A stretch of 64,000 bases of DNA, taken from a bacterium (GTDB lineage Bacteria > Zixibacteria > MSB-5A5 > GN15 > FEB-12). This document shows, in pieces, positions 1 through 64,000 of the stretch. Under the pieces are notes generated by a model that saw nothing but the letters and a program-made list of their open reading frames with translations, was not told where the DNA came from and did not search any database. A program made the translations under genes and the position numbers. Numbering within the stretch: position 1 is the stretch's first letter; each line of letters begins with the position of its first letter. The DNA lies in NCBI GenBank assembly GCA_043811375.1, contig JBDRNJ010000027.1, positions 1 through 64,000 on the forward strand, written 5' to 3'.

Positions 1-167
1 CCCCGTACTTACGACAGATTTCCTTCACCATTACACCAGCGTCGGCTTCCTTCAAAATCCCGACAATCTGGCTCTCGCTGTACTTCAACCGTTTCATAGA
101 CACCTCCTGGCTCTAATATGCCAAAAAGCTCTACTTTGAAATAGTCTACTATTTGGGGAAGCTTACG
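1..167 (-). mobile_element. Left end of an IS3-family element (orfA start at 97; runs off the window)
   Basis: The minus strand from 97 reads MKRLKYSESQIVGILKEADAGVMVKEICRKYG, a typical IS3/IS407 OrfA HTH, with RBS AGGAGG at ~102-108. A terminal-IR-like GTAAGCTTCCCCAAATAGTAGAC ends at ~166. Confidence 0.85.
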
Positions 168-182
168 CGGTGACAAATAATA

Positions 183-1370
183 TGTACTGAACGGTACTTG
201 ATTTGACAGTCATCTCCTCTGAGAGGTTTTGGTTATGCTGTCAGTTTTTCCTCACACGTCAGTTTTGCTTTTCTTGCCAATTCCAATCCGTCAATAAAGG
301 TCGCCATCGGGGTTCGGCCTTGACACCGTTTCCCCTGGTGAGTCCGCTCACTGTTGTAGAACTCCATCCATGAATCCAACTCAGCCTGAAGATCAACGGT
401 ATCGCTGAATATCTTCTTTCTGAAGATCGGTCTGTAGAACTCATCCAGAGCCGTCTTGTGAAACCGCTCGCAGATACCATTCGTCTGCGGATGCCTGGCC
501 TTGGTCCGGGTATGTTCGATCTCGTGAAGCTGAAGGTAGAGTTGGTAAGGATGCTTGTCAAGACGCCCACAGTACTCGGTCCCGCGATCAGTCAGGATAC
601 GCAGGATATCTACACCCTGTTCCTCAAAGAATGGTACGACTCGGTCATTGAGCGTGTCAGCTGTTGTCAGCGGTACTTTAGCCGTGTATAGCTTGGCAAA
701 AGCTACTGCCGAGAAGGTGTCGATCACCGTCTGCTGGTAGATGCGGCCGACCCCTTTGAGGTAGCCAACATAGAATGTATCCTGGGCCAGCAGATACCCC
801 GGGTGATGCGTCTCGATCTCATCAGGAACCGTCTCGCTCTCCCGACGAGCCTGCTCCAGTACTCTGAGTTGCTCCTCGGTGTATACCAGGCCTTCCTTGG
901 CTGCCTTCTCTTCCAGAGCCTTCAGACGCTTCTTGAATGTCTCCAGACCGTGCCGCAGCCAGATCGAACGAATCCCGCCGGACGAGATCAGAACACCCTG
1001 TTTCCGAAGCTCATTTGAGGCCCGAAGCTGACCGTAGGCCGGATACTCCAAAGCCATCTGCAACACCGCTTGTTCAATCTCAGGGGCTACCCGATTCTTA
1101 ATACACGGCTTGCGACGAGTCTTCTCCTTCAGCCCCTCTAAACCTTGACTCTCGTATGCTTTCCTGATATCGTAGAAATGCTGGCGGGAGCAACCGCTGA
1201 TGCGGCAAGCTTCAGATACGTTCTGGAGATATTCCCCCAGTTCCAGAAGGGTGAGTTTCTTCTGGACAAGTTTCTGTTGAGTGGTCATCGTTACCTCCGT
1301 AATGTTGTTCTCAGAGGTAAATGACCACTCGCTTTTTATGCAAGTGTCAACTCAAGTCCGTCCTGTCACA
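183..1370 (-). mobile_element. Complete IS481-family insertion sequence
   Basis: Imperfect 26-bp terminal IRs: TGTACTGAACGGTACTTGATTTGACA (183-208) and TGTCAACTCAAGTCCGTCCTGTCACA (1345-1370). Flanking direct repeat AATAATA at 176-182 and 1371-1377. Confidence 0.93.
233..1288 (-). CDS. IS481-family DDE transposase
   Basis: N-terminal HTH (NVSEACRISGCSRQHFY) and rve core (QDTFYVG...TDRGTEY...PQTNGICERFHKT). Confidence 0.95.
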   Translation of the reverse strand: MTTQQKLVQKKLTLLELGEYLQNVSEACRISGCSRQHFYDIRKAYESQGLEGLKEKTRRKPCIKNRVAPEIEQAVLQMALEYPAYGQLRASNELRKQGVLISSGGIRSIWLRHGLETFKKRLKALEEKAAKEGLVYTEEQLRVLEQARRESETVPDEIETHHPGYLLAQDTFYVGYLKGVGRIYQQTVIDTFSAVAFAKLYTAKVPLTTADTLNDRVVPFFEEQGVDILRILTDRGTEYCGRLDKHPYQLYLQLHEIEHTRTKARHPQTNGICERFHKTALDEFYRPIFRKKIFSDTVDLQAELDSWMEFYNSERTHQGKRCQGRTPMATFIDGLELARKAKLTCEEKLTA

Positions 1371-1843
1371 AATAATATCTCAAGGACAACTTGATCACGA
1401 AGACGCCTGAACTTGTCTCTCTGAAAGCGGGCTTTGTTTACATAAGCATGGGCAGTCTCAAGAAGATTAGTTACTTCTTCAATTGATATCACTCTTGGTA
1501 GTCGCTTACATGTCTTGTACCTCTTATTAAGGGAGGCAGTGGGTTGATTCTTTATGAGTTTTTCATCTCGAAGAAATGCATAGAACACCTTCAGAACCGC
1601 AATCTTTCTTTTTATGGATGAGTACTCCAGACCTGATTGCTCCAAGTGGAGAATATAGTGGCGGATATCATCGGTACTTAGAAAGTGTAGCGGTTTCCTA
1701 TGGAAAAACCGTCGACACCCGACTAAGTCACACCTGTACGCCTTCAAGGTTCTCTGACATAAGTTCTTTTCTGCCTTTGAAGCTCGAAGAAAGTACTCTA
1801 CTAGGTCAACTCCTTCCAGTTCTCGCAGTTTCTTGTTTATCAT
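1352..1843 (-). pseudogene. XerD-like tyrosine recombinase, N-terminal part, interrupted by IS481 and IS3
   Basis: SAM-like N-domain (TLKAYRCDL...SSIKRKIAVLKVFYAFL), KRLPRVIS, then RDQVVLEILFVT, which is cut off just before the catalytic Arg. RBS AGGAGG at ~1853. Confidence 0.88.
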
Positions 1844-2083
1844 CAGTCAGTTCCTCCTGTTAAAGTACATGTAGACATGATCGACAAATGCCGCAGGTGT
1901 ATGAAATGGGAGGAATGCCAGAGGATGACCTTTCGTGGTAGCCTCATTTTCTCGGACGGGATAGTGATGGTGATGAGTTGTCCACGTCAAGCCGCGGGTG
2001 GAAAGCACAAGATGTCTTTTGGTTACCCCTGAATAAGTTGACACGCCTGAAGCTCCCCGGCCAGGTACCAGAATCGGTTCGGG

Positions 2084-2470
2084 CTACATTTTACCAGAGC
2101 TGGGTAAGGAGTAATTATCAGACTCAGTAGTTATCAGGCTGTTCTCCACAATCTCAGGTGCGATATGTTTTGGTGCGCCAAATATTCTTGCGTTCGGAGA
2201 CGAGTGAGACTTTGTCATGAAGTCCAGATCGATGATCTTTACTCTTGGTTTTTGGAGTGACGTGTTGACGAGCACATTGCCCAGTTTAAGGTCACGATGC
2301 ACAAGTCCCAGCACGTGAAGGAAATCCACAGCTATACAGATGTCCAGAAGTAGCGAAGGGAAATGTTTCCAGAACATGTCTGGTGTAAGCGGCTGCCATC
2401 GATTCGTGTCAATATATGGGTACTCGACAACCAGAGTGTTTCCCTCGGAATAACTGGCTGTAGCTGTGAG
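2084..2470 (-). pseudogene. Ser/Thr protein kinase fragment
   Basis: HRDLKLGNVLV, KIIDLDF and GAPKHIAPE motifs. The frame extends upstream (VVEYPY) to an in-frame stop; the Gly-rich loop and most of the C-lobe are missing. Confidence 0.75.
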
Positions 2471-2617
2471 AATATCTTGGCACGCAGTTCAAGTGGATGT
2501 TTTTTGAATCGGTTTTGTGTTGGTCTTCATCCTGGACAACTTCTCTTCGATCCTTACCATCCTTCAATCTGATCAGGCCACCTCAGTCAGCTTCTGATCG
2601 AGTTTCTTCTTGGTTGC

Positions 2618-3019
2618 CTAACTCTCTGTAGATATGTCTTCATCGTAAACGTATTTCTCGAACGTCCTTGCCAGCGAGAGTGTCTGTTCTCCCTTCTCCT
2701 GGGGATCCAAGTCGAGATTTGCCATCACGTAAGCAGCCGACTTGACACAGCTCATTTTGGCGATACGCTGATCTCTGAGACGAAGATATTCTTCCCTTCC
2801 AGGCGGAGTTTCAGATCCGGCGCCAGCAACTGTTAGATCAGTGATATTCTTCCACTGGCCTGATTCCTTGTATTCGAAATCGATCGTATCGCCCTCACTG
2901 AACGCGTCGAAGTGGTCCTGGTCCCAGATTGAGTACATCTCACCATCGATCTGAACCCGCAGATACTCGTCGCCTCGTTTTGACGTTTCCCTTGAGATTT
3001 CTTCTACCTTTCCTTTCAT
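2618..3019 (-). CDS. Putative OB-fold nucleic-acid-binding protein
   Basis: Beta-rich N-terminus (KGKVEEI...YLRVQIDGEMYSIWD...EGDTIDFEY...WKNI) resembles an OB fold. RBS GGAGG overlaps the stop of the upstream gene. Confidence 0.6.
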   Translation of the reverse strand: MKGKVEEISRETSKRGDEYLRVQIDGEMYSIWDQDHFDAFSEGDTIDFEYKESGQWKNITDLTVAGAGSETPPGREEYLRLRDQRIAKMSCVKSAAYVMANLDLDPQEKGEQTLSLARTFEKYVYDEDISTES

Positions 3020-3023
3020 ACTG

Positions 3024-3524
3024 TTACCTCCCTAACTTTGATTTTAGATTAACGGCTAGATCATGAATTGCCGAGTTTCCAGGTCTGTAATTGCTTTCAC
3101 TTGAGGATCTGGAATCCGAAAACCTGAGGCCCAGTTTTGATATGAGTAACATCAATACCCAAGGTTTCAAAACGTATTCCGGTTCCTCAACAGGTTTGGT
3201 GAATACAAACTTACCAGCTTTAACTAGATCAGGTCTGACCCTCTTTTGAATGAAAACCTCTGCTTTACAGAGTCTTTTCAGGTTATTTCTGACTTGTATA
3301 AGGCCCGCTCTTATTCCTATTTGGTTTAGATGGAGCTGATACCAGATAGGATCAGCTCTGTTTCCTAAAACAATGCCTCGTAAACAGAGCTCGGAATTCT
3401 TGAGCGCCAGCGTAGTAAGTGCAATGCGCACCAACTCAGGGCTGACTTTTGTTGCTCGGTCAGAAATCGGCGTAGATCTGTTTCGGCCAGCCTTCGCTTT
3501 CAAGTCCGAGTTCCTTTTCCTCAT
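3024..3524 (-). CDS. Hypothetical basic protein
   Basis: 166-aa ORF coupled to 2618-3019. No SD; TATA-like TTAAATA about 24 nt upstream. Confidence 0.55.
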   Translation of the reverse strand: MRKRNSDLKAKAGRNRSTPISDRATKVSPELVRIALTTLALKNSELCLRGIVLGNRADPIWYQLHLNQIGIRAGLIQVRNNLKRLCKAEVFIQKRVRPDLVKAGKFVFTKPVEEPEYVLKPWVLMLLISKLGLRFSDSRSSSESNYRPGNSAIHDLAVNLKSKLGR

Positions 3525-4007
3525 GGATTACATTTGAGAGTCCTCAGTATTTAAGCATCGCGCGCGTAGGCTGCCTCCTTCCTAATCGCTGAATCGGATT
3601 ACTTCCTGAGTTGCCAGAGACCCAACATAGCCTTCTTGACATGGGCGGTTAACCAGATTGCTCACGATGCCCTCATCCGGCGGAGGAATCCAGATCCCTG
3701 TTCAATCCTCCCTGGCGAGTCAGGTCTCAACAGCCAGCCTGAGCAGCTTATTCAGCGTGTCCTGTTCATTCAGGCTTTCAAAGAACTTGCCGACATCGAC
3801 TGCAGTGTGATTGAGTTGCGGAGTCGTTTCTTCCCCTTCTTGGCGGTGTTCAAATCCGATCAGTTCGTCCAGAGAACAGCGGAGGGCCATCATACTGCTC
3901 TGGCACAGACTAACTAAACGTAAAACGGTAAGATCAGAGGACAAGAACCCGCGAAGAGACCTTTTTCAACAAGCGACTACACGCCACAAACCGTACCGCA
4001 TTGCCAC

Positions 4008-4036
4008 CGTATAGAATCAAGAATACAGTGCGTCAA
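4008..4036 (-). promoter_or_regulatory. Sigma70-like promoter
   Basis: TTGACG-17 nt-TATACG on the minus strand, upstream of a degenerate ORF at 3720-3944. Confidence 0.4.
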
Positions 4037-4132
4037 CCTGTTGTTTTCTCAGATGCCAATCTGATCAGCCTGGCGCGCTATGATGCCAAAGACGCAATCC
4101 CCGGGAGCACTGGGCACCTGGGTGCACAACAG

Positions 4133-4738
4133 CTACCTAATCAGGAGCATTTTCCTGCTCTCCGTGTACTCCCCTGCCGAGAGCTTGTAGAGGTAGACGC
4201 CGGTCGCTATGTCCGTTCCGTGCTGATCTTTTCCGTCCCATGTAACTCGCTTGTAACCGGCGCTCAGATTCTCGGAGAGCAAGACTGCTACCTTCTGGCC
4301 AACGATGTTGTAAACGCATAGGTTGACAAAACTGCGCTCCGGCAGTGTGAATTCAATCGTCGTTGACGGGTTAAACGGGTTGGGATAGTTCTGAGAAAGC
4401 TCGAAAGAAGCAGGCTGGTTTGCCGTCTCACAATCTTCCACCGGGGTGGGACTGCCGGGGGATAGATACCCCGAACCTGTGTAATGACCGGAACCCTCGT
4501 TGTCGATAACCGCCTCACCTATACCGGAGTGGATGGTGTAATTGGATGTTGAGCCAACCGCACCGCCGCTGTTGATCACAGCCCAATTGGCGGAATGCGA
4601 GGACGTTGAGGTAGACATACACGGCTGGCGATTCTGGGCGTCGGCAGAGATGCAGGCTATCATCACAACGCAGACCACAACAGAACTACAGACTAGAAGA
4701 GTCTCTTTGATGGTTGTACGCATGTCACATTTCTCCAT
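4133..4738 (-). CDS. Secreted protein with FlgD-Ig/T9SS-like C-terminal domain
   Basis: Signal peptide and C-terminal LSQNYPNPFNPSTTIEF...WDGKD...ATGVYLYKL...KMLLIR. Confidence 0.9.
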   Translation of the reverse strand: MEKCDMRTTIKETLLVCSSVVVCVVMIACISADAQNRQPCMSTSTSSHSANWAVINSGGAVGSTSNYTIHSGIGEAVIDNEGSGHYTGSGYLSPGSPTPVEDCETANQPASFELSQNYPNPFNPSTTIEFTLPERSFVNLCVYNIVGQKVAVLLSENLSAGYKRVTWDGKDQHGTDIATGVYLYKLSAGEYTESRKMLLIR

Positions 4739-4743
4739 AACAG

Positions 4744-6321
4744 CTACTCCACACCAATATGCTTACGGTGAGCAGCATATTTCTTATAATCGACACCATA
4801 TTCGTCACCCAAACCGAAGGCTTCGGGATGAATGTAGAGTCCTTGTTCATTCGCAGGCTTCTCTACTTCAACTTCAATTGGGTTGGCCTGCGCGAAAGCG
4901 TCCTTGCGGATTCCCGTCACCTGCCATGAAACTCGCATACCTGGCTGCCCTCCGGCGATCTCGAACATGTTTGCCTCTATTTCCTGAGAAATGTACACCG
5001 GAGCGTAACCACCGATGCAGGTCAATTGGTAACGGAAGTCCTTGTTCAGGGCCTCGAAGTACTCCGGCAACTCAACTATCGCTTCTCCCTTAGGGTCCAG
5101 CTCAACAACGCCATCGTACACGTTTTTCATATCGGGGCTTGCGACTGAACTGTGAACAAGATATTTGTTCTCCGGGTCGAGCGGATGATCGATTTTCAGC
5201 GTGCTCTTGCCACCGACCAGATTGCCCGAAACATACACATCTCCATCGAAATAGCCCGCCCAACCGGGGGAATTACCATAAACAGCTATACCTTGATCAG
5301 ACCAACCGGCGATTCCATATCCTTGCTCACTGGCGCTATATCCGGAAACGCCAGCAGCTTCAGGTGCCAAAGATTTCCCGTATACGCCATCCGAGCCCCA
5401 CGACTCCGCATACACGGCGTTACCAGTACCCTTGGTTAGTGCGTACACCGCGTAGTTCTCATTAGATGTCAGGTTGACAACGAACTTCCCTGCCGTGCCC
5501 CGGTGCTGGGTCGATACGTAAAGGGCTGGACCGTATACGTTTGGATTCAGGTGCTCAAGGCGCAGCGCCTCTCCTTCGCCGTGCTGTACTGCCTTAAACG
5601 CCGGCTGCCCGAGCGTGCAGTCCAGAACTGTGCCGCAGGCGACACCGCTTTCGACGTTCCCAATTACCCACGCGCTTCCATTCCACATCATCACCTGGCC
5701 AGCACTCGTTGCGCCATTCTGGTGTATGTTAGAAAACCGTATGGTCCCATCAGAGATATCCTCAAAGGTTACCGCGTCGTCTACAATCATAGAACTTGTA
5801 ATCGTGTTTGGTTCACCCTCTTCGACGAAAGCTGCACGGTCGGCCCCATCTAACTTATCAGCATTCAAGTTGACGTTCTGCACCCCGTTACTGATCGGTA
5901 CCTGCTCGGACAAATTACCCGGAACGTAACCTTGTAGCTCCTTTGTATTCATGCTATACGGTACGCTCGTCAGTTGTATTCGCGGTATTGGGTTGTCGTC
6001 CCCTTGGATATGCAGCTCAAGCCAGTATTGTCTGGACCAGTCTAGATCTGCCAGGCTGTTTTTTGTACCGAGCACAATACAGACGGTACCATCTGTTATG
6101 TTGCAGGTGTGCTCTTCCGACCACCATTGTGATCCACCCAGAGCAGCATCCCAAATCCTGAAAGTGATAGTGTACGAACCTGAGACGTTCTCGCCGTCGG
6201 CATCCCTTATGATGCCCTGATAGTTTATCGTACCGAAATCGTATTCGGCAGCCATAATGGATACCGAAATCACTGAAACGGCTACTACCGCCGCAATCCA
6301 TACTCTTAACGCTTGTTTCAT
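4744..6321 (-). CDS. Secreted fibre/adhesin-like protein with Gly-rich beta repeats and chaperone-like C-terminus
   Basis: Signal peptide, INYQG N-domain, repeated GVYG/AVYG units, and a KIDHPLDPENKYLVHSSV...YQLTCIG C-terminal domain. Confidence 0.8.
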   Translation of the reverse strand: MKQALRVWIAAVVAVSVISVSIMAAEYDFGTINYQGIIRDADGENVSGSYTITFRIWDAALGGSQWWSEEHTCNITDGTVCIVLGTKNSLADLDWSRQYWLELHIQGDDNPIPRIQLTSVPYSMNTKELQGYVPGNLSEQVPISNGVQNVNLNADKLDGADRAAFVEEGEPNTITSSMIVDDAVTFEDISDGTIRFSNIHQNGATSAGQVMMWNGSAWVIGNVESGVACGTVLDCTLGQPAFKAVQHGEGEALRLEHLNPNVYGPALYVSTQHRGTAGKFVVNLTSNENYAVYALTKGTGNAVYAESWGSDGVYGKSLAPEAAGVSGYSASEQGYGIAGWSDQGIAVYGNSPGWAGYFDGDVYVSGNLVGGKSTLKIDHPLDPENKYLVHSSVASPDMKNVYDGVVELDPKGEAIVELPEYFEALNKDFRYQLTCIGGYAPVYISQEIEANMFEIAGGQPGMRVSWQVTGIRKDAFAQANPIEVEVEKPANEQGLYIHPEAFGLGDEYGVDYKKYAAHRKHIGVE

Positions 6322-6395
6322 CAGTCTTTCTCCTATTCATGTAAATTCACTCGGCACCAATGGCCGTCGATCGGGAAGCTCATAGCCTGCCTTGC

Positions 6396-6716
6396 TCACG
6401 TACCCGGGAGAATAGGTATTCCCGACCAGAGTGATCGAATTGAGCAAGTAAAGAACCCGATGTCTCCCAGCCCAATGTCTGCTTCACTTCCATAAGACGG
6501 CACATTCTTACTGCCATCTACATTATCAAATCCGTCCTCGCCGGCCGAAGCACCCGCCGAGCCAACATCCGGAAAGTTAAGGGTGAAACCACCAGCCGTT
6601 GCTGATAGGAATCCACTTCTTCTGGAGCCCGATGGGTCCTGTCCATTAGCTGCAGCTGTACTCGCAATGAGCGATGACAACGCAAGAATCGTACGACAGA
6701 TTGCTGTTAAGTTCGT
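6396..6716 (-). pseudogene. Probable degenerate secreted-protein gene (ACG start)
   Basis: AGGAGG at 6722-6727, then ACG at 6716 in frame with a signal-peptide-like NLTAICRTILALSSLIASTAAA; early stop at 6396. Confidence 0.45.
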
Positions 6717-6776
6717 TCTTTCCTCCTGTAAAAAAGGGTTTCTGGTTATTCTTCTTTATGAGCCAATCTCTTACCT

Positions 6777-7502
6777 TCACGTATACAGTTTTTCAACCGC
6801 GGCTTTTCCTTCTGACTCAACAACACTGGCGTAAACCTGGGTAGTTCGTATTGACGCGTGACCCAATTGCTGCTGGACAAATCTGTAGTTGTAGTTGCTG
6901 GCTTTCAGGAGAAAGGTTGTGTAGGTGTGCCTGAGACAGTGTATGTAGTAGTAGCTGGATAAGCCGGCATCTCTTATGACATTTTTGAAGGCCTTCTGCA
7001 AAGCCCTTTTTGATATCCGACTGCCTTCAAGATTGTTCAGGAGAAAAGACTCCGAGTGTATATTGTATCCGAATCTTCTCTTGTACTCAATATAGTCGTG
7101 GCAAATCTTCTTAAAGCGGGAGCTGATCCATACTGGTCTTTTCTTATTGCCTTTACCCAGAACTACAATTGATGACCTGACATCATCGATGAGAAGATCG
7201 CCATGTTTTAGAGAAGCCATTTCACTGACTCTTAGGCCGGCATTCAGGCCGAGTTCTATCATGAACCAGTTTCTTATCTGGCTGAATCTATGATCCCGAA
7301 TCCCATTGCCTCTGACTTTTTTGCCGGCCAATCGCAGTCTATTTATTTCTCTCGTACTAAGGCATTTTCTTTCATCGATAATCCAGCCTGGCTTTGTCTT
7401 CACCTTCTTGGGGGGGTCACTTTTCATCAGTTTGGTGAACCTGGTAACAAGAGACATACATGATGGTAGATGCGAGAGCATATAAACACGTCGGTTGCTC
7501 AT
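6777..7502 (-). CDS. Small catalytic-domain-only tyrosine recombinase (likely start MKSDPP ~7428)
   Basis: Complete catalytic set: GLRVSE (R), GKGNKKR (K), HCLRH, LGHASIRTTQVY. No SAM-like N-domain. Confidence 0.92.
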   Translation of the reverse strand: MSNRRVYMLSHLPSCMSLVTRFTKLMKSDPPKKVKTKPGWIIDERKCLSTREINRLRLAGKKVRGNGIRDHRFSQIRNWFMIELGLNAGLRVSEMASLKHGDLLIDDVRSSIVVLGKGNKKRPVWISSRFKKICHDYIEYKRRFGYNIHSESFLLNNLEGSRISKRALQKAFKNVIRDAGLSSYYYIHCLRHTYTTFLLKASNYNYRFVQQQLGHASIRTTQVYASVVESEGKAAVEKLYT

Positions 7503-7681
7503 GGTGACAATTTCTTGGGCTACAAGAGGTTAGGTGGATGCACCGTAATCGAAGAAAGACACAGCGAATCGGGGAAGGGAAAGCCACTCAGTGGGGGGAC
7601 GGCTGGATTCTCTGCTGGCTGAAGCTTGAACCTTCACCATGGTTGGCAAGAAAGAAAAAATGGCCCGATAGTATGGTCGGT

Positions 7682-7820
7682 GGCTGGGTAGTTCAGGGGC
7701 CTGCTTGACCTAATTGAGCTAACTCCATGCCGGTTCAAGAAATACAGCACGAGACCGGACGGCATGAACGGTCAGTAGTGCCGGGAATCACCGATGGAAA
7801 CCTGAGCTTAGAACCTGGCT
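7682..7820 (+). ncRNA. Candidate structured RNA
   Basis: Nested stems GGCTGGGT/ACCTGGCT, AGTTCAGG/CCTGAGCT, CTGCT/AGTAG, TGACC/GGTCA and CATGCCG/CGGCATG. Non-canonical pairs are G-U on the + strand. Confidence 0.4.
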
Positions 7821-7881
7821 TTGAAGGAGTAACGGAGAAAGAAAAGAGGTTCATCTTTCTGATGAAAAGTGAACCTGTTGA

Positions 7882-7910
7882 AATATATCCATGACAGCGT
7901 GCTATGTCAA
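7882..7910 (-). promoter_or_regulatory. Sigma70 promoter pointing at the small recombinase
   Basis: TTGACA-17 nt-TATATT on the minus strand, followed by an imperfect palindrome AGGTTCA...TGAACCT (7847-7876). Confidence 0.65.
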
Positions 7911-8166
7911 GGTTTTTTGCACGATTACCTTCTTCGGCGGACGTGTGACTACCTAATCGCTATGCTGAGGGCAGCTGCCCAGAGAGTTTTGTTCACGTTA
8001 ACCAGCATATGGGCTTCCCCTAAAAAAAAATGGACACATAGTTATGTTGGGGTAACCAACTGTGCGATACCATCTTCGACCTACTCCTCGAGCATTTCCA
8101 CAGGCGGCCTAGCACCATCTTTGCACGCAAGCAACTGCTTGAAATACCCTGAGGTTGGCATAGCAT

Positions 8167-8188
8167 AAGCCAGCCGAAGCTGGCTTTT
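8167..8188. terminator. Hairpin terminator after ardC
   Basis: AAGCCAGC-CGAA-GCTGGCTT(TT). Confidence 0.6.
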
Positions 8189-8203
8189 GGAAGCGTGAGT
8201 GGT

Positions 8204-8995
8204 TTATACAGCTTCAAGGGCGTTTAAGATCGCGGCTGAAGTGGACTGTATGCGTTGGAGAGATTCAGCAAGCGTATCCTTGTCGCCATTGTAAAGCTGG
8301 ATGTAATCGCTGCAGGCAGTACCGGCATCAAACCCTATGGCATGGCAGACAACAAACGCTACTGCTTCAGCTTCGGTTTCTCTAACTGTCTTTGAGGCTC
8401 GCTCGCCTTCGCAGCGGTGAAGCAACTCGTGAGCTAGTTCATGCACCCGAACCTCAAAATCGTGAGCGGGTGGAAGATCTGTACGGATAGTTATCTTTCC
8501 TCCACTGGAGCACCCCTCGACTGTGAGTTCACTTGAATACTCGAGGGAGATTCCGCAGCTTGCGATGAAGGTATTCAGACGGTCATGGAATTCACCGGGA
8601 TTGCCGGCTACGTATTCCGGTTGAGGAAGAGGTTCGCCGTCGGTCTGGCTGACATCAAAAATGTGAACCGCTCGATAGCCGAGGACTTCGTACCCCTCGC
8701 ATTCAGGTTCAAGATCCTCGTCTTTTCTTCGGTTGGTGATAGGAGCGAGAATCATGATACCCTTCTCACCCTTTCTCACGAAGCGATCAAACTTGCGCCA
8801 AGTGTGAAAGCCTGCAACCTGGGTTGCATCTGGTCGTTGCATGGCAATGAGCATCAGGTTTCCAAAGCTGTACCGGTGAAACCGGCTCATGGCAGATAGG
8901 TAGGCTCGCAGCGTGTCGCTTTTCCCTGCTTCGAGCGCAGCAACTAACGACGTGAGGGCCTTGTCGGTGAGTTCTCTTGCTTTGTCCTTTTTCAT
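8204..8995 (-). CDS. ardC: ArdC-like antirestriction protein (ssDNA-binding domain + zincin)
   Basis: FHRYSFGN...VAGFHTW...RFVRKGEKGI N-domain, HELAH motif, ETEAEAVAF. Confidence 0.85.
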   Translation of the reverse strand: MKKDKARELTDKALTSLVAALEAGKSDTLRAYLSAMSRFHRYSFGNLMLIAMQRPDATQVAGFHTWRKFDRFVRKGEKGIMILAPITNRRKDEDLEPECEGYEVLGYRAVHIFDVSQTDGEPLPQPEYVAGNPGEFHDRLNTFIASCGISLEYSSELTVEGCSSGGKITIRTDLPPAHDFEVRVHELAHELLHRCEGERASKTVRETEAEAVAFVVCHAIGFDAGTACSDYIQLYNGDKDTLAESLQRIQSTSAAILNALEAV

Positions 8996-9429
8996 TTTGG
9001 TTCTCTTTCTGGAAACGGGTGTTTGGTTTCTTCACACAGGCGGGCGTGGGCCCCGAGCCGATGCTATGTGTCGCTGGATCATTGTGCGCTCGTACCAAGC
9101 GCAGACCGAAGCCTCGGATCGCTCGACCGGATGACCGTCCGCTGGCGGTAGTACAGGGGTTGCAGAAAGTGCTCTGGGTGTTATTAGGTAAGAACTGAGC
9201 AGATGCTGTCTGACTCTGAGGATGTGATGGACGCTTTTCTTTTGCGATAGTATTCTTGTGCCGGCGGGCAGCCTACGCGATTGCGCGGTCCCAGGTAACC
9301 GCAACCTTTTGATCGGAAGGTGGAAACGTCACCTTCACAAAACAGAAACAGACCCCGTGCAGGATGTGTCTCGTAGTTGAAGTCGGTCGTGTCGGAAGAG
9401 GCCGGTTTCCCGACCCCTCCTTGCCGCGG

Positions 9430-10812
9430 TTACTCTTCGACTCTCAGAAAGCATCCGGTGAGTGTGACTCCCTCCTTGACAAGTGATCGTGCGAGTGATA
9501 AGAGGTCGTAGGTATCGTTTTCATAGCCGGCGTCAAGGATGGTATTGCCGCGCAGGTGTCGGATTACGAACATGGTCGAGAGCATGTTGCGTAGGTCGGT
9601 GTCAGCCAGAATGGGGAAATTGCGGTGGGTGTGTCCGTAGCCTGTGTCTACCTTTATGAAGCGATTACACTTGAAATGCTGGGTCATCTCTGCTTCGTGC
9701 TTCTCGTACTGGGTCGTCGCAAGCTTGGCCAGTTTCTCGAGGAGTTTGTCTTTGGTGCCGGTCATACTGACGTTGTGGTTGCGGAGCACTGTCTTTATCC
9801 GGTCGCCCGTGTCTCTGGAATTGAGGTAGCCGCCGATGGCGTAGCTTTCGATTCTAGCTTTGTAGACGGTTGCGCTTGAAGCACCTGGTTCTTGTTTATG
9901 TGTGTAGTTGACCCCGGGGAAGCCGATGCAAAACAGGCCGGTTTGGAGCATCCGGCATAGCTTTGTCATGTTCGTGGTGAAGCAATACCTCCCTTGGTTT
10001 ATCCGCCACTTGTCCGCTAATGACTGGGCGGCGTAACGTACCGCCGGGTCGTGGTTTAGGTTGGGAATCAGTCTTATTTGACAGCCCTTCCTTCTGCCGT
10101 TGTAGGATAACTGCTGGTGTCCGTAGTCAGGCGTTCGTTCATTCGCCAACAGCACGAAGTCGTTAATACTGTCTGCCAACTTGAGCAACCCCCTGTCGTC
10201 GGTGACTCTGTCAAGGAACGCAGTGGTTCTGAAGTTCGTGACAGGTAAAGCCTGTCTGATGACGAGTTCGTCTTCGCTGTCGAAGTCCCTCGGGCTGAGA
10301 ACGTCGGCCAGGTCGTGGTGGTCCAGGTCGTCGTAGCTTGACAGCTTTACACTCTGTCGCTTTGACTTGATGAATGTCCTCAGATCATTGAAGTTCACGT
10401 ATACTTGCAGGGCCAGCTCCTTTGCGAGAGTGTGGTTCCATTTACGGCGCAGTTGTTGCCTGGCCAGCTTCAGTAGTCTTTGATAGGTGGTAGTCTCGAC
10501 AAAGCGAAGTATTTGGCTGACCCGCCGCAGGAACTCAGTGAACTGGTCATATTCTGTGTAGCAGTAGTCGCGGTGACAGGAGCCTATGTCATGACAGTGC
10601 TTAAGTTCAGCGAGTTGTTTGATCTTGAATTGGTCAGAGTTGAGCAGTTGGACGAACCTTTCGGTCAGGGTGCGGTTGGCGCGGTTGTCGCTGTGCGGGT
10701 GTATGCCCTTCTCAATGACATCTTGCACGTCCACGTCAACGATTTCCCCGGCCAGTTGCTTGAATTCCGGGATGTCCCTGTCATCCTTGAACCATAGCCT
10801 GAACGTCTCCAT
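9430..10812 (-). CDS. Hypothetical protein with SAP-like DNA-binding motif
   Basis: 460 aa, coupled to the MoxR gene. IKTVLRNHNVSMTGTKDKLLEKL resembles a SAP motif. Confidence 0.7.
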   Translation of the reverse strand: METFRLWFKDDRDIPEFKQLAGEIVDVDVQDVIEKGIHPHSDNRANRTLTERFVQLLNSDQFKIKQLAELKHCHDIGSCHRDYCYTEYDQFTEFLRRVSQILRFVETTTYQRLLKLARQQLRRKWNHTLAKELALQVYVNFNDLRTFIKSKRQSVKLSSYDDLDHHDLADVLSPRDFDSEDELVIRQALPVTNFRTTAFLDRVTDDRGLLKLADSINDFVLLANERTPDYGHQQLSYNGRRKGCQIRLIPNLNHDPAVRYAAQSLADKWRINQGRYCFTTNMTKLCRMLQTGLFCIGFPGVNYTHKQEPGASSATVYKARIESYAIGGYLNSRDTGDRIKTVLRNHNVSMTGTKDKLLEKLAKLATTQYEKHEAEMTQHFKCNRFIKVDTGYGHTHRNFPILADTDLRNMLSTMFVIRHLRGNTILDAGYENDTYDLLSLARSLVKEGVTLTGCFLRVEE

Positions 10813-10813
10813 C

Positions 10814-12298
10814 TTAGCTAACCTCCTCTTTCCCCTGTCTGGCTTGGTTGATCAGGTCGTGGAAGATCGCGATGTCGGCTTCTATGGCCGCCTCGGTCTT
10901 GGCAATGGTTGCGGGAGTGACGTTGCCTTTGTCTACCAGATGCCAGACTCGGTTGTAGGCGACCAGCCGTCCCAGGTCGGTCTCCTGGCTGAGCAGGTCT
11001 TCTACCTCTTCTATGTACTCTACTGATTCGTTCTGCAGGGCTGGTATCGACTCGGTGGTCAACTCGGCGGAGATGATCTTCTGCCCAAGCCCTTCCAACA
11101 GTTCCTGGGGAACAGTGCCGGGTCGGTGAGCTTCAACCTGCAAGGCGGTGTAGGCCAACAAGGTAATGTCGTTGTCCTCTTTCATCAGGTCGTTCCAGGC
11201 TTTACTGTTGACGAAGTCGCCCAGGTCTGCCTTGAGGAGAATGTTCGCTTTACGCATCAGGTTGTCAGTGGTGAACAACTCGTAGATCAGATCGACCTTG
11301 GATACCTCAGAGTTTTCACCAAAGTATGCGGACAACAGGTCGAAACAGATTTCCATCTTGTGAACGGTTTCTTCCCGTTTGAGTGACTCATCGTTCAACC
11401 CGATCGGAATGGATGACTGTACAACGTACCGGGCTGACTCTGCGAATCCTGCTGGTAGCGTTTTGAGCAATTCTGCTTTGGCTAGTTGGATAGAGCGGTT
11501 GGCCAGGATGTTGCGGTAGATGAAGCCCAAGCGGCGACCGTCCAGGCTGACTTCTCCTTGGGTTTCCCTCATCAACAGGTCAGCGAACTTGGCTAAGAAT
11601 TCCGATAGCGTTGGCAGTTGGCTCCTGAGTCGGCTAAAATGCTTGGCTGCTGTTTTCAGGATACGGTTGAGAAGTTGGCCGACCTGGCCAGTGTCGCGTT
11701 CGGTTACCGTTTCCAGATTGGGGTCTTCGCTCCATACGGATATCGACGGTGCGTCGTCGCCGTTAATGTGCGTGGTTACCTTGATGCGGTCTTCTTCATT
11801 CATTTGGAGTACGTCCGGTGGATACAAGAAGGTTGCGAACCGTCCAATCAGGGCTTCATCCAGGGCCTGGGTGGCTGAATAGGACAGCGGATTCATGGCT
11901 GCCCACACCCACTTGACGTTGGTGTCAAAGCCCATAATCTTGCGGGAGCGGATGATCTCCAACCACTTGGACTGGAGTTCCGGCATGGCGCGATTGAGTT
12001 CGTCGATTAAGATTAGCTCCTTGTCCCACACCGTGACCTTGCTTGGGACGTACTCGACAACGCCCTGTTTCAGTTTTTCGATGTTAGGAAACCCCAATAC
12101 GTCTTCGAACATCGCTTTGGACGCATCGTAGACCAAAAAGGGGCGACTGAGCGCTCTCGCGATCGTGTTAGCCAGGTGGGTTTTGGCACAGCCGTGATTA
12201 CCGACCAGAAGCAACGGATCTCCGGTCAACAATGAAGCCAGAACGAGGTCTTCATCCTCTTGCTTCCATCCGAAGATTCCGAGTTTTTCGAGTAACAT
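10814..12298 (-). CDS. MoxR-family AAA+ ATPase with C-terminal helical extension
   Basis: GNHGCAKT Walker A, ILIDELNR Walker B, AAMNP, LDEALIGRF. Confidence 0.92.
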   Translation of the reverse strand: MLLEKLGIFGWKQEDEDLVLASLLTGDPLLLVGNHGCAKTHLANTIARALSRPFLVYDASKAMFEDVLGFPNIEKLKQGVVEYVPSKVTVWDKELILIDELNRAMPELQSKWLEIIRSRKIMGFDTNVKWVWAAMNPLSYSATQALDEALIGRFATFLYPPDVLQMNEEDRIKVTTHINGDDAPSISVWSEDPNLETVTERDTGQVGQLLNRILKTAAKHFSRLRSQLPTLSEFLAKFADLLMRETQGEVSLDGRRLGFIYRNILANRSIQLAKAELLKTLPAGFAESARYVVQSSIPIGLNDESLKREETVHKMEICFDLLSAYFGENSEVSKVDLIYELFTTDNLMRKANILLKADLGDFVNSKAWNDLMKEDNDITLLAYTALQVEAHRPGTVPQELLEGLGQKIISAELTTESIPALQNESVEYIEEVEDLLSQETDLGRLVAYNRVWHLVDKGNVTPATIAKTEAAIEADIAIFHDLINQARQGKEEVS

Positions 12299-12413
12299 CG
12301 TTGTTATCTCCTTCTATCTTTTTGTTTTGTTATGGGGCAAATGAATAGAGGGAGCCGCCAGGGCAGCTCCCTCGTGGTTGAGGTGAATTGATTGGCTGAG
12401 AAGGTTCCTGATT

Positions 12414-13700
12414 TTACTGGCAGACGTCTTCCAGCCGGACGACGTCGCCAAACTCTTCAAAATCAGAACAGCGGTGGGCTTTGTCGAACAGAATCGCCAG
12501 CGTGACCGTTTTCTGTTCGTGGAGTCTGGCCTTGTTGGATTCTAACATTGATGCGTAGCCGTCAGTTATGATGACCGCCTTGTCAAATTGGTGGTCGATG
12601 ATCGATTCCGCGACACAGTCGAAGTCAGTACCGTACGTGGTGGTGATCTTTCCCTTCAGCAACTGTTGGAATGGGACTTCGACGACTTTGTTGCTGAACA
12701 GGAAGACGCTGGTGATTTCGCGCTTGAGGTGGCTGAGGATGCCCAGGATTTTAGGCAGGTACTGCTCGACTGATCCTGAAACGTCCAGGTAGGCAGCTAG
12801 GCCCTTGTCTTTTTTCGCGGGAGTGGTGATCTGGTTGTGGAAAAAGCTGGGATAAAACCCGGTGGCCAGGAGTACCAGGTCGCGCTTTGATGGATACAAG
12901 GGAACAGGCGAGGCGCAGACCCGGCGCCGTTTGAATAACTCCGTGAATCTGTCCAGCTTCCGGTTGGTGGTGAATCTTTGCAGAATGGCCCGTTTGATAG
13001 CCAGGTGCGTGCGCAGGGCCTCCATAAGCATGCTGACGAGATTGGCATGGTAGCCGGCCATCTGGCCCCCTCGGTCGGCGGCGGAGCGCTTGATGTCGTC
13101 GGCGATCTTTTGCAGGGTCTCGCTTGGCCACCTCTCATGTGACGCGCTTCCAGTTCCATGCGATCCCAAAAACAGGACGCACGTGGCCGCGTTTGCTTCC
13201 AGAAGAATCTTCAACGTGGTGATAAGTTCGCCGGTTGTTATGCCGGGCCTGGTGGCGCCATTGCCATAGAGCTCATGGTAGGCATCTTCGAAGCGGGTGC
13301 TGTACAGTACGCTCAGAGGACGGAGAAGCCCCTCAACTCCTCTCTGTGAATAGAGCTTCTTAAACAAGTGGCCATGGCCGGATTCCTCGCGGTAGAGGTT
13401 GCTCACGACGGCGTTGATGACAGCGTCGGTAGCGAGACTCTCCAGCGGGCCGTTGTCGTAGATGAAGTGGTTGAACATCGGATGCAAGAGCTCGTGGAAC
13501 ACGAGGCAGAACAGGTCCTCCTTGCAGGTAATATTCCTGGCTACGAATTGTCGGTTGTAGCCGAGCCGGCCATCCTTGGTGATGCCGGCTGTCACCATGG
13601 TGTGATCCTCCTCCACCGAGCTGATAAAGCCGGCCGTGAAGGAGTTAAATCCCAATGCATCTCTTAGTGTTTGACGCACTATTTCCAGTGTGATCTTCAT
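12414..13700 (-). CDS. Metallopeptidase-vWA protein (DUF2201-like)
   Basis: N-terminal HELLH zincin; C-terminal MIDAS YLDVSGS...GTDF...IITDG. RBS GGAGGTG before the ATG at 13700. Confidence 0.88.
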   Translation of the reverse strand: MKITLEIVRQTLRDALGFNSFTAGFISSVEEDHTMVTAGITKDGRLGYNRQFVARNITCKEDLFCLVFHELLHPMFNHFIYDNGPLESLATDAVINAVVSNLYREESGHGHLFKKLYSQRGVEGLLRPLSVLYSTRFEDAYHELYGNGATRPGITTGELITTLKILLEANAATCVLFLGSHGTGSASHERWPSETLQKIADDIKRSAADRGGQMAGYHANLVSMLMEALRTHLAIKRAILQRFTTNRKLDRFTELFKRRRVCASPVPLYPSKRDLVLLATGFYPSFFHNQITTPAKKDKGLAAYLDVSGSVEQYLPKILGILSHLKREITSVFLFSNKVVEVPFQQLLKGKITTTYGTDFDCVAESIIDHQFDKAVIITDGYASMLESNKARLHEQKTVTLAILFDKAHRCSDFEEFGDVVRLEDVCQ

Positions 13701-14451
13701 GGATACACCTCCTTCAGTTAATGAGTGATAAAGAGAAATGCCCGATGGTGCATCGAGGCCTGCCATCGGGCGTTTAAGGTTGCTGTTTATTCAATTCAAA
13801 GAATAATGGCGGGGATAAAACGGTGCTTAGGATGACTAGATTCAGGAATGGAACCGGCTCAAGAAACCGTGGCAGTCTCAGAAATAATCCTTGATATTAT
13901 GAGGGGTATATTATAGGTTTAGATTGTTGATTTAGCTCCTTAGGTGAACAGGCCATCTATCAAAAGGTTCTTTTCTGCAATTCGTCGGAACACCTTGTCT
14001 AGTGTTCCCGTGTTTCTTGCCGGAGGGGTCAGAATGATCGCTGAGAGAAATGATTGAGCTTGGTGTCAAATGGAGGTGAGGGCTTGTCATGCTAGCGGCC
14101 TGACGTCTGACTGATTTCGCTACCGGGCGCTTTCGACTTTGGGAGCACAATGAATTGTAGATTGGATGATGGTAAGAATGCGGACATTGGCACTATTTCT
14201 CGTCATCCCGTCGCCCACTTCCCTCGATGTCGGGCTCCGTGAACGAAAGAAAACCCAGAGCCTTTCTGATTTCCTAACTGTGGGTGCGTGGATTCAACCG
14301 ACAGGTTTCGAGCGTCCTTGGCAAGTGCCAGTTTGTTGGTATCGAATACTCTCTTCGTCTGGGCAATTTCGTGTTTCGGCTATGGGTGGAGTGCGGTGGT
14401 TGCGCTGGCCTTAGGCGTAATCCCAACAATCAATTAGGTAGGAGGTAATTC

Positions 14452-15702
14452 ATGTATTTTTACACTATCATCACGCTCGTTCTCGTAGCGCTTTTTTGCG
14501 CGCTGGCTGCAGTACCATCCAGAGCCCAGAACCTCGCCGAGCTCCACCTAAGAACTGTTGACGCCTACATTGTAGAAGGAGCGATTAGAGTTAAAACGTC
14601 GTTTAACATAACCGGGCCTAGCTCTATTCCGCGCGAACTTCGGGCTCCCGAGGGCGAGAGCCTTGTTGGAGTAAGAATGAAGGGCTCAATCCTTGAGACT
14701 CTCGAGGTGAGCATCTATGTGGATTGCTTCGTGGCTGAGTTCAAACCACAACGAGGCGCATTACTCGAAACCAGGCGATCCGATGGCCAAAGGTGTTATT
14801 CACCTGGCGAAATTCTACCAGACTGGATCGTCCAATTGCCTGATAAAGGTTTAAGGAAGATGATTCGTGGCACCTTGAAAAGGGAAGAGGAGGTGTATGT
14901 CGAGGCGGTCTTCCGCATCCCCGATGGTGTCACGGAGGTTACGATCCGGCTCGACGATTCACCTAGTGACCAGACGATCGGTAAAGTAACGATCCCTGTC
15001 GTGGGGACGGCACAAGCGGATTGCATAGTAACTATAGTAATGGTAACTACCGTACAAGAGCATCTGGCCGCACTTGGCTTGGATCCTGGACCTATTGACG
15101 GAATCTGGGGGCCCAAGACAGGGAACGCTGTCCGCGCCTTCCAGCGCGAGAACGCTCTTCCCGTGACAGGGAAGATTGATGATAGGACCAAGACCTTGCT
15201 GCTCAGTAGCTTTTCGCAGGCCGAAGAACAAGTAGCACAGGATACTGGGCAGGATAAGAACGTTTCCGACAGCACAACCCAGGTAATCAACGATTGTGCC
15301 ACGATAAAGCTGCTCATTCTTGATGTTAGCCAAAATCTTGTTGGCATTGGAGATGACGACAGAAAGAGACTCGATTGTTCAAGAGAAAACATGATTGCAA
15401 TTGCGACGAGCATTGCCTCTAAATATGGAATCGATTCAGGCAGACTGAAGGGTCCAGTGGATATCCATGAGATGGGAGGTGGAATTGATTCTGCTGGCTG
15501 CACTATATATGTGAGGCTGCCCGATAGTTGGTCAGATGTGATTACAGTAGGAGAGCTTGGAGGATTGCCTGTGGTGAAATTCAGATCTGGCATAATCCGC
15601 CTGGACTTGAATCCATTGGCCATTTCTTATGGTGATGGAGCAGAGTGCCTGATCAACGGGAACGAATATGTACACCATATGGGCAGTTGGCTTGAAAAGT
15701 GA
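14452..15702 (+). CDS. Secreted protein with peptidoglycan-binding domain
   Basis: Signal peptide; VQEHLAALGLDPGPIDGIWGPKTGNAVRAFQRENALPVTGKID is a PG_binding_1 motif. RBS AGGAGG. Confidence 0.85.
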   Translation: MYFYTIITLVLVALFCALAAVPSRAQNLAELHLRTVDAYIVEGAIRVKTSFNITGPSSIPRELRAPEGESLVGVRMKGSILETLEVSIYVDCFVAEFKPQRGALLETRRSDGQRCYSPGEILPDWIVQLPDKGLRKMIRGTLKREEEVYVEAVFRIPDGVTEVTIRLDDSPSDQTIGKVTIPVVGTAQADCIVTIVMVTTVQEHLAALGLDPGPIDGIWGPKTGNAVRAFQRENALPVTGKIDDRTKTLLLSSFSQAEEQVAQDTGQDKNVSDSTTQVINDCATIKLLILDVSQNLVGIGDDDRKRLDCSRENMIAIATSIASKYGIDSGRLKGPVDIHEMGGGIDSAGCTIYVRLPDSWSDVITVGELGGLPVVKFRSGIIRLDLNPLAISYGDGAECLINGNEYVHHMGSWLEK

Positions 15703-15933
15703 GGTCTCAGTGCGCAGATACCATCTTTCATGTCAAGGTTTTGATATCCGGATTAGAGCGTTTTTGTGTGATTAGAATGGCTCTGGCTATTAAAAGCAGT
15801 TTCTTCATAGCTGCGACAACTTAGCATGGGCTTCTTGTCAGTGACTCCATGATTCTGCATCTGCCGAATTTCTCACGACATCGTGTGAATGAAAAAAGCA
15901 GCTTGACAAGGGCTATTTGGGAACTAGCTTAAA

Positions 15934-16917
15934 TTGTGCTGGAATAACCTAGGGCAGACCACAAGTGACGGTCTTGGACCGTGGTTTTGTGCCGCGATGG
16001 AGACAGAAATGGATTGGGTAGTAGTCTGCCGCGAATGCGGTAAAGGGACCAATGTTTCCGACTTACATTCAGAAGTGACAGCTTGCGAGCATTGTGGGTC
16101 CAAAAACATAAAGAAAATGATGCCGGGGCAAATACGGCAAGAAAGCTTCGTCTGCTCGGAGTGCGGAGTCGAATCCGCTGGCATCGAGATGACTGGTGAT
16201 CTGTATCGACACGAGGGGATCTTCCTCTACGCCAATGACCTTTCTGGTCTCACGTGCACTCTGTGTTCACGACCGCTGTGCGCGCGGTGCACCTCGGACA
16301 TTCCGCTCAGTACCTTCGAAGAATCAAGGCGACAGGAGAAACTCGAGCATAGCAAGATGTCGAAATGGGACAGGCCGCTATTTCTACCTGATCCGAAAAT
16401 CCTTCATTTCAAATACCGACATCAGTGCAATCGATGTGGCCCTGACCTAGAAGGCGGAAACATAGGTTCTGTCTTTCTGAAGGAAGACACTAATCCTCGA
16501 CGAGTCATCGGTCGACCGTCCTCTACTTGGGAGATTGTCACTGATGTAATGTATGGTTTTGGTAGGGGGTTGATAGCCGGGATGCTTGGGGTGGTCGTAT
16601 TCGTTGGGATACCCTCCCTCCTAAGACTTGTCACGAGCCGATCGCGTTACGCAGCTGGGCAGGAACTCCACGACCTAGCAAACAGCTATGTTGACGTAGT
16701 CTTGCCGCAGTGGCACATTGTTTTTGCAGTTTTTTTCGTTATTGGCCTCCTTACTGGTATTCCATACTTCATAAATAGGATCAGAAAAGGAATCCATAGC
16801 TGCTGGAGCTGCGGATGTTTAGAATGCCAAAAACTGGTTCCGACCGGAACACTTGCATCGCTCTTGGACAAAGAGGTCGAACTACCAGGATCTAAGAGTA
16901 GTGCAAATATCTGTTAA
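15934..16917 (+). CDS. Multi-zinc-ribbon membrane protein
   Basis: At least seven CxxC pairs and two C-terminal hydrophobic helices. True start probably ~15997-16009. Confidence 0.7.
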   Translation: MCWNNLGQTTSDGLGPWFCAAMETEMDWVVVCRECGKGTNVSDLHSEVTACEHCGSKNIKKMMPGQIRQESFVCSECGVESAGIEMTGDLYRHEGIFLYANDLSGLTCTLCSRPLCARCTSDIPLSTFEESRRQEKLEHSKMSKWDRPLFLPDPKILHFKYRHQCNRCGPDLEGGNIGSVFLKEDTNPRRVIGRPSSTWEIVTDVMYGFGRGLIAGMLGVVVFVGIPSLLRLVTSRSRYAAGQELHDLANSYVDVVLPQWHIVFAVFFVIGLLTGIPYFINRIRKGIHSCWSCGCLECQKLVPTGTLASLLDKEVELPGSKSSANIC

Positions 16918-16982
16918 CAGTGTAGCCCGAGTATGATATTTTACCGGTATCAGCCATCGGGACAGGGAAAGTAGAGGCCAAT

Positions 16983-17813
16983 ATGAGTTACAGACTTATC
17001 CTCCCAAACGTCATAATGATTCTCTTCATCCTCGTTTCAGTATCGAGTACACAAGATTTGTCCGCGCAAGGCGACCTGCATAGTGCTGCTGATGCAGGTG
17101 ACCTTAAACAGGTTGAGAAGCTCATTATTGGAGGTGCCAACGTAAATGCAAGAGACACACTTGGTTGGACACCGCTTCAATCAGCCATATGGAGTGGGAA
17201 CTTTGACATAGCTGAGTATTTGGTGGGTAAAGGTGCCGATGTAAATGCCAGGAACAAGGAGGGAGTGACCGTACTAATGGTTGCTACATTCACACGTCCA
17301 CTTAGATATATCTATAAACATTTTTCGAGCGTGGCTACGCAGGATAATGCTCCTTATGAAGGCCAGTTTGAGATTGTGAAGTTCTTAGTTCAGAAGGGCG
17401 CAGACGTTAATGCGGAGAGCAAACAAGGAAAGACAGCGTTGTTTTATGGTGTAGACAAAGGGTTTTACGAAATAGTGGAGTATTTGGTTGGCAAGGGTGC
17501 TAAAGTAGACTCCAGAGATACAATTCCACAGGCCCCTTTACACTTGGCAGCATTCAATGGGGATGTTCGGATGGTGAAACTGTTGTTGACTAACGGGGCG
17601 AGGGTAGACCCCATATCTCTTGTTGAGGGGGGGGCCGAGGGGGCAACCCCGTTGATGTTTGCCGTATCATCTGGTTATGAGGAAGCTGTAAAAGTACTTA
17701 TCTCTAACGGTGCTAATGTTAACGCTAAACTTGCTAATGGTAAAAGCGTTTTAACTCTTGCCAAAAATCCAGACATGATTGATATCCTCAAACATGCCGG
17801 GGCAACTGAGTAA
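16983..17813 (+). CDS. Secreted ankyrin-repeat protein
   Basis: Signal peptide; repeated GADVNA...G.TPL ankyrin units. Confidence 0.95.
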   Translation: MSYRLILPNVIMILFILVSVSSTQDLSAQGDLHSAADAGDLKQVEKLIIGGANVNARDTLGWTPLQSAIWSGNFDIAEYLVGKGADVNARNKEGVTVLMVATFTRPLRYIYKHFSSVATQDNAPYEGQFEIVKFLVQKGADVNAESKQGKTALFYGVDKGFYEIVEYLVGKGAKVDSRDTIPQAPLHLAAFNGDVRMVKLLLTNGARVDPISLVEGGAEGATPLMFAVSSGYEEAVKVLISNGANVNAKLANGKSVLTLAKNPDMIDILKHAGATE

Positions 17814-18031
17814 TGAGTGAATGTAACAATAAAGACAACGGGTGTCAATTCGTCATCGGTGATAGCACCGTGCCATGCAGCCTCCTGACGACCACGTCCA
17901 TTGTCGAAGGTGGGATATTTCTTCGCGCGACGCCACCTCCTGAGAAAACCCTTTTGAGAAAGGTGATAGACCTCATACGGCCAGCGTCATCCCTTTCACC
18001 AAAGACACAAAAGACTCAGAAAGTCAGATAA
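17813..18031 (+). CDS. Small hypothetical protein or fragment
   Basis: TAATG overlap with the ankyrin stop; no recognisable domain. Confidence 0.3.
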   Translation: MSECNNKDNGCQFVIGDSTVPCSLLTTTSIVEGGIFLRATPPPEKTLLRKVIDLIRPASSLSPKTQKTQKVR

Positions 18032-18457
18032 AAAGTCGCAAGAAGTAGAAGAAAATCATGCTCACAGATTGAGAAGACGAGAGCTCACGCTGCCTTTGTC
18101 TAACCTCCTAAAACCTACAATCTCTTGTGATCCTACGTACTCTTGCAGGTTTTTCGGTCTCGCAGTTTGTGCAAACTCCTTTGAGTCTCTGAATCTGAAG
18201 TCTGTTTCAGATTCCGTCAACAGATGATGTGTGTACTTAATGAGTATGATATGTACTGAATGAGAAATGATGAAACCCCATTTTGGCAACAGTCTCAAAA
18301 ATAATTCTCCACGGGAATCACCATTCCTGCTTGCACCGTTCACACTTACCGATTTCGTTCTGCTTTTCTTCTCGTGCACTGATTCAGCAAGTTCTTCAGG
18401 ATATCAAGCCACCCGGGCTCAGAAGCCTCAGCAGTTTTGGATCGTTCCATATGATTA

Positions 18458-19222
18458 CTACCTTGTCCGACCAGTGTGGGAATGTGCAACATCGGACAAG
18501 CCCAGCATTACTTTTTGTGTCAGGAGTTTCTTGGCAAACCGGGCATCCCCTCCAGACTGTTCAGCTATCTCCTGAAGCTGTTTGGCGGTCGGCTTGGTCT
18601 TGTGATCAGATTTCTCCAGATCATGCTTTAAGAGCTGGATGATTTCTTTCGTCGTATAAGGATTGAAGTTGACGAAGATCGGACTCAGGCGGGACCAGAC
18701 TCTCGGCTCGATCCCGAGTTTCTGTGGTGTCTCATTGGAGATGGCTACAATCCAGAAGTTCCCCATCTCATGGAACTGGTACAACACTGCGTTGCGTTCT
18801 TTTGTGTCCAATCGGTCAATCCCGTCAATGATATAGATGCACTGCTTCTTGTCCATGTGCTTCTTTATGCGTTCGATCTTAAACCGCGTATCCTGAAGCT
18901 CTGCCCTAAGAATGGAAAACTGGTCAACAATGTCGTTTACGAGGGCATATAGGGAGTTTGAGTTCCAACAGTTGCTGCATGCGACAGAGGCCTGTCTGGT
19001 CTCAGCAAGCTCTGACGCGGCATACTGGGCGCAATGGGTTTTGCCGGCTCCCTGGGATCCCCAGATCCAGGTATGCAATGGTGTAGGATGTTTGCCTACA
19101 TGTGAAAGTATCCGTTGGAGTGCAGTAAGCTCCCTCTGGCGTCCGACTGGTCGCTGGGGTTTTGGAATAGGCTTTTGCCATGAGGGTTCTCTAAGCTGCT
19201 CTTCAAGCTGTCTGTAGGCCAT
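18458..19222 (-). CDS. Orc1/Cdc6-like AAA+ ATPase lacking the winged-helix domain
   Basis: PVGRQRELTAL, WIWGSQGAGKT, SNCW, IIDGID, LYQF, AISN, RVWSRL, FNPYT.KEI, GGDARFA: the Cdc6/Orc1 motif order. Confidence 0.85.
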   Translation of the reverse strand: MAYRQLEEQLREPSWQKPIPKPQRPVGRQRELTALQRILSHVGKHPTPLHTWIWGSQGAGKTHCAQYAASELAETRQASVACSNCWNSNSLYALVNDIVDQFSILRAELQDTRFKIERIKKHMDKKQCIYIIDGIDRLDTKERNAVLYQFHEMGNFWIVAISNETPQKLGIEPRVWSRLSPIFVNFNPYTTKEIIQLLKHDLEKSDHKTKPTAKQLQEIAEQSGGDARFAKKLLTQKVMLGLSDVAHSHTGRTR

Positions 19223-19286
19223 ATGGATGATTATCGAACTAAGCTTTATAAGCCTCTCGCGCGCATGGGAGTGCTGTATTGCGGTT

Positions 19287-21332
19287 TTATTGCTGGGCTA
19301 ACCGGCTGGCGGATGTTAAGATGATTTTGCCGCGTTCCTTGTCTGGCAGTTGGAGAATTGCTCTGGCTATCCTTGCCTCCGCCGCCTTGGTCGTGGCCGC
19401 GATTATTCCGAGGTCGAACGGTGACATCTGCAGTTTTTTGACGGTCCTGTCAACATCACCTTTTCCGGTCTCAATTTCGACGACCCTTTTTGTCGATCCC
19501 TTCTGAATCACGATATCATATTGGTTGCCCGCATGCCGTACTTCCGTTGCCACGGTCCATCCCTGTTCCCGAAGCCGTGCTGCAATCCGGGCCTTCCAGT
19601 ATTCGTGGTCAAGACCGCCTTCCAGTGGCGATTGGGGAGCTTGTTGCCTTCCCAGAACCGGATATCCAGCGGGAGTAAGTTGCAGTAGGGCCACCCTACC
19701 CTTTGACGTTGAGACTTCAGTCTGGGTGATAAGTCCTGCTTGTCGCAGGATTTCCTTGGTCTTGTCTCCCATATAGGCAGATAGACTCAGCTGTCGATAT
19801 CGTTCAACGACGCTTAAGTTCGGATAGTCAGCTATACTTTCTAAAAAGCTCATCTGTGTCTCAGTCAGTTGAGTCGGCGGTGAGGATTCAGGGTCATTCT
19901 GTGAAGATTCGGCCCCTTCTACTTGCCTCTGGCGAAGAACCCGAATAGCTTCTTTCAGCATTTGCTGGCCATTATCAAACACTGTGGCAACCGAATAACT
20001 CCACATGAGGCCGCTGAGTGCTTTATCACTGATTCTGACGGCATTTCGTGATGATTCCGGCACCTGCGCAAGGAAAGCCTGGGGAACCCCGCTCAGCTTT
20101 ACTATAGCTTCACCGGGATGCAATAACTTGAGGTATTCACGGTCCTCCCCGTGAAGCCCAATGCTGTCGCAGATTGATCTGATATCTGCCTCGTTGTGCA
20201 TGTTGAAGACGAAATGGGTGTTAAGATTCGCCAGGGCACTGTTGGTCAGGCTGGAGGGCTGTTGATCGATGATGACAAAGCCCTCGCCTAGTTCTCTCAC
20301 CTGTCTAAGTATGCCATCCATAAGAGATTCCCTGTCTTCCAGGGCTTGCTTCTGCCGTGTCAGGATGTTATGAGCTTCCTCGATGAGGAAGACATGTTCC
20401 AGTGGCTTTCGGTGACCTTGGTTCAGCCTGGCGAAGTAGGTCCAGAGGCAGAGAGCTTCGGTGAAGAACGTTTTCTCGCTGTCGGTCAGACTTTCCAAAC
20501 CATACACGACCGGGACGTTTAACAATGGTCCGATTGAGAATGGAGTATTGAAGACTCGGCTGATACCACCGAACGAAAGCGCACCCAGAGCTCTTTTGGC
20601 GCTGTCAATCCACATAGCTTCACGGCCGTAGGCTTTCTTTTTTTCTATATGTGTGAGCGCCTCCTGGAAAGTAGGATACGCACACTGCGAATCCTCTCCT
20701 GCGTCGCCTGCGAGGTCGAAAAACGTCTGCTGCAGAATCCGCTCCACCCCATGTCCGAGAAACAAAGCGTGTTTCATGGCTTCGATGAGAAGCTTCAGCC
20801 AGTCCTCCCAATCCGTGTTTGGAGGTGGCAGCAGCGGGTTCCAGTAAAACGGTGATACTTGACTCCCGACAGTGAAATACAGCACAAGCGGGTCTGTTCG
20901 AGTCTTCAAGAGCGACCGGAAATTCTGCTTCCAGTCAAAAAGTGTGAACGGAATCCTGTTTTCAAGCAACTGGTCGACCAGGATGTGGACCAGATTGGTC
21001 TTGCCCGAGCCGGTCGTGCCCCAAATGCCCATATGCCTGGTCAGTTGCTTCTGCGTGATCTGAACCGACCCATAGGGAGAATCGCGATACTTGATTGTTC
21101 CCAGTGTGAGTTCTCCGGTAGGTGTCTCAGAAGGAGGCCGCAGAATAACATCAGGTTCGGCCAAATCCGGTCGGCAGTACCTCTGATAAAGCAGGTCGAT
21201 TACACCGCCGGCCTGGAGACGGTCTTTGACAGAGCTTCCCTGGTGGAATGCAGCCATTAGGCCATTGACCTGGCTGCCCAAAAGCGGTTCCAGTTTATCG
21301 AGTTTCTTGAGGTATACCTTTTCATCGGTCAT
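19287..21332 (-). CDS. HerA/VirD4-like (DUF87) ATPase fused to wHTH and PD-(D/E)XK nuclease
   Basis: RHMGIWGTTGSGKT, FDWK, LIEEAH, RELG, DQQPS; C-terminal LSVVERYRQLSLS...LTPAG wHTH, LDHEYW, YDIV...VEIETGK. Confidence 0.88.
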   Translation of the reverse strand: MTDEKVYLKKLDKLEPLLGSQVNGLMAAFHQGSSVKDRLQAGGVIDLLYQRYCRPDLAEPDVILRPPSETPTGELTLGTIKYRDSPYGSVQITQKQLTRHMGIWGTTGSGKTNLVHILVDQLLENRIPFTLFDWKQNFRSLLKTRTDPLVLYFTVGSQVSPFYWNPLLPPPNTDWEDWLKLLIEAMKHALFLGHGVERILQQTFFDLAGDAGEDSQCAYPTFQEALTHIEKKKAYGREAMWIDSAKRALGALSFGGISRVFNTPFSIGPLLNVPVVYGLESLTDSEKTFFTEALCLWTYFARLNQGHRKPLEHVFLIEEAHNILTRQKQALEDRESLMDGILRQVRELGEGFVIIDQQPSSLTNSALANLNTHFVFNMHNEADIRSICDSIGLHGEDREYLKLLHPGEAIVKLSGVPQAFLAQVPESSRNAVRISDKALSGLMWSYSVATVFDNGQQMLKEAIRVLRQRQVEGAESSQNDPESSPPTQLTETQMSFLESIADYPNLSVVERYRQLSLSAYMGDKTKEILRQAGLITQTEVSTSKGRVALLQLTPAGYPVLGRQQAPQSPLEGGLDHEYWKARIAARLREQGWTVATEVRHAGNQYDIVIQKGSTKRVVEIETGKGDVDRTVKKLQMSPFDLGIIAATTKAAEARIARAILQLPDKERGKIILTSASRLAQQ

Positions 21333-21423
21333 AGACAATTCCTGCTGCGCTGAACTGGTTACACAGACATACATCCGTAAGTGAGTGTGGCTGACGTGAT
21401 ATGCCTGATCGTAACTAACAATC

Positions 21424-21852
21424 TCACTTGAGACTTCTGCTGTTCTTTTTGGAGGAATTATTCTTTGCCTGCTGTTCCGCTCCCCTGACGGCTTCGAAAA
21501 GATCTCTGATGTCCCTGATGTCCCTCCTCAGGGTTTGAACATCCCTCCAGAAGTTGACTTTTTGTTCTCTGGTTTCTTTGCGAATACGGCACAGCCGCTC
21601 TTCCAACTCTAAGCGGCGCTTCTCGATGATTGGATCCACTCCAAGGGTCCATTTTGTCAGGTCATCTAGTGTGATTATGGTAGCCCGACCTTCCTCGCGT
21701 AGCGAGTCGACGCATTCTTTTTCGATACGATGCCGTTCCTTTACCTCTTTCAAGAGTTCGTCCATCTTGGTTCTTATTCTGGCTGCCACCAGGTTCTTGA
21801 TTTCAGGTTCTGGGCTCCTTTGATTGGAGTTTTTTCGGGGCATAGGAATCAC
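21424..21852 (-). CDS. Coiled-coil hypothetical protein
   Basis: Charged heptad-rich 142-aa ORF upstream of the ATPase; a degenerate paralogue lies at 22746-22967. Confidence 0.7.
   Translation of the reverse strand: MIPMPRKNSNQRSPEPEIKNLVAARIRTKMDELLKEVKERHRIEKECVDSLREEGRATIITLDDLTKWTLGVDPIIEKRRLELEERLCRIRKETREQKVNFWRDVQTLRRDIRDIRDLFEAVRGAEQQAKNNSSKKNSRSLK
21713..21852. repeat. Direct repeat copy 1 (~140 bp)
   Basis: Aligns ungapped, with scattered substitutions, to 22828-22967. Confidence 0.9.
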
Positions 21853-22288
21853 TGAGGTTGTTGGGGTGAATTGGTGGCAGAGTTTATATTGACTGCGGGC
21901 GAGAGCAATGTCAAAGTACGTGATTAAAGATTTGTCAGCAACATGGCGTCTGAGAATTGACGGGATTCAAGGCTTGCCAAGATGTTTTTCTCGGACGTGA
22001 GTCCGCCGGTAGTAGACACAGCTCTCCATCTGCTAATACTCCTCACATTTTCGTGGGACTAAGCTTGACGGCTTAGGATGTTATTGTATTATTGTATCTG
22101 CTCCCTTTCTGGCTCGTCCTTTGGTTCATCTCTTGGCTCATTCTATCTTGCGATTATGAATTATGTCTCTAAGCTGGTCACGCGGGCATTTGTTTGAAAA
22201 GTGCTGATATCAAGTGGCAGGCCTAATAGGTTGAGTTTATAAATACTAGTTTCACCAATTATAATACAGCTATGATTATTATAGCGGG

Positions 22289-22711
22289 TTGTTCGATAGT
22301 ATGATTCGGTGTTTTGAGTTTAGAATCAAAGACAAGGAAAGAATTCACGACGTCGGCCTTAGATTGAACATCATGCAAACACTTCCAGATGATCTAGAAG
22401 GAAGAGCTGACAATGTGGGAGATGTTGTAGTTGTAAGATTGAAAGGGGAAGAAAAAAGAGTCAAGGAATTCTATAATCAGCTTAGGAGCGAACTTCCCAA
22501 TAATCCTCTTGTTCTCACTCAACTTAGTACAATACCAAATATAATAATAAAGACTGAGAGATCCTACAACAGGCTTCAATGTGAACAGATGGGCAAGTTT
22601 GTTGATATTGGTATTGAGATGAGAGATGCAATGAATGAAGGCTTCAAGGATGTTAAAAACACACTTAAAGATTTGCCAAAAGATCTAGCCAAAGCAATTA
22701 AAGAATCTTGA
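22289..22711 (+). CDS. Acylphosphatase-like protein with C-terminal helical tail (archaeal type)
   Basis: RIHDVGLR...LEGRADN...VVVRLKGEEKRVKEFY acylphosphatase fold, followed by EQMGKFVDIGIEM tail. AT-rich DNA. Confidence 0.7.
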   Translation: MFDSMIRCFEFRIKDKERIHDVGLRLNIMQTLPDDLEGRADNVGDVVVVRLKGEEKRVKEFYNQLRSELPNNPLVLTQLSTIPNIIIKTERSYNRLQCEQMGKFVDIGIEMRDAMNEGFKDVKNTLKDLPKDLAKAIKES

Positions 22712-22745
22712 TTCCGGTTGCAACTTATTAAACAGATGTTACTTC

Positions 22746-22967
22746 TTAGACAAATCTGGTTATGGGAATTTTATTCAGGTCTTGCGACAGTCTTGGAGCA
22801 TGCTTTTCATCATGCAGAAATTTCAGGCATCCTTTTTCGATACGGTGCCGTTCCCTTACCTCTTTCAAGAGCTCATCCATCTTGGTTCTTGTTCTGGCCG
22901 CGACCAAGTTCTTGATCTCGGGTCCGCGACTAGTCTGGTGGGAGTTCTGTCGAGGCATTGACATCAC
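22746..22967 (-). pseudogene. Truncated paralogue of the coiled-coil gene (repeat copy 2)
   Basis: PEIKNLVAAR.RTKMDELLKEV.ERHRIEK is shared with 21424-21852; the sequence then diverges. Confidence 0.8.
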
Positions 22968-23363
22968 ATAACTGGATTTGTATGAATTGTATCAGGGATT
23001 GAAATTGGTTGCGCGCGATGAGGTGGCCAGAAAAGCTTTCCTGCTGGTGTACTCAAAGCGGACTTTCCACAGCCCTTTAACGATCGACAGAAAGGGATTG
23101 CGCTTCTGACAGTACTTCAATATGATATTGCGAGAGGTGGTTGAGTATTCGTAATGATGTGTGCGATGGCGTAACAGAATGGTTTTCTTCTCGGTTCCTG
23201 CCAGCAGGTATCCGCCTTGGAAGCAAAGGATCGTAGGTTCGAGTCCTGTTTGGGGTAGAGTATACGAGATCATATCGGTGTTGAGTTCACCGAGCAAGTC
23301 AGATTGACAAACCTTTGGTAGTGTACCGGTGTCAAACAGGTGAAGTAAGGAGGACCGCGGATA

Positions 23364-23966
23364 ATGGACAAGTGGTATCTGAGAATTTCCATGGTGCGGG
23401 GTCTTGCGATCAAAAAGGTCTTTCGGGATTTGAAGAGGGAACTGATCCGGAGATTTCCAGTCGATAAGATCAGTACATGGGATAAGGAAATCGGAGAATT
23501 CGGTGGTCCTCACGAGACGAGTTCGGACGAATTAGACAGTAAACACCGTGAACTCTCCTCCAATTATAAGGGCCGCTACTGCTACGAATCTGAGTACCAT
23601 AGAAAACTACACACAGTAAAAAAGCGCTGCCGCGAGGTAAGCGAGGCAAAGACTACAGCAATGATCTTGCAGAAGTTGGCGACTCGCAGTGATGAATTCT
23701 CAGCTGAAGTGGGGAGCCCCGTCGAGCAGATTGAGTATACCTCTTCTTACGCGTATTTTGGTCGTTACGATTGCCGAATCACAGTATTTTCTGGACCTCA
23801 TATTGATAAAGGATTTGAGCTCTTGGAGTGGTTAAATCAATTAGGACTTCCATACGACACGTACAAAAAGGCTCTGCAAATGGCAGCAAGTATTGTAGGA
23901 CAGGGGGGGGATACATTGGAATGTATTGAGGAACGAATCGAAGGGTCTTTTATGTCTCATGGATAA
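23364..23966 (+). CDS. Hypothetical protein
   Basis: 200-aa ORF with AAGGAGG upstream. Confidence 0.65.
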   Translation: MDKWYLRISMVRGLAIKKVFRDLKRELIRRFPVDKISTWDKEIGEFGGPHETSSDELDSKHRELSSNYKGRYCYESEYHRKLHTVKKRCREVSEAKTTAMILQKLATRSDEFSAEVGSPVEQIEYTSSYAYFGRYDCRITVFSGPHIDKGFELLEWLNQLGLPYDTYKKALQMAASIVGQGGDTLECIEERIEGSFMSHG

Positions 23967-24398
23967 AACAGAATGTATCAGTGTAAGCGATAGGTCGCCG
24001 ATACTACGGATACGTGGCTAAGAGTTTTGGCAACAATCCTGTAGTTCACCCAACGGGTGGGTTCCTCTTCGAGCGAACTCGATACTCAGGATTCGCGAAT
24101 CGTTCAGCTCGGGGTAATCGGTCAGAAACATGCAGACAATGGAAAGTGTTGTCTATGTATGTCATCGAAAGAGCAAGGATTTGACCTATCGAACTGAATT
24201 CTCTTTTGTGAACCTCTTCTGGAGATAGATTAAATGGCTTTTACACAAACCTGGGTGGCTCTCCAAGGCCACCTCAAAGTAGGTACTATCATTCCCAATT
24301 GGACCAAAGACCACGGATATCTTGGCGATTCATTCTCGATTATATCGGTTAGGGTCCAGAATCAACGGAGTTGATTGCTTGCTCGCGTGCGGCGCAAT

Positions 24399-25430
24399 CT
24401 ATACTTCATCATTCTGTTCCTCATCTATGATGTCGTGCAGTTCCAGCCAGCATATGGTGCGGTAAAACCAGGTCTTGGTCAAACGAATCCCAACAGAGTC
24501 TGGCTTGAGTCGAAGGAATCTGATGAGAGCTATGACATATGGCGCACTGTACGCGATAACACCGACTATTATAACCTCAGATTCAAATGGAAGTGTCAGA
24601 ACGTGTTTACCGACATCCGCTGGTCCTCCCCGAATGAATTTCGCTGAGAACACTATGAATACAGCAATTGATCCCACAATTGAGACGTTGGCACTGTTGA
24701 GAAAACAGGTAGCGGCAGCCAGCAGTTTTCTCCTATCAACCTTGGAATCACGTAGCTGGCGTGCAAAGAAGTCGGATAGGTGAAACATCAGCACAAGAGG
24801 GATGTAGCCGACGCAGAGTAGGAACACATTGACGGCACCTTCCACAAGCTGTAACGTTCGTATTGATGCGATGCTCGAATTGCAGAAGAACGTTCCGACT
24901 ATTGGCAATAGCGGTTCAGCCCGACAACTTTCTAGATACGTGATTATGGCAATGGATATTGCAGCCGCGTAAACGACCCAGTATTCTGATTTCCATACAA
25001 GGCTGGAAGCCAGCCTCGGCTCGCAGGACTGAGGGATTCGCCTGACTGACCTGTGCATCAGCCCCACGAGTACCATAGCAGCCAATAGTATCCATAGAGT
25101 ACCGTCATCCAGCCGACTGGAAACCCCCCGTCCGATGAGTCTGATACCGGTGAAATCCCTGTAATCCTCTTGCACTACAAGGCCCACGGCGTCGGCACTG
25201 ATCGAGTCCCTGTTATGTTTGTCGAGTACTTGGAGTCGAACCGAAGGCCTGATGCTCCGCTTGTCAGTATCTTCGGGCATGCTTTGGCCTTCCGGTATTC
25301 CTACAATTACGACCTCGTTTGCAGCCAATAGGCAAGTCTGGGCGATCTTCAAGACAAAATGGAAGGCGACCGCCACTAGGAGGATATTGAGAACCAGTCT
25401 TGTCGTACGTTCGGCAGTATGTCTACTCAT
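24399..25430 (-). CDS. Multi-pass membrane protein
   Basis: About six hydrophobic segments. Confidence 0.65.
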   Translation of the reverse strand: MSRHTAERTTRLVLNILLVAVAFHFVLKIAQTCLLAANEVVIVGIPEGQSMPEDTDKRSIRPSVRLQVLDKHNRDSISADAVGLVVQEDYRDFTGIRLIGRGVSSRLDDGTLWILLAAMVLVGLMHRSVRRIPQSCEPRLASSLVWKSEYWVVYAAAISIAIITYLESCRAEPLLPIVGTFFCNSSIASIRTLQLVEGAVNVFLLCVGYIPLVLMFHLSDFFARQLRDSKVDRRKLLAAATCFLNSANVSIVGSIAVFIVFSAKFIRGGPADVGKHVLTLPFESEVIIVGVIAYSAPYVIALIRFLRLKPDSVGIRLTKTWFYRTICWLELHDIIDEEQNDEV

Positions 25431-25539
25431 GAGTGCCCACAGTGGATTGGCGTGACACCGAACTTACAGTCTTTAAGGCAGAGATTCAAGAGTTCGCCCA
25501 AACAGATGCAGTCAATGATCGTACATCTGGCAAGAGTTG

Positions 25540-26199
25540 TCAAGATTCTACCCACGAACACCCCCTGCCAAGTGTCCCCTCCCGAGGACTAGATTGAAAC
25601 TGTTTGAGCATGATAGTCGAGGAGTCTGTCCCGTATTTTCGTGCACTGTCATAGCTGGCACTCGCTTCCTGCTTCCTACCCAGATAGCCCAGAACAGTTG
25701 ACCGCAAGAACCAAGCTGTTCCAGAACTACGATTCATGAGAATCGCTCGGTCAATACTATGTAGCGCGGAATTGAGTGCTCGCATAGCACTATCATTCTG
25801 GTTTCGTTGTGCTAAGTCCTCTCCCCACATGGCCAAAGCGCCACCTTCGAGCTCAAATGCGCTTGAGCGGAGTTCCTGGCTAAGTGCGGTGTCTGCGGCG
25901 AGCCTCCGAAAACTTGTGACGGCATCACGGTATTGTCCCATTGTCAACTTGAACACCCCCTCGTCTATCAACTCTTCGTATGCGGCAGCTGACTGGTTTA
26001 CTTTTGACATCTCTACTTTGATCTGCTCGAGAAAGTCAGGCCATAAGGCAACAAAGTAGAACAGGAACGGTACAGTTATCAACCAGATAAGGCGACTTCG
26101 CCTTAGTTTGATCTTCTTATAAGCTCTCCATGCACCCCTATCTGTCACCCAAAGTAGAGAGCCAAAGACAAAAATCACAAGCACTATCACTAACCACAT
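25540..26199 (-). CDS. Membrane-anchored TPR protein
   Basis: Two N-terminal TM segments; TPR-like AWFLRSTVLGYLGRKQEASASYDSA. RBS GGAGG. Confidence 0.75.
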   Translation of the reverse strand: MWLVIVLVIFVFGSLLWVTDRGAWRAYKKIKLRRSRLIWLITVPFLFYFVALWPDFLEQIKVEMSKVNQSAAAYEELIDEGVFKLTMGQYRDAVTSFRRLAADTALSQELRSSAFELEGGALAMWGEDLAQRNQNDSAMRALNSALHSIDRAILMNRSSGTAWFLRSTVLGYLGRKQEASASYDSARKYGTDSSTIMLKQFQSSPREGTLGRGCSWVES

Positions 26200-26608
26200 C
26201 TCAAGCCTCCATTGGTGAGCGGCGAATGTTCAAATTCGACGTCCATACAGCAATCAAAGACGATTCTTTCCAAAGGCGTTACCCAGAGGACTGAATCGTA
26301 TGTCGTCGAACAATTCGGGCAGGTTGATACCTCAGGTTATGACGCGCTTTGCCCGATGTCAACTGCTAATCCATTTGCATGAATGCAATAGGAAATCTCG
26401 TTTCGATGGATTGAGTTCTGTGTATTGAGTAATCCAAGTGAGCGTAAGTGAATGTTTGATAATATCTTACGACAATGGCGAGGGGCTTGGGATACATATC
26501 GAACTCTGATAGGCATAGGGGGACTTAGGATTCGAACTATTGAGGAGTTGCCCGTTAAAGAAATCACGAGTTAGGCAGCTTCCACAGGTTGAACTTGGTC
26601 AAAGAAGG

Positions 26609-26645
26609 TCGTTTCGAAGCTGAAGCGCAGATGGGCGCCGGAGCC
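26609..26645. repeat. 37-bp direct repeat copy 1
   Basis: TCGTTTCGAAGCTGAAGCGCAGATGGGCGCCGGAGCC; two mismatches to 27491-27527. Confidence 0.9.
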
Positions 26646-26652
26646 ATTCTAA

Positions 26653-27261
26653 TCAGCGTTGACCTTGGTGGAACAGTGCTGGACGTCCATAACCGAACGT
26701 ATAGCCTAAAGGCCATTCACATCGAACATCTAAGTCGAGAGACTTGAGTAAGAAGAAAACTGTGTGCCCGGGTGTGTGAGCAAACCTGTGTGTGCTAGTA
26801 TCTGTTAGTTTTCGTAGTTTTCGTTCACCCAGCTTTGCTGACAGGCGGGCACGTAGATAAAGCAGCAGCCAGTCCCGATACGCTGGAATCAGCATTGACT
26901 CGAAAGCGTGGATCAACTCATGAAGAAGAGTGCATTTCGATTCAGTATCACTTAATCCAGTTTTGACTAAGATAGTCCGCTTTTTCGAGTCACATCGCCC
27001 AAGTGTCGACGATCTAAAACGGCGGTAACGGAAAGCCCACCGGACGATTGTGAGACTGCCAGGATCTTGGAGGTCCAACTTTTCCTCTCTTCCGTCGTCA
27101 TGCTTAAAAAATGCTAACCGGTTGAGAATATACCGAGATTGAAGAGTGAGATCGCGGAAATACCGATACTCGTATCGTTGTGCCTGGAGGTACAATTCCC
27201 ACTCATCTTCCGTCCTTGAGTGGATCCATCCTTCAAAGGCGTTCTCTCTTTGATGCTTCAT
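26653..27261 (-). CDS. SprT/zincin-like metallopeptidase
   Basis: LGRC...TILV...TLLHELIH...HT.GH..FF pattern. TTGACA-17-TAAGGT promoter at ~27340-27368. Confidence 0.7.
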   Translation of the reverse strand: MKHQRENAFEGWIHSRTEDEWELYLQAQRYEYRYFRDLTLQSRYILNRLAFFKHDDGREEKLDLQDPGSLTIVRWAFRYRRFRSSTLGRCDSKKRTILVKTGLSDTESKCTLLHELIHAFESMLIPAYRDWLLLYLRARLSAKLGERKLRKLTDTSTHRFAHTPGHTVFFLLKSLDLDVRCEWPLGYTFGYGRPALFHQGQR

Positions 27262-27490
27262 ACCACCCAGCCTTGTATGTCATTTCTCATCAGCCACCTA
27301 CGAGCATATTCGAGGCGCCCTATCGGTTTTAGCTCCCTAACCTTAGTTCAATTTGGCTCTTCTGTCAAGCTGTAGAATGTGTATGCTCGTTAAACCGTAA
27401 TCCAAGAACATTTATATAATTGGGGGTAGCCACTGGCCTTCTCCATATTGACATATAGTTCTTGCAACGCCAGAACTTGGGTGCATGCTC

Positions 27491-27527
27491 TCGCTTCGAA
27501 GCTGAAACGCAGATGGGCGCCGGAGCC
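27491..27527. repeat. 37-bp direct repeat copy 2
   Basis: TCGCTTCGAAGCTGAAACGCAGATGGGCGCCGGAGCC. Confidence 0.9.
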
Positions 27528-27700
27528 GCCCGCAAGGGGACGGCTCCTGTTCGGAAGTCTCCGAACCGCCACATTCTGCCTTTCCACTGCCTGTGGCAGC
27601 GGCGCTTCTCGCTCACCCTTCGGGGTTCACTGCTGACAGGAGGTAAAAGGATAGTATAGGGCGCGCGTCAGCGGGTCCTTTTAGATCAAGAGGTGAAAAG

Positions 27701-27856
27701 ATGAGAGAGACGACTGAAGAATACGATGACGAATCCCACGAATTTGCTGTGTGCGGTTTGTGTGACAACGAGTTCGTTCCCTGTGGAAACCGGCAGTGCT
27801 GGGGCAATGATTATTGCCCCGATTGTATAGAACCTAAGGAGTTGGTGAGAAAATGA
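27701..27856 (+). CDS. Small Cys-rich zinc-finger protein (51 aa, absent from the ORF track)
   Basis: GAGGTGA RBS; MRETTEEYDDESHEFAVCGLCDNEFVPCGNRQCWGNDYCPDCIEPKELVRK; ATGA overlap with the next gene. Confidence 0.7.
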   Translation: MRETTEEYDDESHEFAVCGLCDNEFVPCGNRQCWGNDYCPDCIEPKELVRK

Positions 27857-28143
27857 CCATGGGGAGAATAATCCGCAACGGTGACGGCTTCGAGTTTGTC
27901 GAGTTGGACGAGCTTGAGCAGGACGAGATTATCAGGTGTGCAATCGACAGGAACCTAAACCTCTACACGCGTGTGGAAAAGTCTGTTCAGGAGCATTTGT
28001 TGGCAACTCATATGCATGATCCCAGCGACTTGCAGAGGCAATTAGCTCTGGCCATCTTTGAAGTAGTGGCAGTTAGAGCAAATGTGCTGCTGAGAAGTGA
28101 GCTCAGCCGCAAGATACATTGGACAAAAGAAGGTCAAGGATAG
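27853..28143 (+). CDS. Hypothetical protein
   Basis: 96 aa, translationally coupled to the zinc-finger gene. Confidence 0.65.
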   Translation: MTMGRIIRNGDGFEFVELDELEQDEIIRCAIDRNLNLYTRVEKSVQEHLLATHMHDPSDLQRQLALAIFEVVAVRANVLLRSELSRKIHWTKEGQG

Positions 28144-28407
28144 ACTGAGGAGTCAAAGGCTGGGCTCCGAACCGACACTTGGGCAGGAGCATAAGGTCCT
28201 CATGGCAAAGAAGGACTCATCCAACCAGAAGCTCTGTTACAAGAGAGCCTTTCTGGTTCCAATGACTGCGAGAACGCTACGGAGTTGGCCGCGATGCAGG
28301 AGAATCGTCTGAATGTGGAAAATTGGCAGCTTGCTTTAGCTGACCGGTTGTACTATTATTGATAAGACTCTGTGAATGCGTACTTGGCACAGATGTAGGA
28401 ATTTTGC

Positions 28408-30540
28408 ATGGGACGGGTACTACTAAGTGCACCTGTAGCCGACATTGCTGATGAGCTCAAGCGATTTGCACACGCTGAGGAACTTTCATTCCGGAAAGTT
28501 GACAGCTCTCTTGATTGTTCGGCCCTTGATTACGTCGGGGAGCATCCGAAGCATCCCAGCGACAGCTGGATTCGATGGGAATTACGGGAACAGGCGAATG
28601 GCGTTGTTCTAAATGTTGACGTGGGTATACTTCGGGGTGCGCTGAGATTCACAGGCGTAATTCTGCTCCTTGGTATGGGCGGTCTTTGTGTGGTTTTCCT
28701 AATGCTCTCCGGTCTTGTCCCTATTGCCTTTCAGTCTCGCCTGGGACGGCTGCTAGTCATCGGATCGCTGTGCACTGCTGCTGTTGCTGGTCCATTTGTA
28801 TTGTTTCTTACGCACCGTGCACGTCGGGCTGAGTGGGATTTCTTCTCCCATCTTGAGAAATCATTCAGTTTCCGGATCTTGGAGCCAGTTGAAGGCAAAG
28901 TGTTTGGAAGAAATACGGATGCATTGCTGTTCATGCCAGCTTCATTGGTTCTGGTCGTTTGCTTCAGTCTCTTTGTTCCTCTTGTGGGAGTGCCTTTTCT
29001 TTTGATTGCTGGGTCAATGATGCTGACCTACTTATGTAGGATTGTACTCCAGCGCGGTCAGATTTCGAGTTGGAGGGCAGATATTGCAACTAACTACTTT
29101 GAGTGGACGATACCCGTGGCAACGGCGGTAGCTTGCCTGGTGCTTGTCTGTGGCTCGCCGCTGGCTCTGGAAGTCTATGTTCAGAACTACGATGAAGAAT
29201 CCACCCCACTTGGCTATCTTCGGGTTAGACGAGATCCGCTACTGCTATTCGAGCGAAGAGATGAAGATCCTGTTGAACTGAAGGCGACATGGACACAGAG
29301 GGTGGTCAGCTCGATAACAGAAGCGCCAGTGAATACCGAACCGTTGTCAGTGAACGGGCAACCGCGAAGCGGCACATCTGAGAGAAAGTTGACAGGGGAA
29401 GCCTTGCGAAAGATGGCCAGGGACATCAGGCGGCTCATTGGTGACATGTCAGATACAAATGTGTGGATTGTGATCCTGCTCATGGGCCTTACCCTAGCCA
29501 AGGTCATTCATCTGGGAGGCAAGTGGAGACACGTATTTGTGTCCGGTACGAAGTCTCCAGGTCGCATAGGGGAGCTCTATATAGAAGATGTAAAGCTTAA
29601 GGGCCTAAGCCGGTCTTTACTGGTGACGTCAAGCGCGCTGGCAATGCTGTGTGGACTGGCCCATGGCGTTCTTATCATACAGTTGGTCGCCTACGTTTTT
29701 GGCGTGCAGTTCCTTTTGATTGATGAAGTCCATGTACTATTTGCTCGTGTCGACGCGATGCGCATGGCTGGCCTTGAAGGTGCCAGTTTGCAATCCCAGG
29801 TCTCAAACCACACGTTGTGGTTGTGCGCGCTGACTGCTTGGTCGTTACCAACTGCCTTGATTGCAGCGAATCGGCTTATTAGAAGGCTTCGGCGTATTTA
29901 CTTCAGCACCAAGCGACGGTTGCACTCATCTTGCGAGATAGATTTACCATTCTGGCTGGGGCAAGGCATCCGCAAATGGTCGGCTGCGATTGGTGTAACT
30001 ACACCGAAACTCGTAATCACAGATTCCAGAGACGTTAGAGTGCACTCGGAGTGGCGCTTGTTCCAGGGAAGCGGAGCCGTAGTCGTGACACAAGGAGCAT
30101 TGACTGTACTGCGGCGGGGCGAAATGAAGGCAATTGTGTGCCACGAATTAGGACACCTGCAGCGAGATTGTCGACGCATCTCCTTGCTTACGCTGTTCTG
30201 TAGAGTGACGCTCGTGCCTTATGGCTTTGCAACACTGTTTTACGATTTCGAACGTGCAGAGGTACTAGCGGATGAAGTGGCAGTAACTGCTTGCGGTAGC
30301 AAGAGGCAACTGATTTCGGGATTGGCTAAACTTTCCATGGTAATGCGGGTGAATCGGGAGTCTCAAAGCAGGTTTAAGGGGAGTGAATCGTGGAGCCCGT
30401 CCCTCTGGATGCGGACGGGATGGCAACAACTCAGAGTCTTGTATGATTTGTATCTGGGAGAAGAAATGGTCGGCTATTCTTATCCAACTTTTGTTGCTCG
30501 ACTGAATCGCTTGCGGGTAAGTCAGGGCGAAAATACCTGA
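28408..30540 (+). CDS. Large multi-TM M48/M56-family (HtpX/BlaR-like) metalloprotease
   Basis: About eight TM helices, VVVTQGAL...EMKAIVCHELGH...EVLADEVA...LISGLAKL...YPTFVARL. Confidence 0.85.
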   Translation: MGRVLLSAPVADIADELKRFAHAEELSFRKVDSSLDCSALDYVGEHPKHPSDSWIRWELREQANGVVLNVDVGILRGALRFTGVILLLGMGGLCVVFLMLSGLVPIAFQSRLGRLLVIGSLCTAAVAGPFVLFLTHRARRAEWDFFSHLEKSFSFRILEPVEGKVFGRNTDALLFMPASLVLVVCFSLFVPLVGVPFLLIAGSMMLTYLCRIVLQRGQISSWRADIATNYFEWTIPVATAVACLVLVCGSPLALEVYVQNYDEESTPLGYLRVRRDPLLLFERRDEDPVELKATWTQRVVSSITEAPVNTEPLSVNGQPRSGTSERKLTGEALRKMARDIRRLIGDMSDTNVWIVILLMGLTLAKVIHLGGKWRHVFVSGTKSPGRIGELYIEDVKLKGLSRSLLVTSSALAMLCGLAHGVLIIQLVAYVFGVQFLLIDEVHVLFARVDAMRMAGLEGASLQSQVSNHTLWLCALTAWSLPTALIAANRLIRRLRRIYFSTKRRLHSSCEIDLPFWLGQGIRKWSAAIGVTTPKLVITDSRDVRVHSEWRLFQGSGAVVVTQGALTVLRRGEMKAIVCHELGHLQRDCRRISLLTLFCRVTLVPYGFATLFYDFERAEVLADEVAVTACGSKRQLISGLAKLSMVMRVNRESQSRFKGSESWSPSLWMRTGWQQLRVLYDLYLGEEMVGYSYPTFVARLNRLRVSQGENT

Positions 30541-30622
30541 GCTTGAGACCTTCAGGGTCGGCCATCCACACATGAGTCTCAATTGGTGTAGTTGACGGGA
30601 AAGGAAGTAAAGCAGTAAGGAA

Positions 30623-31471
30623 ATGCAGACTGAGGTACTCTTACATAAAGCATGCTCAAATGCCGCGGAGATAATCTTCCCGGAGGAGGCGTTGTACTTT
30701 GAAGAAATATGGTCAGCATATGTGGACATTCGCAAGAGATCAAGGACCGCATCCAGTCAGAGTGGTGAGGTTATTGGGCTGGATGAATCTGCTTATCTCG
30801 GAGCCATCAGCGGTGATGCCGTGGCAGCGTTTTATAGCCTGTTCTCAGTGATAGATTCCGCACTTGCAGATTTCGCCAGTAGTCAGGCAGAGCCAACCTT
30901 GAAAAGCATTGAGCACACCTTGAACAGGTACGCAGAGAAGCTCCGGATGGAGCCTTGGCTACGTCGGCTAGTCCGAATGCATATCCCAGGAATTCTTCAT
31001 ACTGTTCTCAGTGGTGGTGTTGAACTGCCACAAGAAACGCTTCGCACTGAAAATGTGATTGATGAAGACGGAGAAAGTTTATGGGTACATTCCCATCACT
31101 ACAAGGGGGAAGCGGACACGGACGCTGTTGAAAAGTTCCTAGAGTCACATGAGTATGATATCATCATGGATGAGCGTGTTCCGATGTGTTGGGTACGCAA
31201 GTCGGATGGAACAAAGAGACGCTTGGGCGTAGCTGGGCCACAATGGGAGCTATTGAAACAGTTTCTACTGAGTGTTGGTGGTTGTTGTACCTACCAAGCA
31301 ATTGAGCAGGATGTATATGGGGGGGAGTATGTTCCCAATAACACGATTCACGCTCTAAAAAAGAGACTCATGGAGAAACTTCCAAGCATGTTTGAAGACT
31401 CAGTTGTTGGTGATGAAGCAGGTTACTTAATTGATCCGGAGCGGCGGCTCCGCTTCCTGCTCGTGTATTAA
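30623..31471 (+). CDS. Protein with C-terminal OmpR-like winged HTH
   Basis: QWELLKQFL...CTYQAIEQDVYG...NTIHALKKRLMEKL...GYLI. Confidence 0.7.
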   Translation: MQTEVLLHKACSNAAEIIFPEEALYFEEIWSAYVDIRKRSRTASSQSGEVIGLDESAYLGAISGDAVAAFYSLFSVIDSALADFASSQAEPTLKSIEHTLNRYAEKLRMEPWLRRLVRMHIPGILHTVLSGGVELPQETLRTENVIDEDGESLWVHSHHYKGEADTDAVEKFLESHEYDIIMDERVPMCWVRKSDGTKRRLGVAGPQWELLKQFLLSVGGCCTYQAIEQDVYGGEYVPNNTIHALKKRLMEKLPSMFEDSVVGDEAGYLIDPERRLRFLLVY

Positions 31472-31490
31472 AGCACCTTATAGTCCCTTA

Positions 31491-32081
31491 TCAATCGGCA
31501 ACCTGGGCTGATAACCCTCGGTTCGAGAGCATCTTTTCAGCGGCAATACTGGGGTGCGCGTAGATGTCCAGTAAGTCTCGCAGCAACTCTGCGTAGGTTG
31601 TGCAAAAGCCATCATAGTCAATGTAGAGCGGTGCATCGCTAAGGGTAATCCCCAACTCCGACACCAAGTGAGTAACAACATCTTGTTGGATGTCTGTCCT
31701 CAGATCGTCGAGCCTCTTCTGGATTCCGACCAAGTGCACATAACGGCTAGGCTGCCGTTCAATAAGGTCTTCATGGAGTATTGGGTAATCTGCTGCATTG
31801 CCGCCGGCTAATGGCCCTAGCGCAAAGACATCAACTACCGCAGAACTACGGTCGTGCAGGCGGAAATACTTGGCGGCCAGTGCCTTTGCAGCCGTGGCGA
31901 CAAGCTCTTCATCGTCAGCTTGAAGAGGGTAGTCCTCAGCAACCCTCCCTGAGATGTTCCTCCCGCGAAGGTAGTCTGTGCAGACGTCAGATAGGTTTCT
32001 ACCATTATCGCGGAAACCGTCGATAGACCACGACCTATATTGCCAATATCCCTTCTGATCAGGCAATTCTATTACTGTCAT
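31491..32081 (-). CDS. Hypothetical protein (leaderless)
   Basis: ORF from the ATG at 32081; GAAAAAC-TTTATAAA 22 nt upstream. Confidence 0.6.
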   Translation of the reverse strand: MTVIELPDQKGYWQYRSWSIDGFRDNGRNLSDVCTDYLRGRNISGRVAEDYPLQADDEELVATAAKALAAKYFRLHDRSSAVVDVFALGPLAGGNAADYPILHEDLIERQPSRYVHLVGIQKRLDDLRTDIQQDVVTHLVSELGITLSDAPLYIDYDGFCTTYAELLRDLLDIYAHPSIAAEKMLSNRGLSAQVAD

Positions 32082-32301
32082 GAATTGCAATGGATGAAAG
32101 CCTTTATAAAGTTTTTCCCCTATGTGTACCTAGTCCATCAGGACTCAGTCATCACCCCGTAAGCGTTTCGTCAGGTTGACCTTATTACTTGAAGGCAGGT
32201 CGCGAGGCCTGCGTGAAGCTCGTGACCTCTTGAACGGAGAAGATGAAATGATCACGAGAGAACTTCGCAAGCAATGTCTTGAATGTAAGGAGGACACCAT
32301 C

Positions 32302-32859
32302 ATGCCAAATGAATTGAAGGTCTTGGTCCTTATAGACCAGGCGAATCTGCACGGGCAGGCCACTTCACTTAACAAGCGGTTCAACATAGTGAAACTCTAT
32401 GAGCGCCTCCTCGGGTCTGAGAACGGTGTCGGCCGAGGCGATTGCATCGTGTATGCGCCGGTGCTGCCGGGGAATCCGGACGGTTCACATGGGAACCACG
32501 ACTGGCTCAGGCATTCAGGGTTGCAGGTGGTAAGCAAGCGAGCGAAGCGCCTTCCTGATGGTACCGTGAAGTGTGATATGGACGTGATCCTTGCACTGGA
32601 CGCAATGGAACTGGCTCGGGAGGCAAAGCCGGATGTCATCATCTTGGCGTCGGGCGACGGCGATTTCTCTCCGCTGGCGATCAGGCTCCGGAGAATGGGA
32701 ATAAGGGTCGAAGCGGCAAGCTGCAAAGGAAGCTTGGCAGGTGAACTCCGCGCAGCTTGTCAGCGTGTCATCGAACTGGACGAGTTTTTCTCAAAGCCTG
32801 AGAAGATGGATGAAAGCGCGGTCATCACTGCGGTTCCTAGTGTTCAGGATGTCGCATAG
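32302..32859 (+). CDS. NYN-domain (LabA/DUF88) PIN-like nuclease
   Basis: VLIDQAN...KCDMDVILALD...LASGDGDFSPL...L...C...IEL. RBS AAGGAGG. Confidence 0.92.
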   Translation: MPNELKVLVLIDQANLHGQATSLNKRFNIVKLYERLLGSENGVGRGDCIVYAPVLPGNPDGSHGNHDWLRHSGLQVVSKRAKRLPDGTVKCDMDVILALDAMELAREAKPDVIILASGDGDFSPLAIRLRRMGIRVEAASCKGSLAGELRAACQRVIELDEFFSKPEKMDESAVITAVPSVQDVA

Positions 32860-32887
32860 GACAATGAAACGATAGGAGGAAAAAACC

Positions 32888-33757
32888 ATGAATAGGCTTC
32901 AGATTCGGAGAATGAGGAACAGGCTGGATCAGCTTCACGATCCTCGCCGTCTGAGGGCAGAGCTGCTTCGCTGTCGGAAGATTGCCTGGTTGGACAGGTC
33001 CAAGCTTCGTGGTGAGGAAATCAATGTAGTCAGGCAGTTCCGGAAGCAATACGGGCGATGGTTCGGGGACGAGGGGATGCCAAGGTTTCCTTCCGACGAA
33101 TGGAGCGCAAAGCTGAAAGGAAAGTCAATGAAGATTGGTGGCTGGGTTGGTCTTGCGCTTGAGAGTGGTATAGCAGCGCTTGTCTCTCCCGGCGTTCTAG
33201 CAATGCCACCTGTAAGGGCGGCCGTGGTCGGAGTAGGTGTCACCTTGGCGTTCGCAATCATGGTTAAAAAGGGGCTCTTGGCCGTGGGCTATGATGAGGA
33301 TGACCCGATCCGAAGCCGGAACAGGCTAGCATGGCTCGGTTCGATCGTCTTGGGGATCAGCCTTTTGATGCTTGTCCCCTTCTTCCTGGGCAGAGCGAGC
33401 GCTGAAGTTGGGAGCCTGGCAGGCTGGGCGCTGGGCATCCTCGGCGTCTCACTCCCTGTTACCGCCGCAGGCTTGCTGGCAGCCGGTGAGCTGACGTCTT
33501 GGCCCCAGCAGCTAACTAGGCAATTCAGGTCAATCCGCGCCAGGAGAGCGCGGGTAGAGGCCTTTCTGCTTGAAGTGAACATCAAACTGGAGGATTTGAA
33601 ATGCAGAGCAAAGCACTCACACTGGCGGCCGCGCAGGGGATATTGGCAACGCTCTTCATCGCGTCATGCATGGAGCAAGAACCAATTCGGCAACAACGGG
33701 AACAGGAAGCGAGCTTCGAACGGTTCCAGGTTTTCGTCGATACGTCGGGCAGTCTAG
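32888..33757 (+). CDS. Four-TM membrane protein
   Basis: RBS AGGAGG; four hydrophobic helices. The Arg-rich tail overlaps the next gene. Confidence 0.7.
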   Translation: MNRLQIRRMRNRLDQLHDPRRLRAELLRCRKIAWLDRSKLRGEEINVVRQFRKQYGRWFGDEGMPRFPSDEWSAKLKGKSMKIGGWVGLALESGIAALVSPGVLAMPPVRAAVVGVGVTLAFAIMVKKGLLAVGYDEDDPIRSRNRLAWLGSIVLGISLLMLVPFFLGRASAEVGSLAGWALGILGVSLPVTAAGLLAAGELTSWPQQLTRQFRSIRARRARVEAFLLEVNIKLEDLKCRAKHSHWRPRRGYWQRSSSRHAWSKNQFGNNGNRKRASNGSRFSSIRRAV

Positions 33758-34467
33758 ATGAGCAGGAATACCGCACCGTGATAAACTCCGTTTGCGCCTC
33801 GCTGGATACGTTGGTGGAATTATTCAGCACTCGGTATCTATCGGTGATACCGTTTTCGGCGGGGCCGGATCTTTGGAGCGGTTCGCACGTGACGGCAGTC
33901 CTGCCGGAACCACCTCTGGTAGAGGTGAGAGCTGACGTTCAAAACGAAGCTGCGCTTCTGTTCAAGAAGTACCAAGCCAAGCTCCAAAAGGAGGCTGATA
34001 AGGAACAGAAGCAAGCGCGGCTTGCTGCTCGAGGTGCTTATATGAGTGCCGTCGGGGACTCAATTGCGCCTGTCTTGATGTTCCTCTCTGGCCTCCTTCA
34101 GGGCGACGCCGAGTGCACCTCGTTGAACGACCTCGCGGTGCGTTGCGGTTCTGACGGGAGCAACACCTTATCACTTGTCATCACCGACGGCGTGGACGAT
34201 TGCGGTGCATTGTCGCGCGAATCAGTGGAGAAGCCTGAGGGCAATTCAGTAACGGTGGTTTTCCTGGTGCCTACGAAACGTGATAGGCAAAAGCACGGGG
34301 AGTACGGTGAGCTACTGAAGGCACGGAGTGAAGCCCTGAAGGTGCTTCTTCCATCGGCGATAATCCTTCCCGGATACATGAGTTCCCGCCTCGATTCATG
34401 GCTGAGCGAGATAGTGCAGAAGAGAAAGGGCACGGTTGGCTCGGATTGGGAGGACCTTGATGGCTAA
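33601..34467 (+). CDS. vWA-domain lipoprotein
   Basis: Lipobox FIASC; MIDAS VFVDTSGS...CTSL...VITDG. Confidence 0.8.
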   Translation: MQSKALTLAAAQGILATLFIASCMEQEPIRQQREQEASFERFQVFVDTSGSLDEQEYRTVINSVCASLDTLVELFSTRYLSVIPFSAGPDLWSGSHVTAVLPEPPLVEVRADVQNEAALLFKKYQAKLQKEADKEQKQARLAARGAYMSAVGDSIAPVLMFLSGLLQGDAECTSLNDLAVRCGSDGSNTLSLVITDGVDDCGALSRESVEKPEGNSVTVVFLVPTKRDRQKHGEYGELLKARSEALKVLLPSAIILPGYMSSRLDSWLSEIVQKRKGTVGSDWEDLDG

Positions 34468-34720
34468 GCATTCATCCGGCAACCAGTTGGATCTGTTTGA
34501 CAGCTTGAATAGCGAGGTTGCGAGGTCTGCGGACCTGGACGCTGAGGAGATATCTCGGCAAGAGAGGCATCAGCCCGGGGATGGGCAAACAGTATCAACG
34601 ACGGAAGCCACGATAAAGGAGGATGTGTGCGCGTGTCATCAGTGCGGAAAGCACCGTGCTGGCGCAGACGATGAAGTGGAAGAGCTTGTCACAGCACTTT
34701 ATGGCCCAGGAAATACGTGA
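34460..34720 (+). CDS. Small acidic protein with QLDLF motif and CxCxxC
   Basis: RBS GGAGG; MAKHSSGNQLDLFDS...CACHQC. Confidence 0.55.
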   Translation: MAKHSSGNQLDLFDSLNSEVARSADLDAEEISRQERHQPGDGQTVSTTEATIKEDVCACHQCGKHRAGADDEVEELVTALYGPGNT

Positions 34721-34778
34721 GAGTGTTGAGTTGAACTCTCCAGTTAGGCGAGAACGGAAGATAGATGGAGGAACTGAC

Positions 34779-35168
34779 ATGGATAAAAAGAGCAAACCGG
34801 ATGACGACGCCCTTGAACTGAAACGGGACGTTAGCAGGGAGCGGATAGGCCGTGACGTTGCTGAGACCGGACAGGTCAAGCAGGTGGTGAAGCGGGAGTT
34901 TGAGTTCGACGGCGTGCTTGGCAGCGAGACAATAATCGAATACGCTCAGCTTTACTGCGGTCACTTGTCGCCGGCTAGTGCTGGTGGCCTCTGTGTCTGC
35001 GGGCGAAGTTACTGTCGGGCGTGCCTGGAGTCTGCAGGAGCCAATTGCAGCGTTTGCGGCAGGCTGATCGGACCCTGCTGCGTTTCTCGATCGTGCCTGG
35101 ATCAGGACCGCGTGTACTGCAAGCAGTGTCGGTTTTTTGGCTGGTTAGCTTGGCTATTTGGAGGATGA
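34779..35168 (+). CDS. Cys-rich double zinc-finger protein
   Basis: RBS GGAGG; CGH...CVCGRSYCRAC...CSVC...CC...CKQC. Confidence 0.75.
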   Translation: MDKKSKPDDDALELKRDVSRERIGRDVAETGQVKQVVKREFEFDGVLGSETIIEYAQLYCGHLSPASAGGLCVCGRSYCRACLESAGANCSVCGRLIGPCCVSRSCLDQDRVYCKQCRFFGWLAWLFGG

Positions 35169-35395
35169 TTACAATGGCTTGGATCTTACTTTTGCTCGGG
35201 CTCTTTTTCGTGTTCACCAGGATACTGCCCTCCCGAAATGGGGCAGTTGTTACAGGGTTCCTCATGCCCGTAGTGTTTATCCTGTACTTGGCTACTGTCT
35301 CTCCCAACCTCGCGCGATTCGTTGCGATTATCATCGGCCCAATTCTCCTCGTGGCTTTTCTGAGGTTGAGGTCCAAAGGCCGGCGTGGGAAGTGA
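35165..35395 (+). CDS. Small three-TM membrane protein
   Basis: ATGA overlap with the previous gene; hydrophobic with a basic tail. Confidence 0.7.
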   Translation: MITMAWILLLLGLFFVFTRILPSRNGAVVTGFLMPVVFILYLATVSPNLARFVAIIIGPILLVAFLRLRSKGRRGK

Positions 35396-36716
35396 CAGTA
35401 TAGGGTCCAAACTCATGTGGCGCGAACAGAGACAATTGCAGAGGTTGGTCAACCTGCTCGGAACATCTGAGCCTCGCGTGTCACGCCTGGAAAGGCTGGC
35501 GGCGCTGCATCCGGAGAAAGTCCCACAAGTCTTGAGGTCGCTGAGTCTCTTGGCAATCAGGCGAGGCCTTGACCCGACCAACATGCCTGCGTTTCCGGTC
35601 TGCCGGAATGCCTTGCCGGCTGATGGCGTGCACCTCGGAGAGCAGATGTTCGGCGAGCAACCCGTGGGCGAACTGCGGCTCGGTATTGAAGACATGCTTG
35701 GGTCACACGTTCTTGTCGCAGGGGTCACAGGCTGGGGTAAGACCTACCTGCTTATGTATATTCTCCAGCAGCTAGTCAAAATGGCATATCGCGTATGCGT
35801 CTTTGATAGCGAGTCCGAATACTGGAAGTTTGCGGAAAGAGCTGGGCTGGATCAATGCTGGTTTGTCCATCTCGAAGACGACAAGGACAACCCGCTCCAG
35901 CAACCGCCCAATGTCCCGGTAGGCAAGTGGTTCGCCGCCTGGAAACGCAGCGTGCGCGAGGTCATGTGGTGCCGGGAAGGCATGATCAATCTGCTCACCC
36001 TATGCATTGGCAACCTACTGAAGAATACAAAAGGACAGAAGCCAGAAAGGTCCCCCACCATCTCCAATCTTTACTCCCTGTTGAACAACATGAGGTTCCA
36101 GCCTGGAACCAGACGCGCTGGTTATCACGAATCGCTCTTAGACAGGGTGCAGTCGCTCCTGGACAACCTTGGCCCGATGGTGGATTGTGAGTCAGGATAT
36201 CCACTGGAAGACCTTGCACGGAAAAGCCTCGTCTATGACATTTCATCACTCAGCCAGGAAGCGCAGTTATTCGTCCTGCACCTTAAGCTCCTGAAGATGC
36301 AGCTCTATCGTGAGGCCCAACTGGAAGAGGCTGGGAAAGAGGCTGCTGCTACAGGCTCCGACGTTTTCGTTGTGGAGGAAGCTCACCGAGCAACGGCCAA
36401 GGTACTGGAGAAAAGGCCTGACCTCGGAGAGCCGCTGCTTTACGACTTGGTGAGGACGGGAAGAAAGCGCGGCGCCAAGTTCGTATTCGTCGAACAAGTG
36501 ATAGCCGGAATCCCATACCAGATTCTTGGCAACATCAACTGCAGGATCATAGGGAGAATCTCTGACGGCCGCTCTTTGATCGCACTCGCGCAGATAACGG
36601 GGTGGGACGACGATCAGCTGGATTTCATTCGGGAACTCCCGCCCAGACATTTTGTCATCCAGACGCCGCTAATACCTGATGGGGCCGTGTTCAAGGTACC
36701 GGATTTGAGTGAATGA
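35385..36716 (+). CDS. HerA/VirD4-like (DUF87) ATPase
   Basis: HVLVAGVTGWGKT, VFDSESEY, VVEEAH, GRKRG, FVEQ. Confidence 0.88.
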   Translation: MGSDSIGSKLMWREQRQLQRLVNLLGTSEPRVSRLERLAALHPEKVPQVLRSLSLLAIRRGLDPTNMPAFPVCRNALPADGVHLGEQMFGEQPVGELRLGIEDMLGSHVLVAGVTGWGKTYLLMYILQQLVKMAYRVCVFDSESEYWKFAERAGLDQCWFVHLEDDKDNPLQQPPNVPVGKWFAAWKRSVREVMWCREGMINLLTLCIGNLLKNTKGQKPERSPTISNLYSLLNNMRFQPGTRRAGYHESLLDRVQSLLDNLGPMVDCESGYPLEDLARKSLVYDISSLSQEAQLFVLHLKLLKMQLYREAQLEEAGKEAAATGSDVFVVEEAHRATAKVLEKRPDLGEPLLYDLVRTGRKRGAKFVFVEQVIAGIPYQILGNINCRIIGRISDGRSLIALAQITGWDDDQLDFIRELPPRHFVIQTPLIPDGAVFKVPDLSE

Positions 36717-37462
36717 GTATGGATAAACAGGAATTGAGAAAACGCATGCGCGAAATCCTGGCGGAACTGGATTGGAGGGGTGCTGGAAAGGGCGGAAGTG
36801 AGGAACCAGAGACCCTGGAGGTTGCCGGAACCTCGGGAGGAGCAAATCGCTGGGTGACTGTCCGGGATGCGCATAAGAAGGTCTTGGCCAGCGTGGCGAA
36901 AAATCCCTTCTACTCGATCACTGAGCACACAGAGGCAATCGGGAACATAAGCGCCTGGGTTATGGCCAGAGTGATTGAAGAACTGACAAAGATAGGCTTT
37001 CTGGGAGAACCTCTGCCACTCTCGCTTGGCAAACGCGGAAGCCCGAGGCGGTATCTCAAGATCACACCCAGAGGTGCAAAGCATATCGGTGTAAAATTCG
37101 AAGACTGCCGGATACCTGGCAAGGGGTCTTTCGAACACTGTCTATACCAAGACATCGTTTACCGCTTTCTTAGAGCCAAAGGCCGGGCTGTCCTGATTGA
37201 GCAGACATATAACGGCAAGGCAGTGGATGTAGTGGAGCACCTTGACGACGGCAAGGTCAGGGCATACGAGATCGAACTTAGAGCTATCGGGCATGTCGCT
37301 GACAATATACGTGGTGATCTAGACGCTGGGTGCATGGCGGTCATAGTGGTGACGCGGAACCGATCCGAAGAGAAGCGGATTTCCTTGGCAGTCTATGGCA
37401 GGCTTTCCGCCGAGATGCTGGAGCACGTCAGCTTCCGGACGATTGGAGAGTTTGTTCAATGA
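36713..37462 (+). CDS. wHTH + PD-(D/E)XK nuclease-fold protein
   Basis: SITEH...LKITPRG wHTH; GSFEHCLY; AVDVV...AYEIEL. ATGA overlap with the ATPase gene. Confidence 0.8.
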   Translation: MSMDKQELRKRMREILAELDWRGAGKGGSEEPETLEVAGTSGGANRWVTVRDAHKKVLASVAKNPFYSITEHTEAIGNISAWVMARVIEELTKIGFLGEPLPLSLGKRGSPRRYLKITPRGAKHIGVKFEDCRIPGKGSFEHCLYQDIVYRFLRAKGRAVLIEQTYNGKAVDVVEHLDDGKVRAYEIELRAIGHVADNIRGDLDAGCMAVIVVTRNRSEEKRISLAVYGRLSAEMLEHVSFRTIGEFVQ

Positions 37463-37490
37463 CCACAATCCACGGTAGGAGACCTTAGGC

Positions 37491-38060
37491 GTGGCACCAG
37501 GCTTTGGAAAGTATGGATGGAGAAGTGGCCTGCGCGGATTGAGACAGAGTCGGTCCGGTCGCCTGGATTTGCGGCACATCCTTGAGCCACCGCTGCCGAT
37601 GGGCGGGGACCCAAGCTTTGATTGCCCTGAGACAGGCGCCAGAGTGACCTATACCACATGTGACGAGTGTCCTTTGTACCAGCGGTGGGGGGACAGGGAG
37701 ATCCGTATCTGCAGGCACAAATACGAGGAGTCTGAGGCACTCGACAGGGAGAGCGAGAAGTGGCTTGAGAACACTCTGGAAGAAAACAGGCGGGTTGTGG
37801 AGAAGATGGGCGAGGACACGAGGCACAGCGAACATGAGTTCCAAGAGCACATGGAATACCTCGAATCCTTGAAAGAGGAGCAGGAAGAGCAACGCAAGAA
37901 GAGTCATGAAGAGTTCCATAGAGAACTGGATGAGTTGACAGAGGCAGCTCTGAGGTCCCTGCTGGGCAGCACAGGCCGGTCCGACACATGGTCCGAGGAT
38001 GATGACGAGCAGGACAGAGACTGCTGCGATGGCTATGAAGATGGTTTTGAAGAGCGCTGA
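37491..38060 (+). CDS. Acidic coiled-coil protein with Cys cluster
   Basis: CP...CDEC...C followed by an E-rich helix. True start may be 37599. Confidence 0.6.
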   Translation: MAPGFGKYGWRSGLRGLRQSRSGRLDLRHILEPPLPMGGDPSFDCPETGARVTYTTCDECPLYQRWGDREIRICRHKYEESEALDRESEKWLENTLEENRRVVEKMGEDTRHSEHEFQEHMEYLESLKEEQEEQRKKSHEEFHRELDELTEAALRSLLGSTGRSDTWSEDDDEQDRDCCDGYEDGFEER

Positions 38061-38242
38061 GAGGAAAACGCCTCAGCGGGCGAGTGTGCAGAGCAAACGG
38101 AAAATGGCTGCTGGATGGCAGCTGATGATGCAGGCAGGCTGGGAAGCCCGCCAGCAGTAGTCCGGGCAGAGTTGCAGGGTCAGCAAGCAACCTGCCGGGT
38201 CGACGGGTAGTTGTGAAGGCTGTTAGCCAAACGACGGGTTGG

Positions 38243-38372
38243 GAATTGGATGAATTGGATATGTGTAAACTAAACCAATTCAATTGGACAACTCAACTGG
38301 ATTTATAACAACGAACGCTCGTTTGCCAGGATAGTCACCCAACTCAGTACCGACGGAAGAGGCTGAATTGGA
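38243..38372. repeat. Cluster of AATTGGA short repeats
   Basis: AATTGGA at 38244, 38253, 38282 and 38366; AACTGGA at 38295; inverted CCAATT at 38275. Confidence 0.6.
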
Positions 38373-38568
38373 ATTTACAACGAAATCAATGCACAGGCGA
38401 GAACAGGTGGAAGCCGATAGGTCGGCAAAGAGTGAGAAGGGGTCATGTTCGTTTCGTGCCACGTTTCTTCACCTACCGCTGCCAAATTGGCATGATCGGA
38501 TGCTAAGATCAGGGAAACAACGATGTGGAGACTGACACCAAGGGCAATTCACAGGACAGGACAAAGGC

Positions 38569-38802
38569 GTGCCACGTGACCTGTTGACGCCCCAGCAGCT
38601 TGCTGATGTGCTCGGTGTGAAACTTTCCACCATCTATTACTGGAGCCACACGAGGTATATCCCAACAGTCAAAATGGGAAGGCTATTACGGTTTAGACGC
38701 AGTTCAATCGAGCGATGGCTTGAAAAGCGAGAGAAGCCTCCAGTCAACAGGAAACAGTTGGCCAGCTCGGCAATGAAATCGAACTCAGCAACATTGAAGT
38801 AA
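38569..38802 (+). CDS. xis: Excisionase-like HTH_17 protein
   Basis: LLTPQQLADVLGVKLSTIYYW...IPTVKMGRLLRFRRSSIERWL. Confidence 0.9.
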   Translation: MPRDLLTPQQLADVLGVKLSTIYYWSHTRYIPTVKMGRLLRFRRSSIERWLEKREKPPVNRKQLASSAMKSNSATLK

Positions 38803-38847
38803 CGTTTGAGATGTCGACCAAGAACAAAGTGTCAGCAGCAGCCATAT

Positions 38848-39897
38848 CTAGTCAGATTCACTCAAGTAATTCAAGTTTTCTACTGCTCTCCTATGAGCGT
38901 CCTGAGTTGTGTGAACATAGGTCATTGTCATGCGTATGTCTGAGTGTCCCAGAAGCTCCTTGACCACAGGCAGTGGCACACCTGAGTCAACTAAGAAGCT
39001 GCCGAATGTGTGTCGAAGAGAGTGAACAGATGTTAGATTGGCAATTCCTGCACGTCTCGCAATCAGGATTAGTCGCTTTCTGATTTCACCGTGAAATGTT
39101 GGTCTACCTTCAAGGGTGAAAACGTACGGGTGCTCGTCGCCACGATTGACGCAAAGGGACCGTAGGACGTGCTTCAACTCGGGACTCATGGCAATATCTC
39201 TTTCACCTGTTTTCGGTTTCCAATCATCTTTGTGGCGAATATAGATGACTTCTTTCTCAAAATCGACATCTTGCCAGGTCAGGTGCTCCAATTCACCGCG
39301 ACGCATACCCGAGTGCAAGAATCCCAAGATCACTGACCTCATATCTGGGGGGCTCGCGTCCAGAAGGACTGACACTTCGTCCTTTGTCAGGATACGATGA
39401 GGCTTAGCGTCCATCACTCGTTGGAACCTAATGCCATCAGTCGGGTTCTTCTCGGCCAAATCCCACTTGATAGCATAATTGAAAATCGTCCTCAGAGTTT
39501 TGATTTCAAAATTCATACTCTTCGTCATTGGAGGTTGCGTGCCCGCGAGCCGAGATTGGCGGTACCTCTCTATGACTCCAAGATTGACTTGCGAACAGAG
39601 CCTTATTCTCGGTTCGGTAACGAGGAATTCTTGAAACCGGTCTATCACATTCTGATAACGCTGGCTGGAAGCACATGCCATGTTCATCTTGGCGAAACTG
39701 GCAAATTGGACGAACACGTCTGAGATTAGAGAATCGTTTCGGTCAAGGCCATACTCCCCACGCACAAGGCGTCCCTCGATGTCGGCTAGGACTTCAAGGG
39801 CCAGCCTCTTACTGGGTCCCACGATCTTGCGAACCCGAATGCCTTTTCGGCAGACGTCGATCTGATAATTCTTCCCTATCTTCCGCAAGGAACCCAT
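38848..39897 (-). CDS. int: Phage/ICE-type tyrosine integrase
   Basis: Arm-binding N-terminus, SGMRRGEL, KPKT, HSLRHTF, LLGHSDIRMTMTY; adjacent to the tRNA-Asp 3' end. Confidence 0.95.
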   Translation of the reverse strand: MGSLRKIGKNYQIDVCRKGIRVRKIVGPSKRLALEVLADIEGRLVRGEYGLDRNDSLISDVFVQFASFAKMNMACASSQRYQNVIDRFQEFLVTEPRIRLCSQVNLGVIERYRQSRLAGTQPPMTKSMNFEIKTLRTIFNYAIKWDLAEKNPTDGIRFQRVMDAKPHRILTKDEVSVLLDASPPDMRSVILGFLHSGMRRGELEHLTWQDVDFEKEVIYIRHKDDWKPKTGERDIAMSPELKHVLRSLCVNRGDEHPYVFTLEGRPTFHGEIRKRLILIARRAGIANLTSVHSLRHTFGSFLVDSGVPLPVVKELLGHSDIRMTMTYVHTTQDAHRRAVENLNYLSESD

Positions 39898-39914
39898 TAC
39901 ATCTCACGCTGTTT

Positions 39915-39972
39915 TCGTGTCAAATCCTTGTCAAAAAGATACAAAAAGGTTGGCGTCGTGTCAATAACTTAT
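39915..39972. promoter_or_regulatory. Putative att arm sites / IHF-like site
   Basis: TGTCAAA at 39918 and 39929 (11-bp spacing), TCGTGTCAA at 39915 and 39956, and GTCAATAACTTA resembling the IHF consensus. Confidence 0.45.
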
Positions 39973-40004
39973 TGGTAATTAAAGGGATAAAGTCAAAACA
40001 AATG

Positions 40005-40078
40005 CGGGGTTGACGAGACTCGAACTCGCGGCCTCCTGCGTGACAGGCAGGCGTTCTAACCAACTGAACTACAACCCC
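40005..40078 (-). tRNA. tRNA-Asp(GTC)
   Basis: GGGGTTGTAGTTCAGTTGGTTAGAACGCCTGCCTGTCACGCAGGAGGCCGCGAGTTCGAGTCTCGTCAACCCCG; CCA not encoded. Confidence 0.97.
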
Positions 40079-40153
40079 GACTTCTACTTTACTATCGACG
40101 AGCCCGTCAACAGACTTCACCCGGCGGCCAACTCTCATCCAGCGCCCTTCAAA

Positions 40154-40227
40154 TGGGCGATACTGGATTCGAACCAGTGACCCCCTGCGTGTAAAGCAGG
40201 TGCTCTAACCAGCTGAGCTAACCGCCC
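40154..40227 (-). tRNA. tRNA-Val(TAC)
   Basis: GGGCGGTTAGCTCAGCTGGTTAGAGCACCTGCTTTACACGCAGGGGGTCACTGGTTCGAATCCAGTATCGCCCA. Confidence 0.97.
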
Positions 40228-40490
40228 ATCGCCGTCTGTCACCTCTCGTCAGACCGACATACTACAACAAAACTGAGAAAAAGCAAGCATTATCCAGCGT
40301 CGGCCATGCCCCCCTCCTGAAGACAAACCAGTTTTTTCTTTTGCCCCGGTTGCATGTCTATCGTATTATTAATCAAGCTGTTCCACGACAGCAGTGCCCC
40401 GGGTCGGAGGAGCGCTGGTTGATTTTACCGGTTACCGACCAGGTCGGCTAATTTCTGCTGTCTGCAGAGAAACGCTGGGAAAGGAGAGAG

Positions 40491-41054
40491 ATGATGGCAG
40501 ACAAGAAAGGCAAATTTGCCACTCCCGAGTGGCTGGTTGGGTCCAAAGTTTATCTGCGCCCGGCGACACCTGAAGATGTAGCCACTTTTCAATATTGGTC
40601 GGAGCAAAGCAACCCGGAGATGTTAAGTTGTCACGCCCAACCGTTTCTGACACCGACCCAGGCAGCGGAAAAGTATAAGAACCGGGAAGTGTCGACTTCG
40701 CACCAGAAGTTCGCCGTAATCAGAAAAGATGACCAGATGCTGGTCGGTTCGGTGGTGTTTTTCAACTACAACGAGTTGAATCGGTCGGCGGAACTGGGAC
40801 TGTTGATCGACCCCGATGAGCGCAAGAATGGCCATGGTAAAGAGGCTTTGCAGCTGCTCGCCAGCTATCTGTTTAAGCAGCGCGGCCTGAACAAAGTCTA
40901 TGCCCAGACAGCCGAACCGAATGAAGCTACTGTGGCGTTGCTGGAGGGGCTGGGTTTCAAGAAAGACGCCACCCTCCGTGACCACTATTTTTTCAACAGT
41001 GAGTTCCACAACGGCGTCATATATTCGTTACTACTGTTTGAACTGCACTGGTAG
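40491..41054 (+). CDS. RimJ/RimL-family GNAT acetyltransferase
   Basis: VYLRP...SAELGLLI...GHGKEAL...GLNKVY...N...LLEGLGFKKDATLR. Confidence 0.92.
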   Translation: MMADKKGKFATPEWLVGSKVYLRPATPEDVATFQYWSEQSNPEMLSCHAQPFLTPTQAAEKYKNREVSTSHQKFAVIRKDDQMLVGSVVFFNYNELNRSAELGLLIDPDERKNGHGKEALQLLASYLFKQRGLNKVYAQTAEPNEATVALLEGLGFKKDATLRDHYFFNSEFHNGVIYSLLLFELHW

Positions 41055-41104
41055 CTGCGGCAGCAACTGACACACTGGTGTCCCCGTTATGCAAGGAGGT
41101 CAGG

Positions 41105-42331
41105 ATGGATGACGATAGATCGAGATTGAGCCGTCGCCGGTTTCTGTCCGGTTCTGCGGCAGCGATGGTTACCGCCGGATTGGCCGGTGTTCCGCTTCGG
41201 GAAGCGTTGGCCGACGATACCACCAAACAGGCCAAAGAGAAGCCCGGGGAAATCATCTATCGCACTTTGGGCAAGACCGGTATCAAGATGCCGATTGTCG
41301 GCATGGGTGTCATGAACGCCGACAATCCCGGCGTCGTGCAGGCATCCTATGAACTGGGCGTCCGGCATTTCGATACCGCTGCCTACTACCAGTCGGGACG
41401 CAACGAAGAAATGGTCGGCCGGGTGATCAAGAAGTTGGGCGTGAGGGACAAGGTGATCATTGGTACCAAAATCTTTACACCTGACATGTACGGCGACCTG
41501 GAACCGGACGCCACCAAAAAGACCATTCTCGCTCAGTTCGACGGTTGTCTCAAACGTCTGCAGATGGACTACGTGGATATACTTTATCTGCATAACGTCA
41601 AGGATCCGGCTATTCTCACGCATCCAGCCGTGCAGAAGACCTTTGCCGCCATCAAAAAGCAGGGCAAGGCGCGGTTTATCGGCTTGACCACGCACACCCG
41701 CATGGCCGAGCCGATCAAGGCGGCCTTACAGACTAATCTCTGGGAGGTTATCCTGACAGCGGTGAACTTCACCCTGGTTGATTATACCGATCTCTATGCC
41801 GCTATGGCCCAGGCGGCCGAAAAGGGAGTCGGCCTGATCGCCATGAAGACGCAGGCAGGAGGGCCAAACCTGCCGGACCAGGACAGCGCCGAAAAATACT
41901 CCAGCGCCACCATGACCACCGCAGCCTTGAAATGGGCGCTCCATCTGGAGCATATCACGACCGCGATCCCCGGTTACACTAACTACGAGCATATGAGGCA
42001 GGATTTCTCGGTCGCGTCAGATTTTGCTTACACCAAAGAGGAATCGCAATTCCTGACCGACAACAAGGTCAAACTGGGTTATGGGTTCTGTCGTCAGTGT
42101 TACAGTTGTCTGGCCAGTTGTCCGCGTGGGGTCGAGGTACCTGGCCTGATGCGGACCTGGATGTACACCCGACAGTATGCCAACTTCCACCAGGCGCGCG
42201 CTACCTACGATGAAATCCCGCGTAGCAAATCACTGGCTGCCTGCTCCGATTGTTCCGAGTGCACCGCACGATGCGTCCATACAGTGGATATCCCTCGCCG
42301 CGTGGAGGAGCTCAAGCTGGTCTATGCGTGA
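41105..42331 (+). CDS. Tat-exported aldo/keto reductase with C-terminal 4Fe-4S domain
   Basis: SRRRFL Tat motif, YRTLGKTG, FDTAAYY, CRQCYSCLASCP. Confidence 0.92.
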   Translation: MDDDRSRLSRRRFLSGSAAAMVTAGLAGVPLREALADDTTKQAKEKPGEIIYRTLGKTGIKMPIVGMGVMNADNPGVVQASYELGVRHFDTAAYYQSGRNEEMVGRVIKKLGVRDKVIIGTKIFTPDMYGDLEPDATKKTILAQFDGCLKRLQMDYVDILYLHNVKDPAILTHPAVQKTFAAIKKQGKARFIGLTTHTRMAEPIKAALQTNLWEVILTAVNFTLVDYTDLYAAMAQAAEKGVGLIAMKTQAGGPNLPDQDSAEKYSSATMTTAALKWALHLEHITTAIPGYTNYEHMRQDFSVASDFAYTKEESQFLTDNKVKLGYGFCRQCYSCLASCPRGVEVPGLMRTWMYTRQYANFHQARATYDEIPRSKSLAACSDCSECTARCVHTVDIPRRVEELKLVYA

Positions 42332-42431
42332 AGTGGGAGAGGGGGTGGAAGAAGTCAATGTTACCCACACCGATGAATTGCTGTCTGAGATGATCTGTCA
42401 TGACTGTGCTGCGGAATAGAGGACAGGCGTT

Positions 42432-43766
42432 ATGAACTCTGAAATAGCTTTGAAAAAGCTCTGCAAGAGTATCCTGTTTGATCGAAAGAAACCGGATACC
42501 GCGATATCCACTTTATCTGCTCACAGGAGTGGACCTATCCCTTCGGAATATCTTACTCCAAAGATGCTTGCATTAGAACATACATTTCTTGAAATCTCAG
42601 GATCGCACTATGATGCTTATGTAAAAGCACTTGCAGTTCTCGAAACCGATATGGAGGTAGAATACCTCTCTCAAAATGAACTGGATGATAGTCTTTGGAA
42701 CCTAGTCTGTGATGTTTGGACTAAATCAAAAGAACACTCACTAAAACAGCGCCCGCACCAACGGATTGATGAGTTCCTTAAGCAAGTTCGCAGACCTCTT
42801 ACAGAGTTTGTAATCGCTTTCTCGATTGAGAATTTAGAAGGTGATCTGCCTCCTACCGAATGTTGGAGAGCACAAATAAAGAAATACACACTCGCAGAAC
42901 TGGAGGAGATCAGTATAGATTGTGACCCGTACATAATAAGAGGACTTAAACGTGATTTCGAGAACAAGCTAGCTGTCCAGGTTACCGAGACCGGAACTAG
43001 TTGGAAGCTCGCTTTGGAACGAAGTCGGCCGAAGGCTATCGAGTGTCTCAACATTCTCAAGACATACTTCTCTGAGTCCCGGCGGCTAACAGACGAGAAT
43101 CTCCTTTTCCATTTGTCAGGGTCAGCCATGATCGTCAGTAAAGATCAATCGAAGCTTGTAGCGACAAATTTTGATTCACCGCGAGGATCGATAGGCCTCA
43201 GGCAAATTGAAGATTTCGATACTACATTTATCGATATTCAGTCGCAGTATAACAATTTAACTACTCTTGGTCCCGGTATCCAGGCTGCTGTTTCCAGGGC
43301 ATTCCACTGGACCGCTCGCTCTTTCGAAGCCGAAGAGACTGATGAAAAGGTTCTCTACCTGTGTATTGCGCTTGAGTGTATCCTTACCACCAAAGCAGAC
43401 CGTAAAAAAGGTGAATCCTTGGCATATCGCGTAGTCCTACTACATTCAGTTTGCGGTGAACCCTTCGTTGACCCTTCGACCTTACTTCGAATCTACGAAT
43501 TGCGCTCCAATGTTACTCATGGTGCGGAGTTAATGGTGTTAGGGCTGAAAGACTACGGGACGATGCGGTTCGCGACACGGACGACAATCTTTCACTTCCT
43601 GAGTTTCGTGAACAAGTACAGTCTCAGGAGCGTATCGGCCGCCATTAGCAAACTAGAGGAATCAGACAAAACGAACCAACTCCTGAAATGGTTGCGGAAT
43701 AGCCCCTATACGTATCACAAGTTGATATATGAAGCACTAGAAACGGCTGTTAAACAGCCATCCTAA
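42432..43766 (+). CDS. ApeA-like HEPN-domain protein
   Basis: KVLYLCIALECIL...RIYELRSNVTHG (Rx4H); AT-richer than its flanks. Confidence 0.75.
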   Translation: MNSEIALKKLCKSILFDRKKPDTAISTLSAHRSGPIPSEYLTPKMLALEHTFLEISGSHYDAYVKALAVLETDMEVEYLSQNELDDSLWNLVCDVWTKSKEHSLKQRPHQRIDEFLKQVRRPLTEFVIAFSIENLEGDLPPTECWRAQIKKYTLAELEEISIDCDPYIIRGLKRDFENKLAVQVTETGTSWKLALERSRPKAIECLNILKTYFSESRRLTDENLLFHLSGSAMIVSKDQSKLVATNFDSPRGSIGLRQIEDFDTTFIDIQSQYNNLTTLGPGIQAAVSRAFHWTARSFEAEETDEKVLYLCIALECILTTKADRKKGESLAYRVVLLHSVCGEPFVDPSTLLRIYELRSNVTHGAELMVLGLKDYGTMRFATRTTIFHFLSFVNKYSLRSVSAAISKLEESDKTNQLLKWLRNSPYTYHKLIYEALETAVKQPS

Positions 43767-43797
43767 GCTATCTACCGAGTTTGAACAGACCCCCTCT

Positions 43798-45027
43798 TTA
43801 CTCCCTACCCACCCCCAGCTCCCGCAAATACTCCACCGCCGCATCTTTGCAACAGGCGTTCGGGTTTTCGGTGTGGCGGGTGAGGTAGTCGATTGCCACC
43901 GCACGTTCCTGAACGTCCGGTGTCAGGCGGGCGATTTCGTAATAGCTGCGCAAAAGCTGTCTCTCAACGTCGTCGATTGATACTTCAGGTCGTATCCGCC
44001 GTGCCTTGGCGTCGGCCAGCTCTCGATGAGGAGATGTCAGGTCGGCGTGCAGAGTTTGTAGAGAGTCCCGTCGCTGACGCCAGCCGGCCAGGCTGGTGTC
44101 GGTCGGTGGGATGACAACCCAACTGACAACTGTCTCAGCGGCAGCGTCGGTCTCGACCGCCTTTTCGGTAATACGCATCGGTACGACGGATACAGGTTTC
44201 ATCGCTACCTGTGACTTGGCCGAGGCGGTGACTGAAACTTCCTCCACCGCATGTGGCTCGGTCTTCTTACTTCCGACATCTCCCGGTTCAGGCGAAACCG
44301 AATCAATCTTAGTCGAAGTAGCTTCTGAGTAAACCTGGCCTGATCGTCCTTTGGCCACACCGGACACATCCTGCAGAAGTTCCTGCACCGTTTTTGCTTC
44401 CGGCGTCAGTTGGGTGTCCACAGCCATCAGGTTGGTCTGTGGCGCGACCTCGACTGCTTCTATCAACTCCGCCTCGTTAAAGTCAACCTCGATTTTGGGC
44501 GCTGGCGGTATCTCTATGGCGACGGTCTCATCGTCAGCTTTGCTTTCGACATCACCCCGGCGAGACATCTTCGGTTCCGATGCCTGTTTTTCAACTGTTT
44601 CGTCGTCTTTGGTTGCCGGTGTTTCCAAAATCCGTGGCGTTTGCTGAACATCTTTCAGGATGTCCGATTGATACAGTCCGATAAACGCCAGTACCGCCAC
44701 CGAGGCGGCGACTGCAACGATCTTGCCGGTCATGCCCGTCCACCGGAAACGGGAAACATCAGTGATCTTCGTCTCCGCCAGTGTATCCAACCGCTGTTCG
44801 ATAGCCTGCGCCGATTGTTCCCAGTAATCACCGTCCGGAAGCGAAGCCTTGTCCGCTACGAGTTGGTCCAGTCTTTCGATCTCACCCAGCAACTGTCGGC
44901 ATTGCTCACATTCGTCGAGATGACGCCGAACAGCTTCTTTTTCCATAGGTGAAAGCTCACCATCTGCGTAGGCTGATATGCGGTCGCGGTAGTATGAATG
45001 ATCCATTCTTGTCACCGTTGCAGGCAA
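43798..45027 (-). CDS. Zf-HC2 anti-sigma factor
   Basis: ISAYADGEL...HLDECEQC, followed by a TM helix. Confidence 0.9.
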   Translation of the reverse strand: MPATVTRMDHSYYRDRISAYADGELSPMEKEAVRRHLDECEQCRQLLGEIERLDQLVADKASLPDGDYWEQSAQAIEQRLDTLAETKITDVSRFRWTGMTGKIVAVAASVAVLAFIGLYQSDILKDVQQTPRILETPATKDDETVEKQASEPKMSRRGDVESKADDETVAIEIPPAPKIEVDFNEAELIEAVEVAPQTNLMAVDTQLTPEAKTVQELLQDVSGVAKGRSGQVYSEATSTKIDSVSPEPGDVGSKKTEPHAVEEVSVTASAKSQVAMKPVSVVPMRITEKAVETDAAAETVVSWVVIPPTDTSLAGWRQRRDSLQTLHADLTSPHRELADAKARRIRPEVSIDDVERQLLRSYYEIARLTPDVQERAVAIDYLTRHTENPNACCKDAAVEYLRELGVGRE

Positions 45028-45037
45028 TTATTGCCCA

Positions 45038-45640
45038 TTATAACAAGTCTTTCAATGATTGAAGCAACATCTGTCGCGCCCGGTAGAGTCGCGAGTCGAC
45101 AGTGCCGGGGGGGATCTTCAAGTGAGAGGCAATCTCCGCATAATCCATTTCTTCGAAATGCCGTAGCGTGAACACCACCCGATATTTCTCCGGAAGCGCC
45201 GCCACCTCCCGGTAAAAGCGTTTCTGGGCCTGGTCCGTCAGCAGTTTATCCAGCGGTCCCAGGTCGGCTGACTGCGGATCGAAACCTTTTTCGCGCAAAT
45301 TGTCCAGGGAGTCCTTTTTCTCTTCTCGCCGCATAAGGTTGAAAGCCAGGTTGCGGGCAATAGTTGCCAGCCAGGGGTAGAAGGCATACTCAGGTCGAAA
45401 ACTGTCCAGAGCGGTATATGTTTTTACGAATGCTTCCTGCACAATATCCTCAGCCGTATCAAATGATCCCACCAGTCCGAGCACAAACCTCATCAGGCGC
45501 TTCTGGTGTTGCCGAATCAGGCGTCCAAAAGCTTGCCGGTCACCTCGCTGGGCGGCCTCGATTATAAGGCGCTCGGAATTTTTCTCTCCACCATTAGATA
45601 CCGCCCGGCAGCCTAATTCTTCCCGACTGTTTTCAGCCAT
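45038..45640 (-). CDS. ECF sigma-70 factor
   Basis: AEDIVQEAF, FYPWLATIARN, YAEIA...GTVDSRLYRAR. Confidence 0.95.
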   Translation of the reverse strand: MAENSREELGCRAVSNGGEKNSERLIIEAAQRGDRQAFGRLIRQHQKRLMRFVLGLVGSFDTAEDIVQEAFVKTYTALDSFRPEYAFYPWLATIARNLAFNLMRREEKKDSLDNLREKGFDPQSADLGPLDKLLTDQAQKRFYREVAALPEKYRVVFTLRHFEEMDYAEIASHLKIPPGTVDSRLYRARQMLLQSLKDLL

Positions 45641-46661
45641 TTGCCTGGCGACCGCCGCCGGTCAGAGTAAGCGCCAGTATCTGAAGCGCCATAGCCGGTT
45701 TGAATCTTCCCCGGCGCAATTCAGCTTCGGCTTCTGCGATTTCAATAATTATCTGCTCCAGGCGCCGATTATCATACCGGGCGGCCTGTTCTGAAAACTT
45801 GGCCGTCAGGAAACCCCGCTTGCCCAGCGGCTTCTTGCCGTTCTTGACCAGGTACAGCGATATAAAATGCTGCAGCATCAGTGATATCAGGTTGGACGGA
45901 TACGTTCCGGTCGCCACCAGCGTTTCGATCGCTCGAAGCACTTTGGCGGTATCTCCGGCTACTACCACGTCGGCGACTTGAAAGATATTATGTACTTCGT
46001 AACCGGCGGTAAGTTGGCGGATGTCGTCTATGGTGACTGTTTCGCCTTTCTGCCGGTAGTTGACCAGTTTGCTCGTTTCGGCCACCAGCGCGCCGCGGTT
46101 ACCCGCCACCAGTTCCGCCAGCAGTTCGGCCGCCGGCGGTTCGATACTGATTTCCTCGGCACTTAAAGCTCGATGAATCTGGCTCTGCACATCGCGTTTA
46201 CTAAGCCGCCTGAATTCGACCGGCTCGGCCGCTTTTGTAACGGTTGTGAAAAAACTGGAATTGCGCCGGGGAGTCTTCGATGACGGGCTGCTCATAATCA
46301 CCAGCCGGTTCGGTTGCGGCGGGTCCAGCAGGCTCAGGATAGATTTCAGTTCTTTGGCGGAAAAGCTCTGGATACTGCTCACGGCGAACGCCTGCCGCTT
46401 CCCTAACATCGGCAGACTTGACAGTTCGGCCAGCAGATCGGCACAGGAGGTACGGTTGCCGTCGATCTTGTAGTAATTGGTGAGCAGTTGTTTGTCGGGC
46501 AGAAACTGTCTGACGAGGTATTTTACCGCCTCGGTCTTGCGGTAATCCTCGGTGCCGAAAAAGTAGTAGACCGGGCGAAACTTGCCGTCTGACACATCCT
46601 CAAAAAGTTTCCGGGGAGAAGTCATCGACGACAGTATATATCGCCGACTCCGAAGCGTCAA
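45633..46661 (-). CDS. holA: DNA polymerase III delta subunit
   Basis: FRPVYYFFGTEDY, SLPMLGKRQ, ETSKLVNY...TIDDI. Confidence 0.92.
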   Translation of the reverse strand: MTLRSRRYILSSMTSPRKLFEDVSDGKFRPVYYFFGTEDYRKTEAVKYLVRQFLPDKQLLTNYYKIDGNRTSCADLLAELSSLPMLGKRQAFAVSSIQSFSAKELKSILSLLDPPQPNRLVIMSSPSSKTPRRNSSFFTTVTKAAEPVEFRRLSKRDVQSQIHRALSAEEISIEPPAAELLAELVAGNRGALVAETSKLVNYRQKGETVTIDDIRQLTAGYEVHNIFQVADVVVAGDTAKVLRAIETLVATGTYPSNLISLMLQHFISLYLVKNGKKPLGKRGFLTAKFSEQAARYDNRRLEQIIIEIAEAEAELRRGRFKPAMALQILALTLTGGGRQANG

Positions 46662-47059
46662 TCAAAAAGGGAATCCAAAGCGGGGTTCCTGTCGCTGGGC
46701 ACCCACTCCAGTGAGAAACCATACTTATCGCGGTAGATATGCGTCCTGTCCAGAAGTTTGGCAAATTTATCGTCCAGCGGCTGCCGCCGGTTGACACCAT
46801 TGACGATCTTGAGATTGTTGCCGTAAATCTGGTAGGTGTGTTTCGAGGAGAAGTACTTCTGATTGCTGTCTATGAACTCCAGCAGGGCCAGCAATGCCGC
46901 CAGGTCGCCATGATCGGTGTCCACGGCCGCAAAAGGGGCTTTGAAACGGATACCGATATCCGGGATATTAAACATGACCACAGCCGATTTGTCCGGCCGG
47001 CTGTCTTCAGGAAGCTCACGTGAACCAAAGTAACATTCCATAGAGGTTCCCTGATGCAA
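46658..47059 (-). CDS. RNase H-like hypothetical protein
   Basis: ALLALLEF...IYGNNLKIVN...LEWVPSDRNPA resembles the RNase HI fold with altered catalytic residues. Confidence 0.55.
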   Translation of the reverse strand: MHQGTSMECYFGSRELPEDSRPDKSAVVMFNIPDIGIRFKAPFAAVDTDHGDLAALLALLEFIDSNQKYFSSKHTYQIYGNNLKIVNGVNRRQPLDDKFAKLLDRTHIYRDKYGFSLEWVPSDRNPALDSLFD

Positions 47060-47332
47060 TCCCTGTGCCCTGACCGGCGACGAGTAGTATCTTGTTGCCG
47101 GGCAACAGGTTGATTTCCGGTGGGTAATCGAACATCATGCAAGAGTGCAACCGGGTTCATAAAGGGGGAATGACTGTGGTGATAAGTATCACTTGATATC
47201 CCTGGTCCGAATTGAAATCTGGTAATGCACGGACAGGGGAGGACATCTTTGTCCGGGTTTTACCTGGTGTCGTAACCTCAATGTTGTTGGGATTGTGCCG
47301 GGGAATCATCCTCTTTGAGCCCATACTTCTTG

Positions 47333-47360
47333 TTGACAGCCACAAATAATTCTGTATATT
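47333..47360 (+). promoter_or_regulatory. Sigma70 promoter of the C25 peptidase gene
   Basis: TTGACA-16 nt-TATATT. Confidence 0.55.
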
Positions 47361-47452
47361 GTAACGAGTTAGGGGTATTGAAGAGTAATGTCATACCCCC
47401 GGTTACTACTATGGTCTTAGACTTGACGATTATTACAACTTCTGGAGGAAAC

Positions 47453-50050
47453 ATGAGAAGGCATCTGGTAACGATGGCAGTGGCTTTGTTGATTATCTCA
47501 TCTACGGCCCTGTCGGCCGAACGGGTATCAGTGGAGTACACGTTTGAACGGCCGCAGATTCAGTCGGTCACGATTGAGGGCAACCTGTACGACCGGCTGG
47601 TAATGCCGGAAGCGCCCAATTCGGGACAGATCGGCTATCCGGCTCTCCCGGCGACCGGCGCTCAGATATTGCTCCCCTTCGGTACCCAGGTAAAAAGTAT
47701 CGATATCATCACCGGCGAGAAAGTTTCACTGGGTCGGGATTACCTGGTAGAACCGGTGGGACAACCGGTACCGCTGTCGGCTGCTCCCGGTACTGCCGTG
47801 CCGCCTACTCCGGATGCCGTTGTTTACTCACTGGGCACCCCGGTTCCGGAAGCACTTTTTGAGTCGATCGGCACTCAGAGCTTCCGGGGTTACCAGATAC
47901 TGACTCTAAAGCTCCAGCCGGTTCAGTATATCCCAACGACCGGCGAGTTGTACTACTATACCATACTGACAGTCAACGTCGAGACGGAAGATGCCGATCA
48001 ACCGGCAGCACTGTTGAGAGGATTGCCCGAAGACCAACAGGATGTCCGGCTCCGGGTTGATAACCCGGAAGCTGCCGACGGATACGCTTCGGCGGCGATG
48101 CGCGGCCGGGCGAACTTCGAATTGCTGATTTTGACCACTCCGGCTTTGGCCGCCACTTTCCAGCGTTTGAAAGATTACCACGACACTACCGGTATCCTGA
48201 CCGAAATCCGCACCACCACCGACGTCGGCAGCACCAACCCGGGCGATATCCGGGACTATATACGTGGCCTCTATCTGAGCGATGGCATCAAGTACGTCTT
48301 GATCGGCGGCGATGATGACATTATTCCCGCCCGTGATCTCTGGGTGCGCGCTTTTCCCGGTGGCGCCGAGACGGTGGACATGCCGGGCGACTTGTACTTC
48401 GGATGTCTGGATGGCACCTACAACTACGACGGTGACGGCTACTGGGGCGAACCGTACGATGGTGAAGGCGGGGGAGAGGTTGACCTGATCGCCGAGGTTT
48501 ACGTTGGTCGGGCGGCTGTCAATACCGAGGACGAGGCCAACCGGTTCATCGACAAGATATTCACTTACGTTAACAGCAGCGGCGCTTATCTGCAGAAGAT
48601 CCTGCTGGTAGGAGAATATCTCGGTTTTGGCGGCGACTCTGAGTACGCCGGCAATTCCATGGATGAGTTCGAAGATGGGTCGAGCGCTCATGGGTACTCA
48701 ACGGTCGGCTTCTCGGGTGCGACGTATGTTATCGACAAACTGTATGACCGGGACTGGGCCGGAAATGACTGGCCGTTCTCGGAACTGGTCACCCGCATCA
48801 ACAGCGGCCTGCACGTGGTCAACCACCTGGGTCATGCCAACACCAACTACGCTCTAAAATCTTACAAGACCTCCTTCACCGGCTCGGTAACCAACACCGA
48901 CCTCTGCTTTATTTATTCACAGGGTTGTTACGCCGGCCGCTTTGACGGCGCCGACTGCTGGGCGGAGTATGCGCACATCAAGTGCGACTACGGGCCGTTC
49001 GCAACGATTATGAATGCTCGCTATGGTTACGGATCTTATGAGAGTACCGATGGTCCTTCTCAGCGATTTAACCGCGAGTTCTGGGATGCCGTGTTCAATC
49101 CGGCCGAATCCAAGACCCGGATGGGGAAGGCCAACCAGATATCCAAAGAAGAAAACCTTTACCGCCTTAACGAATCGTGCATGAGGTGGTGCACCTACCA
49201 GTTGAACCTGTTTGGCGATCCCACTATAGCGTTTATCGGGGTTGACACCTGTGTCGACGTCGATAGCGATGAGGTGTGCGACGTCGGCGACAACTGCCCG
49301 GCCATCTACAATGCTGATCAGGCGGATGCCGACGGCGACGGTATCGGTGACGTCTGCGATGATTGCACTGATATTGACGGCGATGGCTTTGGCGATCCGG
49401 GATATCCGGGCAACACCTGCCCCGAGGACAACTGCCCTGACATCCCGGCTTCTCAGAAAGACTATGATGGGGACGGCCTTGGAGATGCCTGCGATGACTG
49501 CACTGACAGCGACGGTGACGGTTTTGGGAATTCAGGATTTTGGGCCAACACCTGCCCGGATGACAACTGTCCCGACCATGCCAATCCCGGTCAGGAGGAT
49601 TTGGATGAGGACGGATTTGGTGATGTCTGCGACCAGTGCATGGATTTCGACCACGATGGCTTTGGCGATCCCGGCTATCCGGACAATACATGTCCTGAGG
49701 ATAACTGCCCGGACATCCCCAACCCTGATCAGGATGATCCCGATGGCGACAACCTGGGCGCTGTCTGTGACAATTGTCCGTCGGCTTACAATCCCGACCA
49801 GGCGGACGCCGATGAGGACGGCGTTGGCGATGCCTGCTGCTGTGTTAACGGCGGCAATGTCGATCGCAACGGCGGGATCGATGTGGCTGATCTCACCTGT
49901 CTGATAGCTTTCATGTTCCAGGGTGGCACGTCACCTCCCTGCCCGGCGGAAGGCGATGTCGACGGGACGGGAAATATCGACGTGGCTGATGTGACTTTTC
50001 TGGTGAGTTACCTGTTCCAGGGCGGCACGGCACCGCCGGCCTGCCAATAA
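47453..50050 (+). CDS. C25 (gingipain-family) cysteine peptidase with propeptide, thrombospondin type-3 repeats and dockerin
   Basis: YVLIGGD, EVYVGR, NHLGHA, SQGCYAG, NLFGDP; DxDGDGxGDxCDxC repeats; C-terminal GDVDGTGNIDVADVTFLVSYLF. Confidence 0.93.
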   Translation: MRRHLVTMAVALLIISSTALSAERVSVEYTFERPQIQSVTIEGNLYDRLVMPEAPNSGQIGYPALPATGAQILLPFGTQVKSIDIITGEKVSLGRDYLVEPVGQPVPLSAAPGTAVPPTPDAVVYSLGTPVPEALFESIGTQSFRGYQILTLKLQPVQYIPTTGELYYYTILTVNVETEDADQPAALLRGLPEDQQDVRLRVDNPEAADGYASAAMRGRANFELLILTTPALAATFQRLKDYHDTTGILTEIRTTTDVGSTNPGDIRDYIRGLYLSDGIKYVLIGGDDDIIPARDLWVRAFPGGAETVDMPGDLYFGCLDGTYNYDGDGYWGEPYDGEGGGEVDLIAEVYVGRAAVNTEDEANRFIDKIFTYVNSSGAYLQKILLVGEYLGFGGDSEYAGNSMDEFEDGSSAHGYSTVGFSGATYVIDKLYDRDWAGNDWPFSELVTRINSGLHVVNHLGHANTNYALKSYKTSFTGSVTNTDLCFIYSQGCYAGRFDGADCWAEYAHIKCDYGPFATIMNARYGYGSYESTDGPSQRFNREFWDAVFNPAESKTRMGKANQISKEENLYRLNESCMRWCTYQLNLFGDPTIAFIGVDTCVDVDSDEVCDVGDNCPAIYNADQADADGDGIGDVCDDCTDIDGDGFGDPGYPGNTCPEDNCPDIPASQKDYDGDGLGDACDDCTDSDGDGFGNSGFWANTCPDDNCPDHANPGQEDLDEDGFGDVCDQCMDFDHDGFGDPGYPDNTCPEDNCPDIPNPDQDDPDGDNLGAVCDNCPSAYNPDQADADEDGVGDACCCVNGGNVDRNGGIDVADLTCLIAFMFQGGTSPPCPAEGDVDGTGNIDVADVTFLVSYLFQGGTAPPACQ

Positions 50051-50101
50051 CCTGAATGTTATCCGGCGTATGTTTGGCGTCGGATGATTACTATAAAAGG
50101 T

Positions 50102-50128
50102 AACGGGGTCCCCAAAAGGGATCCCGTT
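50102..50128. terminator. Hairpin between convergent genes
   Basis: AACGGGGTCCC...GGGATCCCGTT. Confidence 0.65.
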
Positions 50129-50159
50129 CCTATCTTCGATACTGCCCGATTGTGAACCA

Positions 50160-51449
50160 CTACGGCATGATGTGCGGTGTGATCAGGATTATCAAGTCAG
50201 TGGTTGTTTTTTCGGTCGATTTGTTGCTGAACAAAAGCTTACCCAGCACTGGTATCCGGCCCAGCAGCGGCACTCTCTGCACCTGGACGATTTCACCTTC
50301 CTTGAGCAGACCGCCCAGGGCCGCCGTCTCACCATTGGCGACGGTGATGGTGGTGCTGATTGAGCGAGAAGCCGTAATAGGTTTCTGGTTTTCGATGGGA
50401 CCGGTGTACCCGATGATGTCCTCGACCTTGGGATGAACCTCCATCGTTATGTTGCCGTCACCGGTGATCCGCGGCGTTACGCTGAGGGAGATGCCAACTT
50501 CTTCATCCTGGAAGGTGATAATATCCTGAACGGCGGCTCCTTCGGTAAAGCGATTGAGGGTGGCGATGGGTATGATCGTTTGCACTCGTATCTCAGCCGT
50601 GTGATTCTCCAGAGTGGTGATATGGGGGTTGGATACCAGTTTGGAGTTGCCGTTCTGGTTGAGCAGATCAAGCACGGTTCCAAGCTGTGCCACAGACAGT
50701 GTGCCCCAGGTCCAGTCAAGCGTCTCGGCGTTGAGGTCCACCTGGCCTGCCGGGTTGTTGTTGCCGGAAGACTCACTCGATGAACCTGTAGAATTGTCAC
50801 CGCCAAGACTGGTTTGGATCGTGGTGGGCCATGAGAAGCCGAGCTTGGTCTTGTTGTCGACCGTGCTTTCAATGATCCGCACCTCAATTGAGACCATTCG
50901 TTCCGGTTGGTCAATTTCGGAAACCAGGGCGACCAGATCGGTTACCACCGCAGGGAAATCGGTTATCATAATGCGATTGGCCCGGTAGCCATCCGTACTG
51001 TTGCCGCCCTGATCCCCCTGATCCAGTATGACCACATTGCCGCGAGCGGAAAGTTGTGCTTCCAGCGCCTTCTGTGCCGTCACCGGATTCAAATACTTTA
51101 GCCTCACTGTTTGCGATATCAATTCCCCGGGCGCTTTAATTTCGGATGATTTAACAACGATGATATCATCTTTGAGATAGTAGTTATACCCGTTAGGGGA
51201 GAGGATAGCATCCAGCGCTGTCGGTAGAGCTACCTGATAGAGGCGCAGCGTGACCTCACCGCTGATATCTCCGGAGATGAGCAGATTGAGATCGTTTTGC
51301 TGAGCTATCATCTGCAGGACCATAGTAATCGGGACCGCTTCCAGTTCCAGTGACAGGCTGTCGGAACTGTCCAGTTGATAGGCTGCGACAGGTCCGATGA
51401 ACAGTGCCAATGCCAGGATCAATGCTGCCGCAATATATTTTGTTCTCAT
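50160..51449 (-). CDS. Secretin (PilQ/GspD/MshL family)
   Basis: VSIEVRIIE, SNPHITTLEN, GISLSVTPRI, VPLLGRIPVLGKLLF, LIILITPHI. Confidence 0.95.
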   Translation of the reverse strand: MRTKYIAAALILALALFIGPVAAYQLDSSDSLSLELEAVPITMVLQMIAQQNDLNLLISGDISGEVTLRLYQVALPTALDAILSPNGYNYYLKDDIIVVKSSEIKAPGELISQTVRLKYLNPVTAQKALEAQLSARGNVVILDQGDQGGNSTDGYRANRIMITDFPAVVTDLVALVSEIDQPERMVSIEVRIIESTVDNKTKLGFSWPTTIQTSLGGDNSTGSSSESSGNNNPAGQVDLNAETLDWTWGTLSVAQLGTVLDLLNQNGNSKLVSNPHITTLENHTAEIRVQTIIPIATLNRFTEGAAVQDIITFQDEEVGISLSVTPRITGDGNITMEVHPKVEDIIGYTGPIENQKPITASRSISTTITVANGETAALGGLLKEGEIVQVQRVPLLGRIPVLGKLLFSNKSTEKTTTDLIILITPHIMP

Positions 51450-51454
51450 ACAAC

Positions 51455-51889
51455 CTATCCTTTGGAAACGGTTAACGTCAGCTTCGAGCCGTTATGCTCA
51501 AGGGTGACGGAATTGGCGTCTATTGAAAGTACTCTGGCGTTATCGATGGTGTCACCAGTGTGTACCGGCTTGTTGTTGATGATAGCTGAAGGTTGCTGAC
51601 GGCCGAATACGATTCCGGACAACCGCCACGTTTGTGTGCGTTGCGGACGGCTGATCTGCGGTTGGTGCCGGCGAAACGGGTCGCCCCCCCAGGTTGCAGC
51701 CTGCCGTTCTTCGATGTTGATCAGATCAGACCCCGGTCGTTTTGCGACTGGTGCGCTCACCGGAGCAATGGTGCTGGGTTTCTCCACTGCCGCCGGTTTG
51801 TTTTTTTCGGTCGGGAAATTGAACGCCGCCCAGGTGATCGCCACCGGCAGCGTCAGGTATACCAGCCATTTACGGGTTCGTTCCGTCAT
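51455..51889 (-). CDS. PilP/MshK-like pilus assembly protein
   Basis: DPF...WRLSGIVF...AIINN...GDTIDNARVLSIDANSVTL. Confidence 0.75.
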   Translation of the reverse strand: MTERTRKWLVYLTLPVAITWAAFNFPTEKNKPAAVEKPSTIAPVSAPVAKRPGSDLINIEERQAATWGGDPFRRHQPQISRPQRTQTWRLSGIVFGRQQPSAIINNKPVHTGDTIDNARVLSIDANSVTLEHNGSKLTLTVSKG

Positions 51890-52449
51890 ACACCCTCCGG
51901 AAAACTACCCAGCAAAGCGTTAAAACTGAACTGAAGCTGTAATTCCCCGATGCCGTCTCTGGTTCCGAGAATCCGGCACTCTTTCACTCCCTGGAAAAAA
52001 TCGGCCTGCTCGATAGCGCCCACAAATCTGCCAAAATTAACATAACCTCCTTGCAGTCGAAGGCTGATGCTGAGAATCTGGGTCTGGTTGGAATCGGGAA
52101 CTATGCTGTTGAGATACAATAACTCTTCCACCGGTGGCGTTATCTCCGTGATGCCAACGTGGTACCTGTCGGCCTGATCATGCAGACGTCGAAACAACAG
52201 CAGAACGTCATCTTTCGCATAAAGACGCGAACTCAAAGCACTCCTCTCGGCGGACAGCCGGCTGCGTTTTTCAAGAAACTCGGGCAACTGGTTCATGATT
52301 TTCCGGAAATCCTGTAGTTGTTCTCTGGCCTGGGTTACCTCGTTACTGGTGGCTGCCATTTGCCTGCGAACTGGCATATACAACAGCGTAAACCAGACGG
52401 CTGTGATTGCCGGAAGAATGACTACATAAATAGTCAGCCGCTTGTACAT
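51886..52449 (-). CDS. pilO: PilO-like pilus assembly protein
   Basis: N-terminal TM, coiled coil, LQGGYVNFGRFVGAIEQ. Confidence 0.8.
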   Translation of the reverse strand: MYKRLTIYVVILPAITAVWFTLLYMPVRRQMAATSNEVTQAREQLQDFRKIMNQLPEFLEKRSRLSAERSALSSRLYAKDDVLLLFRRLHDQADRYHVGITEITPPVEELLYLNSIVPDSNQTQILSISLRLQGGYVNFGRFVGAIEQADFFQGVKECRILGTRDGIGELQLQFSFNALLGSFPEGV

Positions 52450-54065
52450 ACCGTTCCCTGCATGTCAATCCGGAACTCTATCTCAAAATGGTCGTCAAAA
52501 CGACTTTTGACATGTTTGCTGAGTTTGACGTTGTCGAAAAAAGCCGAGCTTTTCAAACTCTCTACGAACTCGGCCAGGAGTACTTCCGGTGGAACCGAGG
52601 TCGATTTGATTATGCCCCGGACCGTCAAATTATGATCGGAATGCTCTGAATCGTATACCAGATCAAGTAACTGCACTGACGATGGAGTTAACAGCGAAAG
52701 TTCCTTGAGGTTAAGGGTGAGATAACTGGGTTCATGGTGTGCTTTGTCCAGGAAGGCCTGGTATCCGACGATCTGCCTTTTCAGCACATGGTATGTGCCG
52801 TAAGCCTCAGAGTTCTTAATTCTGTCCACCTGCCGGTTCAGGGACAACAGGCTTTCTTCCTTTGCGACAGCTTCTTGTTTCATCAGCATCCATCCACCGA
52901 ACAACGCCAGGGTTACCAGAATCAGGGCTACCCGTGACAGGCGATCGACTCTCCTGGTCTGGTACTGGGATCGATCCTCAGCCGGCAGGAGATTGGCCAC
53001 ATCGGTATCGTATGACGCCGATGCCAGGGCCGCCAGACAGACCGGCAGGGTGTCGGTAAAACGATTGTTGTCGCCGGATATAAAATCCAGGTTTTCGGCC
53101 GGAAATCGCTCAAAGAGAATGTTACCGTAACCGTTGAGCAGTTCCAACAGATCGCTGGAATAGGCCAGATCGCCGCAGATCAGTACCCGGTCAGCCGACC
53201 CGTGCTGAAACTGACCGGTGTAGTAGTCCATCGAGGTCTGAAGTTCGGCAGCCATTGAGCGAGCGAAGGCCGCAAAAGACTCAATATCACCGGTTGACCC
53301 CAACTGTAACGACCCCACTGGACTGATCTGGAAGAATTCCAGGCAGGCGCCGTGATAGAAGGCGATTTCGGAATGTTCTCGGGTGATGTTCACCACGATC
53401 GTATGCCCGAACGGATCGAAATCGGGCAGGTGCGGCAGGAGCCGACCGATCACATCCTGACTGTGGTGAATAGCTCTCAGACAGACGTTCTGCTGACGGA
53501 AAGGCTGAAGGACTTCATTAATCAGACGCTTTGTCGCCGCATGCAAACCGACCTTGTAGCGGTTCTGCCCGTTACTGGTGAACTTTGATGACAGACGGTA
53601 ATCGTAGATACAGTCTTCCGGTGGAAACGGCACCTGCTTACGGACCTCGAAAGCCACGGCAGCATCCAGATCACGCCGTTTCAGGGCCGGCATGGAGAAA
53701 GTGCGAAAAGCCGTCTCCCGACCGGACACGACTACAGATATCCGGCTTGAGCGCCGGCCAAATCGTTTAAGGAATTCACCGACCGTCTCGGCAATGAAAT
53801 TAACCTGATCGGAAGTACCGACCATGCTCGAGGGAACATACACTTTTCCAATGTCCAGAATCTTTTTCCTGCGGCCGAAACGGGAGACAGCAGCCATATG
53901 AACGGAATTCTCATCGACACAGAAGGCAATATGGCGCCCGATGCCGGATCGGTGTCGCACGGGCAGCACAACTTCCGATACCGGCAAGGCTTCATCGCTG
54001 GAAGGCGTCCGGCGACTGCGCAAAGCCAGTTTGACCTTCTGCGAGTAAGCCTTGAGGTCAAGCAC
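52434..54065 (-). CDS. PilM-PilN fusion protein
   Basis: Actin-like PilM region (FEVRKQVPFPPEDCIYDY; ELQTSMDYY; ICGD), then ANLLP, a TM helix and PilN C-terminus (FVESLKSSAFFDNVKL). Confidence 0.8.
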   Translation of the reverse strand: MLDLKAYSQKVKLALRSRRTPSSDEALPVSEVVLPVRHRSGIGRHIAFCVDENSVHMAAVSRFGRRKKILDIGKVYVPSSMVGTSDQVNFIAETVGEFLKRFGRRSSRISVVVSGRETAFRTFSMPALKRRDLDAAVAFEVRKQVPFPPEDCIYDYRLSSKFTSNGQNRYKVGLHAATKRLINEVLQPFRQQNVCLRAIHHSQDVIGRLLPHLPDFDPFGHTIVVNITREHSEIAFYHGACLEFFQISPVGSLQLGSTGDIESFAAFARSMAAELQTSMDYYTGQFQHGSADRVLICGDLAYSSDLLELLNGYGNILFERFPAENLDFISGDNNRFTDTLPVCLAALASASYDTDVANLLPAEDRSQYQTRRVDRLSRVALILVTLALFGGWMLMKQEAVAKEESLLSLNRQVDRIKNSEAYGTYHVLKRQIVGYQAFLDKAHHEPSYLTLNLKELSLLTPSSVQLLDLVYDSEHSDHNLTVRGIIKSTSVPPEVLLAEFVESLKSSAFFDNVKLSKHVKSRFDDHFEIEFRIDMQGTVCTSG

Positions 54066-54077
54066 TGTTACCTCGGA

Positions 54078-54545
54078 TCAGAATGTTATAGTGATGGTAT
54101 CGCTGCTTCCGGTGGACCTGATTCGCCGATTGGAAGGCTCATAGACATACGCCGTTTCCCAGGCGTCGGAAAGGTAGGTACCACCGGAACTATCGATATA
54201 TGGCCCATTCCACCCCAGTCGAGTCAGTTTGTTGTACACCGGGACTGAGTCAGGTTTAATTGTCAGGTCGACCAGTTGTGAAGGCGCATAACCGACGTCA
54301 CCTTCAAACCCGCGTTCAACGTATTCTCCCCCTGATACAACTTCCGGGTTGCCGGCAATTGCTCGCTTGAGCGCCATCATTTCTTTTTTTGTGGCGTTGG
54401 CCTTCGATCCCTCGGTCATATCTGCGAACCTGGGTATTGCCACTGCAGCGAGTATCCCCAGAACGACAATAATGATCACCAACTCGACCAGGGTGAATCC
54501 TCCTTGGTCGGTTGATGTTTGCAGGTCATCTGGACGGACACTCAT
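54078..54545 (-). CDS. Type IV pilin/pseudopilin
   Basis: GFTLVELVIIIVVLGILAAVAIP; WNGPY...DAWETAYVY (GspG-like). Confidence 0.9.
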   Translation of the reverse strand: MSVRPDDLQTSTDQGGFTLVELVIIIVVLGILAAVAIPRFADMTEGSKANATKKEMMALKRAIAGNPEVVSGGEYVERGFEGDVGYAPSQLVDLTIKPDSVPVYNKLTRLGWNGPYIDSSGGTYLSDAWETAYVYEPSNRRIRSTGSSDTITITF

Positions 54546-54568
54546 TTTTTGCAGTCAGCTCCGTTGTC

Positions 54569-54994
54569 TTACCAATCGTTCTCGCCGGAGCCGCTGGTAT
54601 TGGGCCAGATCTGACCGTTCAGGTAGGCCCAACCACCGCGTGTGCCTTCGATAGTACCCTTGGTGACTCCGGTGACAATGGAATCGGGGGCGTTGGTGTC
54701 CAACTGGTATGGGTTCTTGGGGATACTATATTCCATCACCGTACCGGAGGTTTCCAGTTCGGCCAGTGATGGCCAGGTAGCGGTTCCAGTCGTGACTGCT
54801 TCATTGGCATAAAAAATCGTGATCCCGGACCTGATGCCTCCTAAAGCTGCTCGGCAGGACGCTTCTTTGGCCTCGGAAGTGATATTCTGGTACTTGGGAA
54901 TAGCTACCGCAGCCAGGATGCCCAGCACCACGATGATAATTACCAGTTCGATGAGCGTAAAGCCACCTTGTCGAGTCAATCTCAGACACCTCAT
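54569..54994 (-). CDS. Type IV major pilin (MshA-like)
   Basis: GFTLIELVIIIVVLGILAAVAIPKYQNI. Confidence 0.9.
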   Translation of the reverse strand: MRCLRLTRQGGFTLIELVIIIVVLGILAAVAIPKYQNITSEAKEASCRAALGGIRSGITIFYANEAVTTGTATWPSLAELETSGTVMEYSIPKNPYQLDTNAPDSIVTGVTKGTIEGTRGGWAYLNGQIWPNTSGSGENDW

Positions 54995-55072
54995 GAGTAC
55001 CCTCCGTGTAAATTAATGTAGTTTTCGGTTTTCGTATATTTTATCGGAAAACTCAGCCGTTTTTTTAGTGTC

Positions 55073-56290
55073 CTAACCGCCCCTGAAAACCGAGATGAGG
55101 TTCCACATCGGCATGAAAATCGCCAGTGCCATTATGAGGATGAAAACACCCAGCACCAGGGTCAGAATTGGCTCCAGAATAGCAGTCAACTGGCGGGAGG
55201 TATAATGGACTTCCTTACTGTAGTGTTGCCCCACTTCGTAAAGCATCTTATCGAGCGAACCGGATTCCAGCCCGATGCTCACCATCTGTAATGCCATCTC
55301 CGGGAAAAACTGAAACTCCCGCTGGGCAAGAATATCATCTTTGCCCTCCCGAAAAAGCTCCCCCAACTTCCTTATTTCCAGGGCGATCATGCTGTTTTTT
55401 ATGGCTCCTTGCAGGATATCCAGTGACTTGACGATGGGCAGACCGGATTTGAAAAGTATGCGAAACATTATCACAAAACGCGCTACGTTGCCCTTGATGA
55501 TGAGATTCCCGAAAACCGGCACCCTCAGCATTTGGTGGTCTATCCAGAGCTTGCCTGACCTGGTGCTGGCCAGCTTGGCGAAGGCCAGCGTCAGAATCAC
55601 TACAACAGCAAGAACTATCGCCCAGTAGTGTGTGAAAAAGTTGCTGGTGCCTAAGAGAATCCTGGTCGGCAGCGGGAGCTGGGCGCCCATGCCCTCATAG
55701 AAACCTACAAACCGGGGTACTACATACGTTATCAGCACTATGAAGGCAGCGACGATGGCAGTGATTACGATGAGAGGGTAGCGAATACCGGACTTGATCT
55801 GACGGGACAGTTCCATTTCCTGTTCCAGCATGATCGCCAGTTCTTCCAGGATTTCATCCAGTTTACCGGACTCCTCTCCGGCGGCGATGCAGGTGGTATA
55901 AACCCTGGGAAAGAGGTCGTCCAATTGAGCCATAGCCTGCGACAGGGCTTTTCCGGATTGCACCTCGAGCCTGATCCGGTCGATCGCCAGATTAAACCGG
56001 CTGCCCGGTGGGCCTACCCGCATCACGGTAAGAGCTCTCAGAAGCGGGATACCTGCCCGGTACATCGTGACCAGGTTGTTGGTAAACAGGATCAGGTTCT
56101 CGTAGTCGGTTTTCTTGAAAAAACCCCAGAGCGAAAACGACCGGCGTTCACCGACAGCTGCCACCACGAGCGGCGTCAGTTTCTGTTTCGCCAAATAGTC
56201 CAGCACCTGACTGTCACTGTCGGCAGTGATGACGCCTACCCGGAAGGCTCCGTCCGGCGCTATAGCACGGTACTTATACTGAACCGACAC
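55073..56290 (-). CDS. pilC: Pilus platform protein PilC/GspF/MshG
   Basis: AGIPLLRAL, AGEESGKLDEIL, IRYP, ESGSLDKML, LEPIL. Confidence 0.93.
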   Translation of the reverse strand: MSVQYKYRAIAPDGAFRVGVITADSDSQVLDYLAKQKLTPLVVAAVGERRSFSLWGFFKKTDYENLILFTNNLVTMYRAGIPLLRALTVMRVGPPGSRFNLAIDRIRLEVQSGKALSQAMAQLDDLFPRVYTTCIAAGEESGKLDEILEELAIMLEQEMELSRQIKSGIRYPLIVITAIVAAFIVLITYVVPRFVGFYEGMGAQLPLPTRILLGTSNFFTHYWAIVLAVVVILTLAFAKLASTRSGKLWIDHQMLRVPVFGNLIIKGNVARFVIMFRILFKSGLPIVKSLDILQGAIKNSMIALEIRKLGELFREGKDDILAQREFQFFPEMALQMVSIGLESGSLDKMLYEVGQHYSKEVHYTSRQLTAILEPILTLVLGVFILIMALAIFMPMWNLISVFRGG

Positions 56291-58010
56291 TGGTCACCGT
56301 TACAATCATTTCGGAGTCGGGATGGGAGTAATCATCGATATTAAAAGTTTCTTTGAGTAGTTCTTCCAGACAGATGATTCCCAGCTGGAGTTTCTCCAGG
56401 CCCATCTCGAATAACGGGATATAACCGCTCTTGCGAGCTTCCTCCCTCAGTTCTGTCAGAGAGGCGTTACGCATGATCATATCGGAGATGTGGGGTGTAA
56501 TTTCGACGAACTCGAATACCCCGATCTGCCCCTTGAACCCGGTTCCCTTACATACCGGGCAGCCCACGCCACGCTGAAACTTGAAAACATCGGCCAGTTC
56601 CAGCAGCCCGGCCTGGCGCAACACCGGTTCCGACGGTCGGTATTGCTCACGGCATTCGGGACAGTTGACCCGTACCAGCCGCTGTGCCAGAATACCCTTG
56701 AGAGCGGCGCCTACCAGGTAGGTCTCCAAACCCATATCCACCAGACGAGTTACCGCCGAGGGAGCATCGTTGGTGTGAATGGTCGAAAAAACCAGATGAC
56801 CGGTCAATGCCGAACGTACCCCCATCTGCGCCGTTTCCCGGTCACGGATTTCGCCAATCATGATGATATCCGGATTCTGCCGCAGGATTGCACGAAGTGT
56901 TGAAGGAAACGTAAGACCGGCCCGCTCATTTATCTGGACTTGTATGATCAACGGCAGAGAGTATTCCACCGGGTCTTCCACGGTGATGATATTTTTCTCA
57001 ATCGAGTTGATGCTTTGCAGCGTGGCATACAATGTCGAAGTCTTGCCACTGGAGGTGGGACCGGAGATCAGAATCAGCCCTTCCGGTTTATGAACAGTGG
57101 CACTCCATGCTCGCTCAAGCGATTCGGTTAAACCGAGTTGCTTGAACGATTGCAGCAGATTACGCCGGTCAAGTATCCGGACTACGATCTTCTCGCCGTG
57201 AATCGTCGGCAAAGTGGATACTCTCAGATCGACATTGGCGCCATCGACATTCATGAGGAATCGTCCATCCTGGGGCAATCGCTTTTCCGAAACGTCCAGA
57301 TTTGAGGCAATCTTGATACGAGAGATCAACTCGTTCTGCATCGATTTAGGAGGAGCCGCTTCCTCTTTCATGACACCACTTACCCGGTAACGAATGCGCA
57401 GGCGTGATTCCTCCGGCTCGATATGGATATCTGAAGCCCGATCCCGGATAGCCTTGGCGATTGTCAGATTAACCAGCTTGACAACAGAGCTTTCGGATTC
57501 AGCCTCATCAACAGAGGACGACTCAATTGCGGCGGGTCCTTCCTCGTCCCGTCTGTCGCCAATCATCTGGTTCAGTGAATCGGCTACCGAGTAATACTGG
57601 TCAATGGCCTCCTTGATCTCCGTGGCGCCGGCAACAGCTCTCTTGATGTTGCGACCGGTAAGATATTTGATCTCTTCAATAGCAATGATATTCAGCGGAT
57701 CAGCCATGGCCAGGGTCACAGCATTGCCGATCTCAAAAACCGGAATAAGCGTATAGCGGCGGGCCAGCTCGACCGACACCAGATGAATTACCTGGGGGGC
57801 GATAGCCATCGATGACAGCACCACTTTGGGGATAGAGAGGCGTTCAGAGATGGTGTCGGTTAATTGGTCCTCGGTCAGGTATCTTTTTTTTAGGAGGATT
57901 TCTCCCAGCCGTTGGCCGGATATAGCTTGCTCTTTCAGGGCTGTTTCCAACTGGAGAGGTGTGATCAACCCCTTATCCAGCAACAGTTCTCCTATTCTTT
58001 TCTTGGCCAT
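56274..58010 (-). CDS. pilB: Pilus extension ATPase PilB/GspE with MshEN domain
   Basis: RIGELL...RLGEIL tandem MshEN motif, ASDIHIEP, GPTSSGKT, LRQNPDIIMIGEIRD, CPEC. Confidence 0.95.
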   Translation of the reverse strand: MAKKRIGELLLDKGLITPLQLETALKEQAISGQRLGEILLKKRYLTEDQLTDTISERLSIPKVVLSSMAIAPQVIHLVSVELARRYTLIPVFEIGNAVTLAMADPLNIIAIEEIKYLTGRNIKRAVAGATEIKEAIDQYYSVADSLNQMIGDRRDEEGPAAIESSSVDEAESESSVVKLVNLTIAKAIRDRASDIHIEPEESRLRIRYRVSGVMKEEAAPPKSMQNELISRIKIASNLDVSEKRLPQDGRFLMNVDGANVDLRVSTLPTIHGEKIVVRILDRRNLLQSFKQLGLTESLERAWSATVHKPEGLILISGPTSSGKTSTLYATLQSINSIEKNIITVEDPVEYSLPLIIQVQINERAGLTFPSTLRAILRQNPDIIMIGEIRDRETAQMGVRSALTGHLVFSTIHTNDAPSAVTRLVDMGLETYLVGAALKGILAQRLVRVNCPECREQYRPSEPVLRQAGLLELADVFKFQRGVGCPVCKGTGFKGQIGVFEFVEITPHISDMIMRNASLTELREEARKSGYIPLFEMGLEKLQLGIICLEELLKETFNIDDYSHPDSEMIVTVTSVGSV

Positions 58011-58180
58011 TACCGCTAACTCCAGGAAAAAGTGGTGTCAGTATATTATCGGTATGGTCTGGTGACGACTGAAGCAACGGACAAGAGACAGATGTGGAAG
58101 GGGTGGAGGACGGCAGCCGTTTACGGAATCCTGTCGGACGATACTTGTCAGACCGGTGAAATCCGGGGAATGTCGTAACG

Positions 58181-58642
58181 TTATTGTTTTTTAGACAGGG
58201 ATGATGAAAGCAGCCACCGACGGGAGCGGCTGAAAAGCAATTGCAGAGCGAAGACGATCAAGACCAGGTTAAAGGTCAAACTTCTCCAGGCGGCATCGCC
58301 GGAAGCTGTGGAAGCCTTGAAGCAGCCACAGTCGATATCAATACCGCGGACGATGGTCGATCCCAGCGCTACTATAAAAATGACGGTCATTGCGTTCACC
58401 AGCACCACGGCGCCATTGTAAAATAAACCCAGGATCAGCGCCAGTCCGCACAGCAGTTCAACCCAGGGGAGAATCAGGGCCATCAGGTTTATCACCTCCC
58501 CGGGGACCAGGTGGTAGTACCAGATCGACTTGGCAAAAGTGTAAGGGTCGGTAATCTTGTAATATGCTGCAAAGATGAAAGTGAAGCCGATAAACACGCG
58601 GGACAACACCATCAGCCAGTCGCTGTCGATTATTCGTCGCAC
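58181..58642 (-). CDS. MauE/DoxX-family membrane protein
   Basis: LILPWVELLCG...RGIDIDCGCF; GTG start overlapping the rhodanese stop. Confidence 0.88.
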   Translation of the reverse strand: MRRIIDSDWLMVLSRVFIGFTFIFAAYYKITDPYTFAKSIWYYHLVPGEVINLMALILPWVELLCGLALILGLFYNGAVVLVNAMTVIFIVALGSTIVRGIDIDCGCFKASTASGDAAWRSLTFNLVLIVFALQLLFSRSRRWLLSSSLSKKQ

Positions 58643-59148
58643 GCCGCCCTCTTTTCCATCTGAAGCCCGGACTCCTCCCATTCCCGGGCTCCCCCGAAGA
58701 ATATCGATATCGATTTGTAACCGAGCGACTGCATGTTCCGGGCCAGATGCAGCGACAGATCGCACTCATCGCCGGAACAAAACGTTATGAGAGGATGATC
58801 AAGCTTCATACCGTCCAGGGCTGAGTCAATATAGGTCCCAAGTCCTTCATCAGGAAGGTAATCAAAGGGAATATTGATGGCCCCGGGGATAGTCCCGCAC
58901 TCGAATACTTCCGGCTCTCGAGTATCAATGAAAGCAGATCGGCCCGAAGAAAACTCCATCTGGGCTTCGGCCAGCCCTATGAAAGGAGGATCGCCCTTTT
59001 CCGCATCCGGCGTGATAATCGGATCATTGCCCGATGCCAGGGAGCGATACTGACCGATATAAGGGATTCGGTTAGGGGAAAACAGGTTCAGTCCCAACCC
59101 GATTATCACTGATAAAACCAGTATGAATACAACCTGCTTAACTACCAT
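58630..59148 (-). CDS. Membrane-anchored rhodanese-domain protein
   Basis: FIDTR...GTIPGAINIP...ITFCSGDECDLS...GGAREW. Confidence 0.9.
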   Translation of the reverse strand: MVVKQVVFILVLSVIIGLGLNLFSPNRIPYIGQYRSLASGNDPIITPDAEKGDPPFIGLAEAQMEFSSGRSAFIDTREPEVFECGTIPGAINIPFDYLPDEGLGTYIDSALDGMKLDHPLITFCSGDECDLSLHLARNMQSLGYKSISIFFGGAREWEESGLQMEKRAACDE

Positions 59149-59346
59149 TCCGAAGTCGTCATCTCTGCTGTTTCTTTTCCGTTATACCCATGGATATATC
59201 AATTGTTTACATCTGTTAATCGAAAACAGATAAAATGTTCCTTTTCGACGAGTGTCAAGACCAATATGCCGCCCGCTGGCTGTGGCCACATTGGCTATCT
59301 GTTATTTCTCGTCGACTGAATGATCAGAAACTGATGGACCTTCCCC

Positions 59347-59382
59347 AAAAAAAAGTCGGGATCCGCAGTTTTGCGGATCCCG
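59347..59382 (-). terminator. Rho-independent terminator
   Basis: CGGGATCCGCA/TGCGGATCCCG stem followed by T8 on the minus strand. Confidence 0.8.
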
Positions 59383-59445
59383 CTGGATCAGTAAGCTTCT
59401 CCGACAGTTTTCTCTTCCTTTTTCGGAAGAGTCTCTGTTCGTCCT

Positions 59446-59631
59446 TCAGATAATACGCACTTGCTGCATACCCGTGTCACCACGTGACGAAATCAATTCA
59501 TATTTCCCCATCAGAATCTTGCCAACTACTACAGCAAACCTCTTGGGGTTAAGTGGTTGCAGGCTATACGGGTGCCAGCAGTCTTTTTCTCCTTTGATAG
59601 CGAACGCCTTTTTTGATTCTCTCTTTGGCAT
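59446..59631 (-). CDS. Small hypothetical protein
   Basis: RBS AAGGAG; followed by a terminator. Confidence 0.65.
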   Translation of the reverse strand: MPKRESKKAFAIKGEKDCWHPYSLQPLNPKRFAVVVGKILMGKYELISSRGDTGMQQVRII

Positions 59632-59862
59632 GGCACAACTCCTTTAGTCCAGTTCCCCCCTTAGAAACCTACGTACATTGCTCACAATTCGAGTGAGACC
59701 GGTAAGGGAACCGGGGAGTTTCTAAAAAAATGCTAATAGTGTGAGGTATCACCTCCTTCAGGTGTGTTTTATGCTGTACAATTCTACCAGCTCGTGAGAT
59801 GACAAGTAGCGAGTACTTTTGCTGATTATGGTCTTCTCATATAATAGCGGTATTACATACAC

Positions 59863-60180
59863 CTATGTAGTCAGTAGTCTATTTAACTTTTTGATTGCCC
59901 GATGCTTATAGATATTCACCACTTGTTGCTTGATGCCCAGAATATCTGCTATCTCTCTCTCTTTTTTCCCCGATAAATAGTGTTTGATTACCTGTTTCTG
60001 TCGTGGTGACAGCGAATGGTTGATATGCCACTTTAGTCGAGAGCGGAGTCTGCCGGCAAACGTCCCACGCGGTTGCTCGTCGCCGGTTATATGATAAGCT
60101 GATTGTTCGTTGGCAAAGGATTCTAAAAACAGTTTGTCGACCAGAACCTCGGCAAATTCAAATTCTTTCCGAGCAGCCAT
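59863..60180 (-). CDS. Sigma-70 region 4 / LuxR-type HTH protein
   Basis: LSPRQKQVI...GKKEREIADILGIKQQVVNIYKHRAIKKL. Confidence 0.85.
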   Translation of the reverse strand: MAARKEFEFAEVLVDKLFLESFANEQSAYHITGDEQPRGTFAGRLRSRLKWHINHSLSPRQKQVIKHYLSGKKEREIADILGIKQQVVNIYKHRAIKKLNRLLTT

Positions 60181-60194
60181 AGCTTACCGCTGGA

Positions 60195-60743
60195 TTAATT
60201 GTCCAAGTGGTTGTCTTTTCGAATCTTGTCCAGATCCCGCATCGATATCGAAAACTTCTGAACGGTTTCCCCCCTGATTTCCCTGAGAGCAACATTTTTC
60301 TCGTATGGTGACAGATCACCCGGAAGGTTCTTCAGGCGCTTTCGATAATAACTCAGGATCTGTTCGTGTTTGGTGGCTTTGCGCCTGGAGACCTGCTCTG
60401 TCGATTCAGGTTCTTTTGCCGGCGACCGGGCCTGGTCGAGCTGGTGGCTGAGCGTGTCCATTTTCTCCTGGTTAGTGGTAATAATTCCCTGTAGCGAATC
60501 AAAAGCATTCCGGTATGCCAGTTCTCTGACCCATAGCGACTCCGCTACTTCATGTTGTTGTTGCTGAATAACTTGACGCTGAGAATCCAAACGCGAGTCG
60601 TATTCCTCGACGACATGCGAAGTCTCATCAAGTCCCAACTGGTAGGCACTTTCCTTCTGTTGTTTTTGTGTGTTTGCTCTGTAGTAGCATACAGCCGTAA
60701 GCAAACCCAGGAAAACGATCGCCAGTACAGCTTTTTTCACCAA
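60195..60743 (-). CDS. Membrane-anchored coiled-coil protein
   Basis: N-terminal TM and coiled coil; TTGACA-17-CATTCT promoter at 60766-60794. Confidence 0.75.
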   Translation of the reverse strand: MVKKAVLAIVFLGLLTAVCYYRANTQKQQKESAYQLGLDETSHVVEEYDSRLDSQRQVIQQQQHEVAESLWVRELAYRNAFDSLQGIITTNQEKMDTLSHQLDQARSPAKEPESTEQVSRRKATKHEQILSYYRKRLKNLPGDLSPYEKNVALREIRGETVQKFSISMRDLDKIRKDNHLDN

Positions 60744-60823
60744 CCTAACCTCGTAGTTTTAACCCAGAATGTCGGACGTGACATCTGGTGTCAAGTTTGA
60801 ACATAAACGATACTGACCGACAT

Positions 60824-60857
60824 AAAAAAAGGCGCCCGGCCAAAAAGCCGGACGCCC
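60824..60857 (-). terminator. Rho-independent terminator
   Basis: GGCGTCCGGC-TTTTTG-GCCGGGCGCC followed by T7 on the minus strand. Confidence 0.8.
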
Positions 60858-61025
60858 TGTTATTCGGTGAAAAACGCCCTGTCAGGCTATCGCCCGCTGC
60901 TTTCGGTAATACAACCAAGCGCTGCTGGTCAGGAGCAGATGTGCGTGTCCTGCTGCTGCTCGCGATAGGTGTGCAACGCAGGTTTATCAACTGACCCGGA
61001 AGTAAACTTGACGGTCATCCACCTG
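60824..61025 (-). ncRNA. Candidate ~200-nt small RNA
   Basis: Own terminator; end-pairing GGTGGA/TTCACC; internal CTATCGC/GCGATAG; TACAAT upstream; no credible ORF. Confidence 0.45.
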
Positions 61026-61264
61026 TGCAATTATTGTACAGTATTGCCGTCAGGTTCAATTTCATTTTGCATTTTCGGATAAACGTCTTATATTGTTATC
61101 ATAGTACTAAGTATACATCTTTGTTTTGAGCAGACGGTCACGCAAAAATTACCTGTCAGGTGTCCTCAGGGACGAGAAACCTGCATTAAGTAAATTAACT
61201 GTTGAAGCGCTGTCCTTTGAGGCATTGGAAACCTCTATAAGGGAAGCCGCAATTCGCGGAGGAC

Positions 61265-61960
61265 TTGGCCGTGCCGATTTCGAATCACACGCGGATGTAC
61301 TCGCCGTTCCGAGAGAATTCGGTGAAACGGCGCCCCGGCGTGATGCTGAAAGCAGTGTTTTGGCTGTTTCCTCTGCTGTTAGTGATTTCGCAAAGTTGTT
61401 CTACGAACTTCCAGGCTCCTTATCGTTTTGTCGGGCCGACAACAGAAGAATATCACAACCATCGAACTGACACCAATCCACCTGAGGAGCGTTACCGGGA
61501 GCAGGCAGACGGGTCAAGCAGGCAATCGTCAACAGACACCTCCGAGTCTGCTCATCCATATTCCTCATACGATAAAATCACGGAGATCCCCCAGTCTGGT
61601 GGTGGAGCGGCGACAATGTCCACCCTGTCGGAACCGGCCACCTTCGGTAATTCCACCCCATTACGAACCAGCGTGGTCGGAAGGGCGCTGGAGGGGAAGA
61701 TAGAATTCTTCCTGATGTTGGTAATACCGATTATCATCCCGAGTCCGTTCTACCGAACACCCCTGATGGTAGCTGCTCCCCATATTGAGGATGCCATTCT
61801 GGACCTGATCGACTGGCTTCTGACCGAGCCGGCACCACAAACACTTGAAGAGAATTCCGGTATAGCCTGTTCCGGACCGGTGATTTCTCGGGATCAGCGT
61901 ATCGGCCCGGTGACCGTAACCGATCCCAGGCATGAACTGACCGGTACCAGGTCACAATAA
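61265..61960 (+). CDS. Hypothetical protein, possible lipoprotein
   Basis: MLKAVFWLFPLLLVISQSC lipobox-like segment; low-complexity remainder. Confidence 0.4.
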   Translation: MAVPISNHTRMYSPFRENSVKRRPGVMLKAVFWLFPLLLVISQSCSTNFQAPYRFVGPTTEEYHNHRTDTNPPEERYREQADGSSRQSSTDTSESAHPYSSYDKITEIPQSGGGAATMSTLSEPATFGNSTPLRTSVVGRALEGKIEFFLMLVIPIIIPSPFYRTPLMVAAPHIEDAILDLIDWLLTEPAPQTLEENSGIACSGPVISRDQRIGPVTVTDPRHELTGTRSQ

Positions 61961-62044
61961 GTCGGCGTCAGCATTCACATCATTACGGTGACAACCATCG
62001 ATTGTCCCGGCGAGTTTCGTTTGGAATAAATCGACCGGATAAGA

Positions 62045-62305
62045 CTAATCGGCGTTCCGATTATCTGTAAGCTGCCGAAAGTAGTCGGATCGTTCACCTT
62101 TGGCCACTGAGCTGGATGGTATCGCCAGTACTTCGGCAGCCAATGCTCGCTTCCCCTTGATGGCAATAATATCATTGACGCCCACCTGATAGGCGGGTTT
62201 GACGGTACGGCCGTTGACGGCAATCATGCCATTGGCGGCCAGATCCTTGGCGATAGTGCGGCGTTTAACCAGGCCGACCGTGGAGAGGAAATCGTCAATA
62301 CGCAT
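62045..62305 (-). CDS. S4-domain RNA-binding protein (RqcP/Hsp15-like)
   Basis: MRIDDFL...VKRRTIAK...NGRTVKPAYQVGVNDII. Confidence 0.9.
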   Translation of the reverse strand: MRIDDFLSTVGLVKRRTIAKDLAANGMIAVNGRTVKPAYQVGVNDIIAIKGKRALAAEVLAIPSSSVAKGERSDYFRQLTDNRNAD

Positions 62306-62311
62306 GGGGAG

Positions 62312-63613
62312 TTACAGACGGTTGTCGATATAGGTCTGTTCTTTGATCTGAGAAATCCACTTGTCCACCAGGCGCGAGGTTTTCTCCTGACGGGCCATCT
62401 CTTTGATACGGTCGAAGTCTTCCTCCAGCGTAAATTGTCGCGGTGCCTGATATTCCAGCAACTTTAAAAGGTGCAGGCCGAATTGGGAGTAAACAGGTCC
62501 TCGAATCTCACCCGGTGTCTGCCAACCGATCACTTCCGAGGCGAATCCCGGTGGCAGTTCAGTAACCGCAAACCAGCCCAGCTCACCGCCTTGAGCGCGT
62601 GTCTCATCGTCAAACGAGAATGTCTTGGCCAGTTGCCGAAAATCAGCACCTGCGGCCACTTCCGCCTGGAGTGAGTCAGCCAGTGCCGCCACCCTCTGGG
62701 TGTCTTCAGGATTGGGCTGAACGGCCAGCAGAATATGACGCAGCTTCAGCCGATCGCCCATCTTCCCTTCACATTTAATCACGTGATAGCCAAACTGTGT
62801 GCGGATGACGCCGGAGATGTCTCCCGGCGAGAGGTTGAAAGCGGCCCGGGCGAATTCCGGGACCACGTCGGAACGCGATATGTAACCAAGGTCGCCACCA
62901 TTGGCTCCGGCGCCGAGGCTGGAGTGGTTGGTGGAGAGGGTGGCAAAGTCGGCTCCTTCCAATACCTGGCGTCGCAACTCGGCAGTAAGTTCTTTAACGG
63001 AGTCTTCCAACTCCGGCGATGGTTCCACCGGCATCAGAATATGGGCCAGTTTGACTGCCTCCGGTTGTCCCGGGAGAGAGTCCTGGAAGTTACGGAAAAA
63101 CTCCTCCACCTCGTGACGTGATACCGCCACCGAATACAGCTTCTTCTGTATGTAACGCTGCTTGAGGATTTGGTTTTCCACATCGTCGCGAAACCTTTTC
63201 CTTAACTCACGAATAGTAAGGCCCTCAGCCGCAAGAGCATCGAGAAATGCTTCGTTCGACTCAAAATTGCGCGCAATACCGGCCAGGTGGTCATCCAGTG
63301 CCTGTTCGATCTCTTCCGCACGCAGGTTGATGGTGGTATCCTTACGGGCCGCAATCAGGAACAACTGGTCGGATATCATCTGCTCCAGTACGTCCGAGTT
63401 CAACTGCATAAGTTCCTGTTCGTTCCCGGGCTGCATTCCCCCCTGCAATACCATCAACTGTGCCTGGCTGGCCAACTCTGAGGCCAGTATAACTCGATCA
63501 TCCACGACAGCCACGATGCGATCAACGGCCTCACGTTCAGCTTCGACGCCGACCGCCAGCAGACACCACAGGCAGGGGATGAAAAGATTTCTTATCATGG
63601 GCCGCAATCTCAT
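62312..63613 (-). CDS. surA: SurA-type peptidyl-prolyl isomerase
   Basis: VDRIVAVVDD N-domain and two parvulin domains (HIL...GGDLG...FGYHVIK; GGELGW). Confidence 0.92.
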   Translation of the reverse strand: MRLRPMIRNLFIPCLWCLLAVGVEAEREAVDRIVAVVDDRVILASELASQAQLMVLQGGMQPGNEQELMQLNSDVLEQMISDQLFLIAARKDTTINLRAEEIEQALDDHLAGIARNFESNEAFLDALAAEGLTIRELRKRFRDDVENQILKQRYIQKKLYSVAVSRHEVEEFFRNFQDSLPGQPEAVKLAHILMPVEPSPELEDSVKELTAELRRQVLEGADFATLSTNHSSLGAGANGGDLGYISRSDVVPEFARAAFNLSPGDISGVIRTQFGYHVIKCEGKMGDRLKLRHILLAVQPNPEDTQRVAALADSLQAEVAAGADFRQLAKTFSFDDETRAQGGELGWFAVTELPPGFASEVIGWQTPGEIRGPVYSQFGLHLLKLLEYQAPRQFTLEEDFDRIKEMARQEKTSRLVDKWISQIKEQTYIDNRL

Positions 63614-63622
63614 AGTCGGCTA

Positions 63623-64000
63623 TTACTCGGAAGCGCCGGTGGTGTCGACAGTGGTATACTTACTCATATCAATTGTCGACCAGAGGACATCCTCGTTGAC
63701 GATGATTTCCGTTGATTGTCGACGGTCCTCCACCCAGGCTGCAAAAACTTCTTTTTTACGCTCATCCGTCAAACTCTGGATAATACTTCGCTTCTGCCCC
63801 AGGTAATCCTTCAGTTGCGAATCTACCTTGTCAACGACGTAAAAGAGCACGTATTTTCCATCTTGATTGTGTACCGGACCACCGATGCCGCCAATAGGAG
63901 TTTTCCAAGCTGCGTCAAAAACGGCCGGAAACCATCGTCTCTCGATATAACCTAAATCACCGCCGCCAATGCGTTTGCCCGACCGTTCGGTATTATTGGA
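63623..64000 (-). CDS. Parvulin PPIase/foldase, C-terminal part (runs off the window)
   Basis: The frame continues upstream as GGDLGYIERRWFPAVFDAAWKTPIGGIGGPV. Confidence 0.85.
   Translation of the reverse strand, partial: SNNTERSGKRIGGGDLGYIERRWFPAVFDAAWKTPIGGIGGPVHNQDGKYVLFYVVDKVDSQLKDYLGQKRSIIQSLTDERKKEVFAAWVEDRRQSTEIIVNEDVLWSTIDMSKYTTVDTTGASE

Follow-up and report, generated by a model that had tools for sequence, protein, structure and literature searches.

The window analysed here, a stretch of 64,000 nucleotides, starts at the end of its contig. Its positions 1-40003 are acquired low-GC DNA, which extends from a tRNA-Asp (GTC) gene (40004-40078, minus strand), the integration target, back to the contig start. 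The GC content is 0.504 compared to 0.536 for the genome, and the region is the lowest-GC 40-kb window, with 0 of 162 windows sampled across the assembly lower. An intact tyrosine integrase (integrase A, 38848-39897, minus strand; Phage_integrase E 3e-29, SAM_5, phrog_1 E 2e-55) lies 107 bp from the tRNA 3′ end, together with an excisionase-type HTH_17 protein (xis, 38569-38802, plus strand; E 5.2e-14). Judged by their sequences, this pair at the tRNA appears to be functional. On the other side, a tRNA-Val (40153-40228, minus strand) is followed by a bacterial core flank with an ECF sigma factor (45038-45640), holA (45633-46661) and SurA (62312-63613). A tRNA-associated island with int and xis beside bacterial core genes, as described in an earlier sequence-only reading, was thus confirmed.

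The region does not represent a single integrative element, as that reading had assumed. Integrase B (6777-7502, minus strand; family match) lacks its N-terminus, retains only the catalytic domain and is 27% identical to integrase A. A decay zone at the contig start (233-2377, minus strand) contains an rve-type IS transposase (233-1288), an N-terminal fragment of integrase C (1352-1843) and a protein kinase fragment (2084-2377), all on the minus strand. The three integrases (whole or remnant), the IS and the truncated genes mark window positions 1-40003 as a mosaic of what integrative elements have left behind. It is the part next to tRNA-Asp of a composite and partly decayed genomic island, in a sediment bacterium of the FCB group, probably one of the Zixibacteria. 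The remnants reach window base 1, where the contig ends, so that the far end of the island lies beyond the contig and the previously proposed left limit at 2618 is arbitrary. The 28 nt at 40001-40028 (tRNA-Asp end) occur twice more on another low-GC contig (C32) of the same assembly; a duplicated tRNA-Asp 3′ end was sought in the window and no second copy was found. Bacterial tRNA-integrated islands and integrative mobilisable elements share the tyrosine integrase and excisionase at a tRNA 3′ end, the atypical GC, the cargo and the decay. In contrast to these, the window here lacks the flanking repeat, several integrase remnants are present and no relaxase or oriT was recognised.

Two secreted cargo ORFs (4133-6321, minus strand) encode a 201-aa T9SS-tailed protein (4133-4738), in agreement with the FCB-type cargo noted before, and a 525-aa protein with a signal-like N-terminus and no assigned family (4744-6321). 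They are followed by an ArdC-N protein of the anti-restriction type (8204-8995, minus strand) and a three-gene set (9430-13766, minus strand) consisting of a 460-aa protein without family (9430-10812), a MoxR/CobS-like AAA+ protein (10814-12298) and a VWA protein (12414-13766). Further cargo comprises a peptidoglycan-binding-domain protein (14452-15702), an ankyrin-repeat protein with a hydrophobic segment at the N-terminus (16983-17813), a membrane protein with eight hydrophobic segments and a weakly M48 peptidase-like C-terminus (28408-30540) and an NYN-domain protein, a predicted RNase (32176-32859; E 5.7e-22), all on the plus strand. A weak SprT-like/M78 metallopeptidase-like Pfam match was obtained at 26653-27261 (minus strand). 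Many island ORFs have no family. Regarding the small zinc fingers of the sequence-only reading, small Cys-rich ORFs do exist, namely a 181-aa ORF without family match (34623-35168, plus strand) and another at 27701-27856, but none gave a Pfam zinc-finger match above threshold. The OB-fold protein and the tailed acylphosphatase that it had listed were not recovered, as no ORF matched either family at E <= 0.01. Its statement that DnaB, DnaG, relaxase, VirB and capsid genes are absent holds for all ORFs scanned against Pfam, NCBIfam and PHROGs. Likewise, no VirB4, pilus or pore genes (Pfam, NCBIfam, PHROGs), no portal, tail or lysis families except for the peptidoglycan-binding domain (Pfam, PHROGs) and no MCM or other archaeal replication gene were found in the island.

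Both HerA/nuclease modules of the earlier description are present, one split and one fused. The split pair, located near integrase A and downstream of the 181-aa Cys-rich ORF, consists of a HerA-like protein of a divergent lineage that carries only the ATPase (35385-36716, plus strand; DUF87 E 2.8e-10) and a winged-helix and REase-fold protein (36713-37462, plus strand) that shares homology with the C-terminal region of the fused form; the two genes overlap by 4 nt.

The fused form belongs to a three-gene operon, and it is this operon that accounts for the ‘archaeal-looking’ genes. The first gene encodes a helical partner of 142 aa without known family (21424-21852, minus strand), recognised by its position next to HerA in relatives; a truncated second copy lies at 22746-22967 (minus strand; 78% identity over 162 nt to 21691-21852). 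According to Pfam and NCBIfam matches, structure models and alignment, the second gene (19287-21374, minus strand) is a fusion of a HerA ATPase, a MarR-type winged helix and a PD-(D/E)xK nuclease, with intact Walker and catalytic residues. In the AF2 model of the fusion (pLDDT 83.8), the ATPase core matches HerA, the DndH C-domain (7es4, TM 0.76 by target) and VirB4, with Foldseek E-values of 1e-15 to 1e-11 and TrwB also among the fold matches. A model of the C-terminal part (pLDDT 93.5) shows a MarR-type winged helix in residues 1-85 (Z 10-11.7) and a REase fold in residues 96-202 (1y88_A, Z 10.1), for which Foldseek returned Can2, Cdn1, the EcoRII catalytic domain and R2 endonuclease. Across 33 aligned C-termini, D127 and E142 do not vary at all and E140 hardly does. 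Divergence of the winged helix does not exceed that of the other non-ATPase domains, and hence nothing points to the diversifying target recognition often seen in conflict systems. The third gene encodes an Orc1/Cdc6-type AAA+ protein (18458-19222, minus strand). The Orc1/Cdc6-like ATPase is therefore real, with TIGR02928 as best NCBIfam match (E 2.9e-24), although its 85.6 bits remain below the cut-off of 181.3 and the truncated protein reaches only position 240 of the 348 in the profile. It has lost the last part of its lid domain together with the winged helix, of which no remnant was found; lacking its DNA-binding domain, the local copy is probably impaired.

The trio has relatives across many bacterial phyla. 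Bacterial titles were found for 76 of 80 genome loci of the HerA fusion family, and the four archaeal-titled rows are placed inside bacterial branches. All Cdc6-like relatives bearing a source name are named bacterial, and the closest relatives of the island genes are bacterial records, often from Zixibacteria or FCB. An archaeal or cross-domain origin, as proposed earlier, is not supported by these placements. Calditrichota, Ignavibacteriota and Zixibacteria share near-identical HerA proteins. At 66/80 loci the gene immediately upstream of HerA, on the same strand, is the partner. Placement of the Cdc6-like gene is loose, 0-10 kb away and at times on the opposite strand; it was found within 10 kb at 29/80 loci and not at the other 51. 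The usual order is partner-HerA-Cdc6 on one strand, as in the window. In the reverse test, HerA adjoins the close Cdc6-like clade at 10/34 metagenome loci and at 7/11 loci of at least 8 kb, compared to 2/46 for more distant Cdc6 homologues. Within the phylum sample the spread is patchy (19 of 201 genomes); all six genomes with a full-length fusion also carry a Cdc6-like gene, and 7 of 13 with a Cdc6-like gene have no HerA. At 347-424 aa, full-length Cdc6-like relatives are compact and have the canonical Orc1/Cdc6 make-up (AAA+, Cdc6 lid, Cdc6_C winged helix); five of six tested match the whole TIGR02928 profile with scores above its cut-off.

One genome carries four copies of a 25-31 kb element (88-98% identity) and another carries three copies. 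The trio is retained in all four copies of the former, where no recombinase or other replication gene was recognisable, and could therefore itself serve mobility or replication. In one genome, a 2.8-kb partner-HerA cassette is repeated alone with differing flanks. Recurrent HerA neighbours are ArdC, RadC, DUF3150, CobS/T-like, SprT-like, Replic_Relax and tyrosine recombinases, that is, mobile-element housekeeping or anti-defence genes, with known defence genes not among them; the VWA/MoxR-CobS-like/460-aa set also recurs near HerA in other phyla (29-70% identity). Known viruses and plasmids contain hardly any relatives of the trio: 2.9 million viral contigs gave one marginal match (49 residues, E 2e-6), and 41 of 72,556 plasmid records matched, none covering at least 80% of the query. 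Our data indicate that the trio is a recurrent, mostly bacterial module carried within large, often multi-copy integrated elements.

We see about an even chance that the trio of this composite island is a capture-and-cut system for DNA, carried by the element and targeted by sequence, and that it represents a variant of the predicted Orc/Cdc6-HerA/FtsK capture systems. The winged helix would aim the soluble HerA ring at particular DNA, and the ring would pump double-stranded DNA and offer it to the nuclease domain fused to it. Regulation or assembly of the ring may fall to the small helical partner, and the Cdc6-type ATPase may be a switch that binds DNA in an ATP-dependent manner and recruits or licenses the HerA machine. 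The element would most likely deploy the trio against competing incoming DNA, in exclusion or defence. The available text of Rakesh, Aravind and Krishnan (NAR 2024, PMC10853773) predicts, itself in silico, that neighbourhoods with Orc/CDC6, HerA/FtsK, wHTH and active REase are counter-invader systems. The domain inventory described there is the same (Orc/Cdc6-family AAA+, HerA/FtsK ATPase, winged helix, active REase-fold nuclease) and is likewise spread over one or several polypeptides in mobile neighbourhoods; the ATPase fold, close to the DndH C-domain, is a further likeness. However, that text calls invariant an inactive REase inserted in Orc/Cdc6 after the AAA+ core and before the winged helix. 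This insert is absent from the compact canonical Cdc6-like relatives here, which argues against this reading. Also in contrast to those systems, a conserved helical partner comes first in the operon and the Cdc6-like gene is loosely placed. The 51 loci without a nearby Cdc6-like gene, the neighbours, which are not known defence genes, the four-copy element with no recognised recombinase and the winged helix with no excess divergence count against it as well. So does PADLOC, which gave only weak generic HerA/mad8 matches (HerA models E 1e-9 to 1e-13), while the partner and the Cdc6-like protein drew no match. Some of the best matches by sequence and by fold are anti-phage HerA complexes (Sir2-HerA, DUF4297-HerA; PDB 8j4u, 8su9, 8xau, 8ziq), in which a nuclease or NADase effector likewise accompanies a HerA-type ATPase. 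Their effector is a separate partner that binds N-terminally, whereas here it is fused C-terminally via the winged helix; neither a SIR2 nor a DUF4297 gene is present and the PADLOC HerA matches are weak.

The main rival, possible but doubtful, is that the trio replicates and maintains the element, with an Orc1/Cdc6-type initiator of the excised element, HerA as motor or helicase and the nuclease nicking or processing the origin. This corresponds to the backbone proposed by the sequence-only reading, but with a bacterial origin. The canonical relatives passing the TIGR02928 cut-off and the four-copy element with no other recognisable replication or recombination gene would fit such a role. In addition, the available text of Makarova et al. 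(2014, PMC4158269) lists HerA-like and Orc/Cdc6 genes among the commonest families of archaeal integrated plasmid/virus islands, tRNA-linked ‘dark matter’ islands with which this one shares an integrase, a HerA-like and an Orc/Cdc6-related ATPase; here, in contrast, the families are bacterial clades (76/80 loci), HerA is fused to a winged helix and nuclease, and MCM is missing. Against replication, no iterons or origin-like repeats adjoin the operon, the window Cdc6-type copy has no DNA-binding winged helix, and a motor-fused nuclease is unexpected in a replicative helicase. HerA and the Cdc6-like gene also often occur apart (51/80 loci; 7/13 genomes), and the partner-HerA cassette is repeated alone.

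It seems improbable that the trio is a DNA-transfer machine, in which HerA, like FtsK-type TraB or VirD4, pumps the excised element into a neighbour cell after the winged helix recognises a site in cis. The layout of an ATPase with a C-terminal winged helix recalls FtsK and TraB, and actinomycete integrative elements with FtsK-like TraB have int, xis and a ring ATPase whose winged helix recognises DNA, as here. Weak TrwB/VirB4 P-loop matches to HerA (Pfam, NCBIfam), the VirB4 and TrwB fold matches and conjugative-element-type neighbours (ArdC, RadC, DUF3150, Replic_Relax) point the same way. TraB, however, is membrane-anchored and has no nuclease, whereas HerA, the partner and the Cdc6-like proteins contain no hydrophobic or membrane segment. 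Double-strand transfer is not known to involve a fused nuclease, the island has no relaxase, VirB4, pilus or pore genes, and no close relative occurs on the plasmid records. With no membrane segment in these proteins, no origin-like repeats and no DNA-binding winged helix in the window Cdc6-type copy, the replication/transfer backbone of the earlier reading was not supported. Still less probable is a cryptic provirus, in which HerA and nuclease form a packaging enzyme and the ORFs without family are unrecognised capsid genes: ATPase plus nuclease is the functional logic of a terminase, and PHROG 2666 (‘terminase large subunit’) matches both HerA proteins (E 1.9e-12 and 1.5e-14), but viral contigs yielded only the single marginal match and structural and lysis families are missing. 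Least credible of all is an artefact, either through chimeric assembly or because an archaeal contig was mis-binned and joined onto a bacterial chromosome: the contig begins within the island and no public run spanning the int-tRNA junction was found, but the closest relatives are bacterial, T9SS-tailed cargo lies within the island, the 28-nt tRNA-Asp end recurs in the assembly, and int and xis occupy the standard position by the tRNA.

The gene set is little described, as had been suggested from the sequence, and the trio is widespread in bacterial mobile DNA, not borrowed from archaea.

Three consecutive minus-strand genes of the island (positions 1-40003 of the window) are coupled as an operon. 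The first encodes a helical partner protein of 142 aa (21424-21852), the second a HerA-like protein of about 681-695 aa (19287-21374) and the third a 254-aa AAA+ protein of the Orc1/Cdc6 type, here called Cdc6-like (18458-19222). The gaps between consecutive genes are 49 and 64 bp, and none of the three proteins contains hydrophobic segments. The second protein belongs to the HerA-like clade, as it carries a P-loop ATPase core with the HerA fold (Pfam DUF87, E 4e-11), and its profile matches HerA in the PDB (4d2i, E 6e-20). In an AlphaFold model made from a 19-row alignment (pLDDT 83.8), an N-terminal helical region is followed by a small barrel, the ATPase core (residues ~100-423), a long helix, a winged helix (491-552) and a C-terminal alpha/beta domain (573-680). 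Foldseek searches with the ATPase core returned archaeal HerA (4d2i, E 1e-15), the DndH C-domain (7es4, TM 0.76 by target) and VirB4 (TM 0.75). The core also matches the Sir2-HerA and DUF4297-HerA defence complexes and TrwB.

The nuclease is part of the same polypeptide. No family match to NurA, the partner nuclease of archaeal HerA-NurA, was found in the island, and a fused REase fold stands in its place. The C-terminal 202 residues of the fusion were modelled separately from a 33-row alignment (pLDDT 93.5). Residues 1-85 of this model match MarR-type winged helices (VIA-align Z 10-11.7), and residues 96-202 adopt the REase fold (1y88_A, Z 10.1, rmsd 3.0 over 100 residues), for which Foldseek returned Can2, Cdn1, VC1899, the EcoRII catalytic domain and R2 endonuclease. 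Within the pattern ‘D...ExETGK’, D127 and E142 do not vary across the 33 aligned C-termini and E140 hardly varies; the fusion in the window retains all three of these residues as well as the Walker residues. Divergence of the winged helix, considered as a signal of conflict, did not differ from that of the other non-ATPase domains. For the small partner no usable match in the Protein Atlas was obtained, and the predicted partner-HerA complex (median score 0.16 against a mark of 0.32) carries no weight either way. The sequence-only reading had noted two modules combining HerA with a nuclease, and both are present. The second is split into a 443-aa ATPase near the integrase (35385-36716) and an overlapping gene for a 249-aa winged-helix-REase protein (36713-37462) that aligns with the C-terminus of the fusion; this split module belongs to a divergent lineage.

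The Orc1/Cdc6-like ATPase had also been recognised from the sequence alone, and the call is right for the family. In NCBIfam the window protein is closest to TIGR02928 (‘orc1/cdc6 family replication initiation protein’). The alignment spans profile positions 14-249 of 366 with E 2.9e-24, and its score lies below the curated cut-off (85.6 versus 181.3 bits). Five of six full-length relatives exceed this cut-off over the whole profile (187.2, 183.0, 253.3, 253.8 and 238.9 bits), and the sixth reaches 180.5. The AAA+ core is present, with G-x-x-G-x-GKT (Walker A) and DE (Walker B) as invariant columns that include the window row. Among solved structures, the best sequence matches of the window copy are human and Drosophila Cdc6 (E 3e-9 and 1e-7), then clamp-loader subunits and then archaeal Cdc6/Orc1. 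The Cdc6-like proteins of related loci measure 347-424 aa and possess Cdc6_lid and a Cdc6_C winged helix. A profile of 16 relatives aligns with the window over positions 23-240 of 348 only, and no remnant of the Cdc6_C winged helix beyond profile position 240 was found in any frame of the window; the window copy has therefore lost its DNA-binding domain.

Conservation of the gene order was assessed with clustered ORFs from 80 loci and the island. These loci were kept from 178 confirmed relatives of the HerA fusion in a collection with one genome per species; among 8000 scored candidates, 441 were relatives at E <= 0.001. In 66 of the 80 loci HerA is immediately preceded, in the same orientation, by a gene for a small helical partner, and a Cdc6-like gene occurs within 10 kb of HerA in 29. 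The usual order is partner, HerA and, 0-3 kb further on the same strand, the Cdc6-like gene, which is identical to the order in the window. When metagenome contigs were searched in reverse with the close Cdc6-like clade as query, HerA was found beside 12 of 80 loci overall: in 10 of the 34 loci at least 36% identical to the query (7 of the 11 among these with a length of at least 8 kb) and in 2 of the 46 with more distant Cdc6 homologues. In a sample of the host phylum, all six genomes with a full-length fusion also have a Cdc6-like gene, on the same contig and 22-45 kb apart where this could be resolved, and 7 of 13 genomes with a Cdc6-like gene had no HerA match at the threshold used. From the counts in both directions, the link between HerA and Cdc6 is strong and specific to one Cdc6-like clade, of canonical architecture, but it is not obligatory.

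Other neighbours recur less often. A tyrosine recombinase is near HerA in 14 of the 80 loci, and genes for a VWA protein, a MoxR protein and a 460-aa protein are near it in 10-11. Also recurring near HerA are ArdC-N with a metallopeptidase, RadC, DUF3150, CobS/CobT-like pairs, SprT-like, ThiF, SNF2 helicase, Replic_Relax, PD-(D/E)xK nuclease and resolvase genes. The set of VWA, MoxR (CobS-like) and 460-aa genes is found at 9430-13766 of the window and at seven loci of relatives (L044, L074, L080, L022, L077, L076 and L014). Cross-phylum identity is 56-70% for MoxR and 41-57% for VWA, compared to 30-39% for HerA, which suggests a recent spread of the set across phyla. The 460-aa protein matched no family and gave no usable structural match. 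With the closest locus titled as Zixibacteria, the island has in common only HerA, the Cdc6-like gene, one small ORF and the second HerA.

The trio resides in large mobile elements. A Thermodesulfobacteriota genome (G205, loci L107-L124) carries a unit of 25-31 kb in four copies that show 88-98% identity and differ in their flanks. On the right the unit ends sharply just past a 145-aa ORF, the left end exists as two subtypes, and no clear terminal repeats were seen by eye. In the copy that was scanned in full, a 424-aa canonical Cdc6-like protein is located at one end, followed by a LuxR-type regulator, an FkbM methyltransferase, DUF3150, a group II intron, DUF2958, RadC and, after RadC, the partner, a PDDEXK_1 nuclease and HerA; about 20 ORFs belong to no family, and no integrase or transposase was recognised with Pfam and NCBIfam. 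The group II intron is present in one of the four copies. Another genome has three copies alike over at least 12 kb (L010, L012 and L013). At three loci of a single genome (L033, L074 and L075), a 2.6-2.8 kb cassette of partner and HerA is all that is repeated, with 85-87% identity and differing flanks. The two-gene unit of partner and HerA appears to move or recombine as a cassette.

The distribution of the fusion is overwhelmingly bacterial. The 80 loci bear the titles Zixibacteria, Aminicenantes, Acidobacteriota, Chloroflexota, Planctomycetota, Thermodesulfobacteriota, Ignavibacteriota, Calditrichota, Lentisphaerota, Verrucomicrobiota, Bacillota, Pseudomonadota and others, and four are archaeal MAGs. 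Within the sampled host phylum, a HerA match (E <= 1e-20) was found in 19 of 201 genomes and 13 of 108 genera, with some genomes carrying several copies. In a FastTree phylogeny of 72 full-length HerA proteins, the four archaeal-titled rows sit at three places within bacterial branches, so that the HerA phylogeny does not bear out the cross-domain origin that had been proposed. Between Calditrichota, Ignavibacteriota and Zixibacteria the HerA sequences hardly differ (end branches <=0.06), and the exact placement of the window HerA is unsure because of its long branch (1.52). HerA of a Promethearchaeota-titled locus (L069) is sister to that of a Zixibacteria-titled locus (L059) with support 99 and branches of 0.18 and 0.26. 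The cargo resembling T9SS-tailed proteins is also closest between these two loci, which have no similarity at the nucleotide level. This likeness may reflect gene transfer or a binning error.

Among published classes, the closest to the trio are the Orc/CDC6-coupled ‘HerA/FtsK capture systems’, which the passages of PMC10853773 on these systems propose to intercept invading DNA in replication, transfer or packaging; the anti-invader activity is there itself an in-silico prediction. As in those systems, an Orc/CDC6 ATPase, HerA/FtsK, a wHTH and an active REase co-occur in the trio. In contrast, section 22 of PMC10853773 treats as invariant an inactive REase that separates the AAA+ core of Orc/CDC6 from its C-terminal wHTH, and the Orc/Cdc6 proteins of the trio's relatives do not have this insert. 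There is no room for it, because AAA+, Cdc6_lid and Cdc6_C are contiguous in relatives of 347-424 aa that cover the full TIGR02928 profile. Since the inactive REase is absent and the relatives are compact canonical Orc1/Cdc6 proteins, we file the trio as a variant working like the capture class of PMC10853773 and not as a member of it. A literature search that left aside the supplement of PMC10853773, which may list the architecture, found no paper describing the exact trio.

From this comparison and the domain composition we infer how the trio might work. The winged helix would aim a soluble HerA ring at DNA, and the ring would pump double-stranded DNA and cut it with its own nuclease. The partner would be a subunit that assembles or regulates the ring, and the Cdc6-type ATPase, bound to DNA, would serve as an ATP switch for recruiting or licensing the ring. 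The main rival explanation is that the trio is the replication or mobility machinery of its own carrier. The canonical Cdc6 architecture, the multi-copy element without a recognisable recombinase and a precedent in archaeal integrated elements, as treated in part of PMC4158269, are in line with such a role, whereas the motor carries a fused nuclease, the Cdc6-like gene is linked only loosely and no convincing origin-like repeats were found beside the operon, at 17700-18500 or 21800-24450; an AT-rich stretch at 22100-22800 (GC 0.35-0.40) overlaps an ORF. We regard it as improbable that the trio is a self-contained archaeal-style initiator-plus-motor engine in bacteria. Here HerA would replace MCM as the ring loaded by a canonical Orc1/Cdc6, and the nuclease built into the ring would open the DNA, driving replication or copy-out of large integrated elements that lack a recognisable recombinase, such as the four-copy element of 25-31 kb in G205. 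If true, this would be a new replication or movement route for bacterial mobile DNA.

A conjugative DNA pump is unlikely, because a membrane anchor, a relaxase and pore genes are all absent. In the scanned ORFs of the island, no family of relaxase, coupling protein or VirB4-type mating-pore ATPase rose above threshold, and the conjugation-type matches that do occur are weak, at the P-loop level and inside HerA. The lack of DnaB/DnaG, relaxase, VirB and capsid families, remarked on in the sequence-only reading, holds for the scanned ORFs. Its idea of a replication/transfer backbone is not borne out: the proteins of the trio carry no membrane segment, convincing origin repeats were not found and the Cdc6-like copy in the window has lost its winged helix. 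It is also unlikely that the island is a provirus, as no structural family such as capsid or portal was found among its scanned ORFs and 2.9 million viral contigs of IMG/VR gave one marginal match of 49 residues to the HerA fusion. Of 72,556 plasmid records, 41 match in the generic ATPase domain only, all with <60% identity and none covering at least 80% of the query.

The island itself is a mosaic rather than one clean element. As had been noted, an intact tyrosine integrase (38848-39897, minus strand) and a 77-aa excisionase-type HTH_17 protein (38569-38802) lie at tRNA-Asp(GTC) (40004-40078, minus strand), with the integrase gene starting 107 bp from the tRNA-Asp 3′ end; integrase and excisionase beside a tRNA 3′ end mark an integrative element. 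A tRNA-Val follows (40153-40228, minus strand). The GC content of bases 1-40003 is 0.504 compared to 0.536 for the genome, and all 162 of the 40-kb windows sampled across the assembly have at least this GC content. A second integrase consists of the catalytic domain only (6777-7502, 27% identical to the first), and a third is an N-terminal fragment (1352-1843) adjoining an rve-type IS transposase (233-1288). The island also contains a protein kinase fragment (2084-2377) and truncated genes, among them the Cdc6-like gene and a second copy of the HerA partner gene (22746-22967). T9SS-tailed (FCB) cargo is present, as had been expected, with its best relatives in Zixibacteria-titled loci such as L005. 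Three further ORFs (24399-25430, 28408-30540 and 32888-33757) contain 4-8 hydrophobic segments and have no family or a weak (M48-like) match. The OB-fold protein and the acylphosphatase that had been listed found no family match at E <= 0.01. Of the small zinc fingers, Cys-rich ORFs exist (34623-35168 and 27701-27856), but no zinc-finger family rose above threshold. To the right of the tRNAs, the window is ordinary bacterial chromosome with genes for GNAT, aldo-keto reductase, an anti-sigma factor, an ECF sigma factor, holA and SurA. This flank also encodes a 911-aa C25 (gingipain-type) peptidase with a propeptide domain (47315-50050), adjoining a type II secretion/type IV pilus gene cluster (50160-58010).

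The far end of the island lies beyond the available sequence. The assembly comprises 3.56 Mb in 92 contigs, and the window covers the first 64 kb of the 79.5-kb contig C27, so all DNA left of the tRNA ends at the contig edge. No second copy of the tRNA-Asp 3′ end was found in the window by a 26-nt pattern with up to 3 mismatches, by repeat scans or by short blast beside the three integrases; the left limit of 2618 proposed earlier is thus baseless. On a low-GC contig of the same assembly (C32, loci L001/L002) the tRNA-Asp end recurs as two exact, equally oriented 28-nt copies (1499-1526 and 17850-17877), each preceding a 185-bp arm; the arms are 83% alike. Judged by sequence, these copies and arms are the signature of related elements stacked at a tRNA-Asp. 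Between and after the copies are ankyrin, TPR-CHAT (1457 aa), NACHT-HEAT, PEGA-repeat and ABC transporter fragments as well as IS copies, and a truncated serine recombinase terminates within the first copy. C32 cannot be linked to C27, because both of its ends are inside a multi-copy IS, nothing else in the assembly matches the first 2.6 kb of C27 and the second tRNA pair, on contig C28, is occupied. At this tRNA-Val/tRNA-Asp pair (L003, 1223-8876), the tRNA-Asp 3′ end overlaps the end of a gene for a 531-aa large serine recombinase, after which come an ImmA/IrrE-like M78 peptidase, an Xre-type HTH protein and an 845-aa DnaG-type primase. An integrative element distinct from the island occupies this paralogous tRNA.

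Two features speak against a chimeric assembly at the join of island and chromosome: the genes of the island have bacterial affinities, and integrase, excisionase and tRNA lie in the standard geometry. Public sequencing runs each contained <=0.11 of the sampled words, and the matching contigs were short pieces of relatives (85-99% identity, fragments of integrase and excisionase included), among which no bridge from integrase to tRNA and no circular junction was found. For the empty-site comparison, the nearest genomes belong to other genera, where a flank gene is only ~52% identical.

The earlier observation is hence partly confirmed and its interpretation partly supported: the gene set is little described, the island is integrative and carries FCB cargo, but the gene set is bacterial and not cross-domain. 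The window copy of the trio is decayed, and the island, an ordinary decayed mosaic, is not the best copy to study. The interesting part is the wider family of the trio, which is widespread and which the literature has anticipated only in part. Genuine members of the Orc1/Cdc6 family are usually regarded as initiators of archaea and eukaryotes. In the present case a compact Orc1/Cdc6 clade is linked, in both directions, to a HerA pump that has a DNA-recognition domain and a nuclease fused to it, and the trio spreads among bacterial phyla within large multi-copy integrated elements. If it is a defence or exclusion device, it would be a new architecture for HerA-based immunity and a test of the published in-silico prediction; as an engine of replication or mobility, it would place Cdc6-type initiation at work in bacterial mobile DNA.

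Follow-up and report, generated by a model that had tools for sequence, protein, structure and literature searches.

The ATPases of the FtsK/HerA superfamily are ring-shaped DNA motors. Two of them transfer elements in the absence of a T4SS: TraB of Streptomyces, which carries an HTH at its C-terminus, and TdtA of Thermus, which requires adjacent nucleases and belongs to a tRNA-integrated element (cited part of PMC5365140). The relaxase TraX has the MOBC layout, in which a winged helix precedes a PD-(D/E)XK domain with a DEE motif, and its Y181 is essential; a covalent intermediate was not seen according to the portions of the two studies cited (PMC12857230, PMC6736028). The closest published description of the locus analysed here, as far as the cited part of that paper extends, is that of the Orc/CDC6 'HerA/FtsK capture' neighbourhoods (Rakesh et al. 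2024, PMC10853773), which likewise bring together Orc/CDC6, HerA/FtsK, wHTH and REase in a mobile setting. A literature search, mainly of openly accessible papers in their main text, found no account of an ATPase-wHTH-nuclease family with a coiled-coil partner. The module described here is real, widespread and unnamed; it belongs with the FtsK/HerA-nuclease machineries of integrative elements, of which it is a novel form, and its function is predicted.

The window, a stretch of 64,000 nucleotides from a Zixibacteria contig, contains a fusion ORF at 19287..21374 on the minus strand (695 aa). Its likely start is Met15 at 21332, which gives a protein of 681 aa and agrees with the public 681-aa gene call P0002. 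The ORF was confirmed to consist of a DUF87/HerA-FtsK ATPase, a MarR-like winged helix and a PD-(D/E)XK fold. The earlier note had placed a DUF87 ATPase, a wHTH, the His of an LDHEYW motif and a D...ExE motif in one chain, and this was borne out by the sequence, in which LDHEYW and D620..E633xE635 are present, by a 110-row alignment and by an AlphaFold model. The N-terminal 75 residues are described from the alignment, and the folded model covers residues 496-695.

The FtsK/HerA-type ATPase domain (residues 76-442; 20049..21149, minus strand) contains Walker A at 119-126, Walker B at 332-333, R357/R360 and Q371. The Walker A residue K125, D147, the Walker B residues E332/E333, H335, R357 and Q371 are invariant in 110/110 aligned relatives. 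In Pfam the domain matched DUF87 above the cut-off (E 4e-11), with weaker matches to HerA_C and TrwB_AAD_bind, and DUF87 was found in all 66 tested family members, which places the family in the FtsK/HerA superfamily. The best PDB profile match was the archaeal HerA 4d2i (E 3e-20); TdpA, a TdtA-family protein, was a weak match in the PDB (E 3e-5). When proteins of similar length were searched, 441 relatives came up at E<=0.001; among the 120 listed, most cover at least 85% of the query at 29-77% identity. A profile of the C-terminus matched 2451 clusters at E<=1e-10, and together these numbers put the domain architecture far beyond chance.

The MarR-like winged helix (residues about 501-575; 19650..19874, minus strand) is followed by a PD-(D/E)XK-fold domain (residues about 583-690; 19305..19628, minus strand), a predicted nuclease with H590, E611, D620, E633, E635 and K647. 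The AlphaFold model of residues 496-695 has a pLDDT of 94 and a pTM of 0.88. Its winged helix is of the MarR type by structure match (Z 11.9, rmsd 3.5, 79 residues), and the core that follows has the order alpha-beta-beta-beta-alpha-beta, with the acidic residues on strands 2 and 3. Structural matches to this core are the restriction-fold protein AF1548 (1y88; Z 10.0, rmsd 3.0, 100 residues), Can2, which is the top Foldseek match, and EcoT38I. The earlier note had made the fold of the C-terminus a test of its proposal, and the modelled structure agrees with it: the domain belongs to the PD-(D/E)XK superfamily by predicted fold, and nuclease activity is predicted. The position of the usual PD-(D/E)XK lysine is a Glu in the fusion, as in DEE-type enzymes. 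H590, E611, D620, E/Q633 and E635 are all kept in 103/110 rows of the alignment, with 4 rows gapped there. The arrangement of ATPase, winged helix and nuclease varies across the family: the three may be fused, divided behind the ATPase or behind the winged helix, or encoded by three genes. Many family members are without the nuclease, and clade A, the group of the ATPase tree to which the fusion belongs, has lost it at least twice; 9/10 of the nuclease-less clade A genomes checked retain a winged-helix-nuclease match, at least 6 of them on the same contig.

The order of a winged helix and a DEE-type PD-(D/E)XK domain is that of the MOBC relaxases (Replic_Relax, PF13814; pAD1 TraX, CloDF13 MobC), in which, as in the fusion, an invariant His precedes the acidic residues. 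MOBC relaxases with their VirD4-type partners also resemble the fusion in having an FtsK/HerA-superfamily ATPase and in occurring on integrative elements. Replic_Relax is the nearest named fold by predicted structure (TM 0.55, 151 residues), and the models of two other Atlas rows, VirD4/TraG-type proteins of 761 and 1008 aa, align to the fusion C-terminus (TM 0.56 and 0.58). At the level of sequence profiles PF13814 matched 0/66 family members at E<=0.01, and it was not among the 25 families listed, of 47, for 54 C-termini. In the host genome PF13814 gave 0 matches, in a search whose controls were blank as well. Against a set of 39 collected Replic_Relax proteins, hhalign gave a local alignment of the winged helix alone (probability 76) and a global alignment of the whole C-terminal domain (probability 62), and no alignment of the nuclease alone (P=0.11). 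The comparison with PF13814 that the earlier note had called for gave a likeness in fold and no profile membership.

The motif order H..D..ExD/E-x-G..K is common to the fusion family and the 39 Replic_Relax proteins. A Tyr four residues after the Lys is found in 33/39 of the latter versus 33/110 fusion relatives, many of which come from one closely related group; it is absent in 77/110 relatives and in the window protein, which has Ser651. We infer that this column is equivalent to TraX Y181. Given the shared motif order and the weak sequence link, the C-terminal domain is a plausible sister of MOBC/Replic_Relax, with membership not demonstrated. As for the motor, TrwB_AAD_bind weakly matched 52/66 members, and DUF87 was the better model (best E 2e-17 vs 6e-7). 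An N-terminal membrane anchor is typical of most, though not all, T4CPs (cited part of PMC7431656), and 0/74 clade A proteins have a membrane helix in the first 100 residues; the maximum 19-residue hydropathy of the window fusion protein is 1.08. The fusion family further differs from MOBC/VirD4 pairs in its DUF87-type ATPase, in its fused, split and nuclease-less forms, and in its coiled-coil partner and second ATPase. The description in the earlier note as a single-chain coupling protein/relaxase is therefore only partly supported: the nearest named fold and the mobile context speak for it, while membership of the MOBC or coupling-protein families does not follow, with no membrane anchor and no T4SS genes found nearby.

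Directly upstream of the fusion gene lies a partner gene (21424..21852, minus strand) encoding a protein of 142 aa without a named family, modelled as a two-helix coiled-coil hairpin (pLDDT 93; helices 15-66 and 74-139). It had no Pfam, PADLOC or NCBIfam match, and its Atlas rows fell below the naming bar. A species-genome scan confirmed 171 loci, and in the best 80 of them a gene of 120-200 aa lies immediately upstream on the same strand in 67/80; of the loci without such a call, 4 have no room for one, and one more has a weak match. The hairpin fits many unrelated coiled coils alike (Z 9.5-11.2), and PspA (Z 10.2, rmsd 3.1, 120 residues) is no better than the others; the likeness to ESCRT-III/PspA may be only that of a generic coiled coil. 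A partial second copy of the coiled-coil gene is present at 22746..22967 on the minus strand (78% identical over 162 nt). The earlier note made no mention of the upstream coiled-coil gene, the downstream Cdc6 gene or the split paralogue at 35385-37462.

Downstream of the fusion is an Orc1/Cdc6-type AAA+ gene (18458..19222, minus strand; 254 aa) that matches TIGR02928 (E 3e-24) over positions 14-249 of the 366 in the profile. The protein stops before the C-terminal winged helix of its 347-438 aa relatives, and no continuation was seen in other reading frames. All 10 of the Cdc6 proteins tested are colinear with archaeal Orc1/Cdc6, with one TIGR02928 stretch and no extra length, and 7/10 are full-length and above the TIGR02928 cut-off. 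In the Orc/CDC6-linked systems, by contrast, Cdc6 always carries an inactive REase between AAA+ and wHTH, which is absent in 10/10 tested here, and the main-text section of that paper, compared without its supplement, describes no coiled-coil or zinc-finger/membrane partners such as those of the fusion family (PMC10853773); the two sets of systems may still overlap. Neighbours in the same best 80 of 171 loci include Orc1/Cdc6 (26), tyrosine integrase (23), RadC (10), MoxR (10), ThiF (10) and ArdC (9). Among 40 long loci, Cdc6 was found in 19, with variable strand and distance from the fusion gene, and at least one of Cdc6, integrase, ArdC, RadC and Replic_Relax in 35. Replic_Relax itself is present as separate genes in 4/80 loci, three full-length and canonical and one a fragment. 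Two of the recurrent neighbours of the family are represented in the window by an ArdC N-terminal-domain protein (8204..8995, minus strand) and a three-gene block of vWA, MoxR AAA and unknown proteins (9430..13766, minus strand).

A second ATPase module lies on the plus strand of the window as a split ATPase/nuclease pair beside excisionase, integrase and tRNA-Asp genes. It comprises a Cys-rich zinc-finger protein (34623..35168), which can be aligned with the genes that precede other clade B ATPases; a small hydrophobic protein of about 76 aa (35165..35395), with 2-3 membrane helices predicted from hydropathy only and a Met that overlaps the zinc-finger stop; an ATPase of 443 aa (35385..36716), 21% identical to the ATPase of the fusion; and a winged helix with nuclease fold in a separate overlapping gene (36713..37462), which matched the C-terminal profile (E 2e-17) and keeps the H, E, D, ExE and N residues. 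A membrane protein and a lipoprotein-like gene (32888..34467, plus strand) lie upstream, with a putative link to the module.

In a midpoint-rooted tree of 137 ATPase domains, which were required to have 280-480 residues and a Walker A, every partner-bearing sequence fell in clade A (support 0.955), with the window fusion near its base. The second copies (B) sit outside clade A and are not one clade. Of 25 second modules, 21 were placed, all outside clade A, and the remaining four (L002, L009, L014, L041) are unplaced because of the domain-length and Walker A requirement. The second module is on the same contig in 25/40 genomes and within 55 kb in 24/40, against about 1.6 expected for two copies placed at random; the tally was made by hand, kin are not independent, the genomes were chosen for longer contigs, and ATPases of roughly 930-1050 aa were not counted. 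On contigs of at least 100 kb, it was found within 70 kb in 15/18. A linked second module was absent in 15/40 genomes, 3 of these on contigs of at least 100 kb. Using crude filters that admit false positives, an upstream Cys-rich gene was found for 28/32 clade B versus 6/49 clade A ATPases, and a small hydrophobic gene for 27/32 versus 11/49; true zinc-finger homologues upstream of clade B number about 20 by eye. By sequence the small hydrophobic proteins belong to no single family, and clade A is without a membrane part. The minimal machine in one polypeptide that the earlier note had envisaged is not borne out by the loci, given the coiled-coil partner in 67/80, the second module in 24/40 and the domains split or lost in several lineages.

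The two-ATPase layout recalls, by analogy only, the CedB, CedD and CedA1 proteins of the crenarchaeal Ced system, in which two HerA/VirB4-like ATPases likewise occur with small two-helix membrane proteins (cited part of PMC11868833). CedD is also the best NCBIfam match of the fusion (E 4e-23), with a score of 82 against a cut-off of 600. Unlike the family described here, Ced is chromosomal and takes up DNA; CedD includes a membrane domain, and the cited part of the source mentions no nuclease fused to it (PMC11868833).

The second module is followed by an excisionase-like HTH_17 protein (38569..38802, plus strand) and a tyrosine integrase (38848..39897, minus strand), and by tRNA-Asp (40001..40078, minus strand). 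Two copies of the 3' end of the tRNA (28 bp) are found on contig C32, and this end is the likely attachment site of the window's element. The copies on C32 fit the window tRNA-Asp by 2-3 more bases than they fit a second tRNA-Asp on contig C28, next to which lies a recombinase of its own; with so small a margin and that recombinase, the link between the C32 copies and the window tRNA-Asp is only suggestive. The left end of the element lies off the contig, the element being cut by the contig end. In four elements on long contigs, no T4SS families were found in 58 selected proteins of at least 230 aa, a scan with short or divergent genes outside its scope, and no VirB4/VirD4 was found among 18 scanned of the 19 other Walker-A ORFs in flanks. 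The 58 proteins include integrases, ThiF and defence-like cargo, and many are without any match.

The best 80 of 171 loci span many bacterial phyla as well as Nanoarchaeia, Bathyarchaeia, Methanomassiliicoccales, Thermococci and Promethearchaeota; the bacterial carriers include, by record titles, Zixiibacteria, Planctomycetota, Chloroflexota, Desulfobacterota, Acidobacteriota and Bacillota. Within the host phylum Zixiibacteriota, the C-terminal profile was found in 43/251 genomes at E<=0.001 and in 27/251 at E<=1e-8. The distribution is thus broad across phyla and archaea and patchy within the host phylum. Among 72,556 plasmids there was no full-length relative and no match for the C-terminus; the plasmid matches are ATPase-only (24-31% identity), in proteins of roughly 1000 aa that form a separate group on the tree. 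A viral origin was considered and rejected, with one weak partial IMG/VR contig match and two ATPase-only matches (23%) in 50,697 phage records.

We tentatively hypothesize that the fusion mobilises integrative elements, of an unnamed family that has no T4SS of its own, as a cut-and-pump motor in the manner of TraB or TdtA; this is the explanation we favour, held with rather less than even confidence. The observations behind it are the domains, the conserved residues, the gene pairing, the two-ATPase layout, the integrase and tRNA context and the lack of a T4SS match in the scanned proteins. As in its relatives, the FtsK/HerA-type ATPase would form a ring, presumably a hexamer. The winged helix might pick a site on the element, where the nuclease, if it cleaves as its family does, would open the DNA, and the motor, from a family of translocases, would pump the element DNA out of the cell. 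The fusion probably works together with its coiled-coil partner and with the second ATPase module, including the small membrane proteins of the latter; the A and B motors may act together, and the small hydrophobic proteins of module B could form a membrane channel. A bolder extension, which we consider somewhat unlikely, is that a widespread unnamed class of elements crosses phyla and the bacteria-archaea divide by two-motor, T4SS-free DNA export, with ATPase A and its coiled-coil hairpin, ATPase B with a zinc-finger and small membrane proteins, at least one winged-helix nuclease sister to the MOBC relaxases, and an archaeal-type Orc1/Cdc6 for replication.

The mobilisation motor is favoured by the MOBC-like winged helix-nuclease layout, with Replic_Relax as nearest fold and a shared motif order, by the mobile context and the wide yet patchy spread, by a linked second module far above chance, and by the retention of winged-helix-nucleases elsewhere in most genomes with nuclease-less clade A members. 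There is also precedent for T4SS-free transfer in the same ATPase superfamily: like the fusion family, TdtA of Thermus ICETh1 with its NurA-like nuclease and Streptomyces TraB combine an FtsK/HerA ATPase with a nuclease or a C-terminal HTH, with integration at a tRNA 3' end, the likely site of the window's element as well, although in ICETh1 the NurA-like or restriction-enzyme nucleases lie in separate genes and the ATPase is single, and transfer function was shown for TdtA and TraB whereas that of the fusion family is inferred (cited part of PMC5365140). Several observations weigh against it, namely that no oriT or shared promoter was found, the DNA upstream of the module being conserved only among close kin (68 loci); that clade A lost its nuclease at least twice and the window protein lacks the candidate catalytic Tyr; that canonical Replic_Relax genes occur separately in a few loci; that the small hydrophobic proteins are of mixed origin by sequence and clade A has no membrane part; that plasmids, where a transfer module might be expected, have no full-length relative; and that 15/40 genomes have no linked second module. 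In the closest relative of the fusion the motor is 90% identical and the winged helix and nuclease 55-56%; such rapid C-terminal divergence fits the prediction of element-specific recognition, and it is also compatible with an arms race in defence. In that case the module would be anti-phage or anti-plasmid HerA-nuclease cargo, with the motor tracking invading DNA, the nuclease destroying it and the coiled coil as sensor or regulator, which we regard as unlikely. The islands do carry Abi_C, methylase, SIR2-like and NACHT cargo, and PADLOC gave weak matches (mad8, E 3e-17; HerA, E 4e-13). After archaeal HerA, the next-best PDB profile matches are HerA/DUF87 structures, several of them defence ATPases. 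All defence-model matches, however, are partial and limited to the ATPase (NF042943 score 32 vs a cut-off of 800), PADLOC is silent for the partner gene and the separate nuclease gene, and neither an equivalog score nor a cognate effector links the family to the catalogued anti-phage HerA systems. The clade B module, moreover, is often directly upstream of excisionase/integrase, as for a core gene. Rakesh et al. call the Orc/CDC6-HerA/FtsK-REase-wHTH neighbourhoods probable defence, but the 10 Cdc6 partners tested here are without the inserted inactive REase that the cited part of their paper calls invariable (PMC10853773).

Another explanation is maintenance: alongside the Orc1/Cdc6 initiator, primases and integrases, the module would replicate the excised circle, resolve it or segregate it. 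Cdc6 is present in nearly half of the long loci and mostly full-length where tested, a PriCT-1 primase-type gene follows clade B in locus L001, and annotations of Replic_Relax cover both replication and relaxation (PMC3424549), the domain also being present in a Bacillus phage that has ParM and Xer genes (PMC10454425), both sources being cited in part. We nevertheless judge this explanation to be rather unlikely: Cdc6 is variable in position and is truncated in the window while the fusion is intact, and the membrane genes of clade B, ArdC and the cross-domain spread would be left unexplained. A MOBC relaxase in the strict sense, joined in one chain to a VirD4-type coupling protein and borrowing a T4SS in trans, would account for the fold, the motif order and the weak TrwB_AAD_bind matches, and VirD4 and PF13814 pairs define one streptococcal class of IMEs (cited part of PMC5357655). 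It appears quite improbable in view of the failure of PF13814 to match, the better score of DUF87 than of the TrwB model, the local hhalign alignment limited to the winged helix, the lack of a membrane helix in the 74 clade A proteins, the missing Tyr and the many nuclease-less members. Far less probable still, and largely refuted, is a HerA of chromosomal double-strand-break repair. The fusion shares the DUF87 motor core and motifs of archaeal repair HerA-NurA, and its top PDB profile match is an archaeal HerA, but it has fused C-terminal domains, the HAS barrel was matched by 0/66 family members, and the scores for HerA equivalogs are 30-47 against cut-offs of 800-970, so the ATPase lies outside canonical repair HerA, a point on which the earlier note had staked its reading. 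No nurA, mre11 or rad50 was found among the recurrent annotated neighbour families or the window's neighbours, and the distribution is patchy and mobile.

Many genomic islands are without a recognised transfer route, and the fusion family supplies both markers and candidate mobility machinery for them; none of the signature genes of the module has a named model. The family may also throw light on the relation between MOBC-type relaxases and restriction-fold nucleases. Should its role be in defence, it would add a HerA-nuclease system to those already catalogued. Experimental tests are feasible, since one carrier, Desulfosarcina cetonica JCM 12296 (locus L078), is cultured; its second module lies on another record.

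In the host genome, tRNA-Asp serves as the target of several elements: two copies of its 3'-end lie in tandem, 16 kb apart, on one contig (C32:1499-17877), and a recombinase-like gene adjoins the second tRNA-Asp on another (C28:1499-3124). At the start of the contig that carries the window, fragments of insertion-sequence transposase and integrase genes (window 1-1843) probably account for the assembly break. The host also carries a second coiled-coil partner gene with the 5' part of a clade A ATPase (C4:166448-168537), the latter interrupted by the contig end; an integrase-like gene is located upstream, and a small wHTH gene is close by.

Cargo genes in the window are bracketed by a 37-nt repeat, whose two copies (26609-26645 and 27491-27527) share 95% identity, and by a shorter related sequence of 19 nt in inverted orientation (15769-15787); these are possibly cassette recombination sites. 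Among the neighbouring genes, an M48-peptidase-like gene and its neighbour (window 28408-31471) were found again in the G616 element, and the NYN-domain gene (window 32176-32859) 5' of the operon of the diverged clade B ATPase also precedes that operon in L169. An operon of ThiS-like, unknown, JAB and ThiF genes is repeatedly present in elements of other genomes (L014, L022, L025, L034, L036, L037, L041, L042 and L053), with a ThiF-like gene at 10 of 80 loci, and a related JAB-ThiF block is found downstream of clade B in several loci of the host phylum.

A TATA-like motif, TTATAAA, is positioned ~30 nt 5' of the start of the Orc1/Cdc6-type gene, and no obvious ribosome-binding site was seen ahead of this start (window 19223-19260, minus strand), a combination similar to the archaeal leaderless promoter pattern. 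A similar motif is found 5' of ORF 22289 (window 22236-22246), and such motifs occur upstream of the fusion-partner module at 5 of 68 loci (raw count).

At five loci (L016, L061, L071, L075 and L079), a PDDEXK_1 nuclease gene separates the coiled-coil gene from the ATPase. Several proteins of this lineage, as judged by eye, have a Tyr four residues after the conserved nuclease-domain Lys, a feature typical of Replic_Relax (PF13814); the window protein has Ser. In Chloroflexota proteins of 550-890 aa (L139, L140, L142, L143, L148, L151 and L153), Replic_Relax is preceded by a long non-ATPase N-terminal region.
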